Below are positions 1 through 64,000 of a stretch of DNA of 64,000 nt, in pieces. The notes beneath the pieces were generated by a model, which searched no databases, was not told the origin of the DNA, and saw nothing but the letters and a program-made list of their open reading frames with translations. Source of the stretch: Patescibacteria group bacterium (GTDB lineage: Bacteria > Patescibacteriota > Patescibacteriia > JAHJFT01). The DNA lies in assembly GCA_028710985.1 (NCBI GenBank), contig JAQTTB010000001.1, forward strand, positions 295,397 to 359,396. Reading direction: 5' to 3'. The translations under genes were made by a program, and so were the position numbers. The number at the start of each line of letters is the position of its first letter. Positions within the stretch are counted from its first letter, which is position 1.

Positions 1-244
1 TTTCGCGGCCGAAGCCATGCGCCGCATCAAAGCCGCTCTCCTGCTCCGCGTTATCAGCCAAAAAGAAAAAATTGACGTCGAAGAGAAAGACGTTGACCAG
101 GAGATTGACCGCCAGGCTGAAACCTACAAGGATAATGATGACGCGCGCAAACAAATCTTTTCTCCCGAATACCGCGATTACATTTTCGGCGCCCTGCGCA
201 ACCGCAAGGTAATCGAAATGCTGAAAAAAAACATGATCAGGTAA
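1..244 (+). CDS. tig: trigger factor, C-terminal fragment (gene begins upstream of window)
   Basis: The frame is open from the window edge (nt 2) to TAA at 242-244. The translated tail (IDRQAETYKD...RNRKVIEMLKK) resembles the C-terminal arm of trigger factor. The internal ATG at 17 is probably not the true start. Confidence 0.4.
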   Translation, partial: FAAEAMRRIKAALLLRVISQKEKIDVEEKDVDQEIDRQAETYKDNDDARKQIFSPEYRDYIFGALRNRKVIEMLKKNMIR

Positions 245-283
245 TACAAAAGGACGGGCCGAGACCTGTCCTTTTGTGATATA

Positions 284-1081
284 ATGCCGTATATGAAAAC
301 CGACGAAAAACAAATGCTGTCCATGCTCGAGGCGGCCAAAACCGCCGCCCTCTCGGCCGGCCGCGAACTTATGGGCCACTTCCGCCACGCCGGCAACGGC
401 CGCAAATATAAAAAAGACCATGAACTGGTCACCACGGCCGACATCCGCGCCAACGCGATTATAATTAAACTGCTAAAAAAGCGCTTTCCGCATCACAATA
501 TCGTGAGCGAAGAAGGCAAATACCCAATCAATCACTCGGATTTTTGCTGGTACGTTGATCCGCTTGACGGTACGGTGAATTACGATGCCGGCCTGCCGCT
601 TTTCGCCGTAAACATCGGCCTTGCCTACAAAAACAAACCCATTCTCGGTGTAATTTATCTTCCGGCCGCAAATGAAATGTATTCTGCCGTTGCCGGCGCA
701 GGGGCATTTTTTGAAAATCAACGCCTTCATGTTTCCAGAACCGCGCGCCTCGCGGATTCATTCATTCAATTCTGCCACGGCTACAGCCCGGCCGAGATCC
801 GGCGCGGCCGGCGGATTGCCAATCAAATCGCCGCGCACAGCCGCGTCTACCGCCGCCTGGGCTGCGCCGGCCTTGAACACGCGAATGTTGCCGCCGGCCG
901 CGCCGACGCCATCGTGATCGCCGGCTCAAAATCCTGGGACAACTTAGCCGGCAGCGTACTCATCCGCGAAGCCGGCGGCCGCGTTACCGATTCGCGCGGT
1001 ATCGAATGGACCGCGGCGAGCCGCGACCTTGTTGCCACGAATAAAAAAATCCACGCGCAAATTATTAACCACTTAAAATAA
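284..1081 (+). CDS. inositol monophosphatase family protein (SuhB/IMPase-like)
   Basis: 265 aa ORF. WYVDPLDGTVNY matches the DPxDGT metal-binding signature of IMPase/FBPase-fold phosphatases. A downstream WDNLAGSVLIREAGG motif fits the family. Confidence 0.8.
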   Translation: MPYMKTDEKQMLSMLEAAKTAALSAGRELMGHFRHAGNGRKYKKDHELVTTADIRANAIIIKLLKKRFPHHNIVSEEGKYPINHSDFCWYVDPLDGTVNYDAGLPLFAVNIGLAYKNKPILGVIYLPAANEMYSAVAGAGAFFENQRLHVSRTARLADSFIQFCHGYSPAEIRRGRRIANQIAAHSRVYRRLGCAGLEHANVAAGRADAIVIAGSKSWDNLAGSVLIREAGGRVTDSRGIEWTAASRDLVATNKKIHAQIINHLK

Positions 1082-1163
1082 TAAAGATTTTCACCTCGAC
1101 TTACTTTTTAGCGAAAAGGGCGCGGTCGAACTTTTTTCAAAGCAAGAGGAAGAATACGAGACA

Positions 1164-1790
1164 ATGAAAAAATATTTTCCTCCGGGCATGATCGCTGAAT
1201 CTGTATTCGTTGTTCCCAATCGTCTTGAATCAACCTTTGAAAAAGCAAAACTCGATACGAAAAATATTTATCCTTATCATAAATTTTGGCTAATTCAGGC
1301 CAACCGCCGCTTGGCTGGACGCTACGGCCTAGATGAGCGCCATAAAAATCAAGAAAATAAACCCTTCAATAAAATTATTAGCCAGCTGGGCAAGGAAATT
1401 GAAAAATTTAAGGACAAAAAATTTACTGGCGCGGTTATTCAGGAACGTATTCACGGCACGACGTTTTCAAGAGTTCTTTCCAGTCCGGAACTTAAGAGCC
1501 ACCCTAATTACCCCCTCCTTCAGCACTCGGTGCAAACGCTCGTTCACGGGCTACGGGAATTCCACGCGCAGGAACCGCGCGCTGCCTACACCTGGCATAG
1601 CCTGGAAAGCGACAATATCATGGCCGAAATCGATGATAATAACGAGATAACCGGCCGAGTCGTGATAATCGATACAAATTTTTCGCAGCGGCCGGATACG
1701 ATCTACCAAAAATCGGTTCTGAAAAAACTAGAAGAAAAAATTCTTCAACCGCTTGAAGAAAAGTTTGAACTCGCGACACATGAGCAATAA
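1164..1790 (+). CDS. hypothetical protein
   Basis: 208 aa ORF with no recognisable motifs. It sits tightly between two confident genes and its stop overlaps the next start. Confidence 0.4.
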   Translation: MKKYFPPGMIAESVFVVPNRLESTFEKAKLDTKNIYPYHKFWLIQANRRLAGRYGLDERHKNQENKPFNKIISQLGKEIEKFKDKKFTGAVIQERIHGTTFSRVLSSPELKSHPNYPLLQHSVQTLVHGLREFHAQEPRAAYTWHSLESDNIMAEIDDNNEITGRVVIIDTNFSQRPDTIYQKSVLKKLEEKILQPLEEKFELATHEQ

Positions 1791-2010
1791 AATAATTAAA
1801 ATCCGCGTCATCCCGCGCGCCAAACGGCCGGAAATCGTTGAACTTGACGACGGTTCGCTCAAAGTCAAACTCAAATCTCCGCCGCTTGATAATCGCGCGA
1901 ACCAAGAGCTGATTGAAACCCTGTCCAAATATTTCGATGTTCCGAAATCAAAAATCATTATCGCCTCCGGAAAAAAATCGCGCAACAAAATCGTGGAAAT
2001 TAAAAAATAA
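1780..2010 (+). CDS. YggU/DUF167 (UPF0235) family protein
   Basis: Start ATG at 1780 (MSNKIIKIRV) overlaps the upstream stop. The pattern IKIRVIPRAKRPEIV...LKVKLKSPPLDNRANQELIETLSKYFDVPKSKIIIASGKKSRNKIVEI matches the YggU consensus (K...G.LKV.L.APP.DGKAN..L...L...F.V....V.I.SG..SR.K.V.I). Confidence 0.7.
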   Translation: MSNKIIKIRVIPRAKRPEIVELDDGSLKVKLKSPPLDNRANQELIETLSKYFDVPKSKIIIASGKKSRNKIVEIKK

Positions 2011-2070
2011 TTTCATAAAAAATAGACAACCAAACATGATGGTTGTTTTTATAATCAAACTTCCATTGAT

Positions 2071-2239
2071 TGTCATCCTGAGCCACGACTTCCGCAAAGC
2101 GGAATGTCGGGGCGAAGGATCTCGCAGTCTCGGAATGGCTATCCATGGCGCCACATTGGTTTATCCAATATGTGAGATCCTTCGCCTCTCGCTTCGCCTG
2201 CCTTCGCTAAAGCTTCGGCAGGCAGGCTCGGGCTCAGGA
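2071..2239. repeat. ~170 bp palindromic element with 14 bp terminal inverted repeats (TGTCATCCTGAGCC / GGCTCAGGATGACA) and nested internal stems
   Basis: Terminal arms at 2071-2084 and 2226-2239. Internal pairs include CGAAGGATCTC/GAGATCCTTCG and CGCCTGCCTTCG...CTTCGGCAGGCAGG. The region is intergenic between convergent yggU and yidD. The overlapping ORFs are low-complexity and probably spurious. Confidence 0.35.
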
Positions 2240-2316
2240 TGACAATAATGAGCGCGTCAAACTTAACCGAGATAAAAAATATCCGCCGCGCGGATACAAC
2301 AACTTTTAATTTTACA

Positions 2317-2340
2317 CCTGCCTGCCGGTAGGCAGGTTTT
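2317..2340. terminator. REP-like palindrome CCTGCCTGCCGGTAGGCAGG followed by TTTT; bidirectional terminator between convergent genes
   Basis: Perfect 8 bp stem (CCTGCCTG/CAGGCAGG) with a T-run. The same palindrome recurs near 6340, 9385 and 58440. Confidence 0.5.
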
Positions 2341-2353
2341 GAATTTTTAATTG

Positions 2354-2605
2354 TTACGGCAGGTCCAATCCGCCTTTTGAAAACGGATTGCACCTCATCA
2401 CCCGCCAGAGTCCCTTGAACCCGCCCCGGATGATGCCGTATTTTTTTATTGACTCATAAGTATAGTCCGAGCAGGTCGGCTGAAACCGGCAATATCCGCC
2501 CGGAAACATGAAACGAAAAATCCCATGGTCAAAACTCAATGTTTTCTGATACCCCCGGATGGCGAAAAGCGCCGCCTGGCGCGCCATGGCCGTAAAAAAA
2601 CTCAT
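2354..2605 (-). CDS. yidD: membrane protein insertion efficiency factor YidD
   Basis: 83 aa. The conserved YidD core is present (FMFPGGYCRFQPTCSDYTYESIKKYGIIRGGFKGLWRVMRCNPFSKGG). It lies immediately downstream of rnpA with a 4 nt overlap, the classic rpmH-rnpA-yidD order. Confidence 0.85.
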   Translation of the reverse strand: MSFFTAMARQAALFAIRGYQKTLSFDHGIFRFMFPGGYCRFQPTCSDYTYESIKKYGIIRGGFKGLWRVMRCNPFSKGGLDLP

Positions 2606-2940
2606 ACAATCCCCTGCTTTTTAAAAAGTCCGAGCAGTTCTTTTTCCATTTCCCCGAACTTAAGCTGTAAAATCGCGGGTTTGGTCATGACCATGACGTC
2701 ATAACCGGCAGCGATTGCCCCAAGGTGCTTGCGCACGATCTCCCGGAGCTGGCGCCGCACCCGGTTTCTCTTAACCGCGCTTTTTGATACCTTAAGCCCG
2801 GCCACAAAAGCAAAACGCGATACTCCAAGCTGATTTTTCGCTAATCTTACGGAAATATTTGGAGTATACGCGCTTCTTCCCCTCTTCAAAACCGCCTCAA
2901 TGTCCAGCTTTTTTCGTAGTCGGTATTGGGCCGGAAGCAT
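2602..2940 (-). CDS. rnpA: ribonuclease P protein component
   Basis: 112 aa basic protein (RLRKKLDIEAVLKRGRSAYTPNISVRLAKNQLGVSRFAFV...KVSKSAVKRNRVRRQLREIVR). It follows rpmH directly. Confidence 0.85.
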   Translation of the reverse strand: MLPAQYRLRKKLDIEAVLKRGRSAYTPNISVRLAKNQLGVSRFAFVAGLKVSKSAVKRNRVRRQLREIVRKHLGAIAAGYDVMVMTKPAILQLKFGEMEKELLGLFKKQGIV

Positions 2941-2944
2941 ATGA

Positions 2945-3082
2945 TTAATGGCTCAATTTCTTTCGGCCTCGCGCCCGTCGCCGGGCTAGCACCTTGCGGC
3001 CGCCTTTGGTTTTCATGCGGCTGCGGAAGCCTTCTTTTTTGCGGATATAGCTCTTTTTCGGCTGAAATGTTCTCTTTGGCAT
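2945..3082 (-). CDS. rpmH: 50S ribosomal protein L34
   Basis: Translated by hand from the minus strand: [45 protein letters not shown], 45 aa. This matches the L34 consensus (MKRTFQP..RKR...GFR.RM.T..GR.VL..RR.KGR..L). It is missing from the six-frame track because it is short. Confidence 0.85.
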
Positions 3083-3426
3083 ATATTTTATTAGTGGCCC
3101 CGATGGCTATCGGGGCATTTATGCTTAATAAGGTCGGCGGAGCCGACACTTTGTCTAAAAAACCCGCCCAGATGCCCTGCGGCATTGCCGCAGGGACGGG
3201 TTTATGGTATTTAGCAAGCCAATCATACTATACCTTGATTATTTTTTCAAGACGCATTACACTTGGAATACGAGTAATGCACACTGTCCACAGTTTATCA
3301 ACAATTTATTAACTTTTTGGCTTATTTTAGCCAATTTTCAAATCCCCGGCTTTGTGATAATATTGGGTAGCAGCGCCCGGAAAAACGAATCGCCCCCCGG
3401 GCATAAAAAAAATAAAAAATAAACCT

Positions 3427-4803
3427 ATGAACGTCCACGAAATTTGGCAAGCCGCTCTTGGCGAACTGGAGCTTAATCTTAGCAAGGTAAATTTCCGCAC
3501 CTGGTTTAAAAATACTTTTATTGCCGGCATTGAAAACGACAAGGTGATTATTTGCGTGCCAAATACCTTTTCCAAGGCGTGGCTTGAAAAAAAATACAAT
3601 CCCGCGATTATTCAAACCCTGCGCAATGTCACCAATCATCCGGTCAAAGAAATAATCTACAAGGTTGAAATCCGGCCCCAGAACGAAGTGGTGCAGGAAT
3701 ACGCCGACGAAGCGCCGGTCGCCCCGGTCGCCACCGAACCGATCCGCCCCCAGCTTCCCCAGCGCGATCACTGGTGCGAAATTGGCTTAAATTCACGCTA
3801 TACCTTCAAAAATTTTGTGGTCGGCAAGGGCAATGAACTCGCCCATGCCGCGGCTCAGGCCGTGGCGGCCAAACCCGGAGAGGTGTACAACCCTCTTTTT
3901 ATTTATGGCGGTGCCGGACTCGGCAAAACCCACCTCTTGCAGGCCATCGGTCACGAAACCCTGACTACCGCCCCCCATCTTCGCGTACTCTATGTTACCT
4001 GTGAACGCTTTACCAATGATTTTATACAGGCCGTGCGCTCCGGTCATGCCAAAGAATTCAAAGACACTTATCGCAACGTGGATCTTCTTTTGATTGACGA
4101 TATCCAGTTCATCACCGGTAAAGAAGGCACGCAGGAAGAATTTTTTCACACCTTTAACACCCTGCACCAATTCAATAAACAAATCATCATCAGCTCCGAT
4201 CGGCCGCCCAAAGCGATTCCGTCACTTGAGCACCGGCTCCTCACCCGCTTTGAGTGGGGCATGATTGCCGATATTTCCAGCCCTGATTTCGAAACCCGCA
4301 TTGCCATTTTGCAAAACAAGTGCCACGAAAAAAACTACGACCTTGACCGCGAATTTTTAGAGCACATCGCCAATTTGATTCAAAGCAATGTCCGCGAGCT
4401 AGAAGGCGCCTTAAATAAAATCATTGCCTATCACCAGTTCAAAAGTCTGGCGCCCAGCATGGAAACCATTGAATCCGTGCTTGAAAGCTTTTCTCCCATC
4501 CACAGGCGCAAATCCATTTCCCCGCGCCAGCTCATTGAAGTGGTTGGAAATTATTTTGAGATAAAAACACCGGATATTTTAGGCAAAAGCCGCGAAAAAA
4601 AGCTGGCTTTCCCACGCCAAATTATCATGTTTTTGCTGCGTGAAGAAATGAAAGCCTCGTATCCGTCCATCGGCGACGAACTCGGCGGCCGCGACCACAC
4701 CACTGCCATGCATGCGTACGAAAAAATTTCCAATCTTTTGAAGATAGACGAGCAGCTCAAACAGGACCTTGAATTGATCCGCGAAAAACTTTACGGTGTA
4801 TAA
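3427..4803 (+). CDS. dnaA: chromosomal replication initiator protein DnaA
   Basis: 458 aa. Features present: Walker A GGAGLGKTHLLQA, Walker B LLLIDDIQF, sensor SSDRPP, and the C-terminal DnaA-box-binding HTH (ELGGRDHTTAMHAYEKI). It sits directly before dnaN. Confidence 0.95.
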   Translation: MNVHEIWQAALGELELNLSKVNFRTWFKNTFIAGIENDKVIICVPNTFSKAWLEKKYNPAIIQTLRNVTNHPVKEIIYKVEIRPQNEVVQEYADEAPVAPVATEPIRPQLPQRDHWCEIGLNSRYTFKNFVVGKGNELAHAAAQAVAAKPGEVYNPLFIYGGAGLGKTHLLQAIGHETLTTAPHLRVLYVTCERFTNDFIQAVRSGHAKEFKDTYRNVDLLLIDDIQFITGKEGTQEEFFHTFNTLHQFNKQIIISSDRPPKAIPSLEHRLLTRFEWGMIADISSPDFETRIAILQNKCHEKNYDLDREFLEHIANLIQSNVRELEGALNKIIAYHQFKSLAPSMETIESVLESFSPIHRRKSISPRQLIEVVGNYFEIKTPDILGKSREKKLAFPRQIIMFLLREEMKASYPSIGDELGGRDHTTAMHAYEKISNLLKIDEQLKQDLELIREKLYGV

Positions 4804-5044
4804 GCAGTGCAAAAAACCCCACTCCGCCTGTGCTCTGCTTGCGCTCTGCCGGTGCAAAAAAAACTCGATTCTCTCTCCTGGCAATTTCCCTAAAAATCCT
4901 CCACCGCGTAACGCAAACCTTGTCCACCTTCTGACCCCCTAACTTTTTCGCCATTTCTTGCTGCGTTTCCCGGTTTTGCACCCTGTCCACCGCCCTACTA
5001 CTATTACTATATATAAATATATAAAATAACTAATAACAATAATT
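4804..5044. promoter_or_regulatory. candidate oriC / dnaN upstream region: DnaA-box-like TTGTCCACC and CTGTCCACC plus an AT-rich unwinding-element-like tract
   Basis: The dnaA-dnaN intergenic region has two TGTCCAC cores (about 4921 and 4983). A pure A/T stretch follows (TATATATAAATATATAAAATAACTAATAACAATAATT, about 5008-5044), adjacent to the dnaN start. Confidence 0.4.
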
Positions 5045-6181
5045 ATGAAACTCGTGTGCACGCAGGAAAATCTCGCGAGGGGGCTGAATATCGTAAGTCA
5101 CATTACCAGCAAAAATATTAATTTGCCGATTTTAAATAACGTACTCGTTAAAATTGAGGACAAGAGTGTCCGGCTCTCCACCACCAATCTTGAGGTGGCC
5201 ATTAATTGTACGCTTCGCGGCAAAATTGACGAGCCCGGAGAATTTACCCTGCCGTCGCGGCTTTTTAGCGACTATGTGAATCTCCTGCCGGCCGAAGCCG
5301 TGGAAATTGAAACCACGGACACGAACCTCGGCATAAAGTGCGGCAATTACGAAACCAAAATCAAAGGCCTGCCGGCCTCCGAGTTTCCGCTTATTCCGCA
5401 GGTAGTGAAAAAGAAAGTATACAGCTGTTCGGCTTCGGAATTTAAACGTGCGCTTTCCCAGGTAATTTTTGCGGTTTCGCCGAATGAGTCAAAGCCGGAA
5501 TTCGCCGGCATCTGCATGGAAATAAACCGCGAGAATGAGTCTGGACGGCTGGTCCTCGCCGCAACCGACACCTATCGCCTGGGCGAGGCATCGCTTGCCC
5601 TGGAGAAGGGTTCAGGGGCGGAAAACGCTTCCGCAATCGTGCCGGTCCGCACTATGGCCGAAGTTCTGCGCATTCTCTCTGCGTTTAAGGACGATGCCGA
5701 AGCGCCGGAAAACCTGGAAATTGCCTTTTCCGAGAGCCAGATTGTTTTTACCCTGGGGAACGCTGAGCTTATTTCGCGCGTTATCGAGGGCCAATATCCC
5801 GACTACCGTCAGATCGTGCCCGCCGATTTTAAGGTCACGGCCAAACTCTCAAGGGACGAGCTTGCAAAAGCCATCAAAACCACGAGCCTTTTCTCTAAGA
5901 CAGGGCTCTTTGATGTCACGCTTGAATTTGTACCGCCTCGGGGTATTATCATAAGGTCAATTGATTTGCAGACCGGTGAAAACAAAGTTGAACTCGCCGG
6001 CGAAGTAAGCGGCGCGGAGAATAAAATTACATTAAATTACCGCTATCTTCTGGAGGGCTTAAACGCGCTTCCGGGCAGCGAAGTGAGCTTCAGCCTGGTC
6101 GATGCCGCCAACCCCTGCCTCATCCGTTCAATTGGCAATGAAAAGGAATACTTCTACATCGTAATGCCCATAAAACAATAA
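5045..6181 (+). CDS. dnaN: DNA polymerase III beta sliding clamp
   Basis: 378 aa. N-terminus reads MKLVCTQENLARGLNIVSHI...LPILNNVLVKIEDKSVRLSTTNLEVAI, the typical three-domain clamp. It is in the canonical position after dnaA. Confidence 0.95.
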   Translation: MKLVCTQENLARGLNIVSHITSKNINLPILNNVLVKIEDKSVRLSTTNLEVAINCTLRGKIDEPGEFTLPSRLFSDYVNLLPAEAVEIETTDTNLGIKCGNYETKIKGLPASEFPLIPQVVKKKVYSCSASEFKRALSQVIFAVSPNESKPEFAGICMEINRENESGRLVLAATDTYRLGEASLALEKGSGAENASAIVPVRTMAEVLRILSAFKDDAEAPENLEIAFSESQIVFTLGNAELISRVIEGQYPDYRQIVPADFKVTAKLSRDELAKAIKTTSLFSKTGLFDVTLEFVPPRGIIIRSIDLQTGENKVELAGEVSGAENKITLNYRYLLEGLNALPGSEVSFSLVDAANPCLIRSIGNEKEYFYIVMPIKQ

Positions 6182-6269
6182 AAATTAAAAAGCAGGCGCG
6201 ATTGAATAAAGCACCTGTTTTTTTATAAATCCTTTCCCTATCGAAAAAACGTTTTTGTTAGTACCTGGG

Positions 6270-6372
6270 GTTCGGGGTGGCTGCTAAGCGCCGTTTAGAA
6301 ATGCAAAGAGTCGCCTAATGAAATTGAGAGCGCACCTGCCTGCCGGCAGGCAGGTCAGCCACCCCGAAACTT
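6270..6372. repeat. composite palindromic element: 13 bp stem (TTCGGGGTGGCTG / CAGCCACCCCGAA) enclosing REP-like palindrome CCTGCCTGCCGGCAGGCAGG
   Basis: The two 13-mers are perfect reverse complements at 6270-6282 and 6360-6372. The F1 palindrome lies in the enclosed loop. A second hairpin (ACTTTTGG..CAAAAGT) follows at 6375-6400. Confidence 0.45.
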
Positions 6373-6477
6373 TTGCATACTTTTGGTTACAAAAGTAGGT
6401 CCTGCTGAAAGCAAACAACGGAGTATCTAGAAAAATTATCGTCACCCAGGCATGCGCCCCGCGATCGCTAGAAAACA

Positions 6478-6512
6478 AAAAACCGGAATTTTTCAACGCC
6501 GGTTTTTTTGTT
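6478..6512. terminator. intrinsic terminator hairpin AAAAAACCGGAATTTTTCAACGCCGGTTTTTTTG (bidirectional), 3' of PBP1A gene
   Basis: The CCGG..CCGG stem has A-run and T-run flanks. It sits 5 nt beyond the stop of the minus-strand PBP gene. Confidence 0.55.
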
Positions 6513-6516
6513 GCGC

Positions 6517-9363
6517 TTATTCAACTCGGACCACGATCACCTCGCTTTTTGTTCTCTGCCCGTTCAAGTCCTCGGCTTCAAGCCAGAGCCGGTAGCTGCC
6601 CGGCCGCGGCGCGATTCCCCAGGAGACAGTCATTACGTTTTCGCTCGGCGCCACCACTGAGCCGATGAGAGTGCCGTAAAATTCATTCTCACCCCAGTAG
6701 AAATCGATTTTTTTGATGTTTGAAATATCCGAAAGCTCGGCCGTGACCGGTAGCGGAAATTCATTTTGCAGAACCACATCCCCGGCTTCGGGATTTGTGA
6801 AAAGGATTTCAAGCGGAATCTTTTCGGCAAGCAGGTTGATTGTGATTTCATCAACCTCGCTGTTGTCGATGTCGTCAAATGCCCGGGCGCGCAATGCGTG
6901 AAATCCTTTGTCCACGCTGTTCGGTATGAAAAATACGGCGTCCGATCCGCTTCCCCAAGTCGTGCCGATTTTTGTTTCATCGATATAATATTCAATTCTC
7001 GCGACGCCGCGCAGCGCGCTCGCGGTTGCCGCGACATGAACGCGGCGCTCGGTTACGGTCGCGTTATTTTCCGGCGCCGTCATCTGCACAAACGGCCGGT
7101 TCGCGGGTACGTGCAGGTCGTCATATTCGGTTGGCGGCGCGGTCGCGACAAAGCCGGGGTCGTTTTTCTTTACCCATTCCTGCACCGCGGCTTCCCAGCC
7201 CGCAAATTGCGGATCAACCCCGGGATTTGTTGGCGCCGGGCCGCGTGGATTGTCGCGGTCAACGTAATATAAAATGCAGTGCGCCTCGCGGTAAGTCCGT
7301 TCTTCGGTATACGAAGCTGGCGTGTATTCGGTCGCGAGTTTGCCGGACGCGCGGTCAACATTTACTTTTAATTCTTCGGCTGATTTGCCCGCGAGCACCG
7401 GCTTAGCCGCGTCATTTGCCGGCGGCGCGGTAAATTTTTCAATTTCGGTTCCTTCCAGCGCTTCGCGCATAAATCGATTCCAGATCGGTGCGGCGCCAAG
7501 TGAGCCGCCGACGCGCGACATTTCGGAATTGTCATTATTGCCGATCCACACCCCGGCCGCGAGGCTCGGCGTGTAGCCGATTGTCCAGCCGTCGCGATAA
7601 TCATTGGTCGTGCCGGTCTTGGCCGCCACCGGGCGTGCACCGAGTTGGAGATACGACCCGGTGCCAAAAACATAAGCGCGCGCTGCGTTATCGGATAATA
7701 TATTGCTCGTGAGCCGCGCTGCCTCGGCCGGAATCACCTGCTCGCCCTCGGGCTGTTGCCATTCCTCAAGTGTTTTTCCCCACGGGTCTTCCACTTTGAG
7801 AATTGGGTTTATGGGATATTTTTTTCCTTCGGCCGCGAAAATCGCGTACGCTCCGGTGTGCTCCAGGAGTTTTACTTCCCCACCGCCAAGAACCAGTGAA
7901 AGTCCGAAACGCGAGCGGTCAGAAAATGTGGTGTAACCCATTTTTTCCGCTAAATCTAGCACATTATCAATGCCCGCAAGATAAATCATTTTTACGGCCG
8001 GGATATTAAGCGAACCTTGAAGCGCGGTCCGCACGGTCACTGCCCCCCGCTCCCTGAGGTCGTAATTATGCGGAATGTACGGCGTGGTCGCGGTCTTGAA
8101 AGTAGTGAGTACGTCCCAAAGAATCGTTTCCGCGGTGTAGCCTTTCATGAACCCCATAGTATAAACAACCGGTTTAAAAGATGAGCCCGGTTGGCGCGGC
8201 ATGAGGGATACATTCACCTGTCCGTCGATGGTATCGTCAAAAAAATCTTTTGAGCCGACCATTGCGAGCACCTGTCCGGTTTTTGGATCGATTGCGACAA
8301 GCGAACCATTGGAAAATTTTTGGCTCTCGCCGTTTTGTTCAATGTGCTCGCGCACTGCACGATCAGCAATCTCCTGTTTTGTAATATCGAGCGTTGAAAT
8401 TACCTTAAGCCCGCCCTGTTCAACCGTGCGCTCGCCGTATTTTTCCGAGAGTAGCTGCTTTACATAAAAAACAAAATGCGGCGCCTTGATGTTGTCAATC
8501 CGCGGCCGTATTTTAACTTCTTCGGCCTTGGCCGTATCGGCTTCTTCGCGCGTGATGTAGCCGAGTTCGGCCATCTGATCAAGGGCGTAGTCACGCCGGC
8601 CGCGCAAAAGTTCCTGGTCGTTCAGATATTTTGTCGGCGCCTGCGGCAGAGCGGCGAGCACCGCGGCTTCAGAGAGCGTGATGTCTTTTACGTTCTTTCC
8701 GAAATAATTCTGGCTAGCGGCTTCAATGCCGTAGTTGGTTGAGCCGTAGGGAATCTCATTAAAATAAAGCTGGAGAATCTGGTCTTTGGAAAATCTTTGT
8801 TCAAGTTCAATGGAAAGAATTAACTCCTTTAATTTTCGGGTCATTGTTTTTTCCGGACTCAAGATCGAATTCTTCACGAATTGCTGGGTGATGGTGGATC
8901 CGCCGACGCGCGTGCCTTTAATGAAATTGGATAAAACCGATCGGAGAATGCCCCGGAGATTAAAGCCATGGTGTTTGTAAAAATCGCGGTCTTCGAGCAC
9001 GATGGTCGCCCAGATGGCGTATTCAGGGATGTCCTCAATTTTTATAAGCGTGCGGTTTTCTTCTCCGTGAATTTCATACAATAAAATTTCCCCGGTGCGA
9101 TCATAAATTTTCGTACTCTGCGCCACGGTCCGCTCCTGCAGATTGTCCGGATTCGGCAGCTCGCGCGAATACCAGGCAAAAAGCACGGCGGTTACAATAA
9201 ATAGCAAAAGAACGCCGGCGCCGGCGCCGTAAAAAATTTTTCGCAGCAACCCCTTTGTTTTTAGTTTGGGTTTTTTGTTCGGATAAAGCTTTTTCGCGAA
9301 AAATCCGTTTTTTTGTATTAATTGCGGTAGTGGCATGTTTAGAATTATTTTTTTGGAGGCCAC
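6517..9363 (-). CDS. mrcA: penicillin-binding protein 1A (bifunctional transglycosylase/transpeptidase) with about 250 aa C-terminal beta-sandwich extension
   Basis: 948 aa. N-terminal TM anchor. GT51 motifs RDFYKHHGFNLRGI and GGSTITQQFVKN. Transpeptidase SxxK (PGSSFKP), SxN and KTG (KTGTTND) motifs. The extra C-terminal domains run to about 6517-7300. Confidence 0.9.
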   Translation of the reverse strand: MASKKIILNMPLPQLIQKNGFFAKKLYPNKKPKLKTKGLLRKIFYGAGAGVLLLFIVTAVLFAWYSRELPNPDNLQERTVAQSTKIYDRTGEILLYEIHGEENRTLIKIEDIPEYAIWATIVLEDRDFYKHHGFNLRGILRSVLSNFIKGTRVGGSTITQQFVKNSILSPEKTMTRKLKELILSIELEQRFSKDQILQLYFNEIPYGSTNYGIEAASQNYFGKNVKDITLSEAAVLAALPQAPTKYLNDQELLRGRRDYALDQMAELGYITREEADTAKAEEVKIRPRIDNIKAPHFVFYVKQLLSEKYGERTVEQGGLKVISTLDITKQEIADRAVREHIEQNGESQKFSNGSLVAIDPKTGQVLAMVGSKDFFDDTIDGQVNVSLMPRQPGSSFKPVVYTMGFMKGYTAETILWDVLTTFKTATTPYIPHNYDLRERGAVTVRTALQGSLNIPAVKMIYLAGIDNVLDLAEKMGYTTFSDRSRFGLSLVLGGGEVKLLEHTGAYAIFAAEGKKYPINPILKVEDPWGKTLEEWQQPEGEQVIPAEAARLTSNILSDNAARAYVFGTGSYLQLGARPVAAKTGTTNDYRDGWTIGYTPSLAAGVWIGNNDNSEMSRVGGSLGAAPIWNRFMREALEGTEIEKFTAPPANDAAKPVLAGKSAEELKVNVDRASGKLATEYTPASYTEERTYREAHCILYYVDRDNPRGPAPTNPGVDPQFAGWEAAVQEWVKKNDPGFVATAPPTEYDDLHVPANRPFVQMTAPENNATVTERRVHVAATASALRGVARIEYYIDETKIGTTWGSGSDAVFFIPNSVDKGFHALRARAFDDIDNSEVDEITINLLAEKIPLEILFTNPEAGDVVLQNEFPLPVTAELSDISNIKKIDFYWGENEFYGTLIGSVVAPSENVMTVSWGIAPRPGSYRLWLEAEDLNGQRTKSEVIVVRVE

Positions 9364-9700
9364 CTGCCTACGCTCTCGCTGCGCCTGCCTGCCGGCAGGC
9401 AGGCTTGAGCTTCGGCAAGGCGGGCGGTGACACGTCGCTCGCGAGCGACGTGTCGGTGGGAATCGTCCCGATGTTCCGCTGCGCGGAAATCGGGACGATT
9501 CGCGAAACTTAGATCATCATAGATAATCAGGCCACGGCGAGAATTGCACTCGCGCATAGGAGTTTTGCAGACTCCCGCCTTACTGCTTGGCTACGTGGCC
9601 TGATTATCTACGATGTACTTTTAGCTTTTAAAGAAAAGTTTTAGTTTTGCAGATTTACCCGCCGTAGCCCCGATAGCAATCGGGACGAAGGAGGATGGCC
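9361..9700. repeat. palindrome-dense intergenic block (several nested/adjacent inverted repeats) in the divergent PBP1A/polA promoter region
   Basis: Five elements in 340 bp: (1) CCTGCCTGCCGGCAGGCAGG at 9385-9404; (2) 26 nt perfect palindrome GACACGTCGCTCGCGAGCGACGTGTC about 9430-9455; (3) ATCGTCCCGAT..TTCCGCTGCGCGGAA..ATCGGGACGAT about 9458-9497; (4) 17 bp inverted repeat TAGATAATCAGGCCACG / CGTGGCCTGATTATCTA at 9518-9534 and 9596-9612, enclosing two small hairpins; (5) CCCCGATAGCAATCGGGACG about 9672-9691. Confidence 0.6.
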
Positions 9701-9898
9701 ATTCGTTAAAATTTGCTTGTATTGTAGCAAAATTACGCCATGTTTTCAAGAAAATATTCAGTCCGGCACTTTATCGGCTTGGGCATAGCTAAATTATCCG
9801 CCAAACTGTTGATTAAATGGGGAAAAAACATCTAAATTTAGCCAAAAATGCATTTGGCAAAACTTTGAAAATCAGGTAGAATATACATAAATATCTCC

Positions 9899-12565
9899 AT
9901 GAAAGAGCAAAAAAAGAAAACCCTGCTTATTTTGGACGGCAATGCCCTGTTGCATCGCGCCTGGCACGCCTTGCCGCCCCTAACCGACCCCAAGGGCCGG
10001 ATCGTTAACGCGGTTTACGGTTTTATTTCCGTGCTCTTGAAGATGATTAAGGAACAGGCGCCCGAATACATGGCCGTGACTTTCGATAAAGCCGGCCCGA
10101 CTTTCCGGCATGAAGAATTTAAAGAATATAAAGCCACCCGCGTTAAACAGCCGGACGAGCTTTACGCGCAAATCCCCATGGTCAAGGATATTTTGCGTGT
10201 TTTTAATATTCCGGTATTTGAAGCCGCGGGTTATGAAGCCGACGACGTCATCGGTACGCTTTCCCGCATTCTTGATCCGCGTATGGACGTTGATTCAGTC
10301 ATTGTCACCGGCGACATGGATACTCTTCAGCTCGTTGACCGGAACACCCGGGTTCTGGCTTTCGTGAAGGGTTTGAGCCAGGCCACCCTCTATGGCGAGT
10401 CTGAGGTGCGCGAGCGCTACGGCCTCCCGCCCGATCATCTCATTGATTACAAAGCAATTGCCGGCGACGCGTCCGACAATATTCCCGGCGTGCCGGGCAT
10501 TGGTCCAAAGGGCGCCGGTGATTTGATTCGCGAATTTGACAGTCTGGAGAATGTGTATCACGAGGTTAAAGTCCATCCGGAAAAGTTTAAAAAAGGCACT
10601 TTGGAAAAATTACAAAAAGGTGAAAAAATGGCCAAATTAAGTCAAAAACTGTCCAAGATTATTATTGACGTGCCCATTAAGTTCGCGTTGGAAAAATGCG
10701 AGCTTGGCAAGTGGAACCGCGACGAAATGGTTGCCGCGCTTGGTGAATTTGGATTCAAGTCACTTATTGCGAAATTGCCCGGCGCGGAATCGGAAAATAA
10801 GGGAACGATGGAACAAGGGAACAATAGAACAAGCGGGCGGGTAGGCTCTATCCGGGAGATGGAAAAAGCATTGGCCGGAATTGCCAGAGAAAAACAAATC
10901 GCCGTGGCTGCGGAGATTGGGGCGGCCGGGCTTTTCGGTGCGAGCCTTGCCGGTCTGGCGGTTTATTTTCCGGAATCGGGCGCGCAGTTTTTTGATCTTG
11001 CAAGATTATCAAAAACCGATTTAAAAAAATTCGTCGATCTCGCGGCGCCGGTTCTTGAAAATGAAAATATAAAAAAAATCGGCCATGACCTGAAGCGCGA
11101 AGCCGCATTGCTCGCAGGGCAGGGCATCCGCTTGGCTGGTTTTGATTTTGATGTCATGATTGCCGCCTATCTCCTGTCATCCGGCACGCGGAGTTATGAC
11201 CTTGAGTCCGTCATACTGCAGGAATTCGGCGAGGAGATGAAAATCGGAACCGCGGACTCGGCGGCAAATAAGATAAAGCGCATCTGGGATCTTCGGGACG
11301 CGCTTGAGCCGCGTCTTAGCGAGGCCGGCATGGCCAAATTGTTTCAGGAGATCGAAATGCCGCTCGTGCCCGTCCTTGCCGCCATGGAGCAGATCGGCGT
11401 GAAGATTGATTCCGGTTTTTTAAATAAAATGGCAGTAAAAGTAGATGAGAGCATTGAAAAGCTCAGCAAGAAAATTTATAAAATGGCCGGCGGTGAATTC
11501 AATATCAATTCTCCGACCCAGCTCAAGGAAGTGCTTTTCGAAAAACTTGCCATTTCCCCGGCCGGCATCCGCCGCGGCAAGACCGGGCTTTCCACCGCCG
11601 CGCCGGAACTTGAAAAAATGCGTGGTCAGCATGAGATTATTGATTTGATTTTTGAGCACCGCGAACTCGCTAAGCTCAAAAGCACCTATATTGACGCCCT
11701 GCCCCGGCTGGTTGATAACGCGTCCGGCCGCGTACATACGAGTTTCAATCAGACCGTAACTTCAACCGGCCGGCTCTCCTCTTCAAACCCCAACCTGCAA
11801 AACATTCCCATCCGCTCCGAACTTGGCCGTGAAATCCGCAAGGCTTTTATCGCCGAGCCGAAGAATCTTTTGGTTGCGGCCGATTACTCGCAGATTGAAC
11901 TTCGCATTGTTTCCGCCTTGGCCGGCGATGAGCGCATGATCCAGGCGTTCCGCGAGAAACGCGACATTCATACCGCCACGGCGGCGGCCATCTGGGGCGT
12001 TCCGGAAGACAAAGTTGATAAAGATATGCGCCGATCCGCGAAAGCCATAAATTTCGGCATCATTTACGGCCAGGGGCCGCGCGGTCTCGCGCAGTCGGCG
12101 GGCATAAGTTACGCCCAAGCCGAAGAATTTATTCGCAAATATTTTGAGGTTTACTCCGGCGTGGCCGAGTACATGGAGCGTACCCGCGCTCTGGCGCGGG
12201 AGTTTGGTTATGTTGAAACAATTTTTGGCCGGCGGCGTTATCTTCCGGAAATTAATTCCCACGTGGCCCAGCTTCAGGCCGCGGCCGAACGCATGGCCAT
12301 CAACATGCCGGTGCAAGGCGCGGCCGCGGATATCATGAAAATCGCCATGATTAAGATCCACGCCGGCTTGTCCAAGATTTCCCCGAAGTCAAAAATGATT
12401 CTGCAGGTGCATGACGAACTGGTGTTTGAGGTGCCGGAGACTGAGGCGAAAAAAGTTGCGGCTTTCGCGCAGGAAGAAATGGAGAGCGCGGCCAAACTCG
12501 CGGTGCCCATCGTCGTTGAAGTCGAGTCCGGTAAAAATTGGGGGAGCATGGATAAGATTATATAG
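9899..12565 (+). CDS. polA: DNA polymerase I
   Basis: 888 aa. N-terminal 5'-3' exonuclease/FEN domain (LLILDGNALLHRAWHA...GDASDNIPGVPGIGPK). Central 3'-5' exo-like region. C-terminal polymerase motif A (AADYSQIELRI), motif B (RRSAKAINFGIIYGQ) and motif C (LQVHDELVFEV). Confidence 0.95.
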   Translation: MKEQKKKTLLILDGNALLHRAWHALPPLTDPKGRIVNAVYGFISVLLKMIKEQAPEYMAVTFDKAGPTFRHEEFKEYKATRVKQPDELYAQIPMVKDILRVFNIPVFEAAGYEADDVIGTLSRILDPRMDVDSVIVTGDMDTLQLVDRNTRVLAFVKGLSQATLYGESEVRERYGLPPDHLIDYKAIAGDASDNIPGVPGIGPKGAGDLIREFDSLENVYHEVKVHPEKFKKGTLEKLQKGEKMAKLSQKLSKIIIDVPIKFALEKCELGKWNRDEMVAALGEFGFKSLIAKLPGAESENKGTMEQGNNRTSGRVGSIREMEKALAGIAREKQIAVAAEIGAAGLFGASLAGLAVYFPESGAQFFDLARLSKTDLKKFVDLAAPVLENENIKKIGHDLKREAALLAGQGIRLAGFDFDVMIAAYLLSSGTRSYDLESVILQEFGEEMKIGTADSAANKIKRIWDLRDALEPRLSEAGMAKLFQEIEMPLVPVLAAMEQIGVKIDSGFLNKMAVKVDESIEKLSKKIYKMAGGEFNINSPTQLKEVLFEKLAISPAGIRRGKTGLSTAAPELEKMRGQHEIIDLIFEHRELAKLKSTYIDALPRLVDNASGRVHTSFNQTVTSTGRLSSSNPNLQNIPIRSELGREIRKAFIAEPKNLLVAADYSQIELRIVSALAGDERMIQAFREKRDIHTATAAAIWGVPEDKVDKDMRRSAKAINFGIIYGQGPRGLAQSAGISYAQAEEFIRKYFEVYSGVAEYMERTRALAREFGYVETIFGRRRYLPEINSHVAQLQAAAERMAINMPVQGAAADIMKIAMIKIHAGLSKISPKSKMILQVHDELVFEVPETEAKKVAAFAQEEMESAAKLAVPIVVEVESGKNWGSMDKII

Positions 12566-12586
12566 AATATTTCTTTTGTAATATTT

Positions 12587-14668
12587 ATGAAAGATACAAT
12601 CAACGCTAGCGTGACAAGAAGCAGGGTCTCCATATTCTGTACCCACGCGATTGAAATGCTGTGGTTATTTTTGCTCGTGGCCCTGCCGCTGTTTTATTAC
12701 CGTTCACATCAGTCGTTTAACATGCCAAAAATCCAGCTCATGTGCATTACGGTCGCGTTCATGATTGCCATCTGGATTATAAAAAGTATTGAGGGGCGCC
12801 GTTTTACTGTACGCGGCGGAGCCATGCTCTGGCTCATGACCGCTTATTTCGGCGTCATGGCCTTGTCCACGATTTTTAGTTTCTACCCTGCGGCCAGCTG
12901 GTGGGGCACTTACATCCGTTTTGAAGGCATGATTACCTATCTGTTTTATTTTTCCGCTTTTTATTTAATTTTCTGGCATCTCCGGACTTTGACGCAGGCC
13001 TATCGGTTTTTTATGGTGGCAGCGCTCGCCTCTTTGCCGGTTTCGATTTATGGCTTTTTTCAATACTATGGCTATGACTTTTTGAAATTTACAGAGGACG
13101 CGTCCGGTTTTTCGGAAATCATTTCTACTCTGGGAAATTCGCTTTATCTCTCCGATTATCTGATCATGGTACTGCCGCTCGCCTTTGCCCTGGCACTGAT
13201 CGCGAAACGCTGGTATTGCCGCGCCGCTTGGCTCGCGCTTGTATTTACGGATATATATGCCCTGGTGCTCACCGGTAAGCGTTCGGGCTTTGTTGCTCTC
13301 GTCGTCATGGCGGCAATCGGCGGATTCCTTTTGCTCTGGCGTTGGCGCCGGTCAATTGCCATCGCCGTTGGCGCGGTTGGGCTTGCCGCGGTTCTGATGC
13401 TCGCTTTCAATTTCAACACCCTATCGCAATCAGGCCTGGTCCAGAATACACCCTATCTGCGGAGAGTCGCGAGCATTTTTAATTTTGAAGACATTACAAT
13501 CAAAGAGCGTTTAGCGGTTTGGCAGCTTGCGGTCGGTTTTATTATGGATCGCCCGATCATCGGCCACGGCGTGGAAACTTTTGGTTATGTATTTAATGCC
13601 CAATATCCGCCGTCTTTTACCGCAATGCCGGAAACGATTTTTGACCGCGCCCACAATTTATTTCTGGATACCGCATTTAATGTTGGGCTGGTCGGCTTCG
13701 TTATATATCTTGCCATCTTTGGCTTGGCCATATTTCAGAGCTTGAAGATTTTTTTCAGAGAGAAAAATCAATGGTTCTCATATCTCAGCTGGGGAATCTG
13801 CGTGGCGCTCATAGGTTTTGTGGCTCACAACCAGTTTATGTTTGAAAACGCGGCAACGCGATACTTCCTTTTTTCATATTTTGCCGTGGCTGCGGCGATT
13901 CCGCTTGCGATCCAACGTGAACGTAAAATTGCTGCCGTGCCAGCTGAGCCGATCAGGCCGACGGAAAAAATTAAATTCTGGGCATCCCCGGAATACAAAA
14001 TTATTTATTACGCCATACTGATTGCGGCCCTGGCTTATTCGGTAAAATTTCACATCTTTCCAATTTCCGGAGACTTTTTCTATAATAGGGCGTTGAGTTT
14101 CGGCAGTCTGGCGGATAAAAATATGCGGGAAGTTGAATTAGAAAAAGCCATGTACTATATTCCGGATTACCGGTCCGCTGTTTATTATCAGAGAATGGGC
14201 GCTGACTGTTTTATTTATGCACAGAATATAAAAGACGAAACACGCGATGTCAGTTTTGAAAAAAGCATTAACTGGTACAATGAGGCCGCGGAAAAAGATC
14301 CCTGGCGCTACCAAATTTTTCAGGAAGAAGCGCAGGTTTTCATGATTTGGAGCAAATTTACCACCGATGAGGCCGTGGCTCAGGAGAGGCGGGATCAGGC
14401 AAACATACTATTTGAAAAATCGGTCTCTCTAAGTCCCGGTCGTCAATCAATATATTGGGACTGGGGCCGCGCTTTAATCAACATCAAACTTTGGGATAAA
14501 GGCATTATTAAATATCAGCACGCGATCGATATGGATCCTTTGATCGGCCGGTCGTATTTTGAACTGGGCAAGGCATACCGCGATACGAGCGAGCCGGAAA
14601 AAGCGCGGGAAGCGTTCGATAAAGCAATTGAGCTTGGTTACACCGGCGATGAGAGCGATCCACTCTAA
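12587..14668 (+). CDS. O-antigen ligase/Wzy_C-like polytopic membrane protein with C-terminal TPR repeats
   Basis: 693 aa. About 12 hydrophobic helices. A large loop reads ...LVLTGKRSGFVALVVMAAIGG..., consistent with Wzy_C-type proteins. The C-terminal about 200 aa is TPR-like (YYQRMGADCF...FELGKAYRDTSEPEKAREAFDKAIELGY). A paralog lies at 48870-51377. Confidence 0.55.
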   Translation: MKDTINASVTRSRVSIFCTHAIEMLWLFLLVALPLFYYRSHQSFNMPKIQLMCITVAFMIAIWIIKSIEGRRFTVRGGAMLWLMTAYFGVMALSTIFSFYPAASWWGTYIRFEGMITYLFYFSAFYLIFWHLRTLTQAYRFFMVAALASLPVSIYGFFQYYGYDFLKFTEDASGFSEIISTLGNSLYLSDYLIMVLPLAFALALIAKRWYCRAAWLALVFTDIYALVLTGKRSGFVALVVMAAIGGFLLLWRWRRSIAIAVGAVGLAAVLMLAFNFNTLSQSGLVQNTPYLRRVASIFNFEDITIKERLAVWQLAVGFIMDRPIIGHGVETFGYVFNAQYPPSFTAMPETIFDRAHNLFLDTAFNVGLVGFVIYLAIFGLAIFQSLKIFFREKNQWFSYLSWGICVALIGFVAHNQFMFENAATRYFLFSYFAVAAAIPLAIQRERKIAAVPAEPIRPTEKIKFWASPEYKIIYYAILIAALAYSVKFHIFPISGDFFYNRALSFGSLADKNMREVELEKAMYYIPDYRSAVYYQRMGADCFIYAQNIKDETRDVSFEKSINWYNEAAEKDPWRYQIFQEEAQVFMIWSKFTTDEAVAQERRDQANILFEKSVSLSPGRQSIYWDWGRALINIKLWDKGIIKYQHAIDMDPLIGRSYFELGKAYRDTSEPEKAREAFDKAIELGYTGDESDPL

Positions 14669-14670
14669 AC

Positions 14671-14760
14671 GAGAATCTAGTAGCTAGAATCTAGAATCTA
14701 GCCGTTTAAAGCAGGTTTACCCCTCAATAAAAGACTAGATTCTAGATTCTAGATTCTAAG
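14671..14760. repeat. empty hairpin of the TCTAGA-type low-complexity inverted-repeat family (left arm GAGAATCTAGTAGCTAGAATCTAGAATCTAG, 27 nt spacer, right arm AAAAGACTAGATTCTAGATTCTAGATTCTAAG)
   Basis: The arms are reverse complements. It fills the whole gap between the waaL-like stop (14668) and the holA start (14763). The same arm family flanks the four-helix-bundle gene at 23998-24342 and recurs at 27095-27290. Confidence 0.65.
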
Positions 14761-14762
14761 TT

Positions 14763-15704
14763 ATGATAATACTAATTCACGGTCAAGACACCTTCCGCTC
14801 ACGGCAGAAACTACGCGAGCTTATTTTGAGTTTTAAGCAAAAATTTGATACCAATGGTTTGAATTTGATTTCTTTTAAAGAGAGTTCTACCACCGACGAA
14901 CTTTTTCAGGCCGCGGCCACGGCCCCATTTCTCGCGCCCAAAAAAATGGTCATTGCCGAGAATATAAGCCAGCGGGTAAAGGACTGGGACGTCATCGCTC
15001 CGCTCTGGAAGCGTGTTCCGGATGAGACTATTCTCGTGCTTTGGGAAGAGGCGGAAGAGAAAAGTCTGAGCAAGGCCTTTGCGGGCTTGCCGAAGAAAGA
15101 TGTATTTTTTTATGAATATTCCCCACTCTCGCCGGCCGAAACGCGGCGCTGGCTCGTGGACCGCTGCCGCGAAAAAAAGATTTCCATCCGGCCGGCCGTG
15201 CTTGACCTCCTGACCGAAAAAGTCGGATTTGATCTTTGGCGGCTGGATTCCGAACTTGATAAGCTTTCGGCGCGCGCCGCAGGCAAGGAAATCACAAAAC
15301 AGCACATTGACGAGTTGGTTGACACGCGGCTTGAAGATAATATATTTCTTTTTTGCGACGCGTTGGCGCAGAAAAACACCAAGTTGGCGCTGGATTTGCT
15401 TGAGCGATTAATGCGCTCCGGGGTCAATGAGTTTGAACTCTTGGGTAAGCTCATTTGGCAGTTTAGGATATTACTCAAGATGCGTTCATATTTTGATGAT
15501 GATCCGTCGGCCAATTCGGCTCGCGCGGCTAAAGATTTGGGGCTTCACCCGTTCGTGGCGAATAAAAATAGCGCGATTGTCAAAAATTTTAAATCCGCCG
15601 AACTTACTGCTCTGTATAGAAAAGCTCTGGAATTGGAGATCAGCCTCAAGACTGGCCGCGTTGAACCGACTCTCGGGCTGGAGATGCTCGTGGCGGCGAT
15701 ATAG
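14763..15704 (+). CDS. holA: DNA polymerase III delta subunit
   Basis: 313 aa. N-terminus MIILIHGQDTFRSRQKL matches the HolA pattern (IYLLYGEE.F). Overall alpha/beta N-domain, and the length fits. Confidence 0.7.
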   Translation: MIILIHGQDTFRSRQKLRELILSFKQKFDTNGLNLISFKESSTTDELFQAAATAPFLAPKKMVIAENISQRVKDWDVIAPLWKRVPDETILVLWEEAEEKSLSKAFAGLPKKDVFFYEYSPLSPAETRRWLVDRCREKKISIRPAVLDLLTEKVGFDLWRLDSELDKLSARAAGKEITKQHIDELVDTRLEDNIFLFCDALAQKNTKLALDLLERLMRSGVNEFELLGKLIWQFRILLKMRSYFDDDPSANSARAAKDLGLHPFVANKNSAIVKNFKSAELTALYRKALELEISLKTGRVEPTLGLEMLVAAI

Positions 15705-16145
15705 CAATAGAACATCAGAGCAAAAGAACAATGGAACAAAAATATGGCGGATAAGAATGCCTACAGAGAAACTTTAAAGCAAAAGATGGACGAATATGTC
15801 CATCTTGTTTATAAAGTCACTAGAAATTTTCCGGCTGAAGAAAGATTCGGTTCAGCGTCGCAGTTGCGTCGGTCGGCTTTATCGGTAATTTTGAACTATA
15901 TTGAGGGATTCGCTCGCATAAGATTAAATGTAAAATTAAATTTTCTTGAAATCGCTTATGGCTCACTCAAAGAATCAAAATATTTGATATATTTCTCAAT
16001 GAAGGAAGGGTATATATTCAAAGAAGATTACCAGACCCTAATCGGACTTGCCGACAATATCGGGGCCATGCTCTGGTCTGAAATAGCGCAAGGCAGTAAA
16101 AAGCGAGACAAAAATTGACTTGTTCTTTGTTCTGTTGTTCTATTG
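15705..16145 (+). mobile_element. IVS-like cassette A: four-helix-bundle protein gene enclosed by imperfect low-complexity inverted repeats (left CAATAGAACATCAGAGCAAAAGAACAATGGAACAA, right CTTGTTCTTTGTTCTGTTGTTCTATTG)
   Basis: Arms at 15705-15739 and 16119-16145 are reverse-complementary (ttgttc/gaacaa motifs). They abut the start and stop codons of the enclosed ORF. Confidence 0.6.
15744..16118 (+). CDS. four-helix-bundle protein (23S rRNA intervening-sequence protein family, TIGR02436-like)
   Basis: 124 aa. Family hallmarks: ...LVYKVTRNFPAEERFGSASQLRRSALSVILNYIEGFAR...IAYGSLKESKYLIYFSMKEGYI. Three paralogs elsewhere in the window share the SQ(L/M)RR(A/S)AxSIxxNIAEG core. Confidence 0.85.
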   Translation: MADKNAYRETLKQKMDEYVHLVYKVTRNFPAEERFGSASQLRRSALSVILNYIEGFARIRLNVKLNFLEIAYGSLKESKYLIYFSMKEGYIFKEDYQTLIGLADNIGAMLWSEIAQGSKKRDKN

Positions 16146-16210
16146 TTGAAATACCGCAAGAAAACAAAAACCAGCCTAGATTATCTTGGGCCGGTTTTTT
16201 AAATATACTC

Positions 16211-16483
16211 TTACTTGGCTGCGAATTTCCGATTGTACGCCTTGGTGAGCCGCGAAACATTGCGCCGGCTAGTGTTAGCCGGAATGGCATGAGACTTGGC
16301 GGCCTTGGCAGACCTCGTCTGTAATTGTAAGAGAAGTTTTTTTGCATCATCCTTTTTGTCGGAGGCAATCGCCTTAAGGAGATGCTTTTTAATTGTATCC
16401 AATTCACCGGTCAAGGCGGCATTTTTCGCGGTTCGGACCTTGCTTTTCCGGAGCTCCTTGGCCGCGGATTTTTTGATTGGCAT
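16211..16483 (-). CDS. rpsT: 30S ribosomal protein S20
   Basis: 90 aa basic protein (MPIKKSAAKELRKSKVRTAKNAALTGELDTIKKHL...), the S20 signature. Confidence 0.9.
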   Translation of the reverse strand: MPIKKSAAKELRKSKVRTAKNAALTGELDTIKKHLLKAIASDKKDDAKKLLLQLQTRSAKAAKSHAIPANTSRRNVSRLTKAYNRKFAAK

Positions 16484-16521
16484 AAATAAAATTTGATAAA
16501 AATAAATTGATTAATCGTATC

Positions 16522-17562
16522 TTACGATAAATCCGCCGGCTTGTCAAGTTGCTTGGGTTCAACCAAGTCCTCGCTGCCGGTTAGTTTATTCATGTCCTTG
16601 TTAATTTTGGCAAATTCCTTGTAGGCAGAATTATAAGTATTCACCACAGTGCCAAATTGATCGCCAAGTTTAATTAAATAATTATCAAAATTTAGATAGT
16701 GCTTGTTAAGTTTTTGCAGACCGGCGATAACCTCTTTAATATTTTCTTCAACCTTCAAAGCCTTTAAAGCCTGCAAAATCGTCTGCAGATAAGCGATAAA
16801 CGTGGTCGGTGAAACAATGACAACCTTTTTGCTGTTGGCATATTCAATCAGGTTCTGGGAACTGACGTCAACCGCGCCGACGGTCGCAATGAGCAAACTG
16901 TAATATACGCCTTCGGCCGGAATAAACATGAGTGCGAAATCAGTGGTGTTTTCATTTGGCCGGATGTATTTGCTTGTTTCGTCAATGCGTAGTTTTAAGT
17001 CTTGTTTAAATTCGCGTTCAAGCAAATTTCGGCGCACTTTGTCATTTTCTTCCTGGATTAGATTATATTTTTCCAGAGAAAATTTTGCGTCAATGGGGAT
17101 GATTTTGTCGCGGACAAATATTGCGGCATCAACAATTTCGCCGTTTTTGAAAGCGTACTGCATGGTGAAGTGATTGGGGGGCAAAACGTTGGATAAAACC
17201 GATTCAAGAAAGTATTCCCCCAAAATACCACGATGTTTGGGGTTTTTTAGAATATTTTCCAGGCTCTGCAATTGTGATGCAAAATTAACCACCTGTTTGT
17301 TTGTGGCATCAAGTTGTTCAAGTCGGGCAGTAACAGACTGGATTAAGCGGCTGGAGTCGCCGGATTGCTTTTGCAAAAAATCCAGGTTCTTCTCAAGTGA
17401 AGATTTAAGTTCGCTTTGGATTTCCTTGACCTGGGTTTGCAGATCTTTAAGCCCACGGTCCTGATTCGTGTCAGTATTGCGTTTTGAAAAAACAAAATAA
17501 GCCAGCAAAATGATCAAGGCAATAAGCAGTAATAGTAAAAACATTGATAGATAGTTTTGCAT
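16522..17562 (-). CDS. rmuC: DNA recombination protein RmuC
   Basis: N-terminal TM helix, then a long coiled coil (LQTQVKEIQSELKSSLEKNLDFLQKQS...), then the conserved RmuC C-terminal domain (VDAAIFVRDKIIPIDAKFSLEKY...FALMFIPAEGVYY). The start is taken at MQNYLSMFLLLL (17562) rather than the longer ORF start at 17604. Confidence 0.7.
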   Translation of the reverse strand: MQNYLSMFLLLLLIALIILLAYFVFSKRNTDTNQDRGLKDLQTQVKEIQSELKSSLEKNLDFLQKQSGDSSRLIQSVTARLEQLDATNKQVVNFASQLQSLENILKNPKHRGILGEYFLESVLSNVLPPNHFTMQYAFKNGEIVDAAIFVRDKIIPIDAKFSLEKYNLIQEENDKVRRNLLEREFKQDLKLRIDETSKYIRPNENTTDFALMFIPAEGVYYSLLIATVGAVDVSSQNLIEYANSKKVVIVSPTTFIAYLQTILQALKALKVEENIKEVIAGLQKLNKHYLNFDNYLIKLGDQFGTVVNTYNSAYKEFAKINKDMNKLTGSEDLVEPKQLDKPADLS

Positions 17563-18114
17563 ATAACAGTATTTTAGCACGATAAAGCAAGGCAGGCAAG
17601 TCACAAATGACCATATTTTGCGAATCTTATTTTAAAGTAAAATTACACAATATATTAGTATTCATATCCTCGCTTGTCGTGAAACTAGTTGATTTATCGC
17701 AGATTATGCGCGTCAGAGCCGGTTTGACTAAATATGCTACGAAATTCCGTTAAACTGTATCACAATTTGATGCAGTTCGTTGTATTTATAGAGGAAATAT
17801 CGCTTATCTGCTCAGCCGATGAGTAAAAGGAGGTGAGAGTGGAGGCTATCGCAAGGAAGACGAAGTTGAGGAGCTGCGTGGAATTTAAAACAATTGATTG
17901 AAAAATCGCGAGTACATTGGCCGGTCGTGTCCGTCTCTTCAACTCGTGGAGTGGGTGCAAAGAGGAAAAAATAGTTCCTTGAAAATGGTCAAAAAACCGT
18001 CTATGGGATCGTTAACAGGGCTAACGAAGAAAAAGTTCCACATGAAACTATTTTAAAGATAAACATACTAGATGTCTAAGTAAGACTAGACAAAGACTTT
18101 TTAACCCATAAATC

Positions 18115-18194
18115 TGTGGATAAGTTGTCTGAAAAATCAAAAAATAGCTTAAAATCAGGTGATTTAAAAACAATGAACAATTTATTTATCCACA
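18115..18194. promoter_or_regulatory. two perfect consensus DnaA boxes in inverted orientation (TGTGGATAA 18115-18123; TTATCCACA 18186-18194) in a 670 bp AT-rich non-coding region
   Basis: Each is an exact 9-mer match to the canonical DnaA box. The surrounding sequence is strongly AT-rich with A/T tracts. They lie 70-150 bp upstream of the promoter at 18233-18261. Confidence 0.6.
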
Positions 18195-18232
18195 GATAGC
18201 TATTTTTTAGCTAATTTTAGCGAAATTTAGAA

Positions 18233-18261
18233 TTGAAAATAGCCCTAATTCATGCTATAAT
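18233..18261 (+). promoter_or_regulatory. sigma70-type promoter TTGAAA-17-TGcTATAAT driving the surface-protein gene cluster
   Basis: -35 TTGAAA at 18233-18238. 17 nt spacer. Extended -10 TGCTATAAT at 18253-18261. Start codon at 18284. Confidence 0.5.
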
Positions 18262-18283
18262 ATAGAGTGAAAATCTAACAAAC

Positions 18284-19207
18284 ATGACTAAAGAAGAAAA
18301 AATTTTTGGTTTCTTGATTGTTTTTTGTATTACCCTGTTATTCACCGGGTGTATTCAGGCTATGTCCTCCACAAACTACATCATCAACTGGGATTCCTTA
18401 AACATTGGCGGCACGGACTTCAGTTCTTCAACCAACTACTTCATGAGTGACACCCTTGGCGAGATGTCAACCGGCCGCAGTTCAAGTACCAACTACTGGA
18501 TTTACGCCGGTTATCGTCAAGGCGTTACGGACATCCGATTTATCAGCTTTGACATTGGCGCCCAGGCAAACGCTTCGAAAATTGATTATTCGGCTTTCAG
18601 CAATGCGGGTAAGCAAGTGACGGTTTCGAGTGCGGTTGGCTATTCGGTGGGGGATTATATCGTGGCCGTGGAAAATGCCGGAGCAAGCCAGATGATTGCC
18701 ATCGGTAAAATTTCCAGCATTCTGGGAAACAGCCTCACGGTTGATAAGTGGGACGGCGATAATGCGGCCATGAGCGCGGTTCCAGCAGGAGGCAACGATT
18801 GGGTGTATGAATTATCCGGGAATACCGTAGATCTCGGGACACTGCTCACTGCCACGGTGGGTGTCGGCGTGAGCTTCAACGAAGTTAGTACCAACGCGGA
18901 CAATGGGTACACGGTTTCGGTAAAAGATGACGGAAATTTGCGGGACGGATTAAAAGACATTGACGACGTGATTGACGGCGCAGTCACGGCCGGCATTGAA
19001 GAATATGGCATTGAAACAGTTGGGACAAACGCGTCCGGCACCAATGATTTCGCTTTAGAATCTGCATTGGGCCAGTCGATACAAGTATCGACCGCTCCCT
19101 GGAACAGAGACCGCATCGGTGTAATTTATAAAGCCGGAATAAATTATGCGACGCAGGGCGGATCATATTCACACATTGTTTCGTATTATGTGACAGCAAA
19201 TTTTTAG
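18284..19207 (+). CDS. secreted/lipoprotein-like protein of unknown function (paralog 1; C-terminal motif SYSHIVSYYVTANF)
   Basis: 307 aa. N-terminal signal with a lipobox-like LFTGC. Repeated S(S)TNY motifs. Gly/Thr/Ser-rich beta-type composition. Shares its C-terminal motif with the next gene. Confidence 0.5.
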   Translation: MTKEEKIFGFLIVFCITLLFTGCIQAMSSTNYIINWDSLNIGGTDFSSSTNYFMSDTLGEMSTGRSSSTNYWIYAGYRQGVTDIRFISFDIGAQANASKIDYSAFSNAGKQVTVSSAVGYSVGDYIVAVENAGASQMIAIGKISSILGNSLTVDKWDGDNAAMSAVPAGGNDWVYELSGNTVDLGTLLTATVGVGVSFNEVSTNADNGYTVSVKDDGNLRDGLKDIDDVIDGAVTAGIEEYGIETVGTNASGTNDFALESALGQSIQVSTAPWNRDRIGVIYKAGINYATQGGSYSHIVSYYVTANF

Positions 19208-19485
19208 TAAGCAGGGGATTGATGATTGTCCATTTCGTGGACAGTGATTAGTTCCTTCAAAAGGTCGATAGTTTCATGCGATTTTAACTTGGCTTCCTAC
19301 CTTCAAGAACTTGTCTTTGAAGGTTTAGAGCTAAGGTTTTACGCCTGAGACAAAATTTTAAAAACTAAAAATTACTTGAGAGGACGAAATTTATTTCGCG
19401 TTCTTATCCGACTCCTTTCCGCCTGTGCGGCGGCAAAGGGGAAGACAAGAAACGGATAAGGCTCTTCTCAGGGGAAGGAGAAATT

Positions 19486-20532
19486 ATGAACAACTTAATT
19501 AAATTCCTGGTGTTCGTCATGGTATTCACCATGAGTCTTGGATTGTTTACGCCGGTTTACGCGGCCAATGTGGCGTTAAATCTCGGCGTGGATAGCAAGG
19601 TTGATATCTTTGACAGCACATACCCTATTGAAAACCAGTCGTCTGCCGAATTAGCGCTTTCAACGGCCGCGGATCTTTATTTTCAGTACGTAGCGGCAGG
19701 CAACTTTGCAGTAGGTCAGACGATTAGCATCGTGGCAACTACGCCATTGGTTATCGCGTCTTGCGTCGCACCAACAACCGATGCTGACCAGGACGGAACT
19801 CCGGATGGCACCGGTGCAGTTTCCGGAGACAACTATACCTACACCTTCTATGCCCCCACTACTCAAGCCGCCGCTTCAATCACCCTGTGCATCAATGTCG
19901 ATAACAGTATCGCAACTGCTGGCAATTATTCGTTCATCATGGCTGACGACCTCGGTGATTTCGGCGGAGCATTCCTGTACATCGGTACACCTGGGGGAGC
20001 GGCCAACGATGTTTATGTAACCGCGACAGTTACGAGCCAGGAACTTGAGTTCTGGATCCGGAATGCGGCGGATACAGCGGACACCAACGCTTGCGCTCTG
20101 GGAACGCTTAATACCACGTCGGTATCAACGTGCAACTATGCACTAAAGGTTCGCACCACGGCCACAATTGGATATACCATTTCCTGGACCTCGGACGGCG
20201 AACTTGACCGAAGTGGTACTGCGACCATTGATGCAATCGCCATGAACACGGCGGTTGCGGTCGGTGTTGAAGGTTATGGCGTAACGTTCACCCCGGGCGC
20301 TAACACCGACGGCGGTACTTGTACGGCGCAAAATATCTGGACAGCTGCCTACGATGACCCGGTTTCCACCACGGCGCAGAGTCTGGTGGTCTGCAACAAG
20401 GCCAACTTGCCAGCCGCAACCGGCGCAACGACATATATTCACAACATGGATCACCAGGCGGCAATTGATCCGGCTACTCCAGCGGGTAGTTATGATCAGA
20501 TTGTTACCTATTACGTGACCGCGCAATTCTAG
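19486..20532 (+). CDS. secreted protein of unknown function (paralog 2; C-terminal motif SYDQIVTYYVTAQF)
   Basis: 348 aa. Signal peptide MNNLIKFLVFVMVFTMSLGLFTPVYA. RBS GGAAGGAG 8 nt upstream. Thr/Ala/Gly-rich. The C-terminal 14 residues are nearly identical to the previous protein. Confidence 0.5.
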   Translation: MNNLIKFLVFVMVFTMSLGLFTPVYAANVALNLGVDSKVDIFDSTYPIENQSSAELALSTAADLYFQYVAAGNFAVGQTISIVATTPLVIASCVAPTTDADQDGTPDGTGAVSGDNYTYTFYAPTTQAAASITLCINVDNSIATAGNYSFIMADDLGDFGGAFLYIGTPGGAANDVYVTATVTSQELEFWIRNAADTADTNACALGTLNTTSVSTCNYALKVRTTATIGYTISWTSDGELDRSGTATIDAIAMNTAVAVGVEGYGVTFTPGANTDGGTCTAQNIWTAAYDDPVSTTAQSLVVCNKANLPAATGATTYIHNMDHQAAIDPATPAGSYDQIVTYYVTAQF

Positions 20533-20612
20533 GGTTATTGGTGCTCCAGGGCCTCGAAAAAATTTCGGGGCCCAACCAGCGCCATTAATCGACTAAAAAT
20601 TAATCAAAGAAT

Positions 20613-21569
20613 ATGAAGAAAATGTTTATTATGGGGTGTATTGCCTTGCTCATGGCCATGACTCTCGCGTCCGGGGCGCAGGCAATCGGCATCTTGCCGT
20701 TCATTGTGGAGGATGTGAACATCGCACCCGGCGAAATGGCCACTCGGACTTTCACTGTATACAACAATACCGAGAGCGAGCAGACGTATTATTTCGTGAC
20801 GCGAAATTTTACCACCCGGGGTGAGGAGGGAGAGGTCGTGATTACCGAAGAAAAATTCGGTCTTGCCACTTGGATTGAGTTTCCCTTCACTTCGATAACC
20901 ATTCCATCCAGCGAAAACCGGGAGATTGAATTTACCATCATAATTCCGCCGAATGCCGACGCCGGTGGCCATTTCGCCGCAGTGTTTGCTTCCACCAATC
21001 CGCCGGATGTGGAACAAGGAGTTGGCCTCTCTGCCAATGTCGGTACTCTGGTGTTCGTGCGCGTGTCCGGCGACATCATTGATGACGTGCGTTTGTTGAG
21101 TTTCCATACCAAGGGGGACCAGGCGCTGTTTAGTCACCTGCCGGTTAATTTTGAATACCGCATAGAAAATCGCGGAACGGTTCATGCCAAGCCAACCGGA
21201 AGAATTATGATGAGCGGCTGGTTGGGTAAAACCGACATTGACGCCAATCCCAAGGAAAATCGCATTCTGCCGTCATCCATCCGTCGCATTGAAGCGACCT
21301 GGGTAAAAGATTCAGGAGCAATCCGATCCGGAGGCTTTCTGACTGAACTCAAAAACGAATGGAACAATTTCGCCATTGGAAAATATACAGCCGCGCTAGA
21401 TTTGTCTTATGGCGTCGAAGGAAAAAATTTGACTACCGAGACGGCTTTCTGGGTATTTCCATGGCATGTTTGCTTAGCGGCTTTGCTAATTCTGATCGGG
21501 ACAATTGTTGCCATCATTCTCTATAACAAGATGGTTATCGCAACCGCCCGCAAAAGCGGCAAACTCTAG
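20613..21569 (+). CDS. cell-surface protein with signal peptide, beta-sandwich domains and C-terminal TM anchor (DUF916/DUF3324-like architecture)
   Basis: 318 aa. Signal peptide ...ASGAQA. Central beta-rich domains (TFTVYNNTESEQTYYFVTRNF...GGHFAAVFAST...). C-terminal hydrophobic helix FWVFPWHVCLAALLILIGTIVAIILY followed by a basic tail NKMVIATARKSGKL. Confidence 0.45.
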   Translation: MKKMFIMGCIALLMAMTLASGAQAIGILPFIVEDVNIAPGEMATRTFTVYNNTESEQTYYFVTRNFTTRGEEGEVVITEEKFGLATWIEFPFTSITIPSSENREIEFTIIIPPNADAGGHFAAVFASTNPPDVEQGVGLSANVGTLVFVRVSGDIIDDVRLLSFHTKGDQALFSHLPVNFEYRIENRGTVHAKPTGRIMMSGWLGKTDIDANPKENRILPSSIRRIEATWVKDSGAIRSGGFLTELKNEWNNFAIGKYTAALDLSYGVEGKNLTTETAFWVFPWHVCLAALLILIGTIVAIILYNKMVIATARKSGKL

Positions 21570-21582
21570 TTTGACATCGAGT

Positions 21583-23898
21583 ATGGGAAAATGCATTTAT
21601 AAAATAATTTTCATCGCGGTTTTGGTAGGAACCATTCTAGCAAACTCTTTTACATTTGCTGCGGATATGACGCACGTCTCGGTGTCCTTGTCTGCCCAGA
21701 TGATTGGCGAAGCGGCCAATACCACGATTCGTTTTCGTACGCCAACCGGCGTGGACAGTTCAACCGATACGATTGTCATTGCCTGGCCGGCGGAATTTAA
21801 TGTCGCGGGTATTGTTCTTACGGATATGGATTTATCACATGGCGCGGTCTCGGGCTATGAAACCGATCTTACCCTGGCGGCCGTTGCCGGCGCCGGCATC
21901 TGGGGCGCTTCGTGGGTCGGGCATACTCTGACCTTGGCTGCGCCGACCGACGCTGCGGCCGGCGAAATCGGAGTCAACGATTACGTGGTGCTCGAGGTCG
22001 GTACGCACGCATCATTCGGCGGTGCCGGTGCCAACCAGGTGGTGAATGCGGCGACTGCCGGAAGTTATAATTACACCATTAGCGGCACGTTTGGCGATAC
22101 TAAAAATCCGGCTGTCTACGTTGCGGATAACAACACGGTTGCCATCACCGGCACTGTGCTTGGCGATATTGAAACAATTTGCGACAACGGACTTGACGAT
22201 GACGGTGACACATTAATTGACTGCTATGATCCGGACTGCGCCGGCAATTCTTATTGCGTGCCGCCCGGCGGCGGCGGTGATACCACCCCGCCGGCTATCA
22301 CCAATGTAAACTGCATGGATATTACCCCAACCTCGTTTTCCGTGGTCTGGGAAACCAACGAAGCCGCAACCTCCTGCTCCGAATACGGGGAAACTTCGTT
22401 TTACGAACTCGGCATGCTCTGCAATATGTCGCTCGTCTGGTCGCATTCCGTGCCGTTTGTTGGTTTGGCCCAGCTTACGAATTACCATTTCCGTGTGATT
22501 TCCCGCGACGAATATTTCAACACCTCAATTAGCGATGATTATTCCTGCGCCACTTTGGGCGACACCGAAGCGCCGGTTATCAGCAATATCCGCGTGATAA
22601 ATATCACGGCCACGAGCGCGGAAGTTGTTTGGGACACCAATGAGCCAGCCACGTCGCAGGTTGATTACGGTCTGACCGATGTCTATGGTACGGAAACACC
22701 GACAGATTTCGCCTATGTTACCGAGCATCACGTTATTCTCACGGGTTTGACCCCGAACACGGATTATCATTTTCTGGTTCGCAGTTATGATATCGCGGGG
22801 AATGGCGCGGTTTCCGGTGACAATATTTTTCACACGCTCACGAGCGTGGATTCGCCGATTATTACCGATGTGCAGATTGTTGACATCACGGAAACTTCGG
22901 CACGGGTTATTTGGCAGACCAACGAGATTGCCGATTCCGAAGTTGATTACGGCACGACCCTAAGCTACGAGGTCGGCACCGTGGTTGACGGCGCGTTTGT
23001 GGTTGATCATTCAATTGACCTGAACAACCTTTTACCGAACACGCTTTATCATATCCGCGTACACAGCACCGATCCGGAATCCAATGAATCGGTTACTGGC
23101 GACTACACCTTTACCACTCTGCCGGATACCACCCCGCCGGCTAATGTGACAGACTTCACGGCAACAGTAACCGGACCGCTGGAGATTACTCTGACCTGGA
23201 TCAATCCGACCGACGCGGACTTCGCCGGCGTGCGCATTTGCCGCAGTACGGTCGCGTACCCGACCGATCCGTTGACCTGCGATATTATTTTTGAAGGCGC
23301 GGGCACGAGTTTTATTGACACCGACGTGGAGGCAGGCGTGACGTACTATTACACCAACTTTGCTTTTGACACATCCAATAATTTCGCTTCCGGCGCAATC
23401 GCTTCGGCCCGGGTTCCGTTGCCGGTTACTGTGACTTTTCTTGGGCATCCGGAAAAGCGCTGGCCGCGGACCGGCAACTGGAGCACGACTATTGAAATGG
23501 AGCTTCGCGAACCCGGTTCCCTGGCCTCGCTTGAAACAATTTTATTTGACACCAATTCGCTTGGCTATGGCACCTCTACCATGAATCTGTTGGAATACGG
23601 AGAAGCGTACGACTTTACGGCAAAGGGTTTTTCTCACCTGCGGAAAAAAATGAGTTCCGCGACCATCACCGAAACCAGCACTATGCTGGACTTCACTTTT
23701 GGAAACATCTTTAACCTCTATGCCGGTGACTGCCATCCGTCAAAAGACAATTTTGTAAATTCGTTAGACATTTCCACTTTAATTAATGACCTAATGGCTT
23801 CGGAACGGGTTAGCGATCTGAATAATGATAGCCAGGTGAATTCGCTTGATATTACTATTCAGATGGCCAATCTTATGAAGGACCTGGGGGATGATTAG
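21583..23898 (+). CDS. secreted protein with four FN3-like repeats and C-terminal tandem dockerin
   Basis: Start chosen at MGKCIYKIIF (signal peptide); the longer ORF start overlaps the upstream gene. Four repeats of the pattern TTPPAITNV.C.DITPTSFSVVWETNEAATS..EYG / ISNIRVINITATSAEVVWDTNEPATSQVDYG / ITDVQIVDITETSARVIWQTNEIADSEVDYG / NVTDFTATVTGPLEITLTWINPTD. The C-terminus has two dockerin calcium-binding segments (SKDNFVNSLDISTLINDL and DLNNDSQVNSLDITIQMANLM; D1-N3-D5-N9-D12 spacing). Confidence 0.6.
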   Translation: MGKCIYKIIFIAVLVGTILANSFTFAADMTHVSVSLSAQMIGEAANTTIRFRTPTGVDSSTDTIVIAWPAEFNVAGIVLTDMDLSHGAVSGYETDLTLAAVAGAGIWGASWVGHTLTLAAPTDAAAGEIGVNDYVVLEVGTHASFGGAGANQVVNAATAGSYNYTISGTFGDTKNPAVYVADNNTVAITGTVLGDIETICDNGLDDDGDTLIDCYDPDCAGNSYCVPPGGGGDTTPPAITNVNCMDITPTSFSVVWETNEAATSCSEYGETSFYELGMLCNMSLVWSHSVPFVGLAQLTNYHFRVISRDEYFNTSISDDYSCATLGDTEAPVISNIRVINITATSAEVVWDTNEPATSQVDYGLTDVYGTETPTDFAYVTEHHVILTGLTPNTDYHFLVRSYDIAGNGAVSGDNIFHTLTSVDSPIITDVQIVDITETSARVIWQTNEIADSEVDYGTTLSYEVGTVVDGAFVVDHSIDLNNLLPNTLYHIRVHSTDPESNESVTGDYTFTTLPDTTPPANVTDFTATVTGPLEITLTWINPTDADFAGVRICRSTVAYPTDPLTCDIIFEGAGTSFIDTDVEAGVTYYYTNFAFDTSNNFASGAIASARVPLPVTVTFLGHPEKRWPRTGNWSTTIEMELREPGSLASLETILFDTNSLGYGTSTMNLLEYGEAYDFTAKGFSHLRKKMSSATITETSTMLDFTFGNIFNLYAGDCHPSKDNFVNSLDISTLINDLMASERVSDLNNDSQVNSLDITIQMANLMKDLGDD

Positions 23899-23940
23899 GG
23901 GGCGGAGGCTTGGAGAGGAAGGAATTACTGCTTGGGGGCG

Positions 23941-24368
23941 AAGAATCTAGTATCTAGTATCTAGAATCTAGAAGATCAAAAACGAAAATACTTATATATG
24001 CAGACGAAATCATTTAGAGATTTGATTGTTTGGCAGAAGTCGCGCGATTTGGGGGTTGAGATATACAAGTTGACAAAGAGTATGCCCAAAGAGGAACTCT
24101 ACGGCATGGTGAGTCAGATGAGAAGGGCGGCGATCTCCATATCGTCCAATATCGCCGAAGGATATAATCGCGCGCATCCGATAGAGAAGAGGCAGTTTAT
24201 GCGCATCGCCTATGGTTCAGGATCGGAATTAGAAAGCCAGATCGAAGTCGCAAAGATTATATATCCAAAGTTAAGTTATAAGTTATCAGAAAGTTTATTA
24301 CTCGAAGTACTAAAGATCCTAAATAAATTTATCAACCGATAAAAGACTAGATTCTAGATTCTAGATTC
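23941..24368 (+). mobile_element. IVS-like cassette B: four-helix-bundle gene enclosed by TCTAGA-type inverted repeats (left AAGAATCTAGTATCTAGTATCTAGAATCTAGAAG, right AAAAGACTAGATTCTAGATTCTAGATTC)
   Basis: Arms at 23941-23974 and 24341-24368 are reverse-complementary. The right arm starts at the stop codon. Same arm family as 14671-14760 and 27095-27290. Confidence 0.65.
23998..24342 (+). CDS. four-helix-bundle protein (23S rRNA intervening-sequence protein family)
   Basis: 114 aa. MQTKSFRDLIVWQKSRDLGVEIYKLTKSMPKEELYGMVSQMRRAAISISSNIAEGYNR...IAYGSGSELESQIEVAK: the canonical family sequence pattern. Confidence 0.85.
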   Translation: MQTKSFRDLIVWQKSRDLGVEIYKLTKSMPKEELYGMVSQMRRAAISISSNIAEGYNRAHPIEKRQFMRIAYGSGSELESQIEVAKIIYPKLSYKLSESLLLEVLKILNKFINR

Positions 24369-24373
24369 ACCGT

Positions 24374-27112
24374 ATGAAATACGCACGCACAACAATAATA
24401 CTGCTTGCCATAATGGCAGGGCTCGCAATTGCCACGGCCGTCCACGCCGCGCGATTTGAATTATCGCCTGCGAGTGCGGCCCTGAATCAGGGTTGCGACT
24501 CGGTGGTGAACATCGTGCTTAGTACCGAAGGAAGCGAATCCGATGCCGCTAATGTCATTATCCAATACAATCCGGCTGAAGTGGAAATTACGGACACAAA
24601 CCCGGCCATTCCGGGAATCCAGATTGGCCAGGGCAATGCCTATGATATATACGCCGATAATATTGTCGATCCGGCAATCGGCCAGATTCGGTTGACCGGA
24701 TTTTCCATCGGCCATGCCTACAACAGCGGCTTATTGTACGGAGTCTTTGGTTCGATTCCATTCAAGAGCCGGCCCGGGATTGCGGCAGCCACTTTCACAA
24801 TTTTTTATGAGGCTGGGAGCACGCTTGATTCAAATATTGCTGAATACATCACAAGCGACGATCTTCTCACCGGCGTGCGAAACGGATCTTATACATTCGC
24901 GGTTGGCGAGTGCGTGAGCGATGTAACACCGCCCTGGGTTACGAATCCTCAGCCCGCGCCTGGTTCAACCGGCGTGCCGCTTTCAAGCAACACTACTTTT
25001 CACATTCTGGATAACATGTCCGGAGTTGACCTCTCGTCGCTCCGCATCAATGTCCAGGGAATTGAATATAATTATGACGGCGTCAACCGTTTCAGCTATT
25101 CTGGCACGGCGCTCGATTACGCAATCACGATTGATCCGATTGCCGATTTTCCGGACGGCGTTATGGTGCGCGTCGAAGTAAACGGCCGCGATCTTGACGG
25201 CAACACCATGTCACCTTATCGCTGGTATTTTAACGAACCGCCGATTCCGCCGCCGGTCCCGCCAACCTGTACCGAGCTCGGTTGCCCGGAACCTGATGAA
25301 TGTGCTCCGCCGGAAGAACTTCCGGCGTGTGAAGAACCCGAGGTTTTGCCCATCCCCGAACCCACTGTGCCGCCCGGAGAGCAGATAAGTATTGATGCCA
25401 TTGAATTCTTGGCTGCGAACCGCACGGTTCGTTTGTATCCCGACGGAGTCAATGCCGTGCGCGTACTTGTGGGTACTTCGTACAGCGTGCAAATCAGCCA
25501 TGAAAATCTCGCCAAAGAAGTGGGCTCAATCTGGTGGTATTCGGGTGCGTCAACATATCAACTCGCGCAAAGTGCGGCGGGTGATTTCTGGACCGACATC
25601 GGCGCCTATGCTTCAATCACCGCGGTTCCTTCACACATCATTATAAATTACGCAGATGGCACCATTGATGTGCGCGACTTTACGGTGCGGACCGTGCCGC
25701 GAGGCAATGTGTACGAACAAATCGGCGAAAATGAATCCATGGTTTCCGGCGCCAGGGTGACGATTTATCAAGCCGGCACCACGCCTGGAATCTGGAATGC
25801 CGGAACCTACAATCAGATAAATCCGGTATGGACTTCAAATGACGGCCAGTTCGGCTTTTATGTGCCGCAGGGCTATTACTACATTGAGGTGCAAAAGCCG
25901 GGATATGATCTGGCGCGGTCGCTCTCGTTCTATGCGCGCAGTTCCATTGTTAATAATCCCATGCTTCTTACGAAAATTCCCGGACCGGTTACTCCGATTG
26001 ACGCGATTACACAGACCGCAGTACTGGTCGGCGAAACCGTGGCCGATATGGCCGCGCGGACACAGTCCGCGATTGTCGCCGCCATTCCGGCAACTCAGGA
26101 ACAGATTGATTCAGCCGTCGGTATTATCGCGCCCGCCGCCATCGGCCTCGCATTCCTGAATCTCGGTACCGCGATTTCATTCGCTAATCTGATTCCGTTC
26201 TTGTGGGGGCTCTTTACCCAACCGCTGCTCTTGCTCGGCCGGGGCAAAAGAAAAAGATGGGGAGTGGTTTACAATTCACTCACCAAGATACCGATTGATC
26301 TCGCTATCGTCCGCCTGATTGAAGCCCGGACCGGAAAAATAATTCGCACTCGCATCACCGACCGTGAGGGCCGATATTTCTTCATGGCCAAACTGGGAAT
26401 TTACCGCATTGAAGTAAAAAAGCCGGGTTTTCTGTTTCCCACGATAAATTTACGCGATGCCAAGGAGGATTTTCAGTATCTGGATGTTTATCACGGTGAG
26501 ATTATTCAGGTTCGCGAAGAAAGTCGCCAAATTACGGCTAATATTCCGCTTGATCCGATCGCCGGCGCCGAGAAATCAAAATGGCTTATTGTTCGTTCAT
26601 ACTTAAAGAAGGCGCAACAGTACGCGGCTTCACTTTCGGTTATGGTGGCCATCGGACTCTTGGTCGTCAACCCCTCATGGTTTATGCTCGGGTATCTTAT
26701 TCTGCAAATCGCTCTTCTTCTGCTTTTCCGTCGCCTGGCTCAGCCTGCCAAGCCAAAGGGCTGGGGCATAGTTTACGACAAAAAAACCCGCCGGCCGATT
26801 GCCAATGCCATTGTGCGTATCTTTGACCTTGAATTCAGCCGTCTTTTGGAAACCCAGGTCACGGACGGACAGGGCAAGTATTCATTCCTGGTCGGCAGTA
26901 ATCGGTATTTCACCACCTACGAAAAGCCCGGTTTCGTGGTAAAGAAATTAGCGCCAATTGATTATTCAAAAATGAAAGAAAGAACCATGGTGGCTTATGA
27001 TGTGGGGCTGGAGCGGGCCAAGGACATTGCGGCATCAGAGCAGAAAAATGCGGCCAGTGGGTCAGTGCAAGTCGGAGGCGGAGAAGAGTGGAAGAACGAG
27101 AATAGAATCTAG
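24374..27112 (+). CDS. membrane-anchored surface protein: N-terminal cohesin-like domain, Ig-like domain, Pro-rich linker, three CarbopepD_reg-like domains, internal TM helices
   Basis: 912 aa. Signal peptide. Residues about 26-160 (FELSPASAALNQGCDSVVNIVLSTEG...ANVIIQYNPAEVEITD...) resemble the cohesin beta-sandwich pattern. Linker reads EPPIPPPVPPTCTELGCPEPDECAPPEELPACEEPEVLPIPEP. Three G.Y...V.KPG(Y/F) modules (YYYIEVQKPGYDL; GIYRIEVKKPGFLF; YFTTYEKPGFVV) are preceded by TD.(D/E)G.(Y/F) motifs. Two or three hydrophobic helices lie around residues 560-600 and 740-790. Confidence 0.5.
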   Translation: MKYARTTIILLAIMAGLAIATAVHAARFELSPASAALNQGCDSVVNIVLSTEGSESDAANVIIQYNPAEVEITDTNPAIPGIQIGQGNAYDIYADNIVDPAIGQIRLTGFSIGHAYNSGLLYGVFGSIPFKSRPGIAAATFTIFYEAGSTLDSNIAEYITSDDLLTGVRNGSYTFAVGECVSDVTPPWVTNPQPAPGSTGVPLSSNTTFHILDNMSGVDLSSLRINVQGIEYNYDGVNRFSYSGTALDYAITIDPIADFPDGVMVRVEVNGRDLDGNTMSPYRWYFNEPPIPPPVPPTCTELGCPEPDECAPPEELPACEEPEVLPIPEPTVPPGEQISIDAIEFLAANRTVRLYPDGVNAVRVLVGTSYSVQISHENLAKEVGSIWWYSGASTYQLAQSAAGDFWTDIGAYASITAVPSHIIINYADGTIDVRDFTVRTVPRGNVYEQIGENESMVSGARVTIYQAGTTPGIWNAGTYNQINPVWTSNDGQFGFYVPQGYYYIEVQKPGYDLARSLSFYARSSIVNNPMLLTKIPGPVTPIDAITQTAVLVGETVADMAARTQSAIVAAIPATQEQIDSAVGIIAPAAIGLAFLNLGTAISFANLIPFLWGLFTQPLLLLGRGKRKRWGVVYNSLTKIPIDLAIVRLIEARTGKIIRTRITDREGRYFFMAKLGIYRIEVKKPGFLFPTINLRDAKEDFQYLDVYHGEIIQVREESRQITANIPLDPIAGAEKSKWLIVRSYLKKAQQYAASLSVMVAIGLLVVNPSWFMLGYLILQIALLLLFRRLAQPAKPKGWGIVYDKKTRRPIANAIVRIFDLEFSRLLETQVTDGQGKYSFLVGSNRYFTTYEKPGFVVKKLAPIDYSKMKERTMVAYDVGLERAKDIAASEQKNAASGSVQVGGGEEWKNENRI

Positions 27113-27290
27113 AATCTAGTATCTAGAATCTAGGCGTTAAAAGTTTATCAATCTATAAAAAGACTAGATTCTAGATTCTAGCTTCTAGATTCTCCGTAAA
27201 GACTAGATTCTAGATTCTAGCTCCTAGATTCTCCGAAAAGACTAGATTCTAGCTTCTAGATTCTAGATTCTATCTTTTCCGCTCTCGGAC
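27095..27290. repeat. TCTAGA-type inverted-repeat locus: one left arm (overlapping the last codons of the upstream gene) and three tandem right arms (AAAGACTAGATTCTAGATTCTAG(C/T)T(C/T)CTAGATTCTCC)
   Basis: The left arm AGAATCTAGAATCTAGTATCTAGAATCTAGG starts inside codons NENRI-stop. The spacer CGTTAAAAGTTTATCAATCTAT resembles the spacer at 14702-14728. Three near-identical right-arm copies lie at about 27158-27195, 27199-27236 and 27240-27285. Confidence 0.65.
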
Positions 27291-27339
27291 TGAAGTCAGT
27301 GCTCTTGCGCAAAATGAGCCCTAACCTGAGTCCGAAAGT

Positions 27340-30300
27340 ATGAACTCAATCGGAGGAAGACAATTCAAGCGGACTTTAAAGAAAACCATTGTTTTGCAAA
27401 TGGCAGTTTTGATGTTGCTTGTCTGGTTCGGTGCGTTCGTGACTCCGGAAAAAGCCCATGCTGCGATTAATAAATACATCAACTATCAGGGAAAACTGCT
27501 TGATTCTTCCAAAATCCCGGTGGCGGACGGAACCTATGGCATTGAATTCAAGATTTACGATGCCGTCACTGCCGGCAGTGAACTCTGGTCAGATTCCTTT
27601 GATGTTGCTGTTGATGACGGTCTATTCAGCATTTTGCTGGGTTCAAGCGGCACGCTTGACTTGAATTTTGAAGATGAAGCCGGCTACTGGCTGGGTGTTA
27701 ATGTTGAGGCTGATGGCGAAATGACGCCGCGCAAAGAAATTGGCGCCGCGGCTTATGCATTCAACTCGGATTTATTGGACGGATTGCATGCCACGACTAC
27801 CGGCGCAATTTCTTCGGCCGTGGTCGCGCTGACTGCCAACGGCAATCTCACCATTACCGGCGATCCCCAAGGCGGCGCGGTTACACAGGGTTCCCTATAT
27901 ATTAATCCAGCCGCTCCGGCAGCCGATGAAACGCTTTTGGGTATCGCAAATAACGGCTCGCAGCGGCTGCTTTTGGATGCGGAAGGCGATCTGACGGTCG
28001 CCGGATATGTCTCAACCACACAATTATTTATTGATAGTATTGATGTTCAAACCAGCGCTTCCCGGACAACCTCAGGCGCGTATATCATTGGTGTTGCCGA
28101 CAACTTCTCGTGGTCGGCCTCAACCAATGTCCAGTTCGTGCTTGAGGATTTGGATCTCGCAATCACTAACGCCTCATCTTCAGCCAACCTTTGGACCGAT
28201 GCAGGTACATATATATATAACACCCCGGCCGGTGACATTAACCGATTCTATGACAACGGCGATATTAAGTTTGACCAAGTGAGTGATACATTATTTATTG
28301 ATCAAAGCGCGCACAGTATTGGTATCTTTACAACTTCTCCTACGGCCGCGGCACTTGAGGTTGATGCAAATTCACTTGGAACAACTACGGCAAACAAAAT
28401 AATTTTAGCAAACACAACCGCCGCCGGCGCTGGTGCACAACAGGTTTCGCCTGCATTAAATTTTAGAAGTCAAGGTTGGTCACTTGCAGAAAGTGCATCT
28501 CAAGAAGTGGATTGGCAAGTGTATGTCCTACCTCATCAATACGCTGGTCGACAGGCGACCTCAGATTTATATTTTCAGTATAAATTGGGCGGTGAATCAA
28601 GTTATAGAACTGGTATTATTTTTACCGCTCCTTTTGATAGCGGATATGCATCTTTAGCGGCATATAATGGCACTTTTTATAATAGCGTAAGTGTAAGCGC
28701 AGTTCTAAGTGTTAGCACCAATGCTTATCTGGCATATACATCTACTGCCTACAGGGTCGGCATCGGCACCAACAGCCCCGGCTACAAGCTGCATGTTGTT
28801 GGCACGAGCGGTTTTGATGGCAGCCTTGCTGTTTCATCAACCAATCTCATTTTTGACGCCGCCGGTACAGCCTTCGCAAGTTCAACCGACCGAACTCACT
28901 CCGGCGCTTACTACTTGGGTGTTGCCGACAATTTCTCCTGGTCGGCTTCAACCAATGTCCAGTTCGTGCTGGAAGATTTGGACCTTGCGATCACCAACGC
29001 CTCATCATCGGCCAATCTTTGGAAAGCAAACGCTTCATATATATATCCGGCCTCAACCACGGCCAATGTTTTCCCTTCATCAAACAATGCGCAAAGCCTA
29101 GGAGCGTTTGGTAGTGCCTGGAAAGATATTTATGCTTCGGGCACGTCATATTTAACCAACGTAACGGCGGCAAATTATGTTAATGTTTCCGACGCGACAG
29201 TCGGCTATAAAATCGGCGGGAACATAATTTTAAGAAATCCCTATACCCGCAATATACTTCTTGGTCAAAGCGCGGGAGCGGCTCTTAATTCAGATGGCAC
29301 GGACAATATGTTTCTCGGTTATTTGGCCGGAGCTGCAGCCACTTCTTCAGATTACAATACTTTCATCGGCTCTTACGCCGGCTATGCCAACACTGCCGGT
29401 ACTGCCAATGCCTTCATTGGCTATGTCGCCGGCTATGCCAACACCACCGGCGCTAATAATATTTTCATCGGCTCTTACGCCGGCTATACCAACACCATCG
29501 GCGCAAATAACTCCTTCATCGGTTATGCCGCTGGCCGCTACAGCACTACCGGCTCCTACAACTCCTTTATTGGTAATGCCGCCGGCTATTCAAACACCAC
29601 CGGTGCTGCCAATGCTTTCATCGGCTATGGTGCTGGCTACTATAACACCACCGGCGCGAATAACACCGCGATCGGTTCTTATGTTTTATACGCCAACACC
29701 ACAGGCGCGAATAATAGCGCGATCGGTTTTTACGCCTTAAGCGCCAACACCACTGGCGCGAATAACAGCGTGATTGGTTATTTTGCTTCATTTTACAACT
29801 CATCGGCCACGAGCACAGTGGCAATCGGTTATCAGGCGGCTCGAGGAACCGCGGCATACAGCAACCAAAACGGCGTGTACATTGGTTACAATGCCGGGTA
29901 TGCGGCTCAAACAGGGTCGGATAACAATATAATGATTGGTTATCAAGCCGGAGACAGTATAACAACGGGATCTGGCAATTTGCTTATTGGCTATGATGTT
30001 GATAATGCCACAAGCACGGCTTCAACCAATTACATAAATATCGGAAATACCATCCAGGGCTGGATCGGTGGAAAAATCTATCCATACAATCATGGAACAC
30101 AGGATTTGGGCGCATACGGTTATGCCTGGAAAGACATCTGGGCTTCAGGCACGGCCTTCCTCGCGAACGCGAATCTCTCCGGCAATGCTACTGTCCTGGG
30201 CTATGTCTCAACCACCCAAGTTTATATAGATAGTATAGATATAGAAGGCCAGGGTACGGGCAATACCACGGCCGGCGCCTACAAAATCGGCACTTATGAC

Positions 30301-33300
30301 GAATTTGACTGGTCCGCAAGCACCAATGTGCAGGATGTGCTTGATGACCTGGACGCCACTCTGACCACGGTTTCTACCTCGGCCATGCTTTGGACCGACG
30401 CGGGTACATATATATATAATACCCCGGCCGGAGACATTAACCGGTTTTATGATACCGGCAGTGTCAACTTTGATGCCACCAACACCACGCTTTATGTTGA
30501 CGCCATGAACAATCGCGTTGGTGTCGGCACGAATAACGCTTTAAGCGTTTTCCATATTCTTGGCAGCTACCCGCAGTTATTAATTAATGACAGTTCGGTT
30601 CCGAGCTTCCTGTCTTTGAGGGGTGATGCCAATATCTTCTTCAACAATGCCTCCAACTACAGGATCGCTAGCCAGGCTTATGCAAACCGCGGCACGGCCA
30701 CGGGCGATACAGTGAGATTTACCATTCAGGGCTCCAATGGATATGTGGGTATTGCCACTTCAACTCCGCAAGTGATGCTCCATGTGTACGACGGGAGTTT
30801 CCGTCAGCAAGATACAACCGGCGGCAAGACCGGGCAATTGACCATCTCCACCCTCTCTTCTGGTACGCTAATTCAGGAAACCAATAACGGTCGTATTACG
30901 TATAAGGCATATGCTCATACTTGGCAGACTCATGCGGGAACAGAAATTTTCCGAACCAGTGACGGGTTGACCGCAGTTATATTTAATGGAAATATTTTTT
31001 CTTACGGTAATCTTTACACCTCATCTTCAAAATTATTTGTTGGAAGTGACACAACTCTCGCCGAATCAACCGACCGCCTTGATTCCGGCGCCTACAATGT
31101 GGGCGTGGCCGACAACTTCTCGTGGTCGGCTTCAACCAATGTCCAGTTTGTGCTGGAAGATTTGGACCTCGCCATCACCAACGCCTCATCATCGGCCAAT
31201 ATCTGGAAAGCAAACGCTTCATATATATATCCGGCCTCAACCACGGCCAATGTTTTCCCCTCATCAAACAATGCGCAAAGCCTGGGTGCGTTTGGCAGCG
31301 CCTGGAAAGATATTTACGCTTCAGGCACAGCGTATTTAACCAACGTAACGGCGGCAAATTATGTTAATGTTTCCGACGCGACCGTCGGATATAAAATCGG
31401 CGGGAACATTATTTTAAGAAATCCCTATACTCACAATACACTTATCGGGCAAAACGCAGGGGCAAACATCAATTCAGATGGCACGGATAATACTTTTATT
31501 GGTTATTTCGCTGGGTACACAGCCACTTCAACAGATTATAACGTTTTTATCGGTCCTTACGCCGGCCAGAACAATGCTGCCGGCGCTAATAATTCCTTTA
31601 TCGGCTATGCCGCTGGCAAAGACAACACTACTGGCAGTGGCAACTCCTTCATCGGTTATGTCGCCGGCTATGCCAATACCATTGGCAATTATAACTCCTC
31701 CATCGGCTATGCCGCCGGCTATGCCAACACCACCGGCTCTTACAACTCCTTTATCGGCAATGCCGCCGGCCAAACCAACACCACCGGCGCGAATAACACC
31801 GGGGTTGGTTATTCCGCTTTATACTCCAACACCACCGGCGTGAATAACACCGCGGTTGGTTATTCCGCTCTATTCTATAACTCATCGGCCACAAGCACGG
31901 TGACAATTGGTTATCAGGCGGCGCGAGGAACCGCGGCATATAGCAACCAAAATGGCGTGTATATTGGTTACAGAGCGGGGTATGTTGTTCAAACAGGGTC
32001 GGATAACAATATAATGATCGGTTTTCAAGCCGGAAACAGTATCACAACCGGCGCTAATAATATATTGATTGGTTATGATGTTGATACACCGCTCGCAACC
32101 ACATCTAACTACTTAAACATTGGCAATCGGATTTATGGAAGTCTAACGGATGGAATTTTAAATATCCAGCCAAACGGTGATTCCAACAATTATTCCCGAT
32201 TTGCGACGGTTGATGCACAACCCATACTATATTTCGTTTCATCAACCATGACTAACTATTCCGGCTTCCGCTTGAATTCCTCTACCGGCGAAATGGAGTA
32301 TCGCGATGAGGATTCAGCGACGTATACACCATTTGACACAATCGCGGCCGGAGCGGGTATCTGGTCAACCGGCGCTTCATATATATATCCGGCCTCCACC
32401 ACGGCCAATGCTTTCCCCTCATCAAACAATGCGCAAAGCCTGGGTGCGTTTAGCAGCGCCTGGAAAGATTTTTATGCCTCCGGAACTTCATATCTCACCG
32501 GCGTATTGAATTCTGACGGAGCTCTTGGCGCGCCAAGCTACTCTTTCGCCGCAGATTCTGATACAGGTATGTTTTGGGCGGGTACGGGCAATGTTCGTTT
32601 CTCTTCAAACGGAGCGAGCATAGTGACCATGGGCAATTCTGAAGTGGATGTCGGCGGTTCAATTCTGCCAACCGCCAATAATACCCGAGATTTAGGCGCT
32701 TTCTCTTATGCCTGGCGCAATATCTATGCCTCCGGCACGGCATTCTTAACCGGTATTCAAAATTCAGTCGGAGCCGTCGGCACGCCAAGCTACAGTTTTG
32801 CCGGAGATACAAACACAGGAATCTACAGTCCATTATCCGATGCGGTTGCGATCGCTGTAAATGGTGCTCAACGATTCCAGGTAACCGCAACTGGCGCACA
32901 AGTAACCGGAACTGTCTATTCGGACGCAAATAATTCACGGGACATCGGCTACTTTGGAAATGCCTGGAATGATATCTTCGCGTCCGGTACAGCCTTCCTC
33001 GCGGATGCAAATCTCTCCGGCAATGCCACGGTCCTGGGTTATGTCTCTACCACGCAGTTATTTATTGATAGTATTGATGTTCAAACCAGCGCTTCCCGGA
33101 CAACCTCGGGCGCTTATGTCATTGGTGTGGCCGACAATTTCTCCTGGTCCGCCTCAACCAATGTCCAGTTCGTGCTGGAAGATTTGGACCTTGCGATCAC
33201 CAACGCCTCCTCATCCGCCAATATCTGGAAACTCGGGGCTTCATATATATATCCGGCATCCACCACGGCCGATATCCTGGCCGGCGCCGCAACTCCGGAC

Positions 33301-36300
33301 GGTGTCTCGCCGTTCTATGTTGATATTGCCGGCGGCGACAGATTACTTCAGCTGTATAAAGTATATGGCGGCACGCTCGCCGCCGGCGCAGCCAACTATG
33401 GTCTGCACGCCCAGGTTTCAAGCACGGTTGATGTGGCGGATCAAATTTATCAAATGTATGGCGCCTATAGCCAAGCCGAATTCGCCGGCACTTATGATTC
33501 CGGCTCAGGCGGCTCGATTACGGTTACTGGTTCATACTCTGAAGGCCGGTCCGCGACTAATACCATGTATATTTACGGCGCGTATAATTATGGTCTTCAG
33601 GAAGCCGGCGCGACCGCGGATACGGTTTACGGCGCATATAATCGGGCAATTTCCGCTGGGTCAACAAATACCGGCGTTTATGGCACATTTTCCGATGCTC
33701 AAGGCGACGGCATAAGCCGCGCTTATGGCGTATATTCAACAGTAACCGGCGGCACATCCAATTATGGTTTCAGTGCCTCGGTAACCGACGGCGCGGCCGG
33801 ATCAAACTACGGCGTCAATCTTATGGTCTCGGACGGCCTGGGTTCTAACTACGGTATTTCCGCCAGTGTTTCGGGTTCAGCCGGTGGCACAGTGCAATAC
33901 GGCGGCCAATTCACTGTCGGGGGCGCGGCAGGTGATACAAATTACGGCATTGATGCCGAAGTAACCGGATTCGGTGTTGGTGATACGAACTATGGTGTTT
34001 ATGCTAATGTGACCGGCGCGGCGGCTAACTGGGCCGGCTGGTTTGCGGGAGGCGACGTTTATGTGGAAAATAAATTATTTGTTTCAAGCTCGGAGCTTTT
34101 TATCGGCACTGATACCGCTCTCTCCGAATCAACCGGCCGCCTTGATTCCGGCGCCTACAATGTGGGTGTTGCCGACAATTTTGCCTGGTCGGCCTCAACC
34201 AATGTCCAGTTCGTGCTTGAAGATTTGGACGCGGCAATTACCGCCGCTGGAGGCATCTGGACCGACGCAGAAGGTTATATTTATCCGACCGCGGCCGGCG
34301 ATTATTACGACACCGGCGCGCGCATATACGACAACGGCGAAATCAACACCGATTCAAATCTCGTGGTTGATGGCTATGCCGCTTTCGGCACGGCAACTGA
34401 CACCTCAAAAATCGTGAATATTGAAAACACCGCCACGGATAAATACGGTTTGTATTCTCATACCACATCCACTTCTCTTATTCCGGGCGACTGGTATCAA
34501 GTACCTTCGGGCGCGGCCGGATATTTCCTGGCCGATGGCAGCTACGGTGGCGTTCGTACAAATACCGGAATTATGAGCCGGGCGGTGGGCGTTGCATTAT
34601 TTAATTCCGGCAATGTTAGCCATGCGTATAATGCGACAAATTATAATTTCGCGTATTTTGGCACCGCGAGCGGCACAAATTCCTATGTTGTTTATGGCTT
34701 GAATCCGAGCTATGGCACGACCGTTGATGCCTGGGGTGGATATCTTGAAGTGAATACAACGGCAAATGGTGGTACGTCTGATCACGTCGGCATGGAAACC
34801 AAGGTTGGCGGCGCGGATGCTAACTGGGGTTATAAAACAACCACCTCGGCTCCGTCGGGTGAAAAAGCCTATGGTTTTTGGGCCAATGTTGATGTGCAAG
34901 CCGCTTCGGAGTCCTACGGTATATATTTGACACTGGATGATTTAACCGGAGTCAGTACCAACCTTTATGGCTCAAGTATGAGTGTGAAGGGCAACGCAGC
35001 AGGCTATGCCGGTACTATTTACGGCAATAAGATCGTTGCCCAATATGGCGGTACTATTTACGGCCTTGATATTGATATTGATAACATTCATAACTATGGC
35101 TATGGCGTCAATGTATCAGTTGACGGCGCCAGCTATAGCCCCGTGGTCTACTTGGCGGGAAAAAGTTTAAAAAATTTCGGTGTGCGCGGCATGGCGGCTT
35201 CTGACACCGCGGATGTGGTTGGAGTTTACGGTTTGGGTACGGGCAACGGTGGCGACAATAGTATTTTTGGCATGGTCGGTAAAGCCACGGGCGGCATCTC
35301 TCAATATGGCGCTTATCTTGAAGCGGTTGGTGACACTTCGGATGCTACCTATGGCCTTTATTCAAGAACCAATACCGGAGATTCGGCCACAAGTTACGGC
35401 GTGTATTCATATGCGGTCGGCGGCGCCGATTCTACTAACTACGGTGTCTATGCCGTGGCCACGGACGGTGCTTCAACTCCGGTCGTGAACTATGGCATCT
35501 TCGCGTCGTCATCCGCCGCTACAACAAACTGGGCCGGCTGGTTTGGCGCCGGGGATGTTTATGTGGAAAATAAATTATTTGTTTCAAGCTCAGAGCTTTT
35601 TATCGGTACGGATACCGCTCTCTCCGAATCAACCGACCGCCTTGATTCCGGCGCCTACAACGTCGGCGTGGCCGACAATTTCTCCTGGTCCGCCTCAACC
35701 AATGTCCAGTTCGTGCTGGAAGATTTGGATGCCACTCTGACCACGGTTTCCACCTCGGCCATGCTTTGGACCGATGCGGGTACATATATATACAACACTC
35801 CGGCCGGGGACAAGAACCGCTTCTATGATAACGGCGCCGTGCTCTTCGGCCAGTCATGGAATACTTTCTTTGTCAGCGGCACCTCGAACTACGTGGGCAT
35901 TGGCACGGCCACGCCTTCAACCACTCTGCACATCGTTGGAACGTCATATCCTTTTGTACTGGTCGAAGGCAGTTCCATCTCAAAATTTACCGCACTCCGT
36001 GCCGACAGCAAGATTTTCTTTACGAGCACGGAAAATTTTAATATCAGCAGCCAGCCATATGCCAACCGCGGAACCGCCGCGGGTGAGACATTAAGATTTA
36101 CCATCCTGGGCTCTAATGGCTATGTGGGTATCAATACCGCGTCGCCGACTTCCACTCTTCAGGTCACGGGCGGAGATGTGCATTTCCAGGCAACCGGCGG
36201 AGCCCCGGGTACATATTGGGACTACGATACCGGTTATCTGGGCATCGGGACGACCGGGCCAGTGGCGAAATTGAATATTAGTGTTTCTGGTGACGGGACT

Positions 36301-39300
36301 GAAGCTTTGAGATTTTCCACGGAAAGAGCATGGACATTCCGCCAGAGTGGCGTGGGGGGAGCGGCGAAACTGCAACTTAAAGACCTCAGCGGGCAGAAAT
36401 ATTTTGAAATTACCGGATTTGATGATTCTGTTACGGCCTCTTTTTACAATGACTTTGCAACACCTGCGGGTAGCAGGGTTTTGTTGTTACCAGGCGGCGG
36501 CAACGTCGGCATTGGCACAACCGCGCCAAATTATCTCCTGCATGTCTCCGGCACGAGCGCGTTCATGGATAATATGTACGTCTCGTCATCTGAATTATTT
36601 ATCAATACCAGCACTTATCTTTCCGAATCAACGGCAAGAGACGATTCCGGCGCCTACAACGTCGGCGTGGCCGACAATTTCTCCTGGTCGGCTTCAACCA
36701 ATGTCCAGTTTGTGCTGGAAGATTTGGACCTTGCCATCACCAACGCCTCATCGTCGGCCAATATCTGGAAAGCAAACGCTTCTTATATATATCCGGCCTC
36801 AACCACGGCCAATGTTTTCCCTTCATCAAACAATGCGCAAAGCCTAGGAGCGTTTGGTAGTGCCTGGAAAGATATTTACGCTTCAGGCACAGCGTATTTA
36901 ACCAACGTAACGGCGGCAAATTATGTTAATGTTTCCGACGCGACCGTCGGATATAAAATCGGCGGGAACATAATTTTAAGAAATCCCTACACCCGCAATA
37001 CACTTCTTGGGCAAGGCGCGGGAGCAGCGCTTAATTCAGACGGCACGGACAATACTTTTATCGGTCATGGCGCCGGAAATGTTGCCACTTCAACGGATTA
37101 TAATGCCTTCGTTGGTGCTTACGCCGGCTATGCCAATACTATTGGTAATTATAACTCCTTTATTGGCTATGCCGCTGGTTTTTCCAATACCATTGGTGCG
37201 AATAATACCTTTATCGGTAATGCCGCCGGCCAATCCAACACCACCGGCGCGGGTAACATCGCAATCGGTTCGGCTGCTTTATATACCAATTCCACTAGCG
37301 CGAATAATACCGCGATTGGTAATGCTGCTTTACGCTACACCACCGGCGCGAATAATACCGGGGTTGGTTATGCCGCTTTATACACCAATACCACTGGTGC
37401 GGGTAACACCGGGGTTGGTTCTTATACTCTATACGCCAACACCACCGGTACGAATAACACCGCCATCGGTTTATATGCCTTAAGCGCTAACACCACCGGC
37501 TCATATAACACCGCGATCGGTTATTATTCTTCACTCTATAACTCATCGGCCACAAGTACGGTGGCAATTGGTTATCAAGCGGCACGAGGAACCGCGGCAT
37601 ACAGCAACCAAAACGGCGTGTACATTGGTTACAATGCCGGGTATGCGGCTCAGACAGGGTCAAATAACAATATAATGATTGGTTATCAAGCCGGAGATAG
37701 TATAACAACGGGATCTGGCAATTTGCTTATTGGCTATGACGTTGATAATGCCACAAGCACGGCTTCAACCAATTACATAAATATCGGAAATACCCTTCAG
37801 GGCTGGATCGGTGGAAAAATTTATCCATACAACCAGGGAACACAGGATTTGGGCGCATACGGCTATGCCTGGAAAGATATCTTCGCCTCCGGCACGGCCT
37901 TCCTCGCGAACGCGAATCTCTCGGGCAATGCCACGGTCCTGGGTTATGTCTCTACCACGCAGTTATTTATTGATAGTATTGATGTTCAAACCAGCGCTTC
38001 CCGGACAACCTCGGGCGCTTATGTCATTGGTGTTGCCGACAACTTCTCCTGGTCCGCCTCAACCAATGTCCAGTTCGTGCTGGAGGATTTGGATCTCGCG
38101 ATCACCAACGCCTCATCTTCAGCCAACCTTTGGAAAGCAAATGCTTCATATATATATCCGGCCTCAACCACGACTAAAATTTATGTTCCAAAGCAAGCGT
38201 ATCCAATTCCATCCCTGACTTTTTCCGATGATCCGGACACGGGTTTCGGGTCCATAACCGCGAATCAACTAACTTTTTACGCCGGAGGAACCGAATCCTT
38301 CACCGCGAAGGCTTCGGGTATATTAAATTATATAAACTGGAAAGCTCCGGCAACGAATAGCCAATTAAATGTTTTGGGAGCAATCACTACGGGAAGCGGA
38401 AATACGGCCTTTAGAATTGGTAATGAGAATGCTCTTTATGGAACCGACAGAGTTCTGGCAGTTTATTCCGGAAATCTTAACGGCGAACTGCTGACTGTCT
38501 TAGCAAACGGCAGTGTCGGCATGGGTGACACTACGCCGGATTTTGGCTTAGAGGTCGCCACTTCAACCGCGAGCGGTTTTCTGGCGGTTTCTTCAGTTTC
38601 GGGTAATAACGGCGACCTGTTCATGGTGGATGAAGCCGGTCGGGTCGGCATCAACACCACCGATCCCGGTTACAAGCTGCATGTTGTTGGCACGAGCGGC
38701 TTTGACGGCAGTCTTGCTGTTTCATCAACCAATCTTATCTTTGACGCATCGGGTACGGCTATCGCAAGCTCAACCGACCGTCTGCATTCTGGCGCATATT
38801 TCGTCGGCGTTGATTCAGCCAATATTACTCAATCGGCTTCAACCAATGTCCAGTTTGTGCTTGAGGATTTTGACCTTGCCATCGTTTCGGCCGGTTCAAA
38901 ATGGACCGATGCCGCGGGTTATATTTATCCGACCGTGGCCGGCGATTACGGCGGAACCGGCATGAAAATAGCTGACGACGGTGAAATTAGCACCGATGGC
39001 AATCTCACGGTTGACGGTAAGGTTGCAATTGGCACAACTATATTGGGTACGCGGATGTTGAACATTATTCAAGCCGGCACGGGAGTTAGTAACTATGGCA
39101 TCAATGTGACAGCATCGGGCGCGGGCACGAACAATTATGCCATTTACGCAACCGCTACAGGAGGAGCCGCGGCGAATTGGGCCGCCTATTTCGGTGCCGG
39201 TAATGTCGCGGTCCTTAATGGCAATATGTATGTTGGCGCAACCACGGAGACGATTACGGATACGACTTTTAGTATGGCCGGTGATGATTTCTATGATTCA

Positions 39301-42300
39301 GGCATGATTGGCGCGGCGGTGGCTTTATATACAAATGGATATATTTGCGTCGGCGGTGATGGATGCGGAACCGACGCGGGTACAGTATATGTTATTCAAG
39401 CTGGCACGGGAGTTAGTAACTACGGTGTCCATGTAACGGCATCAGGCGCGGGCACGACCAACTATGGCGTTTATGCGACCGTTTCAGGAAGCGCGACAAA
39501 TTATGCATTTTATTCGCCAGACGCCGGCGGCTACTCCTACTTCGGCGACCACGTGGCAATTGAGGATGCGGCGGTTTCGGATAATTACGCGCTTGGTATT
39601 TTGGAAACATTCTCCGGCGCCGGCATCACTGGCTTGCAGACCGGCGTGAGCACCACAGTTGCATTTACCGGCAGCGTTGGCGCCGGAAATTACTATTTTG
39701 GCGCGCAAAGCGATGTGGCGACATGGAGCGGAACCGCCGGCGACGCGAACGATATGCTAATTGGCAATGCGGCGCAAATTTATGTAACAACAACCGGCGG
39801 TAAAACTTTGGAAGATGCCAGAGCATTCTATGGATATTCCCGGGTTTCGGATGGCTATGTGAGTAGTACCTATGGCGTTTATGGTACGAGCAACAACAGT
39901 GGTGGTCTGGTGGATTATGCATACGGCGGCTACTTTAGCGCCGAGGGCACAGCTACGGATAATTATGGTATATATGCCTCTGCGGAAGACGGCCAGCATC
40001 AGATCGGTGGCAATTTTGTAGCAACTGGATCAACGGGCGATTCGACCTATGGAGTAAAAATCGATGTAGCGGGTGGTGATAAAAATTATGGGGTGTACAC
40101 AGTGGTTGGTAGTGCCGACTCGGAATCATATGCAGTATATGGCAGAACGACCGGAGGTATTTATTCAGTAGGCTCAACTTCTTATGGGGGTTACTTTACG
40201 GGCCTAGCAGTCGCTTCGACCACGTATGGCGTGTATGCAAATGCGAGTAACGGCACAACCGCAAGTTATGGCGTATTTGCAAAAGGCACGACCGCCGGGG
40301 TTTATGCGGAAAATCCCGCCGATGCCAATGATTATACTCAGCTCTTAAATGTTAGCGGCGGCACGGTGAATGGGGTAAATACACAAATAATTCATAATGA
40401 CGCAGCCACTGCTTACGGCAGTAAAATTACAGTAACGGGTTCTGCGGGCAACGCTGGAGATTTGCAGGGAGTAAGCGCTACCTTGACCGGAGTCGCCTAT
40501 GATCCGAGTTCATACGCCTATGGCGGGTATTTCAGCGCGGCAGTAACAGCATCTAGCACCTATGGCATTTATGCTAATGCATCCGGAGGGACGCAGCAAA
40601 GCGTTGGCGTCTTCGCAAAGGGTACAAGCGCCGGCGTATTTGCGGAAAACCCGGCCGATGCGAGCGACTATACCAAGCTCATGTATGTGGACGGCGGCAC
40701 AATTCATGGAGTTAGGGTTGACATTCAGCACAATAATGCGGCCGAAGCGCATGGCCTCGACATCGGCGTCACCGGCACCGGAGCAAATCCAGGTGATTTA
40801 TACGGTGCGAAGGTGCAAACATTGGGCACAGTTTATGATGCGGATTCACTTGCCTATGGCGGATATTTTTACAACACGGTCACCGCTTCAACTACCTATG
40901 GCGTTTATGGAAAGGCAGCAAACACATCCGAGGGAAGCACCAGTTATGGACTTTACGGTGAAGCAATCGATGGACCCGGTGTTGGATTGCAAGTTGGCGT
41001 AATGGGTGTTGCCGGTGATGCTCTTTACAGTATGGGCGTGAGAGCGCAATCGCCAAAGATTGCCCTTGCTGCTGAAGATAGTAATGATATAAATAATCAC
41101 TCGGTTTATCTTGCTCATTGGGCAGCCAGTAATGAAGCCGTGGGTGTGACAATAAATAATCTTGCCTCATTAAATATGTCAGATGTTTCAAGGGAAGGTC
41201 TGATAGTAAGTGTCAGCGGTTATCCCGGAAACACACGGAAAGTTACTGGTATTGATGTAGCTGCCAATAAGCTGGGTGGAGTCGGTGATATTTTTGGCAT
41301 AGATGTGGATACAAATTCAAATTCAACTAGTTCAGTTAATGTGTATGGCATCAGATCTATTACAACCGGAGACAACAATAGCGCTGACGGTGAAATATAT
41401 GCCGGATATTTTGACATAACAAGCAGCGATGCATCATCGTCAATTGGCGTTTATGCGAACGCCGCGAGCGGCGACACTAACTGGGCATTCTACGGCGGAG
41501 GAGTAACTGATTCGGCCTTTGGCGGCGATATCTATGTCGGATATGGAAATGCCGGGGATGATGATTATGTGTATTTTGACGGTGGCTCAACCGAGTATCT
41601 TGTATGGGATAATGCAAACGCCCGATTTAGATTTAGCGACGATTTGGTCGCGGATGGCAATGTGTATGTCGGCAATAGCAGCCAGGTTGACGATGATTAT
41701 GTTTATTTTGATCAAGCCGCAGAATGGATTGTTTATGATGAGTCAGTAGACGATAGGTTTGAGATTACCGGCCAAGTATATATTATTACTGACACACAGT
41801 CCACGAATGGTATTTGCGGATCCAATGCCGCAGTGGGTAGTACAGAGCTATATGATTGCAGCGGCACGCCGGGAGATATTGCCGAGTGGTATCCGATCGT
41901 TGAAGATGCGGTTGCCGGTGACATAGTCTATGCGGCAAGCAGTACGATTACATACTCGGAAGTATTATTTGATCCAGTATCAGGCCTCTCAACCAGCAGT
42001 ACGGGAACGTATAATACATCCGTGGTTGACCGCGCTTCTAAACCCTACGACTCAAGAATAATTGGCATCGTTTCAACGAGCCCGGTTCAGAGATTTGGAG
42101 AGAATGTCCGTGAAGTGTCATCAAGCACCGCAGTGATTGCACTCATCGGCCGCGTGCCGACAAGGGTTTCGGATGCCAATGGTCCCATTAAAGCCGGTGA
42201 TCAAATAACTTCCTCTGATATTAGGGGCGTTGGAATGAAATCCACCAAGCCGGGCATGGTCGTGGGCACGGCGCTCGAAGATTGGAGCGGGTCCGGAGAA

Positions 42301-43770
42301 ACAACCATCATGGTATTTGTTAACCCGATGTGGTATTCGGGTGGAGCGATACAAAATAATGGGGACAAATCAACATTTGTTGACAATTTCTCTTTTGAGC
42401 CAGCCTTGTTTGCAACTTCCTCAACTCCGGCCATTGATTCATTCGGCCTCTCGTTCCGCGGTTCGGGTTGGGATACGGTTTCCAGTACCGAAAGAATTTT
42501 GAGCATGACAATTTTGAATGAAGTTTCATCCACTGATGAATTCGGTTTAGCTATTAATAATAGTGATGACGAAAAAGTCGCCTATGTTTCAAATAATGGT
42601 GACTTGATGATTTCCGGCCGGCTGTATCCGTCCGACCGCGGCGTCATGCAGAGCGACAAATATATTTTCTTGGATACAAGCGGCGGATTGGGCGACTACA
42701 TGCGCACCAATGCCGACGGCTGGGCAACCGGTAGCTATGATTATGCCGAAATGTTCTATTCCGATGACGGCCTCACGGCTGGTGAAATCGTGACCGTTGG
42801 CACGGCTGACGAAACCGTGGCGCGCAGCGCGAGCGCTTACCAAAATCCGCTGCTCGGCATCGTCTCAACCAAGCCGGGATTCATTGCCGGTGAATTTGCC
42901 ACTTCAACTCATCCAGTGGCGCTCTCCGGCCGCGTTCCGACCCGTGTGACGAACGTGAATGGCGCTATCGCCATCGGCGATCCGATTACGAGTTCTGACA
43001 TTCCGGGCGTGGGCATGAAAGCCACGGCAAACGGACCGATCGTGGGCTATGCGCTTGAAGCATCAGATTCGGCGGCTGATGAAATTATTCTATATGTTAA
43101 TCCGGGTTGGTGGAACGGCGGTACAACGAGCGCCATTCCGGGCGCCGAAGGGGGCGCTTCCGGATTCCCGGCGGTTCCGGGCGAGGTTACATATATTAAC
43201 GGCGATCTGGATATCACCGGCCATGATCTCTATGGCGTGAAAAAGATTTACGGCAATGGTTACAAATGGGAGATTGACGAAAATGGCGTGGTTATTTCGC
43301 GCGTGGAAACCGGCGGCGGACAAAAAGAAGTCTTTGGCGTCACCGCCACCCAGGCCGAAATTATTGTGAGCGGTTCGGGCATTACGGAAAATGGCGCCGC
43401 AACGGTTGAATTCAGCGCCGAAGTTGTTGCCCTGCTCTCATCCTCCAATTTAAATGTTAAAGTAATCGTTACGCCGACCTCGGCAAATACGGCCGGTCTT
43501 GCAGTAACGGCCAAATCATCGGCCGGATTCACGGTGACCGAACTCAATTCCGGTACTAACGCGGTGACGTTTGATTGGATGCTCATGGCTCCGCGCGCCG
43601 GATACGAAAGAACGCTTGAAGATTACATTGTAAATCCGGCAAGCGCGGCGCCACTGGAAGAATCTTCTTCAACCGAACCAGTCGTGCCTCCGGAAGAGTC
43701 GGGTTCATCAACCGAACCGATTATACCTCCGGAAGAATCTGGTTCTTCAACTGAACCAATAATTCCGTAA
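27340..43770 (+). CDS. giant (5476 aa) secreted repeat protein, adhesin-like (Hep_Hag/YadA-head-like beta-roll repeats, near-identical internal super-repeats, C-terminal tandem PPEESGSSTEPIIP repeats)
   Basis: Single uninterrupted 16,431 nt ORF. Signal peptide (…VLQMAVLMLLVWFGAFVTPEKAHA). Periodic motifs of the form N(T/S)(T/A)(I/V)GxxA(L/G)xxNTTGxxN (for example ANTTGANNSAIGFYALSANTTGANNSVIGY) run through the protein. A unit of about 130 aa (SGAY.VGVADNFSWSASTNVQFVLEDLDLAITNASSSANIWKANASYIYPASTTANVFPSSNNAQSLGAFGSAWKDIYASGT.YLTNVTAANYVNVSDATVGYKIGGNIILRNPYT) recurs at least 8 times with near-identical DNA. A Gly/Tyr-rich xYG(V/I)YA region follows. A duplicated module of about 95 aa lies near the C-terminus, followed by three PPEESGSSTEP(I/V)(I/V)P repeats. 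An intrinsic terminator follows. Confidence 0.7.
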   Translation: MNSIGGRQFKRTLKKTIVLQMAVLMLLVWFGAFVTPEKAHAAINKYINYQGKLLDSSKIPVADGTYGIEFKIYDAVTAGSELWSDSFDVAVDDGLFSILLGSSGTLDLNFEDEAGYWLGVNVEADGEMTPRKEIGAAAYAFNSDLLDGLHATTTGAISSAVVALTANGNLTITGDPQGGAVTQGSLYINPAAPAADETLLGIANNGSQRLLLDAEGDLTVAGYVSTTQLFIDSIDVQTSASRTTSGAYIIGVADNFSWSASTNVQFVLEDLDLAITNASSSANLWTDAGTYIYNTPAGDINRFYDNGDIKFDQVSDTLFIDQSAHSIGIFTTSPTAAALEVDANSLGTTTANKIILANTTAAGAGAQQVSPALNFRSQGWSLAESASQEVDWQVYVLPHQYAGRQATSDLYFQYKLGGESSYRTGIIFTAPFDSGYASLAAYNGTFYNSVSVSAVLSVSTNAYLAYTSTAYRVGIGTNSPGYKLHVVGTSGFDGSLAVSSTNLIFDAAGTAFASSTDRTHSGAYYLGVADNFSWSASTNVQFVLEDLDLAITNASSSANLWKANASYIYPASTTANVFPSSNNAQSLGAFGSAWKDIYASGTSYLTNVTAANYVNVSDATVGYKIGGNIILRNPYTRNILLGQSAGAALNSDGTDNMFLGYLAGAAATSSDYNTFIGSYAGYANTAGTANAFIGYVAGYANTTGANNIFIGSYAGYTNTIGANNSFIGYAAGRYSTTGSYNSFIGNAAGYSNTTGAANAFIGYGAGYYNTTGANNTAIGSYVLYANTTGANNSAIGFYALSANTTGANNSVIGYFASFYNSSATSTVAIGYQAARGTAAYSNQNGVYIGYNAGYAAQTGSDNNIMIGYQAGDSITTGSGNLLIGYDVDNATSTASTNYINIGNTIQGWIGGKIYPYNHGTQDLGAYGYAWKDIWASGTAFLANANLSGNATVLGYVSTTQVYIDSIDIEGQGTGNTTAGAYKIGTYDEFDWSASTNVQDVLDDLDATLTTVSTSAMLWTDAGTYIYNTPAGDINRFYDTGSVNFDATNTTLYVDAMNNRVGVGTNNALSVFHILGSYPQLLINDSSVPSFLSLRGDANIFFNNASNYRIASQAYANRGTATGDTVRFTIQGSNGYVGIATSTPQVMLHVYDGSFRQQDTTGGKTGQLTISTLSSGTLIQETNNGRITYKAYAHTWQTHAGTEIFRTSDGLTAVIFNGNIFSYGNLYTSSSKLFVGSDTTLAESTDRLDSGAYNVGVADNFSWSASTNVQFVLEDLDLAITNASSSANIWKANASYIYPASTTANVFPSSNNAQSLGAFGSAWKDIYASGTAYLTNVTAANYVNVSDATVGYKIGGNIILRNPYTHNTLIGQNAGANINSDGTDNTFIGYFAGYTATSTDYNVFIGPYAGQNNAAGANNSFIGYAAGKDNTTGSGNSFIGYVAGYANTIGNYNSSIGYAAGYANTTGSYNSFIGNAAGQTNTTGANNTGVGYSALYSNTTGVNNTAVGYSALFYNSSATSTVTIGYQAARGTAAYSNQNGVYIGYRAGYVVQTGSDNNIMIGFQAGNSITTGANNILIGYDVDTPLATTSNYLNIGNRIYGSLTDGILNIQPNGDSNNYSRFATVDAQPILYFVSSTMTNYSGFRLNSSTGEMEYRDEDSATYTPFDTIAAGAGIWSTGASYIYPASTTANAFPSSNNAQSLGAFSSAWKDFYASGTSYLTGVLNSDGALGAPSYSFAADSDTGMFWAGTGNVRFSSNGASIVTMGNSEVDVGGSILPTANNTRDLGAFSYAWRNIYASGTAFLTGIQNSVGAVGTPSYSFAGDTNTGIYSPLSDAVAIAVNGAQRFQVTATGAQVTGTVYSDANNSRDIGYFGNAWNDIFASGTAFLADANLSGNATVLGYVSTTQLFIDSIDVQTSASRTTSGAYVIGVADNFSWSASTNVQFVLEDLDLAITNASSSANIWKLGASYIYPASTTADILAGAATPDGVSPFYVDIAGGDRLLQLYKVYGGTLAAGAANYGLHAQVSSTVDVADQIYQMYGAYSQAEFAGTYDSGSGGSITVTGSYSEGRSATNTMYIYGAYNYGLQEAGATADTVYGAYNRAISAGSTNTGVYGTFSDAQGDGISRAYGVYSTVTGGTSNYGFSASVTDGAAGSNYGVNLMVSDGLGSNYGISASVSGSAGGTVQYGGQFTVGGAAGDTNYGIDAEVTGFGVGDTNYGVYANVTGAAANWAGWFAGGDVYVENKLFVSSSELFIGTDTALSESTGRLDSGAYNVGVADNFAWSASTNVQFVLEDLDAAITAAGGIWTDAEGYIYPTAAGDYYDTGARIYDNGEINTDSNLVVDGYAAFGTATDTSKIVNIENTATDKYGLYSHTTSTSLIPGDWYQVPSGAAGYFLADGSYGGVRTNTGIMSRAVGVALFNSGNVSHAYNATNYNFAYFGTASGTNSYVVYGLNPSYGTTVDAWGGYLEVNTTANGGTSDHVGMETKVGGADANWGYKTTTSAPSGEKAYGFWANVDVQAASESYGIYLTLDDLTGVSTNLYGSSMSVKGNAAGYAGTIYGNKIVAQYGGTIYGLDIDIDNIHNYGYGVNVSVDGASYSPVVYLAGKSLKNFGVRGMAASDTADVVGVYGLGTGNGGDNSIFGMVGKATGGISQYGAYLEAVGDTSDATYGLYSRTNTGDSATSYGVYSYAVGGADSTNYGVYAVATDGASTPVVNYGIFASSSAATTNWAGWFGAGDVYVENKLFVSSSELFIGTDTALSESTDRLDSGAYNVGVADNFSWSASTNVQFVLEDLDATLTTVSTSAMLWTDAGTYIYNTPAGDKNRFYDNGAVLFGQSWNTFFVSGTSNYVGIGTATPSTTLHIVGTSYPFVLVEGSSISKFTALRADSKIFFTSTENFNISSQPYANRGTAAGETLRFTILGSNGYVGINTASPTSTLQVTGGDVHFQATGGAPGTYWDYDTGYLGIGTTGPVAKLNISVSGDGTEALRFSTERAWTFRQSGVGGAAKLQLKDLSGQKYFEITGFDDSVTASFYNDFATPAGSRVLLLPGGGNVGIGTTAPNYLLHVSGTSAFMDNMYVSSSELFINTSTYLSESTARDDSGAYNVGVADNFSWSASTNVQFVLEDLDLAITNASSSANIWKANASYIYPASTTANVFPSSNNAQSLGAFGSAWKDIYASGTAYLTNVTAANYVNVSDATVGYKIGGNIILRNPYTRNTLLGQGAGAALNSDGTDNTFIGHGAGNVATSTDYNAFVGAYAGYANTIGNYNSFIGYAAGFSNTIGANNTFIGNAAGQSNTTGAGNIAIGSAALYTNSTSANNTAIGNAALRYTTGANNTGVGYAALYTNTTGAGNTGVGSYTLYANTTGTNNTAIGLYALSANTTGSYNTAIGYYSSLYNSSATSTVAIGYQAARGTAAYSNQNGVYIGYNAGYAAQTGSNNNIMIGYQAGDSITTGSGNLLIGYDVDNATSTASTNYINIGNTLQGWIGGKIYPYNQGTQDLGAYGYAWKDIFASGTAFLANANLSGNATVLGYVSTTQLFIDSIDVQTSASRTTSGAYVIGVADNFSWSASTNVQFVLEDLDLAITNASSSANLWKANASYIYPASTTTKIYVPKQAYPIPSLTFSDDPDTGFGSITANQLTFYAGGTESFTAKASGILNYINWKAPATNSQLNVLGAITTGSGNTAFRIGNENALYGTDRVLAVYSGNLNGELLTVLANGSVGMGDTTPDFGLEVATSTASGFLAVSSVSGNNGDLFMVDEAGRVGINTTDPGYKLHVVGTSGFDGSLAVSSTNLIFDASGTAIASSTDRLHSGAYFVGVDSANITQSASTNVQFVLEDFDLAIVSAGSKWTDAAGYIYPTVAGDYGGTGMKIADDGEISTDGNLTVDGKVAIGTTILGTRMLNIIQAGTGVSNYGINVTASGAGTNNYAIYATATGGAAANWAAYFGAGNVAVLNGNMYVGATTETITDTTFSMAGDDFYDSGMIGAAVALYTNGYICVGGDGCGTDAGTVYVIQAGTGVSNYGVHVTASGAGTTNYGVYATVSGSATNYAFYSPDAGGYSYFGDHVAIEDAAVSDNYALGILETFSGAGITGLQTGVSTTVAFTGSVGAGNYYFGAQSDVATWSGTAGDANDMLIGNAAQIYVTTTGGKTLEDARAFYGYSRVSDGYVSSTYGVYGTSNNSGGLVDYAYGGYFSAEGTATDNYGIYASAEDGQHQIGGNFVATGSTGDSTYGVKIDVAGGDKNYGVYTVVGSADSESYAVYGRTTGGIYSVGSTSYGGYFTGLAVASTTYGVYANASNGTTASYGVFAKGTTAGVYAENPADANDYTQLLNVSGGTVNGVNTQIIHNDAATAYGSKITVTGSAGNAGDLQGVSATLTGVAYDPSSYAYGGYFSAAVTASSTYGIYANASGGTQQSVGVFAKGTSAGVFAENPADASDYTKLMYVDGGTIHGVRVDIQHNNAAEAHGLDIGVTGTGANPGDLYGAKVQTLGTVYDADSLAYGGYFYNTVTASTTYGVYGKAANTSEGSTSYGLYGEAIDGPGVGLQVGVMGVAGDALYSMGVRAQSPKIALAAEDSNDINNHSVYLAHWAASNEAVGVTINNLASLNMSDVSREGLIVSVSGYPGNTRKVTGIDVAANKLGGVGDIFGIDVDTNSNSTSSVNVYGIRSITTGDNNSADGEIYAGYFDITSSDASSSIGVYANAASGDTNWAFYGGGVTDSAFGGDIYVGYGNAGDDDYVYFDGGSTEYLVWDNANARFRFSDDLVADGNVYVGNSSQVDDDYVYFDQAAEWIVYDESVDDRFEITGQVYIITDTQSTNGICGSNAAVGSTELYDCSGTPGDIAEWYPIVEDAVAGDIVYAASSTITYSEVLFDPVSGLSTSSTGTYNTSVVDRASKPYDSRIIGIVSTSPVQRFGENVREVSSSTAVIALIGRVPTRVSDANGPIKAGDQITSSDIRGVGMKSTKPGMVVGTALEDWSGSGETTIMVFVNPMWYSGGAIQNNGDKSTFVDNFSFEPALFATSSTPAIDSFGLSFRGSGWDTVSSTERILSMTILNEVSSTDEFGLAINNSDDEKVAYVSNNGDLMISGRLYPSDRGVMQSDKYIFLDTSGGLGDYMRTNADGWATGSYDYAEMFYSDDGLTAGEIVTVGTADETVARSASAYQNPLLGIVSTKPGFIAGEFATSTHPVALSGRVPTRVTNVNGAIAIGDPITSSDIPGVGMKATANGPIVGYALEASDSAADEIILYVNPGWWNGGTTSAIPGAEGGASGFPAVPGEVTYINGDLDITGHDLYGVKKIYGNGYKWEIDENGVVISRVETGGGQKEVFGVTATQAEIIVSGSGITENGAATVEFSAEVVALLSSSNLNVKVIVTPTSANTAGLAVTAKSSAGFTVTELNSGTNAVTFDWMLMAPRAGYERTLEDYIVNPASAAPLEESSSTEPVVPPEESGSSTEPIIPPEESGSSTEPIIP

Positions 43771-43785
43771 TAATCAAAACAAAAA

Positions 43786-43817
43786 ATCCCCTGAACGAAG
43801 TCGAAGGGGGATTTTTT
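43786..43817 (+). terminator. intrinsic terminator (ATCCCCTGAACGAAGTCGAAGGGGGATTTTTT) after the giant gene
   Basis: Stem ATCCCC/GGGGAT with a T6 run, 16 nt after the stop codon. Confidence 0.6.
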
Positions 43818-43864
43818 AACTGCTTAATTATCTCAATTTTTTTTGGGGTAATTAAGAAGGAATG

Positions 43865-43905
43865 GGAGCGCTTTAGTAAGTTGGCGGCTCCCAGAAGCCA
43901 GAGAA
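43865..43905. repeat. conserved 3'-flank motif GGGAGCGCTTTAGTAAGTTGGCGGCTCCCAGAAGCC (copy 1 of 3) immediately downstream of lipoprotein gene stop
   Basis: Near-identical copies at 45155-45195 and 46505-46545. Each sits just past the stop codon of one of three consecutive minus-strand lipoprotein genes. It contains a short GGGAGC..GCTCCC stem. Confidence 0.55.
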
Positions 43906-43911
43906 GTGGAG

Positions 43912-44970
43912 TTACTCCTGGTAAATGGCGTCGTAGGTTGCTTCGAAGTGTTCCGAGCTATCAAGACCGCTTAGCGCGACTACGCCGGACACGTCGTGTC
44001 CAACCGCCGCATTCACGATCCCGATGAACTCGGGTCCGTAGCAAACCGCTTCGCCATCGGTTAGGAACCAGGAATCGTACACATCGGCGAGGATTTGGCG
44101 CACGCACTCTTGGCCGCAGCCGTGGTAGGCCCACAGCGTGCCAAAAAGCGCGTACCCGATCTGCCGGTCGGGTTGCGAACTCGGCGTGGCGACTTCGGTG
44201 AGTTCAGCGCCGCTGTTGACCGCTTCAACCGCCGTCTTGTAGATGGCGATGTAGATGCGGTCAAAAACGATGATGTCCTCAAGGAATTCAACCAGTCCGT
44301 GATTCCAGATTCCGCCGCAGAAGGGTGACCAGAGGAAGGCATGGGCGAGCTCGTGCGTGGCCGCGGCTTCGAAAGTTCGCGGAACGCCCTCGTCGTCGAG
44401 GTAAGAGACCGTGGGCTCGTTCACGAAACTGTCCTCGTTTACCAGCGCGCCGGACCAGTCGGCATGAACCGTCTGTCCCGAACCCATGGCAAACAGAGCG
44501 AGGTTGAGCGTGCGGTAGCCGGAGTCGTAGTAGCGGTCCACTGCCGTGGGAGGCCGGTATCCGGTCCAGCTGACGAGTTCCGCGTAATAGGGCAGAATCT
44601 CGGTCTGAACCTGGGCAAGTACCTCGTCGCTGACCGTACAGCCGGCGCAGGCCGCGCGAAGTTCCGTACCGGTGGTGCAGGAAGAAATCGGCGTCTCGTC
44701 AATCTCGGCCGGGCAGGTGCCGCCATCCGAATAGACATTGTCGCCGCACCAGTTGTACTTGGTGAGGTTGCTGCATGTCCGGTTGATGAGGCAGAGGTCG
44801 TTCGTGCAGATGGAGCCGTCGTTGCAGTCGTCGTGCGAGCCGCAGAATGGCGGGTTGAACTCCGCCGAAACCGGCGGGTTGGCGAGCGCGACCGGATTGA
44901 TTCCGGCCGGCTCTTGGTAGCAGGCGGGAATCATGATCGCCACGAGGACGATCGCGGCCGTTCGCTTCAT
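43912..44970 (-). CDS. secreted lipoprotein, putative zinc metallopeptidase (HExxH) with N-terminal Cys-rich repeats
   Basis: 352 aa. Signal peptide plus lipobox-like IPAC. Cys-rich module CGSHDDCNDGSICTNDLCLINRTC (C..D.C.DG..CT.D.C pattern). HELAHAF zinc-binding motif. GC content visibly higher than the flanks. Confidence 0.5.
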   Translation of the reverse strand: MKRTAAIVLVAIMIPACYQEPAGINPVALANPPVSAEFNPPFCGSHDDCNDGSICTNDLCLINRTCSNLTKYNWCGDNVYSDGGTCPAEIDETPISSCTTGTELRAACAGCTVSDEVLAQVQTEILPYYAELVSWTGYRPPTAVDRYYDSGYRTLNLALFAMGSGQTVHADWSGALVNEDSFVNEPTVSYLDDEGVPRTFEAAATHELAHAFLWSPFCGGIWNHGLVEFLEDIIVFDRIYIAIYKTAVEAVNSGAELTEVATPSSQPDRQIGYALFGTLWAYHGCGQECVRQILADVYDSWFLTDGEAVCYGPEFIGIVNAAVGHDVSGVVALSGLDSSEHFEATYDAIYQE

Positions 44971-45054
44971 GTGGGTTTCCTCTCAATATTGTAAGGAGCT
45001 TGTTTGTTCAGTCATGAAAGACGGAATTGTCCTTCAATTACATTTTAACATTAA

Positions 45055-45083
45055 ATTATAGCAGATATTAAGAGTTTTGTCAA
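45055..45083 (-). promoter_or_regulatory. consensus sigma70 promoter TTGACA-17-TATAAT for the 43912-44970 gene
   Basis: Read on the minus strand: CCTTGACAAAACTCTTAATATCTGCTATAATTT. Perfect -35 and -10 hexamers with a 17 nt spacer, about 85 nt upstream of the start codon. Confidence 0.6.
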
Positions 45084-45154
45084 GGGTAATAAGGTGATTT
45101 TTTATCTAAAATAAGCAAAATAATATAATATTAGCCAAAATTTGATAAGAAAAA

Positions 45155-45195
45155 AGGGAGCGCTTTGTGGAGGCGGCTCCCAGAAACCTAGGAAG
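45155..45195. repeat. conserved 3'-flank motif (copy 2): GGGAGCGCTTTGTGGAGGCGGCTCCCAGAAACC
   Basis: See 43865-43905. It sits just past the stop of the 45201-46427 gene. Confidence 0.5.
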
Positions 45196-45200
45196 GTGTG

Positions 45201-46427
45201 TTAGTGGCAGTTGAGATTCTTAAATGACAGGCCGGCATTGGTCAGCCAGAGCGCATAGACGTCGTCGCCCACGCGGATGAGTTCGGTGTCGGCGCATCCG
45301 GTGAGATCGAGATCAACCCAGAGTTCGGTTTCCGCGAGGTCGGTCGTGAGCCGGATGACGTGGATGCTGGAAATGCCGGTTTCTAGATCCACACCGCACC
45401 AACTGGCGCGTGCCGGATCATCATCTGACGAATCAATGCCGGCTACGCCCGCGATGTCCCGGTCCAGATCCAGCGCCATGACCGTATCGTCAGGAAGGAC
45501 CCAGCCCGCAGAAAGCTGGTTTATGTCGTCCGCCATGTACCGTTCGTAGAGCACCATCGCCGTACCGCCGGCATTGACCATGGCTCGCGTGGCGAACATG
45601 GTCGGCTCAAGTACGATGGTGGTTACTTCGCCGAATGCGTCAGGCGCCACGAACTCGGTGAGATAAACCGAGTTGTTGGATTCTCCGCGTACCGTGTAGG
45701 CGAGAGACCAGCCGGTTTCGGTTGGTGAAAGTACCGGGCTGCGGCTGTCGGCGCTGATGAGCCGGTGATAGTCGTTGAAACCCGTGCTTGCGGACCAGCG
45801 GCCGAACCAGGCGGTGGCGATTTCCGGATCACGAACTTCAAGGGCCAGACCGTATTCACCATCCAGGCCGAGCTTAACATCGTTGAGCGTGGTCGTGGCT
45901 GGTGATGGGGAGTCCCAGATTTCGCCGCGGTTTATCACTGCGCTCTCGGAGATGCCGTATTCGCCGGTCAACATGATGGCGCTGTCGCTGGAAGTTGCAG
46001 TCCAGAACAGGCGGGGATTCTCGCCGGCGAACCAGAACACGAACGGCTTGCGCAGTTCATTGCCCGGCTCCTCGATTGGAGTAGCCGTGAGTTCCTCGGG
46101 CGGTTCGAGCGGATTGAAGAGAGAGATATTTCCTCGCTCTCCGCTATCGCAGCCGATCCATGCGAGGATGATTCTCTCGTCGTCGCTTGCGGCATCCAGG
46201 CCGCAGCCCAGGGTCGGCAGGTTGATGGTTCTGATCTCGGGATCGCACATCGGTTCCACGCACTCGTCGATCACGTGGCAGAGGTTGTCGGCTCCGCAGT
46301 AGTCCAGCGTGCACTCCACGCCGTCCTCGCACTCGTTGTCCGAGTTGCATTCAGTCTGGCCGTCGAGGTCAACGCGGTAGCAGCTCACGAAACACATGGC
46401 GCAAAGCGCCAGAATCAGCTTCTTCAT
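45201..46427 (-). CDS. secreted lipoprotein with N-terminal Cys-rich repeat module, unknown function
   Basis: 408 aa. Signal plus FVSC lipobox-like. Cys-rich module CNSDNECEDGVECTLDYCGADNLCHVIDECVEPMCDPE. Paralogous in architecture to the 46554-47708 product (shared NP(L/P)E(P/L)P.ELT..P(I/L)E, FW(F/T), SLAYTV segments). Confidence 0.5.
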   Translation of the reverse strand: MKKLILALCAMCFVSCYRVDLDGQTECNSDNECEDGVECTLDYCGADNLCHVIDECVEPMCDPEIRTINLPTLGCGLDAASDDERIILAWIGCDSGERGNISLFNPLEPPEELTATPIEEPGNELRKPFVFWFAGENPRLFWTATSSDSAIMLTGEYGISESAVINRGEIWDSPSPATTTLNDVKLGLDGEYGLALEVRDPEIATAWFGRWSASTGFNDYHRLISADSRSPVLSPTETGWSLAYTVRGESNNSVYLTEFVAPDAFGEVTTIVLEPTMFATRAMVNAGGTAMVLYERYMADDINQLSAGWVLPDDTVMALDLDRDIAGVAGIDSSDDDPARASWCGVDLETGISSIHVIRLTTDLAETELWVDLDLTGCADTELIRVGDDVYALWLTNAGLSFKNLNCH

Positions 46428-46504
46428 TTCAAAACCCTCCTTGGTTTTTTCAAAGTCCGATTTCTACTTTATTGCCCCATACCAATGAGGCAATCAAGAT
46501 GAAA

Positions 46505-46545
46505 TGGGAGCGCTTTAGTAAGTTGGCGGCTCCCGGAAGCCTTTA
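46505..46545. repeat. conserved 3'-flank motif (copy 3): GGGAGCGCTTTAGTAAGTTGGCGGCTCCCGGAAGCC
   Basis: See 43865-43905. It sits just past the stop of the 46554-47708 gene. Confidence 0.5.
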
Positions 46546-46553
46546 GTGAAAGA

Positions 46554-47708
46554 TCAATTGCAGATCTTGCGGTAGGAGAGGTTCTTGCTCGTGGAATCGA
46601 GCCAGAAGATCCAGTCGTTGGTTTCCGTGCCAAGCAGGTGAGTCATCTGGCATCCGCCCGGAAGGCTGATGTCTAGGATGCTTCGTCTTGGAGCCGGACC
46701 AACCAGCTGGACGTGAAGCGAGTCGGCGTCATCTTCGGAACCGCACCAGCTCAATAGCGCCCGGTCATCCCAGAGTGCGCCCAAGCCATGGCTTCCGCTC
46801 GCGTTGCTATCCAGCAGTTCAAGACCGTCGCTTCCGGAGGCGGCGAAGTAGAGTTCACTGTAATCACCGCGGTCCCGGTTAACGAGCAGGAAGTCGTCGG
46901 CCAGAGTCGGCGCGATCGCCGCCGATGAGTATCGTCCGCTTTCCGGGCTGATGAGGACGGCTTCGCCCAGCCCATGAACTAGTGAATAGTCCACGGTCCA
47001 GACATCGCCGTAAGCCGGATCAAGCTCCGGATGAACGGTGTAGGCGAGCGAGTAACCATCCGCTACCGTGTCAACAACTCCATGAGTCGTGAACGGCGCG
47101 TCGCCGAGTTCCTGGATCGTCTTGAGCTCGCCATCGAGCGAGAACCGAGCGAACATTGCCTGCTGGTAACCTACGACTTCATCGTGGTATGCCCAGACCA
47201 AGCCGTATTCGCCCGACGGGTGGAAAACCGCCTCGCCCAGGCTCGAGTAGTAGCCCTGGTCAAAGAGAATCTTTGGCTCGCCCAAGCTTCCCGTTTCTAG
47301 GTCGTACTCGGCCATGACGAGAGTGCCGCGCGAGTCCGAGGCGTGATAGCGGGTCCAGAAGATCTGCGGATTGCCATCGTGCCAGAGAACTCGCGGATTC
47401 CACACCGCGAGATCCTCATCGGTCTCGAGGGGAATGGGAGTGAGTTCGGCGGGAGGGTTCTCGAGTTCGAATACCGCGATGTGACCCTTGCCCATGTCGC
47501 AGCCACGATCGCGCCAGACAAGCGTGGCCAGGCCGTTGCGGCTCGCCACGTCATAGTCTTCCACGCCTTCTGCGAACGAGAAGGCATGGGTCACGGGTAT
47601 GCACATTGGCTCACAGCCGCCGTCCGGGCAGTCGGATTCGGCATATCGCGCTTCGCTCATATAGCAGCCGGTCGCAAAAAGCGCCGTTGCGATTATCAGG
47701 TTTCTCAT
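46554..47708 (-). CDS. secreted lipoprotein, paralog of 45201-46427 product
   Basis: 384 aa. Signal plus ATGC lipobox-like. Cys-rich N-terminus CPDGGCEPMC. Shared sequence blocks with the neighbouring lipoprotein. High GC. Confidence 0.5.
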   Translation of the reverse strand: MRNLIIATALFATGCYMSEARYAESDCPDGGCEPMCIPVTHAFSFAEGVEDYDVASRNGLATLVWRDRGCDMGKGHIAVFELENPPAELTPIPLETDEDLAVWNPRVLWHDGNPQIFWTRYHASDSRGTLVMAEYDLETGSLGEPKILFDQGYYSSLGEAVFHPSGEYGLVWAYHDEVVGYQQAMFARFSLDGELKTIQELGDAPFTTHGVVDTVADGYSLAYTVHPELDPAYGDVWTVDYSLVHGLGEAVLISPESGRYSSAAIAPTLADDFLLVNRDRGDYSELYFAASGSDGLELLDSNASGSHGLGALWDDRALLSWCGSEDDADSLHVQLVGPAPRRSILDISLPGGCQMTHLLGTETNDWIFWLDSTSKNLSYRKICN

Positions 47709-47770
47709 CGGTCCTCTCCTTGTGTTTTATGGTTGGATTTCAATGTCCCATGCTACCATTGTAGCCTGAA

Positions 47771-47799
47771 ATTATAGCATATTTAAGCGGTTTTGTCAA
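47771..47799 (-). promoter_or_regulatory. consensus sigma70 promoter TTGACA-17-TATAAT for the 46554-47708 gene
   Basis: Read on the minus strand: CCTTGACAAAACCGCTTAAATATGCTATAATTT. This is a near-duplicate of the promoter at 45055-45083. Confidence 0.6.
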
Positions 47800-47855
47800 G
47801 GCTCTGTACAGTTAATCTCTAAGGGTGACTAAGGTTAACTATACCGAGGCGCATA

Positions 47856-47884
47856 CAAAAAACCGCCCAAAGGCGGTTTTGATA
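47856..47884. terminator. bidirectional intrinsic terminator AAAAAACCGCCCAAAGGCGGTTTTGA
   Basis: GC stem CCGCC/GGCGG flanked by A and T runs. It lies between divergent/convergent units. Confidence 0.55.
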
Positions 47885-47903
47885 ATTTTTATGATTAATA
47901 TAT

Positions 47904-48257
47904 CTATTCTGCCGGTTTGGGAAAAATCTTAATCTGCCCCAGGCGCTCCAGATCGGCTTGGTCAATTAGCCCGTGGCTTGCCATTATGCTAGTTTGTGTG
48001 TCTATTTTTTCTTCTAATTTTTTGTCCCGGACCACGGTTTCGCCAGATAAATCAGCGATTTTATCGGCCAAATAATCTCGGGTATCCATAATATCCTTTT
48101 TAGTTGCCATGGTTGAACGTATTTCTTTGATTTCTCCCTTAATACCGCCAATCTCTTCTCGCAATTCATCAAACTGCGGAGCAATGGTTTGCTCGTAAAA
48201 ATTGCCAAATTCTGTCCCGATTTTCTTTAAATCTTGGTCATCTAACATATAAAACAA
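47904..48257 (-). CDS. hypothetical coiled-coil protein
   Basis: 117 aa, charged and heptad-like. No motif recognised. Confidence 0.35.
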   Translation of the reverse strand: MFYMLDDQDLKKIGTEFGNFYEQTIAPQFDELREEIGGIKGEIKEIRSTMATKKDIMDTRDYLADKIADLSGETVVRDKKLEEKIDTQTSIMASHGLIDQADLERLGQIKIFPKPAE

Positions 48258-48340
48258 TTATAAACGCAATATTCCATGTCGTCAAATTATGTGTTATAAT
48301 TGCCTTATCAAGGGGAAAGGTTATCCCCAACGTCCGAGAA

Positions 48341-48796
48341 GCTCCAAATTCCAAACACCAAGCTCCAAATAAATTTCAATGGGCGAAATCCCAAAATCCA
48401 AACCCTATAATCTGGAAGAAAGAACCTTTGAATTTTCAAAGCAAGTAGCTGTTTTTTGCAAGAATTTACCCAAAACTCAAAGCAATTATGAGTATACCAG
48501 ACAGGTTATTCGATCTTCCGGATCGGTTGGTGCGAATTACATTGAAGCCAACGAAGCGTTAAGCAGCAAAGATTTCTTGATGAGAATTAAGATTTGCCGC
48601 AAGGAGGCAAAGGAAACCGCATATTGGATTGGCCTAATTATTGCGACAAACGACGCAGACCTCGAAAACGCCAAGCGACTATATGAAGAAGCCATTGAAT
48701 TAAAAAAGATATTTTCATCAATCGCAGAGAAAACAAAAAAAGTTTGAAATTTGGATTTTGGCATTTATTTGTAATTTGGTGCTTGTTATTTGGAGT
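48341..48796 (+). mobile_element. IVS-like cassette C: four-helix-bundle gene enclosed by CCAAA/TTTGG-type inverted repeats
   Basis: Left arm GCTCCAAATTCCAAACACCAAGCTCCAAATAAATTTCA (48341-48378) continues into the first codons (ATGGGCGAAATCCCAAAATCCAAA). Right arm AAATTTGGATTTTGGCATTTATTTGTAATTTGGTGCTTGTTATTTGGAG (48748-48796) is its imperfect reverse complement. Confidence 0.55.
48379..48747 (+). CDS. four-helix-bundle protein (23S rRNA intervening-sequence protein family)
   Basis: 122 aa. ...FEFSKQVAVFCKNLPKTQSNYEYTRQVIRSSGSVGANYIEANEALSSKDFLMRIKICRKEAKETAYWIGLI: the family pattern. Confidence 0.8.
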   Translation: MGEIPKSKPYNLEERTFEFSKQVAVFCKNLPKTQSNYEYTRQVIRSSGSVGANYIEANEALSSKDFLMRIKICRKEAKETAYWIGLIIATNDADLENAKRLYEEAIELKKIFSSIAEKTKKV

Positions 48797-48869
48797 TTAG
48801 AAAGTCAGTTCTTTAAAATAATAAAAAAAGCTCTATTAACAGAGCTTGCTAATTCATAAGAGAAATAAT

Positions 48870-51377
48870 ATGGCATTCCCATATACCCCGGCGGTTCAGG
48901 ATCCATCCTCTGCCGCTCCGGACAAGCCATTTTCGGCTCAGGCGCATGCCTCTGTCGGAATCGGCAAAGTCAAGCCAGCGGGGCAAAAGCGCACGTTAGG
49001 AGAAGCTTCAAGGCTTATCCGATTTTGCGATTTTGTCATCCGCTGGTCAATCTACCTGGCGGTTTTTTTAATTCCGCTCTGGTTTTTACCGTTCACTCAG
49101 GATGCCCTTGAGATAAACAAGCAGACCCTGCTTGTAATTCTCTCGGTTATCGCGCTTCTTGCCTGGTTCGGCCGCATGATGGCCTTGCGCCAGGTTGAGT
49201 TTAAGCGGACCGTCCTGAATCTCATCGTTGCTCTTTATGTTTTGGGTTACGGCATTGTCGCCTGGTTTTCCAGCGACCGGTATTTAAGTTTTGTTGGCAC
49301 CGGTACCCTTGAGCAGTTCAGTTTCTTGTCGGTTCTTGCCTTTGCCGTCATGTACTTTGTTATTTCAAACAACGTACGCGACCTTAAGTTCGTGCGCAAT
49401 ATTCTGTACACACTGGCTGGTGCGTTAACCCTAACCTCGTTCTTCGGCATTCTGCAGATGCTCGGCGCGTATATTTTGCCCTGGGATTTCGCGCGCGTCG
49501 TTACATTCAATACAATCGGCACGATCTATGCCCTGGGCATTTTCCAAGTTATTGGACTCCTCGTGATCAATGCCCTGATTCTCGTAATGTCCGGCGGCGG
49601 CGCGGTCTTTTGTCCGGCTGGGCGCTGCGGCATCGCGAGCAAAGTGCTTTTAATTATTGCCGCGGTCTTAAATCTCATTGGTTTAATACTGCTTGATTTC
49701 TGGATTGTTTGGGTTCTTCTGATTGTGGGATCAATAATCGTACTCGCGTTTGCAATTGTCCGCGCCGGCGAATTCCGGCCCGGCGCGCCGTTCATGCTGC
49801 CCATGCTGACGCTTGTGATCGCAGTCTTGCTTCTAATCGTTAATCTTCCGCTCGGCATCAATCTTCCTGCTGAAATCAGCCCATCAACCGGCGCGAGTTT
49901 TGAAATTGCCAAATCCGCGCTTCAGGAATCGCCGCTCGTTGGTTCGGGCCCCGGCACGTTTGGTTATGACTATACCAAATTTCACTCGTCGGCCGTTAAT
50001 GCCACGATTTTTTGGAATGTGATTTTTGACCGTGCCAACTCCCATGCGCTTACACTCCTTGCGACCACCGGTCTCATTGGTCTGATGCTCTGGCTCGTTT
50101 TGATTGCCGTGGCGGCGGTGCGCGCAATTATCAATTTGTTCCGCGACAACCGTGCGGAAATCTGGCGATATATTTTAGTTATCGGTTCAGTATTTATCAC
50201 GGTGATTGTGTCGCGCTTCCTTTATTCTTCAAACTTCGTCGGTGAATTCATATTTTGGCTGTTCCTCGGCCTCGTCGGCGCCCTGATTTCGCGCGAGTGG
50301 TTTCGCGCCGATTTCAAGATTTCGCCGCGCGCCGCGCTCACCATGAGCTTTGTGTTTATTATTCTCATTGTGGGGTCGGTCTCGTTGATATACCTCGCTT
50401 GTCAGCGCTACGCCGCCGAAGTTATATTTGTTCAGGCAATTAAACTTGATCAAAACCGCGGTTCGATTGATGATGTAATCACAAAACTGAATTCCGCCGT
50501 GCGTCTCAACCGCTACGAGGACACGTATCTCCGGAATCTGTCCAGCGCGGTTACGGCAAAATTTGCAAACGAAGTGAGCGGGCAGGTACCGCAGGAAAAA
50601 GCCACCTACGTGCAATCCCTCATTAATGATATGGTAAGTATCGCCAAGGCCGCGGCCGATTTGAATCCCGCGAACAGCGCCAACTGGGCGAATCTCGGCG
50701 CAACTTACCGTAGTCTCGTGCCGTATGTTCAGGGCTCGGGCGACGCGGCCAAGGTTGCCGAAGAAAAAGTAGTTGAACTCGCGCCGACCAACCCGGTGTC
50801 TTACATTGATCTTGCCATGACGCATATCGCGGTCGCGGATTTGAATTTGGCCCTCACCCAGTCCGAGGATGAAAAGATTGCGGCTGAAGCAAAAACCATT
50901 GTTACCGAAAATCTCGCCAGGGCCGAAGAACTCCTGAATAAAGCGATTGAACTGAAACAGGATTACGCACCGGCTCATTATCAACTCGCGCTTGTCTATG
51001 ACCGTCAGGGAAAACTCGCTGAGGCGATTGTAAAAATGGAGCAAGTTGCGGCCGCTAATACCGATGACGTTGGCGTGGCTTTCCAGCTTGGCATGCTTTA
51101 TCTCCGCAATAACGATAACGACAAGGCGCGGAACGCCCTTGAATACGCGGTCAAGCTTGTGCCGAGTTATTCCAATGCCCGCTGGTTCCTGGCCACGGTT
51201 TACGAAAATCTGAAGGATATACCCAAGGCCATTGAGCAGGTGGAAAAAGTGCTTGAGCTCAATCCGGATAACGCCACCATCAAACAGCGTCTGGATAACC
51301 TGAAGCAATACGGTACTTCTCAACCGCCGTCCATTCCCGAACCCGTGAAAGAAGGCACGGCCGCGCCGCAGCGATAA
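48870..51377 (+). CDS. O-antigen ligase/Wzy_C-like polytopic membrane protein with C-terminal TPR domain (paralog of 12587-14668)
   Basis: The ORF-track start at 48846 is a TTG; the first ATG is at 48870 (MAFPYT). More than 10 TM helices. C-terminal TPR repeats (AHYQLALVYDRQGKLAEAIVKMEQ...ARWFLATVYENLKDIPKAIEQVEKVLELNPDN). The fully overlapping antisense 401 aa ORF at 50229-51434 was rejected. Confidence 0.55.
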   Translation: MAFPYTPAVQDPSSAAPDKPFSAQAHASVGIGKVKPAGQKRTLGEASRLIRFCDFVIRWSIYLAVFLIPLWFLPFTQDALEINKQTLLVILSVIALLAWFGRMMALRQVEFKRTVLNLIVALYVLGYGIVAWFSSDRYLSFVGTGTLEQFSFLSVLAFAVMYFVISNNVRDLKFVRNILYTLAGALTLTSFFGILQMLGAYILPWDFARVVTFNTIGTIYALGIFQVIGLLVINALILVMSGGGAVFCPAGRCGIASKVLLIIAAVLNLIGLILLDFWIVWVLLIVGSIIVLAFAIVRAGEFRPGAPFMLPMLTLVIAVLLLIVNLPLGINLPAEISPSTGASFEIAKSALQESPLVGSGPGTFGYDYTKFHSSAVNATIFWNVIFDRANSHALTLLATTGLIGLMLWLVLIAVAAVRAIINLFRDNRAEIWRYILVIGSVFITVIVSRFLYSSNFVGEFIFWLFLGLVGALISREWFRADFKISPRAALTMSFVFIILIVGSVSLIYLACQRYAAEVIFVQAIKLDQNRGSIDDVITKLNSAVRLNRYEDTYLRNLSSAVTAKFANEVSGQVPQEKATYVQSLINDMVSIAKAAADLNPANSANWANLGATYRSLVPYVQGSGDAAKVAEEKVVELAPTNPVSYIDLAMTHIAVADLNLALTQSEDEKIAAEAKTIVTENLARAEELLNKAIELKQDYAPAHYQLALVYDRQGKLAEAIVKMEQVAAANTDDVGVAFQLGMLYLRNNDNDKARNALEYAVKLVPSYSNARWFLATVYENLKDIPKAIEQVEKVLELNPDNATIKQRLDNLKQYGTSQPPSIPEPVKEGTAAPQR

Positions 51378-51384
51378 AAATAAA

Positions 51385-51421
51385 AAAAGAGAGGCTTTAC
51401 CAAATATTGCCTCTCTTTTTG
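51385..51421 (+). terminator. intrinsic terminator AAAGAGAGGC..GCCTCTCTTTTT
   Basis: 10 bp stem with a T5 run, 8 nt after the stop. Confidence 0.55.
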
Positions 51422-51567
51422 TATTGACAATCAAGGCGCTTTACCCTAAAATACCATACATCACGGGCCGTTAGCTTCCGCCTTCGCTCTCGTTTTACTC
51501 GAGCTACGGCGGACAGGCAGCTGGTGTTCGTCTTGAAGCATATGCTATTAATTATAGTTTAATCAGT

Positions 51568-51640
51568 GGGCTCGTAGCTCAGTTGGTAGAGCGCCTCCAT
51601 GGCATGGAGGAGGTCAGGAGTTCGAGACTCCTCGGGTCCA
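51568..51640 (+). tRNA. tRNA-Ala (anticodon GGC)
   Basis: Folded by hand: acceptor stem GGGCTCG/CGGGTCC with the G3:U70 alanine identity pair; D-arm GCTCAGTTGGTAGAGC; anticodon stem CCTCC/GGAGG with loop ATGGCAT (U33, GGC, A37); T-arm GGAGTTCGAGACTCC; discriminator A. The 3' CCA is not encoded. A flanking inverted repeat AATCAGTG/CACTGATT extends the acceptor stem. Confidence 0.85.
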
Positions 51641-51774
51641 CTGATTAAATTATTTTTTATTCAATATTCGCTGAAGTAGGCATGCCTGTCCGCCGAAGTA
51701 CCGATAGCAATCGGGACGTAGGCGGAGAAGAGGTCACCCCGACATAACGTCGGGGTCGGGACCAAAATAATACT

Positions 51775-52362
51775 ATGCCCATTCCATCGCGCGAACTCGG
51801 CCGCCGTTCCATCCGGTTAAAAGGATATGATTATTCCCGACCCGGATTTTATTTTGTGACGCTTTGCACGTTTCAGAGAGTGTGTTTGTTTGGCGAAATA
51901 GTGGATGATCAGATGATTTTGAACAGGCTTGGTAAAATCATAATTGATGAATGGCGCAATATTCATAAGCGATACAGCGAAGTCGCTTTGGATAAATATA
52001 TTATAATGCCAAATCATATTCATGGAATTATTCAAATTAATGTAGGGGCGACCCTTGCGGTCGCCCCGAATAGGGCGGACCGTTCAGGCGCATGGGTCAG
52101 GGCAGGCGCAAGGCCTGCCCCTACAGCGCACGATATAAGTTTGGGAGATATTATAGGGTCATTCAAATCATTGTGCGTCAATGAATGGATAAAGAATAAT
52201 GCGAATGACCCGATTCGCCAGGCCGCAAATATTTGGCAGCGCAATTATTACGAACGCATTATCCGTACGTTAGCCGAATTATCAGAAACACGCAAATATA
52301 TTCAAGAAAATCCTATAAAATGGCAGGCGGATGACAATCATCCGGACAATTTTAAAAAATAA
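51775..52362 (+). CDS. IS200/IS605-family Y1 (HUH) transposase, REP-associated tyrosine transposase (RAYT)-like, with GC-rich palindromic insert in the HUH-Tyr linker
   Basis: 195 aa. HUH motif MPNHIHGII. Catalytic-Tyr region IWQRNYYERIIRT...YIQENPIKW is typical of TnpA_REP/IS200-like proteins. Residues about 90-120 (VGATLAVAPNRADRSGAWVRAGARPAPTAH) are encoded by two GC-rich hairpins. Confidence 0.65.
   Translation: MPIPSRELGRRSIRLKGYDYSRPGFYFVTLCTFQRVCLFGEIVDDQMILNRLGKIIIDEWRNIHKRYSEVALDKYIIMPNHIHGIIQINVGATLAVAPNRADRSGAWVRAGARPAPTAHDISLGDIIGSFKSLCVNEWIKNNANDPIRQAANIWQRNYYERIIRTLAELSETRKYIQENPIKWQADDNHPDNFKK
52045..52120. repeat. REP-like palindromes inside the RAYT ORF (GGGGCGACCCTTGCGGTCGCCCC at 52045-52067; GGGCAGGCGCAAGGCCTGCCC at 52100-52120)
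   Basis: Both are perfect 8-9 bp stem palindromes. They are much more GC-rich than the surrounding ORF, but they are in frame. Confidence 0.6.
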
Positions 52363-52367
52363 CCGTA

Positions 52368-52407
52368 GGGGCGACCCTTGCGGTCGCCCCGTATAGCGCG
52401 GTCGCCC
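52368..52407. repeat. REP-like palindrome GGGGCGACCCTTGCGGTCGCCCC (second copy) immediately 3' of RAYT stop, followed by partial third copy
   Basis: Identical 23-mer to 52045-52067. It starts 6 nt after the stop codon. GCGCGGTCGCCC follows. Confidence 0.6.
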
Positions 52408-52450
52408 AGATAAAAACATTGCGTCAATTTATTTATAATCACCCCATAAT

Positions 52451-53530
52451 ATGTCTCTCAAGGTCGGCATCGTCGGATTGCCAAATGTCGGAAAATCAAC
52501 CCTTTTCAAAGCGCTCACGCGCAAGAGCGTTGATATTGCGAATTATCCGTTCTGCACCATTGAACCCAATGTCGGGGTGGTTGAGGTGCCGGACGAGCGG
52601 CTCGCTCGCCTTGCCGCGGTTTCCAAGCCGGCGCGCATCGTGCCGGCCGTGATTGAATTCGTTGATATTGCCGGGCTCGTGGCCGGCGCGAGCCGGGGCG
52701 AAGGCCTGGGCAATAAATTTCTTTCGCATATCCGCGAGGTTGACGCCGTCTGCCAGGTGGTGCGCGTTTTCCGCGATCCCAACGTCACGCACGTGCATGA
52801 TAAAATCGATCCCAAGAACGACATTGAAATCATCAATACCGAGCTAATCATGGCGGATCTGGAGACAATAAAGCGCCGCGACGAAACCTTGGCCGCAAAA
52901 GCCAAAGCCGGCTTGAATCCGGCGCTGGAAAAAAGTATCGGTACTATTAAAAAAATAATCTCCGCGCTTGAACGCGGCGAGCTTGCGAATTCACTGGAGC
53001 TTGACGAAGAAGAGCGCGAATCCGTCTACGACCTGCACCTTCTCACCGCCAAGCCGTTTGTCTATGCCGTAAATTGCGACGAGGAGCAGATTAAAAATAA
53101 AAACTGGCAGCATGGACTGCCAGCGGGGCTTGAATACGTTCCATTTTGCGCCAAGCTTGAGGCCGAAATCGCCGATCTTCCGCCCGCCGAAGCCGGGGAT
53201 TTCGTCACTGCCCTGGGGTGGGAACACGGCTGCCTGGATTCATTGATTGTTTCCTGCTACAAAATTTTGGATCTCATTACATTTCTTACCACCGGGCCGG
53301 ATGAAACCCGCGCCTGGACGGTCCGCGCAGGGGCCAAGGCACCGGAAGCCGCCGGAGTGATTCACACGGATTTTGAAAAAGGATTCATCCGCGCCGAAGT
53401 CTGCGATTGGAAAAAATATGTTGAAGCCGGGAGCGAGGCCGCAGCCAAAGCCTCGGGCTGGGTGCGCACCGAAGGCAGAGACTATATCATCCAGGACGGC
53501 GACGTGTGTTATTTTCTCTGCAACAAATAA
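52451..53530 (+). CDS. ychF: ribosome-binding ATPase YchF (Obg-like ATPase)
   Basis: 359 aa. G1 motif GIVGLPNVGKSTLF. G3 DIAGLV. G4 NCDE (YAVNCDE, which is the YchF-specific form). C-terminal TGS domain. Confidence 0.9.
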   Translation: MSLKVGIVGLPNVGKSTLFKALTRKSVDIANYPFCTIEPNVGVVEVPDERLARLAAVSKPARIVPAVIEFVDIAGLVAGASRGEGLGNKFLSHIREVDAVCQVVRVFRDPNVTHVHDKIDPKNDIEIINTELIMADLETIKRRDETLAAKAKAGLNPALEKSIGTIKKIISALERGELANSLELDEEERESVYDLHLLTAKPFVYAVNCDEEQIKNKNWQHGLPAGLEYVPFCAKLEAEIADLPPAEAGDFVTALGWEHGCLDSLIVSCYKILDLITFLTTGPDETRAWTVRAGAKAPEAAGVIHTDFEKGFIRAEVCDWKKYVEAGSEAAAKASGWVRTEGRDYIIQDGDVCYFLCNK

Positions 53531-53531
53531 A

Positions 53532-54719
53532 TTAAATTTTTTTGAGTATCAGTATCTCCCGCCCCACGATTTGTCCGGGGCGAGAGTACAGAATAGTGTG
53601 GCGGATGGTCTGTTCCGGAAAAATTTGTCCATTTTCCACGATCGGGTTCACGATTTCAAAGCCCGATTTTTTTATTTCCCACAGAATATTAATAAAAATA
53701 TTGGTTTTTAGCATAAAGACCGGCGCAACTATGACCGCGCGCCCGGATTTTTTTAATATTTTGGCAAAAACCGAGAACATTTTGGCATAAAGCTTTTCAA
53801 GTTCGTTTTTTATTTTGCGGGCGTCGTTTTCCCGCACGCTCCGGCGAAGCGGGGGGCCGAGATAAGGCTCGGTTACAATAGCGCTGACGGAATTTGGCGC
53901 GATTTGTTTTTCAAGAAGCCGCGCGTCGCACGAAAAAAGCTGGATCTTCGCGTCGCGGGCGAGCATATCCTGGTCTTTGAGCCAGTTAAAATTTTTGCGC
54001 GTGTCTTCTATGGCTTTTTCGCTCACGTCCGAACCGATTACATTAAACCCCATGAGCGCGGCTTCCATGAGAATCGTGCCGGATCCGCAGAATGGATCAA
54101 GCAGTACGCCGGACTTGTCCGCGGCTGCGAGATTAATCATGATTTTCGCAAGCTTTGGCGGCATCATGCCCGCGAGCTCGTCTTTTGCCGGCCGGTCCCA
54201 GTCGCGCCGGGATAATTCTTCAAACGGCTGGCAGGTCACGGTTTTGCCGACGAGGATTGAATCATCAAATTTAAAACAATTCAATTCAACGCCACTCTTG
54301 TTCAAGATTTCTTTTTGGGCGATGACGCTTGAAAGCGCGGGTTCGCGCGAGGCAACGAGTCGCGCGCTCACGCCCGCGGACCGGAGCGCTTTTTTGACAG
54401 CTAGCGCGTCAAATTTAAAGCCGTAATTATTGACGCCAAAATTTAATTTTTTGATGCCCGACGAATCGGAGAGTAACCGCGTGAGATCCTGCGGCAGTGA
54501 GGCCGGATTTGATTCCAAAACAACTTGGCCGATTTTTACCGTACCGCCAAGCTGCTTCTGCAGGCCGGCCGGGTCAAGCGGGGATTGGGTTTCAACAATA
54601 AAAAATCCCGGGCCGTGCCGCCGTCCGGTAATCCGGCCGGCAAGTACGGATTCGATTTCCGCGGTGGATAAGGCCGCGTTCCGTCCGAGCATAAAGAAAT
54701 ATGCATTGGTCGTTTTCAT
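53532..54719 (-). CDS. THUMP-domain/UPF0020-type SAM-dependent RNA (or N6-adenine-type) methyltransferase
   Basis: 395 aa. SAM motif I LLDPFCGSGTILMEAA. Catalytic-loop motif MMPPKLA. The N-terminal ferredoxin-like/THUMP-like region precedes the MTase fold. Confidence 0.55.
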   Translation of the reverse strand: MKTTNAYFFMLGRNAALSTAEIESVLAGRITGRRHGPGFFIVETQSPLDPAGLQKQLGGTVKIGQVVLESNPASLPQDLTRLLSDSSGIKKLNFGVNNYGFKFDALAVKKALRSAGVSARLVASREPALSSVIAQKEILNKSGVELNCFKFDDSILVGKTVTCQPFEELSRRDWDRPAKDELAGMMPPKLAKIMINLAAADKSGVLLDPFCGSGTILMEAALMGFNVIGSDVSEKAIEDTRKNFNWLKDQDMLARDAKIQLFSCDARLLEKQIAPNSVSAIVTEPYLGPPLRRSVRENDARKIKNELEKLYAKMFSVFAKILKKSGRAVIVAPVFMLKTNIFINILWEIKKSGFEIVNPIVENGQIFPEQTIRHTILYSRPGQIVGREILILKKI

Positions 54720-55057
54720 ACTGTTATAAAAATTCTACATCAAATCCGAGTGTTTTGCGAGTTTTTTGCCAAAATGCGTCAAAAATCCGTGGGTCCGGGT
54801 GTCGGGAATAGTCTTCAACATTTGAAATTTGACGCTTATTTTAGCTAAATTTATAATATAATTAGGAATTGGCCAATTCCGAACAAGCGTTCTTTGACAA
54901 GAATTTCACGAGCTTTTGTCCGGCCGGCTCTTGACGGCCGGACATTTCCCCGCTAAAATAAGGTTACTTTATTAATTCTTAAGTCCATAGGGTCCAAAAG
55001 ACTCTTTTCGCGGTTCTCCCGATTGCGATCGGGATCGGGATACGCGGAACAAACACT

Positions 55058-55546
55058 ATGAACTACGAACTACTTTATATTATATCTGCGCAGTATACGG
55101 ACGACGAAGTGGCCGGTCTCAAAGACAAGGTCACCGCGGCGCTCCAGAAATCGCCGATTAATATATTAACCAACGAGAACCTGGGGAAGCTCAAGCTTGC
55201 ATATCCAATCAAGCACGCGCGCCACGGGTTTTATATTTTAGTTGAGTTTGAAACCGAACCCGCCGCGGTCCGCGGCCTTGAGCGCGAAATCCGCCTGATG
55301 CCCGAAGTGCTCCGCCATCAGCTTATTAGTCTCGGCGCAAAGCGTCCGAGCGATGAGGCGAGAAAGGCCATTAGAATGATTTCCTACGAAGAGCCGGAGC
55401 CGGATGCCGTGCGTGAGCCGGCGCCCCGATCCCGATCGCAATCGGGAGGGCCGAGAACCGCTCCGCGCCCCGCTCCGAAGAAAGTAAATCTCGAGGAGTT
55501 GGACAAAAAGCTTGATGAAATTCTTGAGAGCGACGTGAAAATCTAA
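55058..55546 (+). CDS. rpsF: 30S ribosomal protein S6 with C-terminal low-complexity extension
   Basis: [30 protein letters not shown]...[36 protein letters not shown] is the S6 fold pattern. It is first in an rpsF-ssb-rpsR operon. Confidence 0.85.
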
Positions 55547-55563
55547 GAAATCAACCCAAATAT

Positions 55564-55977
55564 ATGAATTTAAATAAAGCAATGATTATCGGGAATCTTA
55601 CCCGCGATCCCGAACTTCGCACCACTCCGAGCGGCGCTTCGGTCACTTCCTTCGGCGTCGCCACCAACCATACCTGGACTGACCAGCAGGGCAACCGCCA
55701 GGAAAAGGCTGAATACCACAACATTGTCGCCTGGGGCAAGCTCGCCGAAATCTGCTCGCAGTATCTTGCCAAGGGGCGCAAGGTTTATATCGAGGGGCGC
55801 CTGCAGACCCGCGACTGGGAAGGCCAGGACGGCGTCAAACGCTACCGCACCGAAATCGTGGCCGAGAACATGATTATGCTTGACCGCGGCCAGGGTCCGC
55901 GCGCGCCGGGCGAAGTTCAGAGTGAAGCGCCGGCCATGCCCGAAGAAGAGGTTAAAAAAGAAGACATTCCGTTTTAA
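55564..55977 (+). CDS. ssb: single-stranded DNA-binding protein
   Basis: 137 aa. OB-fold core [35 protein letters not shown]...[13 protein letters not shown]...[14 protein letters not shown]. Acidic C-terminal tail ending DIPF. Confidence 0.9.
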
Positions 55978-55983
55978 AACAAT

Positions 55984-56211
55984 ATGGCAATCTCACAAAA
56001 ACCAAAAGAAGACCGGCGCTGCTATTTCTGCGCCAACAATTTTCCGGAAATTGATTATAAGGATACGCAGCTCCTGCGCCGTTTTATTTCGTCATATGGC
56101 AAGATTGTGCCGCGCCGCAAGAGTGGAGCTTGCTCCAAGCACCAGCGCCAGCTGGCCACGGCGATTAAACGGGCGAGGATAATGGCGCTCTTGCCTTTTG
56201 TCCCTAAGTAA
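55984..56211 (+). CDS. rpsR: 30S ribosomal protein S18
   Basis: 75 aa. [54 protein letters not shown] is the S18 signature. Confidence 0.9.
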
Positions 56212-56220
56212 TTTTTTCCC

Positions 56221-56250
56221 AAAACCCCGCTTCTAACGAGGCGGGGTTTT
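56221..56250 (+). terminator. intrinsic terminator AAAACCCCGCTTCTAACGAGGCGGGGTTTT after rpsR
   Basis: 8 bp GC-rich stem with a T4 run, 10 nt after the rpsR stop. Confidence 0.6.
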
Positions 56251-56260
56251 GCTGTTATCT

Positions 56261-57337
56261 ATGGCAAACTCAAATTCCATGAAAAATGAATCAGTCCGCG
56301 CGAAATTCGAGTGCCGCGCCGAGATCATTGACGCAATCCGCGCCTTTTTTAAAGGTCGCGGCTATCTTGAGGTGGAAACACCCAAGGTCGTTGCGTTCCC
56401 CGGCCAGGAGCCAAATCTTGTTTCGTTTGAAACCGCGGTTCTGGACGAACGTGGAAAAAGTTTCTCTGGATATCTTATCACCTCACCCGAGTTTTCCATA
56501 AAGAAAATGCTTTCGGCAGGTTTTACCAAGGTTTTTGAAATGGGAAAATGCTTCCGCAACGGCGAGCCCTGGGGTGGTGATCACAATCCGGAATTTACCA
56601 TGCTCGAGTGGTACGCGTGCGGTATGGATTACCGGGGACTCATGGATGAAACCGAAGAGCTGGTTTGCGCCGTTAATCAGAAAATCAATAATTCCGAGAA
56701 AATTCAATATCAGGGACGGACCGTGAATCTCGCGCGGCCCTGGACCCGGATGAGCGTGGCCGAAGCGTTTAAGAAATGGACCAGTATTGATCTTGCGGCG
56801 AATCTTGAAGCCAATCGGCTCGCCGAGCGCGCCCGCGAAATCGGAATTGAGGTAACCGAGAGCGACAGCCTTAGTGACATTTTTTTCAAAATATTCTTAT
56901 CGCGCATTGAAACCGAGTTTCCCAAGGACGCGCCATTGATTCTGTATGATTATCCCACGGCCTTGGGTGCTCTGGCGCGTCGGCGCAGTGATGACCCGCG
57001 TTTTGCCGAGCGGTTTGAAGTGTACATCGCCGGCATGGAGCTTGCGAACGCCTTTTCCGAGCTCACCGATCCGGTTGAACAGAGGCAGAGATTCTTGGCG
57101 GAACAGGAAGAGCGTGGGCGCAACAATCTCCCGGTTTATCCGATTGACGAAGACTTCCTTTCCGCGCTTGCAACCCTTCCGCCGTCCGCCGGCATCGCTC
57201 TCGGCGTCGACCGGCTGGTTATGCTGCTTCTTGACGCCGCGGATATCAATGACGTGATCGCTTTCGGGGCCGGAGACATATTTAGTCAAAAGTCTAAAGT
57301 TAAAAGTCAAGTCCAAAGTCATCGAGTTCAATCTTAA
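56261..57337 (+). CDS. epmA: EF-P lysine beta-lysyltransferase EpmA (class II lysyl-tRNA-synthetase paralog lacking anticodon-binding domain)
   Basis: Class II aaRS motifs: motif 1 region AIRAFFKGRGYLEVETP; motif 2 FEMGKCFRNGE; motif 3 GIALGVDRLVMLL. No N-terminal OB anticodon domain. The start is moved to ATG 56261 because the track start (56249) is a TTG inside the terminator hairpin. The last about 19 codons (SQKSKVKSQVQSHRVQS) are encoded by the left inverted-repeat arm of cassette D. Confidence 0.65.
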   Translation: MANSNSMKNESVRAKFECRAEIIDAIRAFFKGRGYLEVETPKVVAFPGQEPNLVSFETAVLDERGKSFSGYLITSPEFSIKKMLSAGFTKVFEMGKCFRNGEPWGGDHNPEFTMLEWYACGMDYRGLMDETEELVCAVNQKINNSEKIQYQGRTVNLARPWTRMSVAEAFKKWTSIDLAANLEANRLAERAREIGIEVTESDSLSDIFFKIFLSRIETEFPKDAPLILYDYPTALGALARRRSDDPRFAERFEVYIAGMELANAFSELTDPVEQRQRFLAEQEERGRNNLPVYPIDEDFLSALATLPPSAGIALGVDRLVMLLLDAADINDVIAFGAGDIFSQKSKVKSQVQSHRVQS

Positions 57338-57790
57338 ATCCAATATGGCAAGCAATAAGGAATTTAGCGACCAGTTCAAAAGAAGAATATATAAGTTTAT
57401 TCTGGACTTAATAAAATATACCGATACCCTAGCGCAAGATAATTCACTCTGCCGCGTCGCGACCAACCAGCTACTGCGATGCGGAACAAGCGTCGGCGCT
57501 AACTATATAGAAGCCATCGCGAGCGCCTCAAGAAAAGAATTCACCAACTTTTTATCAATTTCGCTGAAATCAGCAAACGAAACAAAATTTTGGCTTGCTC
57601 TCTTACGGGATTCCAATCGGGGAAGCACCGATGAAATAAACAAGCTCTTAAAAGAAATCATGGAAATATCAAACATGCTCGGTTCCAGTATCCGGACATT
57701 GAGAGTAAAGTGATTGGACTAATAAACTTTAAACTTGACTTAAGATTTTTAACTTTTGACTTTAGACTAAACGGGTCGGCTTGACTTTGC
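57281..57790 (+). mobile_element. IVS-like cassette D: four-helix-bundle gene enclosed by AGTC/AAAG-type inverted repeats (left TTTAGTCAAAAGTCTAAAGTTAAAAGTCAAGTCCAAAGTC, right GACTAATAAACTTTAAACTTGACTTAAGATTTTTAACTTTTGACTTTAGACTA)
   Basis: Arms at 57281-57320 (overlapping the epmA 3' end) and 57716-57770 are reverse-complementary low-complexity sequence. The gene start and stop abut the arms. Confidence 0.6.
57345..57713 (+). CDS. four-helix-bundle protein (23S rRNA intervening-sequence protein family)
   Basis: 122 aa. ...YKFILDLIKYTDTLAQDNSLCRVATNQLLRCGTSVGANYIEAIASASRKEFTNFLSISLKSANETKFWLALL matches the 48379-48747 paralog (GSVGANYIEA core). Confidence 0.8.
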   Translation: MASNKEFSDQFKRRIYKFILDLIKYTDTLAQDNSLCRVATNQLLRCGTSVGANYIEAIASASRKEFTNFLSISLKSANETKFWLALLRDSNRGSTDEINKLLKEIMEISNMLGSSIRTLRVK

Positions 57791-57845
57791 ACATGATTGA
57801 TTGTATAACTTTCTTAAATTAATAATATTTCTATATTTTTATCGT

Positions 57846-58412
57846 ATGGCTTCAACCTCGGAAATAAAAAAAGGCGCGGTTCTCAAATTCAAAGACGACC
57901 TTTGGCTTGTTACCGAATTCCAGCATATCAATCCGGGCAAGGGAAGCGCGTTTGTGCGCACGCGGCTCAAAAATATTAAAACCGGAAAAAGCCTGGAGAA
58001 TACTTTTAAAGTCTCCGAATCGGTCGATATCGAGGAGCTCACGCGAAAAAACATGAATTATCTTTATGCCGATGCCGGACAATATAATTTCATGGACCCG
58101 GTATCCTATGAACAGATTTCTTTGGGCGCCGATGTACTCGGGGATACGGCGCGCTTTCTCAAGGAAAATCTCGAGGTCATGATTCTCTACCATAACGACG
58201 CTCCGGTCACGGTTGAGATTCCCAAAAAAATTACCTATAAGATAGTTGAGGCCATGCCGGCCGTGAAGGGCGATACCGCTTCGGGAAATGTTACCAAGGA
58301 AGTTGTTTTGGAAAACGGGCTCAATGTCCAGGCGCCGCTTTTCATCAATCAGGGAGAAAGCATTGTGATAAATACCGACACCGGTGAATACGTTGAACGG
58401 GCTAAGTCGTAA
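57846..58412 (+). CDS. efp: elongation factor P
   Basis: Start at MASTSEIKKG (the longer ORF start at 57801 is an N-terminal artefact). The KOW-like N-domain holds the conserved modification loop NPGKGSAFVRTRLKN. Three-domain length is 188 aa. Confidence 0.9.
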   Translation: MASTSEIKKGAVLKFKDDLWLVTEFQHINPGKGSAFVRTRLKNIKTGKSLENTFKVSESVDIEELTRKNMNYLYADAGQYNFMDPVSYEQISLGADVLGDTARFLKENLEVMILYHNDAPVTVEIPKKITYKIVEAMPAVKGDTASGNVTKEVVLENGLNVQAPLFINQGESIVINTDTGEYVERAKS

Positions 58413-58436
58413 TTCAATATAACAAAAACACCCTGG

Positions 58437-58474
58437 CCTGCCTGCCGGTAGGCAGGTTACCCGGGGTGTTTTTT
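58437..58474. terminator. REP-like palindrome CCTGCCTGCCGGTAGGCAGG plus T-run; bidirectional terminator between efp and recA
   Basis: Same palindrome family as 2317, 6340 and 9385. Followed by GGTGTTTTTTATTTT. Confidence 0.55.
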
Positions 58475-58486
58475 ATTTTATTGTCA

Positions 58487-59515
58487 CTAGTCCTTTTCCG
58501 GTGCCTTTGCTTTCACCTGCTCCCAAATATCTTTTCCAATTTTATCCATAAGTTTCGGGTCGCCCTTGAGAAACAGTTTGGCCGTTTCGCGGCCAACGCC
58601 AAGCTTGATTTCGCCGTAGGCGTAGGAGTTGCCGGATTTTTGAATAATGCCGTAGGCAATGCCTGTGTCCAAGAGATCTCCGGGAATTGAAATACCTTCG
58701 TTGTACATGATATCAAATTCCGTGGCGCGAAACGGCGGCGCGACTTTGTTCTTGACGATTTTTGCTTTGACGCGGTTGCCGATGATTGTTTCGCCCTGCT
58801 TGATCTGCGCGGCGCGCCGCACTTCAATGCGCACCGAGCTGTAAAACTTAAGCGCGTTGCCGCCGGTCGTGGTTTCCGGATTGCCGAACATGACGCCGAT
58901 TTTGTGGCGGATCTGGTTTATAAAAATTACGATTGTCCGGCTCTTTGAAACAATGCCGGCAAGCTTCCGGAGGGCCTGGCTCATGAGGCGGGCCTGCAGT
59001 CCGATGTGTTGATCGCCCATGTCTCCTTCTATTTCCGCTCGCGGAGTGAGCGCCGCCACGGAATCAATCACTATTACATCAACCGCGTTTGAACGCACGA
59101 GCGTCTCAACAATCTCAAGCGCCTGTTCGCCGGTGTCGGGCTGTGAAATCAAAAGATCATTAATTTTTACGCCGATGCGTTTTGCATAATCCGGATCCAG
59201 CGCGTGCTCGGCATCCACGAACGCGGCAATTCCGCCGCGCTTCTGCACTTCGGCGACAATGTGCTGCGCGAGTGTGGTTTTACCCGATGCCTCGGGTCCA
59301 AAGATCTCGATAATGCGGCCATGCGGCACGCCGCCGACACCGAGCGCGATATCGAGCGAAATGCTGCCCGTGGGCACGGTTTCCACCTGCATGCTCTTGG
59401 CCTCACCAAGCTTCATGATCGAGCCTTCGCCGAAACGGCTCTTGATCTGGCTTACCGCCTCCGAAGCGGCGTTTTGTTTTTCATCCTGCCCCTCCCGTTC
59501 CTTGTCTTTAGCCAT
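58487..59515 (-). CDS. recA: recombinase RecA
   Basis: 342 aa. Walker [10 protein letters not shown]. Loop L1/L2 and MAW-equivalent region. Highly canonical ([33 protein letters not shown]). Confidence 0.95.
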
Positions 59516-59531
59516 ACTAATTTATAATTAA

Positions 59532-60224
59532 TTAATCTTCGTTTGATTCCATTATTATTTTTTTGTATACGGTTACGGCGCGGCTATGCCGTTTCCAGGC
59601 TTCAATGGTAACAATATTGAGGCCCCTTTGCAAATCCAGGGTATGGTTGAAGCGGCCTTCGCTGTCCGTGACCACCGCCTGGTCGTTGATTTTTACCAAT
59701 GCCTCGGCGTCGGTTTTGCCCTGAATTTCCGCCTGCGCGCGAACCGTGACAAAATCATCCGGCGGAGCGGTAACGATAAGGGAAGGCGGGCGGAGAAGCG
59801 CGTTGATCTGCCAGCCGAGATATCCGATAATCGCGAGGCCGGCGATGCTTACCAAAAATATTTTTATGAGTCGCGGCGCCACAATCAGATGGCTCGGCCG
59901 CAGCGTGCCAGATGCCGGCCGATGCCCCGTTTTTCCCTGCACCTTTGCCGCGAGATTCCACTCGTGTTCAAATAATGGTATGAATTTTGCTTCCTTAAGG
60001 CCGAGAGCGCGGAGATAGGCGCGCAAATAATTTTTTGAATAAAGTATTTCCGGAAGTTCGGAAAAATCATTTTTTTCAAACGCGACAATAAATTTTTCCT
60101 GAAGGCCGGCGCGTTCGGCGGCTTCGGCCGTCGAGAGTCCGCGCCGTTCACGCCATGACGCGAGCTCCTGGCCGAGCGTCGGCATAACGTCAATAGTTTT
60201 GATGCGAAAAGCCGGCATGGGCAA
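59532..60224 (-). CDS. RodZ-like cytoskeleton protein (N-terminal XRE-type HTH, single TM helix, C-terminal beta domain)
   Basis: 230 aa. HTH region LGQELASWRERRGLSTAEAAERAGLQEKFIVAFE. TM helix IKIFLVSIAGLAIIGYLGW. C-terminal DUF4115-like domain. Confidence 0.5.
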   Translation of the reverse strand: MPMPAFRIKTIDVMPTLGQELASWRERRGLSTAEAAERAGLQEKFIVAFEKNDFSELPEILYSKNYLRAYLRALGLKEAKFIPLFEHEWNLAAKVQGKTGHRPASGTLRPSHLIVAPRLIKIFLVSIAGLAIIGYLGWQINALLRPPSLIVTAPPDDFVTVRAQAEIQGKTDAEALVKINDQAVVTDSEGRFNHTLDLQRGLNIVTIEAWKRHSRAVTVYKKIIMESNED

Positions 60225-60260
60225 AAAAATAAAAAATCAAATCTCAAATCTCAAAAATAT

Positions 60261-62747
60261 TTAATCCTGATCGTTTTTTCGTCCCCAGCCCGTCTCGTCA
60301 TCTGATGGCACATAGGCGCTCGGTTCTTCTTTAGCCTCATCCTCCTCAGCATCCTCCTCGGATTCTCCCGGCTCATTCTCGGCTTCTTCTTCCACTTCTT
60401 TTTCCTCACTTTCCTCTTCCTCCACCTCTTCTTCTTCCGCCTCTTCTTCTTCGGCTTGTTCCGTTGTTCCATTGTTCTGTTGTTCGGTTGCTATATTGTT
60501 CTCTTGTTCTTTCGTTGGCTCATCTTCCGCCGTCTCCTCGGAAACTTCTTCCGAATCCAGCGGCGCGCCGCCTAAGTCTTCAAGATCGTCTAGGGAGTTA
60601 ATCAAAAGTTCGCGCGGTTTTGCGCCGTCGCCCGGGCCGATAATGCCCTGCTCTTCCATGAGATCCAAAAGTCTTGCCGCGCGTGCGTAACCGACTTTGA
60701 GCCGGCGCTGCAGGAGCGAGGCCGAAGCCTTCTTGGCCTGGAAAATCGCTTCAACCGCTTCTGGCATAAGCGGATCACCGTCGCCGTCGCTTGAAAAAAT
60801 CGTGCCGCCGGCGGTGCCTTTTTCGGTTACGGTTTCATCATAAGACGCGGGCGCATATTTTTCTTTGATAAACGACACTACGTTCCTGATTTCCTGGTCC
60901 GTAACAAACGCGCCCTGGAGCCGACGCGGCTTTGATATTTCTGCGGATGTAAAAAGCATGTCGCCGCGGCCGAGAAGTTTTTCCGCGCCCGAGGTGTCCA
61001 GAATGGTGCGTGAATCCATGAGCGATGCTACGGCAAACGCGATGCGCGCCGGAAAGTTGGCCTTGATGAGGCCGGTGATAACATCAACCGACGGACGCTG
61101 GGTCGCGAGAATGAGGTGGATGCCGACCGCGCGCGCCATCTGGGCCAAGCGGATGATGCTCGCCTCAACCTCCGAGGCTGCCGCGGTCATAAGATCCGCG
61201 AGTTCGTCAATGACGATTATAATATACGGCAGTTTTTCCTGATGCCCGGAATTATAAGTTCCGATGTCGCGCGCGCCGCACTTGGAAAGAATATCAAAGC
61301 GTTTTTCCATTTCGCGGATCGCCCATTTGAATGCATTCACGGTTTTATGGACATCGGTGACAACCGGCGTCAAGAGGTGCGGCAATCCGTTATAAACCGG
61401 AAGCTCAACGCGCTTTGGGTCGATCAAAATGAATTTTAATTCATCCGGGCTGTTCTGAAAGAGGAGGCTCATGATGATGGCGTTAAGGCAGACGGTTTTG
61501 CCCGAACCGGTTGAGCCGGCGACTAGAAGATGGGGCATGCGCGCGATGTCGGCCAGGTGCGGCGCGCCGGAAACGTCCTTGCCGAGGGCGATATAGGTGT
61601 TGCTTTTTCGTCCGCGAAATTCGCGTGTATCAAGAATCTGCCGGAGCCGCACGGTGGCGATGCTTTGGTTCGGAACTTCAATGCCGACAAGTGATTTGCC
61701 CGGAATCGGCGCCTCGATGCGGATTGGGTGCGCCGCTAAGGCGAGCGCGAGATCATTAGTGAGCGCGGTAATTCGGGTGAGCTTTACACCCTCCGTCGGT
61801 TTCAGCGTATATTGTGTCACCGTCGGTCCGATCGCGATGTCGCCCATTTCAACCTGCACGCCAAAGTCGGCGAGCGTTTTGCGGATAATTTCCTGCCGTG
61901 CCTTGATGTCCCCGGCCGTGGGTTTGCCGGCTTCGGCCGAAAGAAGATCGAACGGAATATCGATCTTGGCGCGCACGCGCGTCGGCGCGGCCGAAGGCAA
62001 GTGCTCTTCCGGGGGCTTTATTATTCTTTCAATTCTATTTTTAATAATTTTTTTCGCGAATCCGGGATCGTATTCGCCCTGGTCATTGATGACTTCGGGC
62101 GCGCCGATTTCCGATTCGGTTTCATCCGAAAATTTAGCCGTGCGTTCGGAGCGTTTGAAAAGAAAACCGATTGGTTTGAAGATTGAGAAAATTGCGGTGA
62201 ACATCCGGCCCACGATTGTGCCTGCGGCCATGAGATGCTGGATGTAGGTATTCAAAAGGAAAAGAATTGAAACCCCGGTCAAGGCGACGGTTAGTACGAG
62301 CGCGCCCCAAAAGCCGGTGAGTCCGAGAAACGGGCTCGCAACTAAAAGTCCGATCATGCCGCCGGCCGTGGCGAGTTCCTCGGCCGTAAAATCTTCGTTT
62401 CCAAAAACCAGCACATGCACAAGTGCGTTGAAAAATAGGAAAAATAAAACAACGCCCACCCAGTTGGTGGCGTTGACGCGGAGTTTTCCGGGCGCAAATA
62501 TCACATAGGCGATCACGGCCATGATCACGGGTATTAAAATCCGATCCCAGCCAAAGGCGTCACGCAGAAAATCATTGATTTTTACCCCAAAAGAGCCCGC
62601 TAAGTTGAAGATGCTCAGGGCGATAATCAGAGTGGTTGCAAGGAGCGCGATAATCGCGATGCCGCGTCGGGTCTCCGGCGTCAGATGCCAATGAAATTTT
62701 TGGTGCTTTTCGCCCCGGTTTCCGTTGATTTTTTTTCTTTTTTTCAT
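60261..62747 (-). CDS. ftsK: DNA translocase FtsK/SpoIIIE with long acidic C-terminal tail
   Basis: 828 aa. N-terminal 4-5 TM helices. Motor domain: Walker A VAGSTGSGKTV and Walker B IIVIDELADL. Gamma domain LLQRRLKVGYARAARLLDLMEEQGIIG. About 110 aa of Glu-rich low complexity follow (…EQENNIATEQQNNGTTEQAEEEEAEEEEVEEEE…). Confidence 0.9.
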   Translation of the reverse strand: MKKRKKINGNRGEKHQKFHWHLTPETRRGIAIIALLATTLIIALSIFNLAGSFGVKINDFLRDAFGWDRILIPVIMAVIAYVIFAPGKLRVNATNWVGVVLFFLFFNALVHVLVFGNEDFTAEELATAGGMIGLLVASPFLGLTGFWGALVLTVALTGVSILFLLNTYIQHLMAAGTIVGRMFTAIFSIFKPIGFLFKRSERTAKFSDETESEIGAPEVINDQGEYDPGFAKKIIKNRIERIIKPPEEHLPSAAPTRVRAKIDIPFDLLSAEAGKPTAGDIKARQEIIRKTLADFGVQVEMGDIAIGPTVTQYTLKPTEGVKLTRITALTNDLALALAAHPIRIEAPIPGKSLVGIEVPNQSIATVRLRQILDTREFRGRKSNTYIALGKDVSGAPHLADIARMPHLLVAGSTGSGKTVCLNAIIMSLLFQNSPDELKFILIDPKRVELPVYNGLPHLLTPVVTDVHKTVNAFKWAIREMEKRFDILSKCGARDIGTYNSGHQEKLPYIIIVIDELADLMTAAASEVEASIIRLAQMARAVGIHLILATQRPSVDVITGLIKANFPARIAFAVASLMDSRTILDTSGAEKLLGRGDMLFTSAEISKPRRLQGAFVTDQEIRNVVSFIKEKYAPASYDETVTEKGTAGGTIFSSDGDGDPLMPEAVEAIFQAKKASASLLQRRLKVGYARAARLLDLMEEQGIIGPGDGAKPRELLINSLDDLEDLGGAPLDSEEVSEETAEDEPTKEQENNIATEQQNNGTTEQAEEEEAEEEEVEEEESEEKEVEEEAENEPGESEEDAEEDEAKEEPSAYVPSDDETGWGRKNDQD

Positions 62748-62811
62748 GTTATTTTTCGCCTAATTTACCCATAAATTATACCATTTTTTCAACCCTCGGT
62801 CAACGATAAAC

Positions 62812-62840
62812 AAAAAACCAGATAATCTATCTGGTTTTTT
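62812..62840. terminator. bidirectional terminator AAAAAACCAGATAATCTATCTGGTTTTTT
   Basis: 10 bp stem CCAGATAGAT-type palindrome flanked by A6 and T6. Confidence 0.55.
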
Positions 62841-62844
62841 GCGG

Positions 62845-63003
62845 TTCTGCATTTGAAGCTGCGTCACGGGGCCAAGCAAGTTTTGTCGAGTCAAAGGTTG
62901 GAAAGCGTAGAGGAGAGAGATTTATCCCGACAAAGTCAGGATAACGCTTCTAACACTCCGATCTGACAGAAGCTTACCCCGCTTCGCAGCTTTAAAGGCA
63001 GAA
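62845..63003. ncRNA. candidate structured RNA (about 160 nt) closed by a 19 bp terminal stem (TTCTGCATTTGAAGCTGCG / CGCAGCTTTAAAGGCAGAA, 2 mismatches), adjacent to an intrinsic terminator
   Basis: The terminal arms at 62845-62863 and 62985-63003 pair. Internal partial pairings include CGGGGCCAAGC/GCTTACCCCG. No ORF of any length crosses the region. Its class (6S-like, other sRNA, or 3' UTR structure) is undetermined. Confidence 0.25.
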
Positions 63004-63262
63004 CTCGGACTGCGGTTAGTAATATTAATTTAATACAGATTTTGGTCTCTGTCAACCGCGGAATATTCTCACGACAAGCTATATTCAGGATTCAAGATTT
63101 TTGAATGCTGGATATAGCCGGCCTGATGAATTTTTTAGGTTCAACAGGCCGAGAAAGGGTGCGGCCCGGGAGCGGACGGCTCAAGGTCACAATGGCCGAA
63201 CCGTCCGCTCAACCAGGCCAGCGAGGCTCAAAGTCGGCAGAGTTCGCCAACGAGCCTTGCTC

Positions 63263-63553
63263 TCACTCCGGGCTTGCGAGATCTGAATCGCTAATCGCCA
63301 GCCGCGGTTTTGGCCGATATCCGCGGGAAAGATCCCGGTGCTTGATGGCCATCTCCAGGTCCATCAGCCCCTTGTCCCTCTCCACGTTCTCGCAGAGCTC
63401 GCAGACCGGTCGCAAGGACAGTTTCTTTCCGTTGTAGCGAACTAGGTAGGCCTTGCGAATCACCGGCTCGGAGAAGTCCGGGTTTTTCTTCCGTTCATCC
63501 TCAACCGCGAGATCGTGCGTCTCGCAGGTGCAATATATGAGTTCGTCGCACAT
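63263..63553 (-). CDS. hypothetical small zinc-ribbon protein
   Basis: 96 aa. Cys pairs CDELIYCTC and CELCENV suggest a C4 zinc ribbon. No further similarity recognised. Confidence 0.35.
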   Translation of the reverse strand: MCDELIYCTCETHDLAVEDERKKNPDFSEPVIRKAYLVRYNGKKLSLRPVCELCENVERDKGLMDLEMAIKHRDLSRGYRPKPRLAISDSDLASPE

Positions 63554-63566
63554 GGCTAGTACCTCC

Positions 63567-63690
63567 TACTTCTATATGCCAAATGTCAGATGTTAGATGT
63601 CAAATCTTATGTTAAATGTCAAAGCTTAAATTGTAGATTTAAGATTCATCTTTGACATATAACATTTGACATTTGACCTTGAAAAGTTCA
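63567..63690. repeat. iteron-like low-complexity inverted repeat (ATGTCAGATGTTAGATGTCAAATCTTATGTTAAATGTCAAAG ... CTTTGACATATAACATTTGACATTTGAC)
   Basis: The two arms are near-perfect reverse complements built from (A/G)ATGTCA(A/G)A units, separated by about 25 nt. It lies immediately upstream of the minus-strand gene at 63263-63553. It resembles the empty cassette hairpins. Confidence 0.45.
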
Positions 63691-63806
63691 CATCAGCCGC
63701 CGATTTTCATCAGCGTCTAATGATCGGGCACAACTGATTCAGGGGATGAATCATTATGTTGTGCCAAGTTGAAGTGGAAGAACTGTGAACGGTGGGAAGA
63801 ACCGGA

Positions 63807-64000
63807 TCAGGCCGCCGAGCTGGCGGTTTCGGGCTCCTCGATCTCCCCCTGGGCGCCTGCGGCCGCCTTGCGGGCCTTCTTTCCGTTCGGTCGCGGCTGG
63901 CGCGGGTTCCCTCCGGAGGTCCTGTCGAGCTCGGCCTTGGCGAGCGCCTTGGCTACGCGTTCCGCCTTTGCCGCCTTTTTTGCCGCCTTGGTTGCATCGC
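63807..64000 (-). CDS. partial CDS (C-terminal end only): Lys/Ala-rich basic protein tail; gene continues beyond window end
   Basis: The minus-strand frame is open from the window edge to TGA (63807-63809). It translates ...DATKAAKKAAKAERVAKALAKAELDRTSGGNPRQPRPNGKKARKAAAGAQGEIEEPETASSAA. GC-rich. Identity not determinable. Confidence 0.3.
   Translation of the reverse strand, partial: DATKAAKKAAKAERVAKALAKAELDRTSGGNPRQPRPNGKKARKAAAGAQGEIEEPETASSAA

Follow-up and report, generated by a model that had tools for sequence, protein, structure and literature searches.

Hairpins and four-helix-bundle genes in the window

The window, that is, the whole 64-kb stretch of patescibacterial DNA analysed here, contains a set of long inverted repeats built from tandem heptamers. 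At 14671-14760, the whole gap between a Wzy_C/TPR O-antigen-ligase-like gene (waaL-like, 12587-14668, with its stop at 14668) and holA (14763-15704; TIGR01128, 2e-63) is taken up by such a hairpin with no ORF inside, as the first-pass annotation had described. Its left arm, (AGAATCT)x4.3 at 14672-14701, begins 3 nt past the stop codon of the Wzy_C-like gene, and its right arm, (CTAGATT)x3.4 at 14735-14758, terminates 5 nt ahead of the holA ATG; the arms, spacers and cassettes given here and below are all on the forward strand unless stated otherwise. An inverted-repeat scan found 31 nt with 87% complementarity. The spacer (14702-14734) has ATAAAAGA at its end, in common with the 3′ end of the gene in the filled cassette described below. 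The spacer length of 27 nt reported earlier was not reproduced, as the spacer measures 33 nt between the heptamer tracts and 19 nt between the extended arms.

A second empty hairpin is found at the junction between a gene for a 912-aa protein (24374-27112) and a giant ORF. The earlier description of 27095-27290 as one left arm followed by three tandem right arms, with the end of the 912-aa gene (27112) inside the left arm, is borne out. The left arm lies at 27103-27133 and is entered by the 912-aa ORF, which ends at a TAG at 27110-27112. It is followed by a spacer (27134-27163) and by three right arms (27164-27272, individually at about 27164-27193, 27203-27232 and 27242-27272). A tandem-repeat scan describes the triple arm as a 39-nt unit repeated 2.9 times at 27158-27271 with 92% identity, the unit being AAAGAC + (TAGATTC)4 + TCCG. 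The single left arm is able to pair with any of the three right arms, which would have arisen by tandem duplication of a unit made from AAAGAC, the arm and CCG. The last 3-5 codons of the 912-aa gene are thus encoded by the left arm of the element downstream. The giant ORF (27340-43770) encodes 5,476 aa with several arrays of 51-nt (17-aa) tandem repeats, and no Pfam match was found in its first 2,000 residues.

The filled version of this hairpin precedes the 912-aa gene. It consists of a left arm (23942-23973, from the tandem- and inverted-repeat scans), a four-helix-bundle (4HB) gene (23998-24342, 114 aa) and a right arm (24347-24368). The stop codon of the gene is located just before the right arm, within CGATAAAAGAC, and the arm ends 5 nt ahead of the ATG of the 912-aa gene. 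The encoded protein matches TIGR02436 (9.4e-31) and PF05635 (9.8e-32) and is thus a member of the “23S rRNA IVS protein” family, confirming the earlier notion that TCTAGA-type arms spanning 23942-24368 flank a 4HB gene. The closest solved structure (2.5e-16) is that of the 4HB protein XCC0516 (PDB 2GSC).

Arms of the (AGAATCT)n/(AGATTCT)n type occur at exactly three loci in the window, one filled and two empty, and constitute one family. With at most one mismatch, the 12-mer TCTAGAATCTAG has 27 matches in the 64 kb, all at these three loci, compared to 0.11 expected from shuffles. The arms fold into stems of 18-30 bp with a z of about -6; the folding energies are -34.2 and -38.1 kcal/mol for the empty hairpins (z = -5.8 and -5.6) and -70.2 kcal/mol for the triple-arm locus of the second one (z = -6.0). 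More generally, the terminal inverted repeats of these elements make a long stem around the insert, with 29-63 pairs and, for most elements, z values from -4 to -9.

There are four 4HB genes in the window, and each paralogue has its own pair of tandem-unit inverted arms. The second cassette (15705-16145), located between holA and the S20 gene, has arms CAATAGAACATCAGAGCAAAAGAACAA and TTGTTCTTTGTTCTGTTGTTCTATTG, with units CAATAGAAC.../...GTTCTATTG, around a 4HB gene at 15744-16118. The third (48339-48798) has (CTCCAAA)-type arms around a gene at 48379-48747, and the fourth (57281-57771), between a class II aaRS gene and efp, has (AGTCAAA)/(TTTGACT) arms around a gene at 57345-57713. The loops of these three cassettes and of the one at 23998-24342 all hold a PF05635/TIGR02436 ORF, while the two empty hairpins are ORF-less. 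A third empty hairpin, with no strand assigned, is found at 63580-63675 and belongs to a separate arm family with (AATGTCA)/(TGACATT) heptamers. The class II aaRS gene (56249-57337) ends inside the left arm of the fourth cassette, which encodes its last ~17 codons.

The period of seven is a feature of these elements. A lag-autocorrelation scan gave 15 period-7 tracts in the window, compared to 0-7 tracts for each other period between 1 and 12, and all except one are arms of 4HB cassettes or of empty hairpins. The exception, (AATCTCA)x2.7 at 60221-60265, is a lone short tract located between two minus-strand genes, for an HTH protein and FtsK. The arms have about 3.4-5.7 heptamer units each and, with at least three tandem 7-nt units in an intergenic region, have the form of a heptameric simple-sequence repeat.

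An Rfam scan of the window returned only two tRNAs, with no rRNA and no family matching the hairpins. None of the four 4HB proteins has a match in PADLOC, and a role as defence-system proteins was rejected on this basis. A different kind of inverted repeat, 33 nt long and 91% complementary, is found at 55007-55039 and 55425-55457, with 385 nt in between. It joins the 5′ UTR of rpsF (S6, 55058-55546) to the codons of its C-terminal tail, has GATCGGG units in its arms, and might act as a long-range structure in the mRNA or as a site of autoregulation. The window probably spans the chromosomal replication origin region, since rnpA (minus strand), dnaA and dnaN are clustered at 2602-6181; the cumulative GC skew has its minimum near 6-8 kb.

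Gene remnants in the spacers and the same junctions in relatives

All five TCTAGA-type right arms are preceded by ATAAAAGAC ((T)AAAAGAC), which in the filled copy contains the TAA stop codon of the gene. The first-pass annotation had proposed aligning the spacers to the UTRs of 4HB genes in search of remnants; here they were aligned with the end of the filled gene. The 27.1 kb spacer contains the codons AAG TTT ATC AAT CTA TAA and reads KFINL*, compared to KFINR* in the gene at 23998-24342. An end-anchored alignment with the final 20 nt of the filled gene gives 17/20 matches, a score that was reached by 1 of 500 shuffles; in fixed register upstream of the common sequence, 14/24 positions match (p = 7e-4). 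The 14.7 kb spacer is more decayed, and beyond the common 9 nt its match to the gene end is weak (10/24, p about 0.05). By these alignments, the 3′ end of a 4HB gene, stop codon included, survives in the spacers of the empty hairpins. This is the arrangement of a MITE-like derivative, in which the ends of the full-length element are kept and the interior is deleted: the arms are of the same type, and the spacer keeps the 3′ end of the gene.

The similarity previously seen between the two empty spacers is real but modest, consisting of a 16-point local alignment that was reached by 18 of 500 shuffles. Both begin with CGTT(T)AAAG, and both hairpins may come from one deletion event, for which these similar starts are a weak argument.

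The same junctions were compared in relatives with holA proteins that are 53-61% identical and in which the gene order polA-waaL-holA-(S20)-rmuC is retained. The holA identities give the tree (L127,(window,(L124,L125))). The waaL|holA and holA|S20 junctions were sampled in L124-L128, and the fn3|912-aa and 912-aa|giant gene junctions in L150 and L151; L124 and L150 are the same contig. The waaL|holA junction, which holds the empty TCTAGA hairpin in the window, is vacant with a 3-nt gap in L124 and L125/L126 and is occupied in L127/L128 by a 128-aa 4HB gene with CAAGAAA-type arms. The holA|S20 junction is filled in the window (15744-16118) and has no gene in L124 (83 nt), L125/L126 (55 nt) or L127/L128 (70 nt). 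At fn3|912-aa, the window has an intact 4HB gene, L150 has a 4HB pseudogene with an in-frame stop and (AGAATCA)n/(TGATTCT)n arms, and L151 has (GCAAAAA)5 together with a solo right arm homologous to that of L150. Finally, the 912-aa|giant gene junction holds the triple-arm hairpin in the window, 71 nt without heptamers in L150, and a lone (AAGCTAA)5 tract in L151. The two L151 tracts (3391-3500 and 6282-6323, respectively) are thus found at junctions that have cassettes or hairpins in the window. Across this comparison, the same intergenic junctions are vacant, filled, pseudogenised or reduced to an arm in different relatives.

The first-pass annotation had left it at gain or loss of the gene. 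Loss is the better-supported direction, since the spacers keep the last codons and stop of the 4HB gene and the relatives show intact, pseudogene, solo-arm and vacant states. Nevertheless, gain into a pre-existing hairpin finds a possible example in the fn3|912-aa junction, where the arm units of the two genomes are near-identical, yet the identity between the 4HB genes of the window and L150 is only 32%, against 64% for the flanking protein. The two cassettes were therefore rejected as simple orthologues, and the one-base change from (AGAATCT) to (AGAATCA), accompanied by a corresponding change in the other arm, is suggestive but does not make a clean compensatory series. Between L127 and the window at 15744, the 4HB genes are 55% identical, which is about as much as holA, yet they are found on opposite sides of it. 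By these comparisons, the junctions were occupied more than once or exchanged cassettes, and the series is not purely one of vertical decay. No target-site duplication was visible between occupied and vacant junctions in these relatives, which are only 53-61% identical, and no transposase or recombinase was found among the window ORFs scanned. A scan of metagenome contigs with holA returned only two weak relatives.

In L127 (3925-4000), arm-like heptamers encode the C-terminal tail of the 4HB protein (RIKKSRNQSK) and are able to pair locally with the right arm, making an “empty-type” hairpin within a filled element.

Four-helix-bundle cassettes in other genomes

Proteins 67-84% identical to that of 23998 are found in five other genomes (L130, L140, L159, L160 and L162). 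All five genes have (nnTAGAA)n/(TTCTAnn)n arms, with L162 mixing TCTAGAA and ATAGAAA units. Counting the window, this subfamily occupies six different gene contexts, the other five being dockerin protein|unknown, unknown|Fic, unknown|PrgI, VirB4-like|AAA ATPase and pilin|WD40. The right arms stop 0-5 nt ahead of the next ATG. By this comparison, the gene and its arm type travel as a unit, as homologous cassettes are located at unrelated junctions between genes in other genomes. Cassettes have the same orientation as the upstream gene in 14 of the 16 scored, and a Shine-Dalgarno sequence is absent before every 4HB gene looked at.

The PF05635 family is large, with more than 7,700 clusters at E below 1e-10. 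When 4HB genes were picked without regard to any motif, flanking tandem repeats, mostly of period 7 but also 8 or 11, were found within 150 nt in 16 of 16 and then in 19 of 19. These 19 genes come from CPR, cyanobacteria, Gemmatirosa and an Azospirillum 23S IVS. The claim that empty and filled hairpins belong to one family with a link to the 4HB gene thus stands, and the link is general. The flanking repeats are mostly inverted, and pairing is not universal, as in two of the genes (L154 and L157) the repeats on either side are direct. The number of units per flanking tract varies from 3 to 17. The upstream flank is more purine-rich than the downstream one in 17 of 19 genes (p = 5e-4, uncorrected for shared ancestry).

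Matches to the 4HB family on plasmids or chromids are mostly cyanobacterial and are located inside operons, such as at cas6|cas4 and cmr2|cmr3. The 23S rRNA IVP is listed among CRISPR-linked domains, and the insertion of 4HB cassettes within operons accounts for the family being “associated” with cas operons in cyanobacteria. On a Pseudanabaena plasmid (L154, cas6|4HB|cas4), the gene is flanked in direct orientation by (AAGCTAA)x17 on its upstream and (AAGCCAA)x10 on its downstream side, and on a Picosynechococcus plasmid (L156), it sits between cmr2 and cmr3; in both, it is located inside a CRISPR-Cas operon.

The motif CTAGAATCTAGAATCTAG occurs in at least 120 stretches in very diverse genomes, where by our estimate about 17 would be expected by chance in 596 Gb. 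A 4HB gene is next to only 4 of these 120 (TCTAGAA)n loci. Most are without a partner arm; only about 8 have a strict partner at the 99th percentile of the null, and ~30 exceed a looser score of 12. A scan of viral contigs gave one locus. Proteins that occur on 18-40 contigs (P0104 and P0195) were considered as identical copies at multiple sites and rejected, since they represent one locus that recurs across many samples. A Spirochaetaceae MAG (L061, 840-1400), from a different phylum, has a 4HB cassette whose left arm, AGAATCTAGTAGCTAGAATCTAGAAT, is almost identical to window positions 14672-14697 and whose protein is ~41% identical to that of 23998. This likeness could be due to convergence or horizontal transfer.

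Related elements, rival readings and function

IVS elements with a four-helix-bundle ORF have been known since the early 1990s. Those with an S23p or 23S_rRNA_IVP ORF interrupt the 23S (and 16S) rRNA of Leptospira, Coxiella, Brucella and Xanthomonas. The window cassettes share with them a PF05635/TIGR02436 protein in the loop, an insert of ~400-450 nt whose terminal inverted repeats make a ~20-30 bp stem, a 5′ arm with tandem heptamers, and the lack of a good Shine-Dalgarno sequence before the ORF. Decay of the ORF is common to both, as in Coxiella and here in L150, and the sampled Azospirillum 23S IVS (L158) has the same heptamer arms. In contrast to rRNA IVSs, the window elements are not inserted in a 23S or 16S rRNA helix, but lie between protein-coding genes of operons (waaL|holA, fn3|912-aa and aaRS|efp), and they include derivatives that lack the gene but retain a remnant of its end, as well as a triplicated arm. 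The 23S IVS of Coxiella has a 4HB ORF, a 28-bp terminal stem with mapped RNase III cuts, and GACAGAT tandem heptamers of variable copy number in the 5′ arm (PMC4990558). Insertions in CPR rRNA also carry 23S_rRNA_IVP ORFs (PMC11270868).

The reading that best fits the empty hairpins is that of decayed copies of an IVS-like 4HB cassette located in mRNA operons. More specifically, those at 14671-14760 and 27095-27290 are probably gene-less relics that arose by internal deletion from a heptamer-armed, promoterless 4HB-gene insert related to the IVS. What these elements display is the anatomy of the IVS outside rRNA, wedged amid housekeeping genes in the ~0.74-Mb genome of an ultra-small member of the Patescibacteria at a density of four 4HB genes in 64 kb. 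Relatives differ in the presence or absence of the elements, and intermediates of decay can be seen; the rRNA IVS is recast as one landing site of a broader class of cassettes. A further consequence is the addition of arm-encoded C-terminal tails to host proteins.

The hairpins also resemble Neisseria Correia/NEMIS elements and similar MITEs, which are hairpin-forming miniature elements that are processed at the RNA level. The likeness includes a short (~90-200 nt) intergenic element, inverted ends that fold in the mRNA, non-autonomous derivation from a longer element and breaks in assemblies. In contrast, the window elements have no visible target-site duplication, and their arms are built of tandem heptamers and not of unique terminal inverted repeats. 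To our knowledge, there is no transposase-bearing parent of the window hairpins; the parent carries a 4HB gene instead.

Over-represented intergenic heptamers were described by Rehm et al. in 2015, including GGGAATC in Xanthomonas, GGGGAYT in Nostoc and the cyanobacterial STRR, sometimes as inverted pairs and with lengths that vary between relatives (PMC4692102). In their supplementary table, the start of XCC0516 is overlapped by GGGAATC tract #15, which is six nt away from bccP (PMC4692102). The 4HB/IVS protein family is not mentioned in the paper or its supplements (PMC4692102), whereas the window tracts are tied to a specific gene family and its gene-less relics. A literature search of incomplete coverage returned no paper that connects 4HB genes with the excess of heptameric repeats or with heptamer arms elsewhere than in rRNA, and none on gene-less relics.

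In an alternative reading, the heptamer hairpin or tract is the primary element, arising by slippage or spreading in trans like a MITE or REP, with the 4HB genes as cargo and the empty hairpins as unoccupied sites. Heptamer tracts do far outnumber 4HB genes, as seen from the 4/120 (TCTAGAA)n loci with an adjacent gene and from the 186 GGGAATC tracts in Xanthomonas campestris (PMC4692102). Lone tracts at the orthologous L151 junctions, the near-identical arm units around divergent genes at fn3|912-aa, and the spacer start common to both window empties, as if they had spread in empty form, all fit such an origin. It does not account for spacers that hold the 4HB stop and last codons in the right register, nor for the stepwise decay to a pseudogene in L150 and then a solo arm in L151; moreover, the arm type follows the protein subfamily in six genomes, which is what joint travel of gene and arms would produce. 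We consider this origin possible but unlikely. The heptamer arms might also be RNA or DNA binding arrays for a pentameric 4HB protein, serving as an operator, packaging or mobility signal, in which case the empty hairpins would still function as targets for 4HB proteins encoded at other sites in the genome. Every 4HB paralogue comes with a heptamer unit of its own, the arm type co-varies with the protein subfamily, and the repeats flank the gene even in L154 and L157, where they are unable to pair. XCC0516 has been described as a ring pentamer (PMC4990558), which may be compared with the 3.4-5.7 units of the window arms, while the range of unit numbers, from 3 to 17, counts against this reading. 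The family is also homologous to the DGR accessory protein Avd, with a shared four-helix-bundle fold (PMC10053308), and the 15744 protein has a PF22296 bAvd match at 4.5e-9. However, no DGR reverse transcriptase was found among the window ORFs scanned and no template/variable repeat pair is found nearby, and the Avd model NF033474 scores 31 bits, below its cut-off of 80. A binding array is thus a doubtful explanation for the arms.

The terminator role that had been offered as another option fares worse. The hairpins are stable, intergenic stem-loops, as intrinsic terminators or attenuators between genes would be, but there is no U-tract after the stems, which are AT-rich rather than G+C-rich. 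The consensus scan calls none of them, although it does call a canonical terminator at 16174-16191. Besides, the hairpins lie within 3-5 nt of the start codons of genes in the same direction; one of these is holA, which has the right arm 5 nt upstream and itself abuts the preceding gene in relatives. Termination is therefore disfavoured and very improbable. Coincidence, in the sense of a simple-sequence repeat with no biological unity, had been named as what would undo the relationship. It is true that (TCTAGAA)n tracts are common in many phyla and that most have no adjacent 4HB gene. In the window, coincidence is refuted by the confinement of 27 matches to three loci where 0.11 were expected, by the paired arms with z about -6, by a heptamer periodicity restricted to 4HB cassettes and hairpins, and by spacers homologous to the end of a 4HB gene; the chance that it holds is negligible.

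A role as RNA processing sites, which had also been suggested, is plausible by likeness to the RNase III excision of rRNA IVSs (PMC4990558). The cassette would be transcribed by read-through from the host operon, and its arms would pair into a dsRNA stem of 20-30 bp that, as experiments have demonstrated for rRNA IVSs, could be cut by RNase III. Cleavage would release the insert and separate the flanking cistrons. Copies would persist at sites where one arm adjoins the upstream stop codon and the other the downstream start codon, as terminating ribosomes and/or cleavage would there keep the downstream gene expressible; ribosomes that stop at the left arm or within it may contribute to opening the stem for the next start codon. 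Once the gene is deleted, the hairpin would stay as a neutral or mildly useful processing site. No rnc gene is present within the 64-kb window. Selection at the RNA level through G·U pairs was considered and rejected: sense and antisense arm duplexes are equally stable, with the sense strand more stable in 10/19, and nothing favours RNA- over DNA-level selection of pairing.

The broader connection between 4HB genes and heptamers is a more interesting lead than the relics themselves. The flanking heptamers, found in all 19 sampled genes, at XCC0516 and in Coxiella, join the huge PF05635 family to the excess of heptameric repeats in bacteria. A tentative proposal is that the PF05635 protein and its tandem heptamers make up one widespread module, in which a ring protein would recognise, use or generate its own arms, as RNA or DNA, to spread the cassette or control its processing. 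The bacterial excess of intergenic heptamers, as in Xanthomonas, Nostoc and many others, might then largely be the footprint of this module in the form of gene-less hairpins and solo arms.

The TCTAGA hairpins break short-read assemblies, as seen in a Logan contig of 12,460 nt from the same organism (SRR22315509_274350, L121) that ends inside both TCTAGA left arms, at 14673 and 27132. Many 4HB homologues are found on contigs of about 1 kb.

Follow-up and report, generated by a model that had tools for sequence, protein, structure and literature searches.

Four-helix-bundle genes between inverted heptamer arrays as probable insertion cassettes outside rRNA

Four small genes in the window (the whole 64,000-nt stretch of Patescibacteria DNA that was analysed) are cassettes of the 23S rRNA intervening sequence (IVS) type that lie outside rRNA. 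We think it probable that each locus is a copy of a widespread, self-contained insertion cassette, in which an Avd-like gene sits between inverted arrays of a 7-nt unit that likely form an RNase III site in the RNA. The cassettes connect the rRNA intervening sequences with the long-unexplained heptamer repeats of bacteria. The initial annotation had taken the arrangement outside rRNA to be new; in agreement with this, no earlier description of a four-helix-bundle gene with heptamer arms was found in the open-access literature.

Genes, arms and empty hairpins in the window

The four ORFs named by the initial annotation, all on the plus strand, were recovered at these coordinates:

15744..16118, + strand: c1 four-helix-bundle ORF, 124 aa; TIGR02436 86 bits, PF05635 89.9 bits
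23998..24342, + strand: c2 four-helix-bundle ORF, 114 aa; matches TIGR02436 and PF05635
48379..48747, + strand: c3 four-helix-bundle ORF, 122 aa; matches TIGR02436 and PF05635
57345..57713, + strand: c4 four-helix-bundle ORF, 122 aa; matches TIGR02436 and PF05635

The HMM check supported the assignment to the IVS-protein family. All four proteins scored above the curated cut-offs of TIGR02436 (79–106 bits; cut-off 24) and PF05635 (65–110 bits; cut-off 33.8), and a search for a fifth gene of this family in the window found none. The AlphaFold2 model of the c2 protein (pLDDT 90.3) has four helices and resembles 2GSC and 2RLD (TM 0.81–0.82). The GC content of the cassettes is 37–38.5%, against 49.8% for the window. 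An Rfam scan of the window found no rRNA.

The fold is also like that of the Avd proteins of diversity-generating retroelements (DGRs; 8UB7 and 4DWL, TM 0.74–0.77), and c1 weakly matches the bAvd (37 bits; cut-off 40) and DivGenRetAVD profiles. The genes might accordingly be read as orphan Avd proteins, with the repeats unrelated to them. This is very improbable, as DivGenRetAVD gives 31 bits where its cut-off is 80, a reverse transcriptase domain occurs in no scanned window ORF, and gene and repeats go together at 81% of the family loci described below.

Each ORF was said to be bracketed, codon to codon, by reverse-complementary arms. Complementary arm pairs that enclose the ORF almost to the codon were located at c1–c4; they consist of a 7-nt unit (7–8 nt in c1) repeated in tandem:

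15705..15740, + strand: c1 left arm, (A)GAACAA-type units of 7–8 nt; begins right after the holA stop codon (15702–15704)
16119..16150, + strand: c1 right arm, (TTGTTCT)n; from the first base past the stop codon
16174..16191, + strand: terminator-like stem and T-run past the c1 right arm; c1 and rpsT, which converge, lie on either side
23942..23973, + strand: c2 left arm, (AGAATCT)4.6
24343..24368, + strand: c2 right arm, AAAGA(CTAGATT)3; ends 5 nt before the next gene start (24374)
48339..48402, + strand: c3 left arm, (CTCCAAA)-type units; overlaps the ORF from its start codon through the first 8 codons
48742..48798, + strand: c3 right arm, (TTTGGAN)-type units; overlaps the stop codon
57281..57333, + strand: c4 left arm, (AGTCAAA)-type units; within the epmA 3′ end
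57712..57771, + strand: c4 right arm, (TTGACTT)-type units

The search for complementary arms itself delimited the right arms of c1, c2 and c3 somewhat more narrowly, at 16126–16147, 24346–24368 and 48749–48798. The c4 left arm supplies the end of epmA, as had been noticed; it encodes the last 17 codons, which have no counterpart in any relative.

The predicted folding agreed with the suggested hairpins. In all four cassettes the arms were paired, both in the minimum-energy structure and in the centroid. The arm-only duplexes of c1, c2, c3 and c4 had energies of −31.5, −27.0, −42.5 and −45.4 kcal/mol (z −5.8, −7.3, −6.9 and −10.7 against shuffles). The whole-cassette folds gave z-scores of −5.1 (c1), −0.4 (c2), −2.4 (c3) and −4.3 (c4); the whole-cassette fold of c2 is thus not separable from shuffles (z −0.43). 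When the 39 called window ORFs were ranked by flank complementarity, c3, c4 and c2 took ranks 1, 2 and 4, and rank 3 was the gene between the c2 right arm and the neighbouring empty hairpin. c1 is missing from this ranking, displaced by an overlapping antisense ORF; its score of 43 would give third place.

Three hairpins of the same build carry no ORF:

14672..14758, + strand: empty hairpin, c2-type arms (AGAATCT)n / TAAAAGA(CTAGATT)n, loop of about 20–30 nt; just upstream of holA
27102..27273, + strand: empty c2-type hairpin; a single left arm is followed by three tandem right-arm copies of 39 nt
63581..63677, + strand: empty hairpin of a fifth heptamer type, (AAATGTC/T)n / (TTTGACA)n

When the loop of the hairpin at 27102..27273 is aligned with the 3′ end of the c2 ORF (last ~20 nt), 17 of 21 positions agree. 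The ORF-less hairpins are decay products of ORF-bearing cassettes. Arms of the c2 type occupy three sites inside a 13-kb part of the window.

Heptamer arms across the protein family

We compared 74 family loci from Patescibacteria, Bacteroidota, Planctomycetota, Acidobacteriota, Omnitrophota, Nitrospirota, Chloroflexota and others with 222 position controls. The set of 80 comparison loci is skewed towards c2 relatives. The median flank-complementarity score was 34.5 for the family loci and 17 for the controls; 81% of the 74 loci lay above the control 95th percentile and 39% above the control maximum. The best period was 7 in 54/74 left and 53/74 right flanks, compared with 21/222 controls. All eight isolate plasmid loci had the heptamer-arm build, several as perfect arrays, and Nostoc punctiforme carries the perfect arrays (AATTCGC)4/(TTGCGAA)4. 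The layout as a peculiarity of this window was therefore too narrow a view: it is found in the whole TIGR02436 family across phyla, cultured organisms included.

The arms lie close to the ORF. The median distance is 11 nt from the end of the left arm to the start codon, and 0.5 nt from the stop codon to the right arm. The left arm is the purine-rich one at 46 of the 57 loci.

In short-read assemblies of the same population, contigs end precisely at one window hairpin (14673), which shows that heptamer repeats trouble assemblers. Chance low-complexity sequence or a metagenome assembly artefact is nevertheless refuted: three independent assemblies gave the identical sequence, control positions score far lower, and perfect heptamer arms occur in finished genomes of cultured Nostoc, Planktothrix, Gloeocapsa, Treponema and Bernardetia.

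The arm motifs track the protein subfamilies. Pairs with at least 65% protein identity have 40% of arm 6-mers in common, against 2–6% for other pairs. The protein is under purifying selection (pN 0.15–0.28, with pS saturated at 0.7–1.0), and arms retain TAGAA(A/T)N despite the saturated pS of the ORFs.

Insertion of the cassette and possible role of the arms

Insertion, inheritance and exchange between genomes act on arms plus ORF as one unit. At the epmA–efp junction, where a presence/absence comparison had been suggested, the cassette is absent from 9 relatives, in which efp directly follows epmA (gaps 12–128 nt). One site in a repeated Nostoc plasmid module is polymorphic: N. flagelliforme has two copies of the module with the cassette and Nostoc sp. 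C052 has one, whereas three copies from other strains lack it. The three empty copies were inspected for arms and have none. The Nostoc insertion replaced about 190–210 nt of resident DNA and destroyed a small resident ORF; a target duplication was looked for there and not seen, and the left junction differs between carriers. Dolichospermum has a homologous cassette in an unrelated context, with 78% nucleotide identity in the ORF and 100% in the arms over 33–34 nt. One arm family recurs at many sites of Nostocales plasmids. An arm motif can accompany a single protein subfamily across phyla, as the TAGCGNA type does in loci labelled Pirellulales, Omnitrophota and Atribacterota, and host loci of cassettes include DISARM/BREX, cas2-cas1 and methylase operons. 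The idea of a mobile IVS-like element thus gained direct genomic support: orthologous sites differ in whether they carry the cassette, one cassette recurs in unrelated contexts, and there are AT-richness and ORF-less derivatives. The cassette encodes no recombinase, and the window ORFs that were scanned include neither a reverse transcriptase nor a transposase or integrase.

The cassettes are co-oriented with the upstream gene in 64/70 loci (p 8e-4) and with the downstream gene in 64/74 (p 0.019), the baseline being 76%. Promoter-like sites between arm and ATG did not exceed chance. No promoter belonging to the cassette itself can be recognised; as it is co-oriented inside host transcription units, it is probably transcribed by read-through.

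The start and stop codons of the TIGR02436/PF05635 gene abut two inverted arrays of a 7-nt unit. We propose that these would zip into a 20–50-bp helix in the transcript, looping out the ORF and rejoining the host flanks. This arm helix is most likely an RNase III site in mRNA, by analogy with the 23S IVS of Coxiella, which encodes a protein of this family, has a 28-bp terminal stem and tandem heptamers, and is cut mid-stem by RNase III in vitro. An RNase III cut would free the passenger mRNA from the host RNA, and this would account for the insert being tolerated in rRNA helices and between operon genes. The four-helix-bundle protein, maintained by selection, plausibly binds its own heptamer arms; we infer this ligand because arm motifs track protein subfamilies.

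The arms may instead act in DNA, a possible but clearly less probable reading. The heptamer arrays would then be terminal inverted repeats or hairpin/cruciform recombination substrates, moved by a trans-acting host recombinase, by RecA-dependent exchange with arrays of the same heptamer or by replication template switching, and the RNA hairpin would be incidental. Arm mismatches have no wobble signature: G:U (65) is not in excess over A:C (78), so no signature of selection on a sense RNA helix is seen. Lasting selection on a sense-strand helix would predict a G:U excess, and DNA-level homogenisation fits the two counts equally well. Such homogenisation also predicts arms that are identical between Nostoc and Dolichospermum around a diverged ORF. 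The recurrence of one arm family in the window and in Nostocales plasmids, the MITE-like ORF-less copies and the presence or absence of the whole unit in Nostoc point the same way. However, neither a transposase or recombinase in the cassette nor a reverse transcriptase, transposase or integrase among the scanned window ORFs is there to move it, target-site duplication is absent, and the left Nostoc junction varies. Co-orientation and the purine-rich upstream arm (46 vs 11) are unexpected for a symmetric DNA repeat, and the arms are tight against the start and stop codons.

A domesticated regulatory module, that is, a hairpin and small protein kept by the host as an intercistronic device, is unlikely. 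Such a device could be a site of mRNA processing or stability, could insulate translation (TAG heptamers, three-frame stops), or could be an autoregulated operator bound by the protein. The strong purifying selection on the protein is consistent with it, and some cassettes keep the same neighbours over deep divergence (L008/L009/L024/L075 and L053/L061/L067/L070/L082). TAG is the most enriched trinucleotide of left arms (3.6-fold), 45% of left arms have stops in all three frames, and arms overlap the ribosome-binding regions of both the cassette ORF and the gene downstream. However, TAG-bearing units are missing in 3/4 window cassettes, orthologous sites of most relatives have no cassette, and insertions lie in unrelated operons (DISARM/BREX, cas2-cas1, methylase loci). 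One insertion wrecked a resident small ORF, and the cassette composition is foreign to the host. The self-contained insertion cassette with a likely RNase III site is the reading we prefer.

Comparison with known systems

The closest relatives are the 23S IVSs with an S23p ORF in Coxiella burnetii, Leptospira, Brucella and Xanthomonas (PMC4990558). They carry the same protein family, their complementary termini pair into a long stem that leaves the ORF in the loop, and they share ORF-less versions, sporadic distribution and suspected horizontal transfer with the cassettes (PMC4990558). The likeness of hairpin geometry to rRNA IVSs noted initially extends to the tandem heptamers in the stem of the Coxiella 23S IVS (PMC4990558). 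That IVS has a 28-bp terminal stem, which RNase III cuts mid-stem in vitro, and, in the 5′ stem region ahead of the S23p ATG, (GACAGAT)2-3 tandem heptamers, whose copy number varies between strains (PMC4990558). 23S_rRNA_IVP ORFs are also borne by rRNA insertions of CPR bacteria (bioRxiv 10.1101/2024.02.27.582315). The 23S IVSs are located in helix 25 or 45 of 23S rRNA, whereas the cassettes are between or at the ends of protein-coding genes. RNase III excision was demonstrated for the IVSs; for the cassettes it is suggested by analogy. The Coxiella ORF is reported as decaying, and the authors doubt that the S23p protein is made at all (PMC4990558), whereas the cassette ORFs are under purifying selection.

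The DGR Avd protein shares the four-helix-bundle fold (TM 0.74–0.77), and the homology of PF05635 and Avd is recognised (PMC10053308). Avd binds structured RNA in the DGR ribonucleoprotein (entry 8UB7). Unlike DGRs, the cassettes have no adjacent reverse transcriptase or template repeat, and they score under the Avd equivalog cut-off.

MITEs, REP/BIME and small palindromic elements likewise have inverted termini, are intergenic and multicopy, and include ORF-less derivatives of a longer "loaded" form. In contrast, the loaded cassette has no transposase-like protein, target-site duplication is not seen, its termini are heptamer arrays that vary by subfamily, and its orientation is strongly biased relative to host transcription. 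The intercistronic RNase III stems of the phage T7 early region and rRNA operon spacers also form a long near-perfect helix around a cistron that would release RNA, but they are fixed operon parts, whereas the cassettes are portable units with their own gene.

Short heptanucleotide repeats are known as cyanobacterial STRR, as GGGAATC pairs in Xanthomonas and as TAACTGA in Beggiatoaceae, cyanobacteria and Bacteroidetes (PMC4692102, PMC4679880). They too are intergenic tandem 7-nt units, often in convergent (inverted) pairs with varying copy number, with unexplained function, and they occur in the same phyla as those rich in four-helix-bundle genes (PMC4692102, PMC4679880). The two papers draw no connection to these genes. 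Many of the known repeats are single unpaired arrays, whereas the cassette arrays bracket a gene or its remnant.

Four-helix-bundle genes and their arms in the window

The window comes from a Patescibacteria MAG, spans its dnaA-dnaN origin region and contains exactly four ORFs of the four-helix-bundle (4HB) family. They lie where the initial annotation had placed them, and all exceed the curated cut-offs of TIGR02436 (79–106 bits, cut-off 24) and PF05635 (65–110 bits, cut-off 33.8). Each ORF forms a cassette with a left and a right arm, and there are three heptamer-array hairpins without an ORF.

15744-16118 (+), 4HB ORF of cassette c1
23998-24342 (+), 4HB ORF of cassette c2
48379-48747 (+), 4HB ORF of cassette c3
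57345-57713 (+), 4HB ORF of cassette c4, between epmA and efp
14672-14758, empty hairpin
27102-27273, empty hairpin
63581-63677, empty hairpin

The alignment of the four window ORFs showed an invariant RxxxSxxxNxxE core (R43, S47, N51 and E54); the published family motif is GxxRxxxSxxxNxxE (PMC3936711). The AlphaFold2 model, made for c2 only, had four helices and a pLDDT of 90.3. Its TM score was 0.81 with Xcc0516 (2GSC), 0.82 with BT_0352 (2RLD) and 0.74–0.77 with DGR Avd, and 2GSC was matched by sequence profile (E = 4e-22). A homopentameric ring was seen in the crystal structures 2GSC and 2RLD only, with five chains each.

All four ORFs are flanked by inverted repeats of tandem 7-nt units (7–8 nt in c1), which matched nothing in Rfam. 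The pairing of the arms proposed in the initial annotation was recovered in full-length RNA folds of c1–c4, in both minimum-energy and centroid structures. The predicted arm-only duplexes reached −27 to −45 kcal/mol (z −5.8 to −10.7). The c4 left arm is located within epmA and, as had been claimed, supplies its last codons, encoding the last 17 residues of EpmA; cassettes can extend or fuse host ORFs, and the epmA tail is an example. A role of the arms as intrinsic terminators was rejected, since the arms are A+T-rich, with loops of ~380 nt and no T-run. The sole terminator-like site at the window cassettes is downstream of c1.

Arm-like arrays were also found within host genes. The 3′ end of ftsK (60261-62747, −) carries CTT-rich and (TTGTTCTG)7 arrays at 60383-60510, like the c1 right arm; the FtsK tail past the gamma domain is array-encoded and is the second arm-like extension of a host ORF after epmA. 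The polA gene (9899-12565) contains two tandem copies of AAGGGAACAATAGAAC at 10799-10833, in frame and like the c1 left-arm motif. This array lies in the linker between the 5′-3′ exonuclease and the exonuclease-like domain of DNA polymerase I, and could be the relic of an arm that has become part of the coding sequence.

Most of rpsF (S6) is enclosed by a G+C-rich inverted repeat (55007-55039 / 55425-55457), whose 33-nt arms are 91% complementary and separated by 385 nt. It is not heptameric. Its leader pairs with the 3′ coding segment of the extended S6 C-terminus, and a role in autoregulation or processing is possible. The tRNA genes at 9529-9600 (−) and 51568-51640 (+) have flank repeats (9515-9536/9594-9615 and 51540-51574/51633-51667), and in both the leader-trailer complementarity runs 14–28 nt past the acceptor stem, which points to long processing stems at the tRNAs of this organism. 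The 5476-aa ORF at 27340-43770 contains 51/102-nt coding-repeat blocks at 29356-29781, 31580-31873 and 37235-37524.

Spread of the layout and its relation to host transcription

Of 8,000 candidates scored with one query of the 4HB family, more than 7,900 were relatives, and a genome-collection scan gave at least 600 matches. The alignment of the four window proteins, which are 24–28% identical among themselves, was too divergent as a seed for the locus search and was dropped. One genome per species was scanned with a c2-centred profile, which gave 80 loci from many phyla; as the seed alignment was c2-centred, this set is skewed to c2-like proteins. For 74 genes, c1–c4 included, the upstream flank was compared with the reverse complement of the downstream flank, with 222 positions of the same spacing as controls. 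Local alignment with position controls was used, because duplex energies of 140-nt flanks were not selective enough. The median alignment score was 34.5 for the 74 genes and 17 for the controls; 81% of the loci exceeded the control 95th percentile and 39% exceeded the control maximum. The best period was 7 in 54/74 left and 53/74 right flanks, compared with 21/222 controls (Fisher p ~1e-24). The arms lie close to the ORF, with a median distance of 11 nt from the end of the left arm to the start codon and of 0.5 nt from the stop codon to the right arm.

A tblastn search of c4 against finished plasmids gave an independent subfamily from cultured hosts. The same build was present in all eight isolate plasmid loci inspected, several of them with perfect arrays. 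The arrangement had been taken as local to the window; the flank test on 74 genes and the cultured plasmids showed that it is family-wide.

Table. Heptamer arms of cassettes by host
Nostoc punctiforme plasmid: (AATTCGC)4 ... (TTGCGAA)4
N. flagelliforme: (TAATTCG)4 ... (TTACGAA)4
Gloeocapsa: (TTTTAGA) / (TCTAAAA)
Bernardetia: (TGATTAG)14
Planktothrix, Chlorohelix, Treponema, Anabaena: heptamer arms present

Pairs of proteins at least 65% identical share 40% of arm 6-mers, whereas other pairs share 2–6%. Six arm-motif groups had two or more members; in four of these, protein identity within the group was 69–79%, compared with ~50% to other loci; some groups cross phyla. Ten c2-like cassettes had a pN of 0.15–0.28 at saturated synonymous sites (pS 0.7–1.0), and despite this saturation all ten kept the arm unit TAGAA(A/T)N. 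Judged from these substitution patterns, the 4HB protein and the arms are both under constraint. Although enriched in the arms, stop codons in every reading frame are not universal, and were therefore not adopted as the explanation of period 7.

The cassette was co-oriented with its upstream neighbour at 64/70 loci (p = 8e-4) and with its downstream neighbour at 64/74 (p = 0.019), against a baseline of 76% at the same loci; for co-orientation with both neighbours p was 2e-5. The median gaps from the cassette gene to its neighbours were 53 and 39 nt, so that the arms essentially fill the spacers. Between arm and ATG, a promoter scan gave no more promoter-like sites than expected by chance, and the cassette is probably carried on read-through transcripts. 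The upstream arm was purine-rich in 46/57 loci, which excludes inversion as a frequent event and links the asymmetry to the direction of coding.

By sequence similarity, cassettes recurrently adjoin genes of the class II aminoacyl-tRNA-synthetase type, namely LysS-like, AspS-like (two) and EpmA (two). These come from the comparison loci L046, L056, L038 and L127 and from window 56249-57337, a small sample in which two were ascertained via EpmA. At L038, from an Atribacterota MAG, a 6S RNA gene (2898-3133, 81 bits) lies ~2 kb downstream of the cassette.

Insertion, loss and ORF-less derivatives

The GC content of c1–c4 is 37–38.5%, compared with 49.8% for the window (1st to 3rd percentile). Nine relatives lack the cassette between epmA and efp, which are direct neighbours there, 12–128 nt apart, and the arm-encoded EpmA tail occurs in the window only. 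These relatives were found by an EpmA metagenome scan and are at most ~49% identical over the full-length protein, so the empty-site evidence for c4 comes from distant relatives only. In the distant relative L090, the epmA-efp spacer carries an unrelated ORF-less heptamer hairpin, (ATTATAA)n / (TTTATAA)n, at 3984-4081; another relative, L127, has a cassette on the opposite strand. Exact-protein look-ups with c4, RpsT and EF-P led back to the same population alone, its DNA being identical, and hence gave no strain-level polymorphism of the window. The independent short-read assemblies L129 and L130, which represent the same population, both end at window position 14673, the start of an empty c2-type hairpin, indicating that these repeats break short-read assemblies.

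One site in a repeated Nostoc plasmid module was loaded in three copies (two of N. flagelliforme and one of Nostoc sp. C052) and empty in three others (Nostoc sp. C057, cyanobiont N6 and N. punctiforme). The empty sites have no heptamer arms and carry an intact small ORF instead; in this single case the insertion replaced ~190–210 nt of the resident ORF. No target-site duplication was found when loaded and empty junctions of this case were compared, and two of the carriers differ in their left junction. A homologous cassette lies on a Dolichospermum plasmid in unrelated surroundings. Its ORF has 78% nucleotide identity with that of Nostoc, whereas the arms are 100% identical over 33–34 nt. Shared synteny of c2 with other c2-like cassettes was not supported. 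As read from these alignments, the unit that comes and goes is the arms together with the ORF.

Two of the three empty hairpins in the window carry the c2 right arm together with its stop codon context TAAAAGACTAGATTC, and in one c2-type hairpin 17 of 21 loop positions agree with the last codons of c2. From this resemblance the empty hairpins are best read as internal-deletion remnants of cassettes. The c2 right arm (24342-24368) and the next c2-type left arm (27112-27138) bracket the gene of a 912-aa surface protein. They are 89% complementary over 27 nt, so alternative long-range pairings are possible in a polycistronic RNA.

Proposed mechanism and comparison with known systems

The portable unit would consist of a heptamer arm, an Avd-like 4HB gene and an inverted heptamer arm. 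In the transcript, the arms would loop the insert out, and the paired arms would most likely create an RNase III site. In the Coxiella 23S IVS, for which RNase III excision without religation has been shown, the terminal stem is 28 bp long and is cleaved by the enzyme near its middle in vitro. This IVS encodes an S23p ORF and carries 2–3 tandem GACAGAT repeats, strain-variable in number, just before the start codon, with the 5′ cut at the first repeat (PMC4990558). Stem, S23p ORF and tandem heptamers are also the architecture of the window cassettes. The excision geometry put forward in the initial annotation is supported by the pairing of the arms and by this shared build, but not by the arm mismatches. 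The comparison of G:U with A:C mismatches was meant to show RNA-level selection, and it gave no wobble excess (65 G:U versus 78 A:C, symmetric scoring). These counts, and the finding that arms are more conserved than the ORF between the genera Nostoc and Dolichospermum, are explained at least as well by DNA-level homogenisation, e.g., slippage or template switching in quasi-palindromes. The 4HB protein plausibly recognises its own arms.

We speculate, as an idea that may well prove wrong, that the cassettes are an unrecognised and ubiquitous class of bacterial mobile elements. A pentameric Avd-like protein would recognise its own 7-nt arrays, as RNA or DNA, and insertion would be self-neutralised at the RNA level. 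The rRNA IVSs, many "empty" intergenic heptamer hairpins and a large share of STRR-type repeats (known since 1990) would then be one system. Three long-standing loose ends may be one phenomenon: the nature and origin of rRNA IVSs, heptanucleotide over-representation (cyanobacterial STRR, Xanthomonas, Beggiatoa and Bacteroidetes) and the role of the 4HB family. The 4HB family, rRNA IVSs and heptamer repeats are known separately, and what is apparently new is their association outside rRNA. In the open-access literature we found no paper tying 4HB genes to flanking heptamer inverted repeats outside rRNA, which agrees with the novelty first claimed for the arrangement. The carriers include cultured, genetically tractable hosts, such as Nostoc punctiforme, in which RNase III dependence, protein-repeat binding and mobility are testable.

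The cassettes differ from Avd systems. The best DivGenRetAVD score was 31 bits (c1) against a cut-off of 80, with no match for c2–c4, and no adjacent reverse transcriptase was found, as Pfam gave no RT domain in 29 other window ORFs (the 5476-aa ORF and several short ORFs left out). The cassettes resemble MITE/TIR transposons in their terminal inverted repeats, but differ in having no target-site duplication (single Nostoc case) and in having the 4HB gene as sole ORF, without a transposase. No recombinase is encoded in the cassette, and no transposase or integrase had a Pfam match among the window ORFs scanned.

Cassettes interrupt operons, defence and cas loci among them. On plasmids of cultured cyanobacteria and Chloroflexota, they lie inside defence operons (loci L133, L134, L137 and L138) in the orders drmD-4HB-pglX, DUF1156-4HB-Swt1 HEPN, helicase-4HB-N6 methylase and cas2-4HB-cas1, the last with its 4HB gene on the opposite strand. 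The 4HB family has been reported inside cas loci (PMC3936711, PMC10910872), and the published 23S_rRNA_IVP / CRISPR-Cas "associations" may simply reflect cassette insertions or repeat arrays.

The window arms resemble STRR-like heptanucleotide repeats in being intergenic tandem arrays with a 7-nt period, and the cassette arrays are of the same kind as cyanobacterial STRR heptamers. In CPR, ORFs of the 4HB family lie inside insertions of both 16S and 23S rRNA (bioRxiv 10.1101/2024.02.27.582315). The window cassettes differ in that they are not in an rRNA gene and all their flanks are protein-coding genes; Rfam showed no rRNA in the window, where there are two tRNAs only, and none beside eight comparison loci with long non-coding flanks. 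They are like rRNA IVSs in their complementary termini, which give a long predicted stem enclosing the insert, and in their sporadic, insertion-like distribution (nine epmA-efp relatives, one Nostoc plasmid site). The ORF-less hairpins are the counterpart of ORF-less rRNA IVSs. The best-supported reading is an IVS-type cassette that lives also outside rRNA.

Follow-up and report, generated by a model that had tools for sequence, protein, structure and literature searches.

Paired consensus DnaA boxes in the putative control region of a pilus-like operon close to a probable replication origin in a Patescibacteria genome

The stretch of DNA analysed here (64,000 bp, hereafter the window) contains an intergenic gap that separates divergently transcribed genes, with rmuC on one side and the first gene of a pilus-like operon on the other. 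The gap measures 680-740 bp depending on the rmuC start, which lies at 17604 in the longest ORF and at 17544 as called on the source contig. At 35% GC, against ~49% for the window, it is as AT-rich as the original prediction stated, although the length of 670 bp given there did not hold. The first operon gene (18284-19207, plus strand) codes for a secreted protein of 307 aa with STNY repeats and a signal sequence at its N-terminus; next come genes at 19486-20532, 20613-21569, 21505-23898, and 24374-27112, and then a giant ORF of 5476 aa (27340-43770). This gene order is kept in ~35 loci. The 307-aa protein is distantly pilin-like and distantly similar to the Pam pilus proteins of CPR bacteria, with matches to the NCBIfam families PamT and Pam_pilin_C at E ~3e-11 (~1e-10 to 3e-11 across the operon genes), below the curated cut-offs, so that the earlier label of a surface-protein operon is a fair description. 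Its AF2 model (pLDDT 82.7) yielded weak fold matches to chaperone-usher pilins, and a Foldseek search of this model against the PDB returned no match at an E of 0.001 or better. The Pam pilus operon is reported mainly from Saccharimonadia and Microgenomatia (bioRxiv 10.64898/2026.03.03.709456). Like that operon, the window genes have Sec signals, Ig-like beta folds, and a multi-gene operon organisation; unlike it, they include fn3/dockerin and CarboxypepD_reg proteins together with the 5476-aa ORF, neighbour polA-holA-rmuC rather than the ATP synthase genes, and belong to loci annotated as Uhrbacteria or Patescibacteria group.

A scan of both strands, along with direct reading of the sequence, confirmed that the gap carries two exact copies of the canonical DnaA 9-mer TTATCCACA in opposite orientation, with 62 bp in between. 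Box 1 (18115-18123) lies on the minus strand, its forward-strand letters being TGTGGATAA, whereas box 2 (18186-18194) lies on the plus strand and starts at -98 from the ATG. With respect to the predicted transcription start (~18268), the boxes are centred at ~ -149 and ~ -78, respectively. Both fall within a perfect inverted repeat of 12 bp (ATCTGTGGATAA / TTATCCACAGAT), of which box 1 occupies the left arm (18112-18123) and box 2 the right arm (18186-18197). The pair is not a random occurrence: these are the only perfect DnaA 9-mers on either strand of the 64,000 bp, mononucleotide shuffles of the window contained 0.495 perfect boxes on average, and two perfect boxes at most 100 bp apart arose in just 1 of 3000 such shuffles. 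Domain IV of the DnaA protein encoded in the window carries GGRDHTTAMHA, in which the canonical GGRDHTT is kept.

Immediately downstream of the boxes, the anticipated near-consensus sigma-70 promoter is indeed present on the plus strand (18233-18261), with a TTGAAA -35 element at 18233-18238, a 17-bp spacer, and the extended -10 TGcTATAAT at 18253-18261. It is the top-scoring sigma-70-like site in 16-20 kb, matching 11 of 12 consensus positions in addition to the extended -10, and both TTGAAAA and TGCTATAAT are kept in the promoters of relatives. Between box 2 and the -35 element lies the palindrome GCTAATTTTAGC (GCTAA-N2-TTAGC; 18210-18221), likewise kept in relatives, which on this evidence is a second conserved operator for a putative dimeric factor. 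Allowing one mismatch at most, this motif occurs six times in the window (1.6 expected), and four of these matches fall in intergenic promoter regions, including those of dnaA and polA. A copy lies within 80 bp of 12 of 45 perfect DnaA boxes, as compared with 0.5 expected. Further upstream, the gap contains a 21-bp block, GTCTAAGTAAGACTAGACAAA (18074-18094), with a GTCTA...TAGAC inverted repeat; it is present in a single copy in the window, where none would be expected by chance, is kept in all subclade relatives, and is presumably a protein-binding site. A metagenome scan for this block retrieved 21 stretches, the layout being common to L046/L050, L047, L052, and L061 only; the other stretches lack it and look like chance matches. 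More distally, a degenerate parS-like palindrome, AGTTCCACATGAAACT (18034-18049), departs from the 16-bp palindrome TGTTNCACGTGAAACA at three positions, central G included, and has lost the central CG.

Two other candidate features of the gap were discarded. A promoter-like site on the minus strand (18078-18050) was rejected as a divergent promoter because its -10 is not kept in relatives, and the small ORFs of 20-66 aa gave no support to a conserved peptide, the distal 430 bp being unalignable between relatives. No RNA family was found in the gap by Rfam searches, either across the whole window at gathering thresholds or at E up to 1 over 17400-18400; two tRNAs were all that was found across the window.

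Comparison with related genomes revealed the same layout upstream of the orthologous gene in nine of them: parS-like palindrome, 21-bp block, DnaA box(es), a forward DnaA box at ~ -98 from the ATG, GCTAA-N2-TTAGC, -35, and -10. Consensus boxes thus stand beside the orthologous promoters of these nine relatives at a fixed distance between box 2 and the ATG (-96 to -99 in L042, L043, and L044). The box cores are kept unchanged, that of box 2 (TCCACA) being invariant or nearly so in 10 relatives, while the spacers diverge to the point that they cannot be aligned, and the 307-aa protein is just 54-62% identical there. A perfect box in the orientation of box 1 occurs in 6 of the 10 aligned relatives. 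The box-to-box spacing is 50-51 bp in relatives as compared with 71 bp in the window, the 21-bp difference corresponding to two helical turns. In every subclade locus this pair comprises the sole perfect boxes, and no perfect box occurs in the dnaA loci of four relatives. Altogether, 34 perfect boxes were counted in 518 kb of loci plus the window (~4 expected), nearly all of them at two intergenic places of this gene cluster, one preceding the first gene and the other the giant gene. The conserved box before the giant gene is, in several distant relatives, flanked by the stop codon of the gene ahead of it and by a terminator-like hairpin, which is no obvious promoter position and counts against promoter control.

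The same comparison bears on whether the 12-bp repeat is instead the operator of another factor reading TTATCCACAG, or marks the two ends of a small mobile element, its resemblance to the DnaA consensus being coincidental. That the repeat runs 3 bp past the 9-mer, that a G follows the 9-mer in about two thirds of the relatives' boxes, and that several more conserved operator-like blocks in the region suggest binding by other factors all speak for this explanation. However, it is the 9-mer and not the 12-mer that is kept across relatives, with variable flanks such as TTATCCACATAT and TTATCCACACCA; the arm spacing ranges from 50 to 71 bp; and the weaker variants are the classic DnaA-box variants TTGTCCACA, TTATACACA, and TTATCAACA, often in tandem at 11-bp spacing. 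A MITE or IS remnant is unlikely, as the arms are separate sites at variable spacing, their flanks show no target-site duplication (CCATAA versus AGCTAT), and there are no further copies in the window. We therefore regard a coincidental DnaA consensus as quite improbable.

The box-plus-palindrome arrangement recurs upstream of dnaA itself. In this promoter region (3284-3361, plus strand), the boxes CTGTCCACA (3284-3292), TTATCAACA (3295-3303), and TTATTAACT (3306-3314) precede the palindrome GCTTATTTTAGC (3320-3331) and an extended -10, TGtGATAAT (3353-3361), and the module is kept in four relatives. A weaker version of it was also noticed at polA.

The original prediction further proposed that the gap could be the true oriC, apart from dnaA, and named the dnaA-dnaN spacer as the other candidate; the evidence falls to the latter. 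Both dnaA (3427-4803) and dnaN (5045-6181) were confirmed by Pfam, and the spacer between them contains a candidate origin-unwinding module (4974-5044, plus strand), in which the abutting TCCAC-core boxes TTTTGCACC and CTGTCCACC (4974-4991) are followed by a GCC spacer (4992-4994), the DnaA-trio-like CTACTACTATTACTA (4995-5009), and AT-rich DNA to 5044. With five trios, CTACTACTATTACTA is the sole run of four or more [CT]TA triplets in 64 kb; a generic scan for a basal unwinding system (BUS), which asked for (NTN)x6 beside a box at no more than 3 mismatches, yielded coding-region noise only. Next to the module lies the 40-mer with the highest AT content in the window (37/40), and the module is kept in four relatives, L070-L073, that is, in five genomes including the window. 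In the published BUS layout, boxes are followed by a short GC spacer, at least three trios with a central A on the complementary strand, and AT-rich DNA (Pelliciari et al. 2021, PMC8287927). The spacer has its counterparts of all of these, with five CTA/TTA-type trios, and differs in that its boxes have 3-4 mismatches to TTATCCACA, where the published search allows 2 for the better box (PMC8287927). On these sequence features, the spacer module is the probable origin-unwinding site of the lineage, some 13 kb to the left of the pair of perfect boxes.

An origin in the gap, or a second one there, would draw on the two perfect boxes in AT-rich DNA between divergent genes, on the poorer match of the dnaA-side boxes to the E. 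coli consensus, and on the succession of box 2, GATAG, and CTA TTT TTT, which fits the most lenient BUS rule (a box, 0-16 bp, and (NAN)x3). Nevertheless, the 739-bp gap has no third box at up to 2 mismatches, and the region at 18.1 kb shows no conserved form of the BUS layout: in relatives, no triplet periodicity is kept in the T-run past box 2, and no conserved trio run with an AT-rich element lies 0-16 bp from a box. GC skew points the same way, as its cumulative minimum within the 64-kb window maps at 8054 and the sign changes at ~5-9 kb, whereas raw skew is positive to the left as well as to the right of the gap (+0.05 over 9.5-17.6 kb and +0.016 over 18.3-27.1 kb). Raw skew was preferred to GC3 skew per gene, which was negative for plus-strand and positive for minus-strand genes, a coding-strand effect. 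At the orthologous gap, skew likewise keeps its sign on either side in L044 and in 17 of 18 other loci. Given these data and the far better, conserved BUS-like module between dnaA and dnaN, we consider an origin in the gap very improbable. Counting consensus boxes would misplace oriC in this genome, whose strongest boxes lie away from the probable origin.

Most likely, judging from sequence, the two boxes link the replication cycle with either the expression of the pilus or the availability of DnaA, in keeping with the alternative first put forward for this pair, a DnaA-regulated promoter or DnaA titration, which phylogenetic footprinting and the module at the dnaA promoter support. The more specific reading that we favour, with reasonable if not high confidence, is that the two 9-mers are high-affinity DnaA sites in the upstream control region of a Pam-like pilus promoter. 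DnaA would bind both boxes, centred at ~ -78 and -149, a putative dimeric factor would bind the GCTAA-N2-TTAGC palindrome, centred at ~ -52, and the two together would set the activity of the TTGAAA-17-TGcTATAAT promoter. Because the same module of boxes, palindrome, and promoter stands at dnaA, pilus transcription would be wired to the signal of dnaA autoregulation. The boxes lie upstream of the core promoter without overlapping it, an anatomy from which the sign of the regulation cannot be read; we lean towards repression at high DnaA, as in the analogous case of dnaA autoregulation in model bacteria. Since the sites are origin-proximal, they would be duplicated right after initiation and may therefore also act as a small DnaA sink, much as the DnaA-box clusters near oriC do in Bacillus subtilis. 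Occupancy of the boxes by DnaA, an effect on transcription, and titration are what we infer from this arrangement. CPR/Patescibacteria are tiny, mostly episymbiotic cells that use surface structures to reach their hosts, and we know of no experimental work on how they coordinate replication with such structures. A conserved box pair with a companion operator as at dnaA offers a testable link between the replication initiator and the host-attachment machinery.

An origin-proximal DnaA-box site or a DnaA-controlled promoter is of a kind already known. The DnaA-box clusters (DBCs) of B. subtilis are multi-box clusters, and datA of E. coli, a DnaA-box cluster with an IHF site, promotes DnaA-ATP hydrolysis and titration. 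The window resembles datA in having high-affinity boxes outside oriC and a second, predicted protein-binding site, and differs from it, with its larger number of boxes and defined IHF site, in showing no sign of IHF or of ATP-hydrolysis activity. Next to the multi-box datA and DBC loci, two boxes would make a small sink, which counts against titration. The six DBCs that B. subtilis has outside oriC, some of which regulate their neighbours, jointly restrain initiation (Okumura et al. 2012, PMC3245932) and act synergistically with Spo0J/parS (PMC3245932). The window boxes are like them in being intergenic, outside but near oriC, and beside the promoter of a neighbouring gene (PMC3245932), and unlike them in being only two, both perfect, next to a pilus-like operon. 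[quoted passage not shown] As at the DnaA-regulated promoters of dnaA and gidAB-parAB, the consensus boxes of the window lie just upstream of a sigma-70-type promoter (PMC13438810); what sets the window apart from known cases of such control, here putative, is the new target, the uncharacterised phylum, and the conserved GCTAA-N2-TTAGC companion.

The orthologous gap of more distant relatives has a different content. In 22 of 34 loci it contains 2-11 exact parS cores (GTTTCACGTGAAAC), and perfect DnaA boxes occur there in clusters of as many as six. Multiple high-affinity boxes outside oriC, as in a DBC, are found in the gaps of L036 (five perfect boxes in 300 bp, plus imperfect ones) and L035 (six perfect boxes), as compared with the two boxes of the window. 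L035 also has five copies of a 45-bp composite unit, a DnaA box plus a parS palindrome, with unrelated spacers between the copies. Unlike the B. subtilis DBCs, the boxes of relatives are interspersed among dense parS arrays or joined to parS within this 45-bp unit, neither of which we found described in the literature searched; a search for parS or DnaA boxes in CPR/Patescibacteria turned up nothing relevant. DnaA control is not universal for the operon, because at the orthologous promoter many of the distant relatives carry parS arrays and lack any DnaA box.

These arrays raise another explanation, namely that the sites mainly serve replication control or chromosome organisation and not transcription, as a datA/DBC-like sink or DnaA anchor left over from an origin-proximal organising centre, with the pilus promoter nearby by chance. 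Besides the parS cores and box clusters at orthologous loci, it would account for the retention of a degenerate parS in the conserved slot of the window, and it suits both the 13 kb between gap and origin module and the origin-proximal, genetically synergistic DnaA-box clusters and parS of B. subtilis (PMC3245932). Against it, two boxes alone remain in the window; no parS within 3 mismatches of TGTTTCACGTGAAACA was found in the 64 kb, the parS-like site of the gap being 4 mismatches away; and the fixed distance of box 2 to promoter and palindrome, together with the module at dnaA and polA, argues for a promoter-coupled function. We thus hold this explanation to be rather unlikely as a full account, although an organising role and promoter control are compatible and not mutually exclusive.

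A broader proposal, which we also regard as unlikely, joins the two: in this branch of Patescibacteria, the gap may unite chromosome maintenance and gene control in one locus, in which DnaA boxes and parS would be co-selected. Production of the host-attachment pilus would then be linked to both replication and segregation status by DnaA acting with ParB, or with a ParB-derived factor that reads the altered GTTTCAyAyGAAAC site retained in the window. The window would represent the DnaA-dominated end of a range that extends to a parS array of 11 sites at the other. The parS-like slot of relatives does read GTTTCAyAyGAAAC, and in L052 it holds an exact parS core. If confirmed, the parS arrays and the DnaA-box/parS composites of the relatives would represent an unusual chromosomal centromere architecture.

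Scanning both strands of the 64-kb window for perfect DnaA 9-mers retrieved just two, TGTGGATAA at 18115-18123 on the minus strand (box 1) and TTATCCACA at 18186-18194 on the plus strand (box 2), both read in 17400-18500 and precisely where the original prediction had located them, within the AT-rich gap between rmuC(-) and the 307-aa gene at 18284. Shuffled windows contained 0.495 perfect boxes on average, and a pair no more than 100 bp apart arose in 1 of 3000 shuffles. The pair at 18.1 kb is real and non-random, and a perfect 12-bp inverted repeat (ATCTGTGGATAA/TTATCCACAGAT) encloses the two boxes, one per arm. The anticipated near-consensus sigma70 promoter, TTGAAA-17-TGcTATAAT at 18233-18261, is likewise present and constitutes the top sigma-70-like match in 16-20 kb. 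The left flank of the gap carries, in order, rnpA(-), rpmH(-), dnaA (3427-4803), dnaN (5045-6181), and genes for a class A PBP(-), tRNA-Cys(-), polA, a Wzy/TPR protein, holA, a 23S-IVP protein, rpsT(-), and rmuC(-), whereas the 307-aa gene on the right is followed by genes for fn3/dockerin and CarboxypepD_reg proteins and a 5476-aa ORF. Orthologous loci keep the order polA, holA, [tRNAs/rpsT/rmuC], gap, and the 307-aa gene with its followers. Genes for 23S rRNA-intervening-sequence-type (bAvd-like four-helix) proteins, whose presence differs among relatives, interrupt otherwise syntenic genes at 15744-16118 and 23998-24342, one of them midway in the operon downstream of the gap.

Protein searches matched the 307-aa product to the Patescibacteria MAG protein PHW53_01580 and revealed more than 200 homologues in Patescibacteria. 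The first two genes of the operon (18284-19207 and 19486-20532) have no Pfam matches; both products gave sub-threshold NCBIfam matches (E about 1e-10 to 3e-11) to the CPR-type pilus protein PamT and the Pam pilin C-terminal domain. A 2026 preprint describes Pam as a pilus that is specific to CPR and assembles through donor-strand exchange (bioRxiv 10.64898/2026.03.03.709456). The AlphaFold2 model of the 307-aa protein (pLDDT 82.7) retrieved weak Foldseek matches only, many of them to the chaperone-usher pilins CfaB, FimA, FimG, and Csu. Residues 22-81 are predicted to be disordered and include three S(S)STNY repeats, which might be donor-strand or linker segments. Together, the sub-threshold Pam matches and the weak pilin fold matches make 'pilus-like surface operon', distantly similar to Pam below the family cut-offs, a reasonable label, in line with the surface-protein operon originally proposed.

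We compared orthologous upstream regions from 40 genome loci, 7 loci from exact-protein look-up, and a metagenome pattern scan. In the subclade of the window, where the 307-aa protein is 54-62% identical, the gap could be aligned only over the ~270 bp nearest the promoter, as short conserved blocks separated by diverged spacers. These blocks are a parS-like palindrome GTTyCAyAyGAAAC (18034-18049), a 21-bp element GTCTAAGTAAGACTAGACAAA (18074-18094), the reverse DnaA box, the forward DnaA box at -96 to -99 from the ATG, the palindrome GCTAA-N2-TTAGC (18210-18221), TTGAAAA as the -35, and TGCTATAAT as the -10. The core of box 2, TCCACA, shows little or no variation across 10 sequences. The boxes lie 50-51 bp apart in five relatives versus 71 bp in the window, a difference of two helical turns, and three relatives carry an additional weak box 22 bp farther out. 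This pair provides the sole perfect boxes in each subclade locus, and none occurs in the dnaA loci of four relatives. Across all loci plus the window (518 kb), 34 perfect boxes were counted versus ~4 expected, nearly all upstream of either the first gene or the giant gene (the 5476-aa ORF or its homologues); they often read TTATCCACAG, with a weaker nnnnnCACA box 11 bp upstream. By our own reading of the sequence, the few boxes within the 307-aa gene are due to conserved VDK codons.

The gap had also been put forward as oriC. However, it contains no further DnaA-box-like sites with up to 2 mismatches and, in the alignment with relatives, no conserved DnaA-trio run, and no skew switch occurs at the gap in the window, nor at the orthologous gap in L044 and 17 of 18 other loci. 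Raw GC skew was -0.126 at 1-5000, ~0 at 5001-9500, +0.052 at 9501-17600, and +0.122 across the gap, remaining positive further right, and the cumulative minimum over the window falls at 8054, within the minus-strand PBP gene. Similarly, the minimum in the relative L070 is 3.5 kb right of its own dnaA-dnaN spacer. GC3 skew tracks the coding strand and was dropped as an origin marker. Findings of this kind were what the original prediction had named as arguing against an origin here, and we therefore rejected the gap as oriC. The alternative candidate, the dnaA-dnaN spacer, does carry a conserved candidate origin-unwinding module at 4974-5044, with which the spacer ends, reading TTTTGCACC/CTGTCCACC/GCC/CTA CTA CTA TTA CTA/TATATAAATATATAAAATAACTAATAACAATAATT, that is, two abutting TCCAC-core boxes, a GC spacer, five CTA/TTA trios, and an AT-rich tail. 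No other ([CT]TA) run in the window reaches 4 units, and this one adjoins the most AT-rich 40-mer of the window (37/40 AT). We take this layout to resemble closely the B. subtilis incC sequence. When the window was aligned with four relatives (73-82% DnaA identity), the abutting TCCAC-core pair, GC(A)C, CTA YTA CTA YTA CTA, and AT-rich tail were found in all five genomes, whereas the rest of the spacer has diverged; in all of them the layout is very close to that of the B. subtilis basal unwinding system (BUS). In the BUS, in the same order, one or more DnaA boxes and a short GC spacer are followed by three or more trios, the central A of which is on the complementary strand, and then by AT-rich DNA (PMC8287927). 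Unlike the published BUS search, limited to 2 mismatches (PMC8287927), the window origin boxes deviate from TTATCCACA by 3-4, a weaker consensus fit than at the pilus promoter.

Six copies of the palindrome GCTAANNTTAGC (up to 1 mismatch) are present in the window versus 1.6 expected, and none of 100 shuffles reached that number. Four of these copies occupy intergenic promoter regions: upstream of dnaA (3320-3331), directly after boxes CTGTCCACA, TTATCAACA, and TTATTAACT; upstream of polA (9831-9842), preceded by a weak box TGTTGATTA; ahead of the 307-aa gene; and at 54834-54845, in the promoter region of the gene at 55058 or of a divergent methyltransferase. Relatives keep the dnaA promoter order of boxes, palindrome, and extended -10 TGTGATAAT. 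Over all loci, 12 of 45 perfect boxes have this palindrome no more than 80 bp away versus 0.5 expected, including giant-gene sites of L010 and L036. A global regulator probably uses GCTAA-N2-TTAGC as its operator. Since DnaA of this genome also retains the canonical domain IV motif GGRDHTTAMHA, the shared module and the box-palindrome co-occurrence point to the boxes as putative DnaA operators of the pilus-like operon promoter, which by our reading would have control logic in common with the dnaA promoter. DnaA would bind both boxes as a control input to this promoter, titration being a by-product of that binding, a reading we consider rather likely. At the sequence level, conservation and the module shared with the dnaA promoter speak for the regulatory or titration role originally suggested. 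We would assign the boxes to an established class, that of DnaA-regulated promoters and DnaA-box sites near the origin, here with a new target and in a phylum that is uncharacterised.

On the other hand, the boxes could serve primarily replication or segregation, a role inherited from a parS/DnaA-box locus of relatives. In 22 of 34 more distant loci (L003-L036), the orthologous gap holds 2-11 exact parS cores (GTTTCACGTGAAAC) in 0.3-1.4 kb, adjoining the pilus-like operon on its upstream side (L022:4840-5550, with 11 sites in ~700 bp; L012:4556-5856; L024:4794-5436). Many cores have added flanking symmetry, with palindromes reaching 22 bp, and the whole resembles a compact chromosomal centromere array. 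Instead of a parS array, the L036 gap has a GTTTCATGTGAAAC variant surrounded by five perfect DnaA boxes within 300 bp. L035:340-1370 repeats five times a 45-bp composite unit (TTATCCACAGAAATAAGCTATTGTTTCACGTGAAACAATAGCTTA), consisting of a perfect DnaA box, 13 bp, and a 30-bp parS-centred palindrome; conservation is confined to the unit, the 140-270 bp spacers are unrelated, and the units adjoin tRNA-Arg and tRNA-Ala. These composites are the most novel aspect of the locus. The window as a whole lacks a parS site matching TGTTTCACGTGAAACA with 3 or fewer mismatches; a degenerate palindrome occupies the conserved parS slot, where the metagenomic relative L052 has an exact core. Thus, the gap repeatedly keeps DnaA boxes and parS sites together, recalling the B. 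subtilis oriC-proximal DnaA-box clusters, some of which regulate neighbouring genes and which restrain initiation and act in synergy with Spo0J/parS (PMC3245932). We nonetheless regard a primarily replicative or segregational role, the leading alternative, as unlikely, and favour promoter control by DnaA. A motif (T)ATTTTACGAC(G/A)C also recurs in the gaps, often 10-13 bp past a parS site: at many positions in L006-L036, ~50-110 bp upstream of the 307-aa homologue, in several copies in L035, and at L042:4934, L043:111, and L067:5357. In the subclade of the window it adjoins the rmuC start (variant ATATTTTGCGAA at 17616-17624).

Eleven loci additionally have a perfect DnaA box where the CarboxypepD_reg (912-aa) homologue ends, at its stop codon or no more than ~10 bp away (L006:11629, L029:11147, L033:11097, L036:11377, L012:12510, L015:12564, L016:12566, L020:12656/12678, L010:12410, L032:11314, and L034:11182/11242). 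In L006, L029, L032, L033, and L036, where the locus includes its start, the giant gene begins 150-300 bp downstream of this box. A terminator-like hairpin or a GCTAA..TTAGC palindrome sometimes follows the box. The window spacer 27113-27339 has no equivalent box. The giant gene, a single ORF with internally repeated segments (27340-43770), closes the cluster and is kept in relatives at 4166-4619 aa; its composition accounts for local GC-skew swings. Further right, at 51568-52362, tRNA-Ala(GGC) precedes a 195-aa ORF with a weak, below-cut-off match to IS200-like Y1 transposases (E 2e-4), and this region may be a degraded mobile element.
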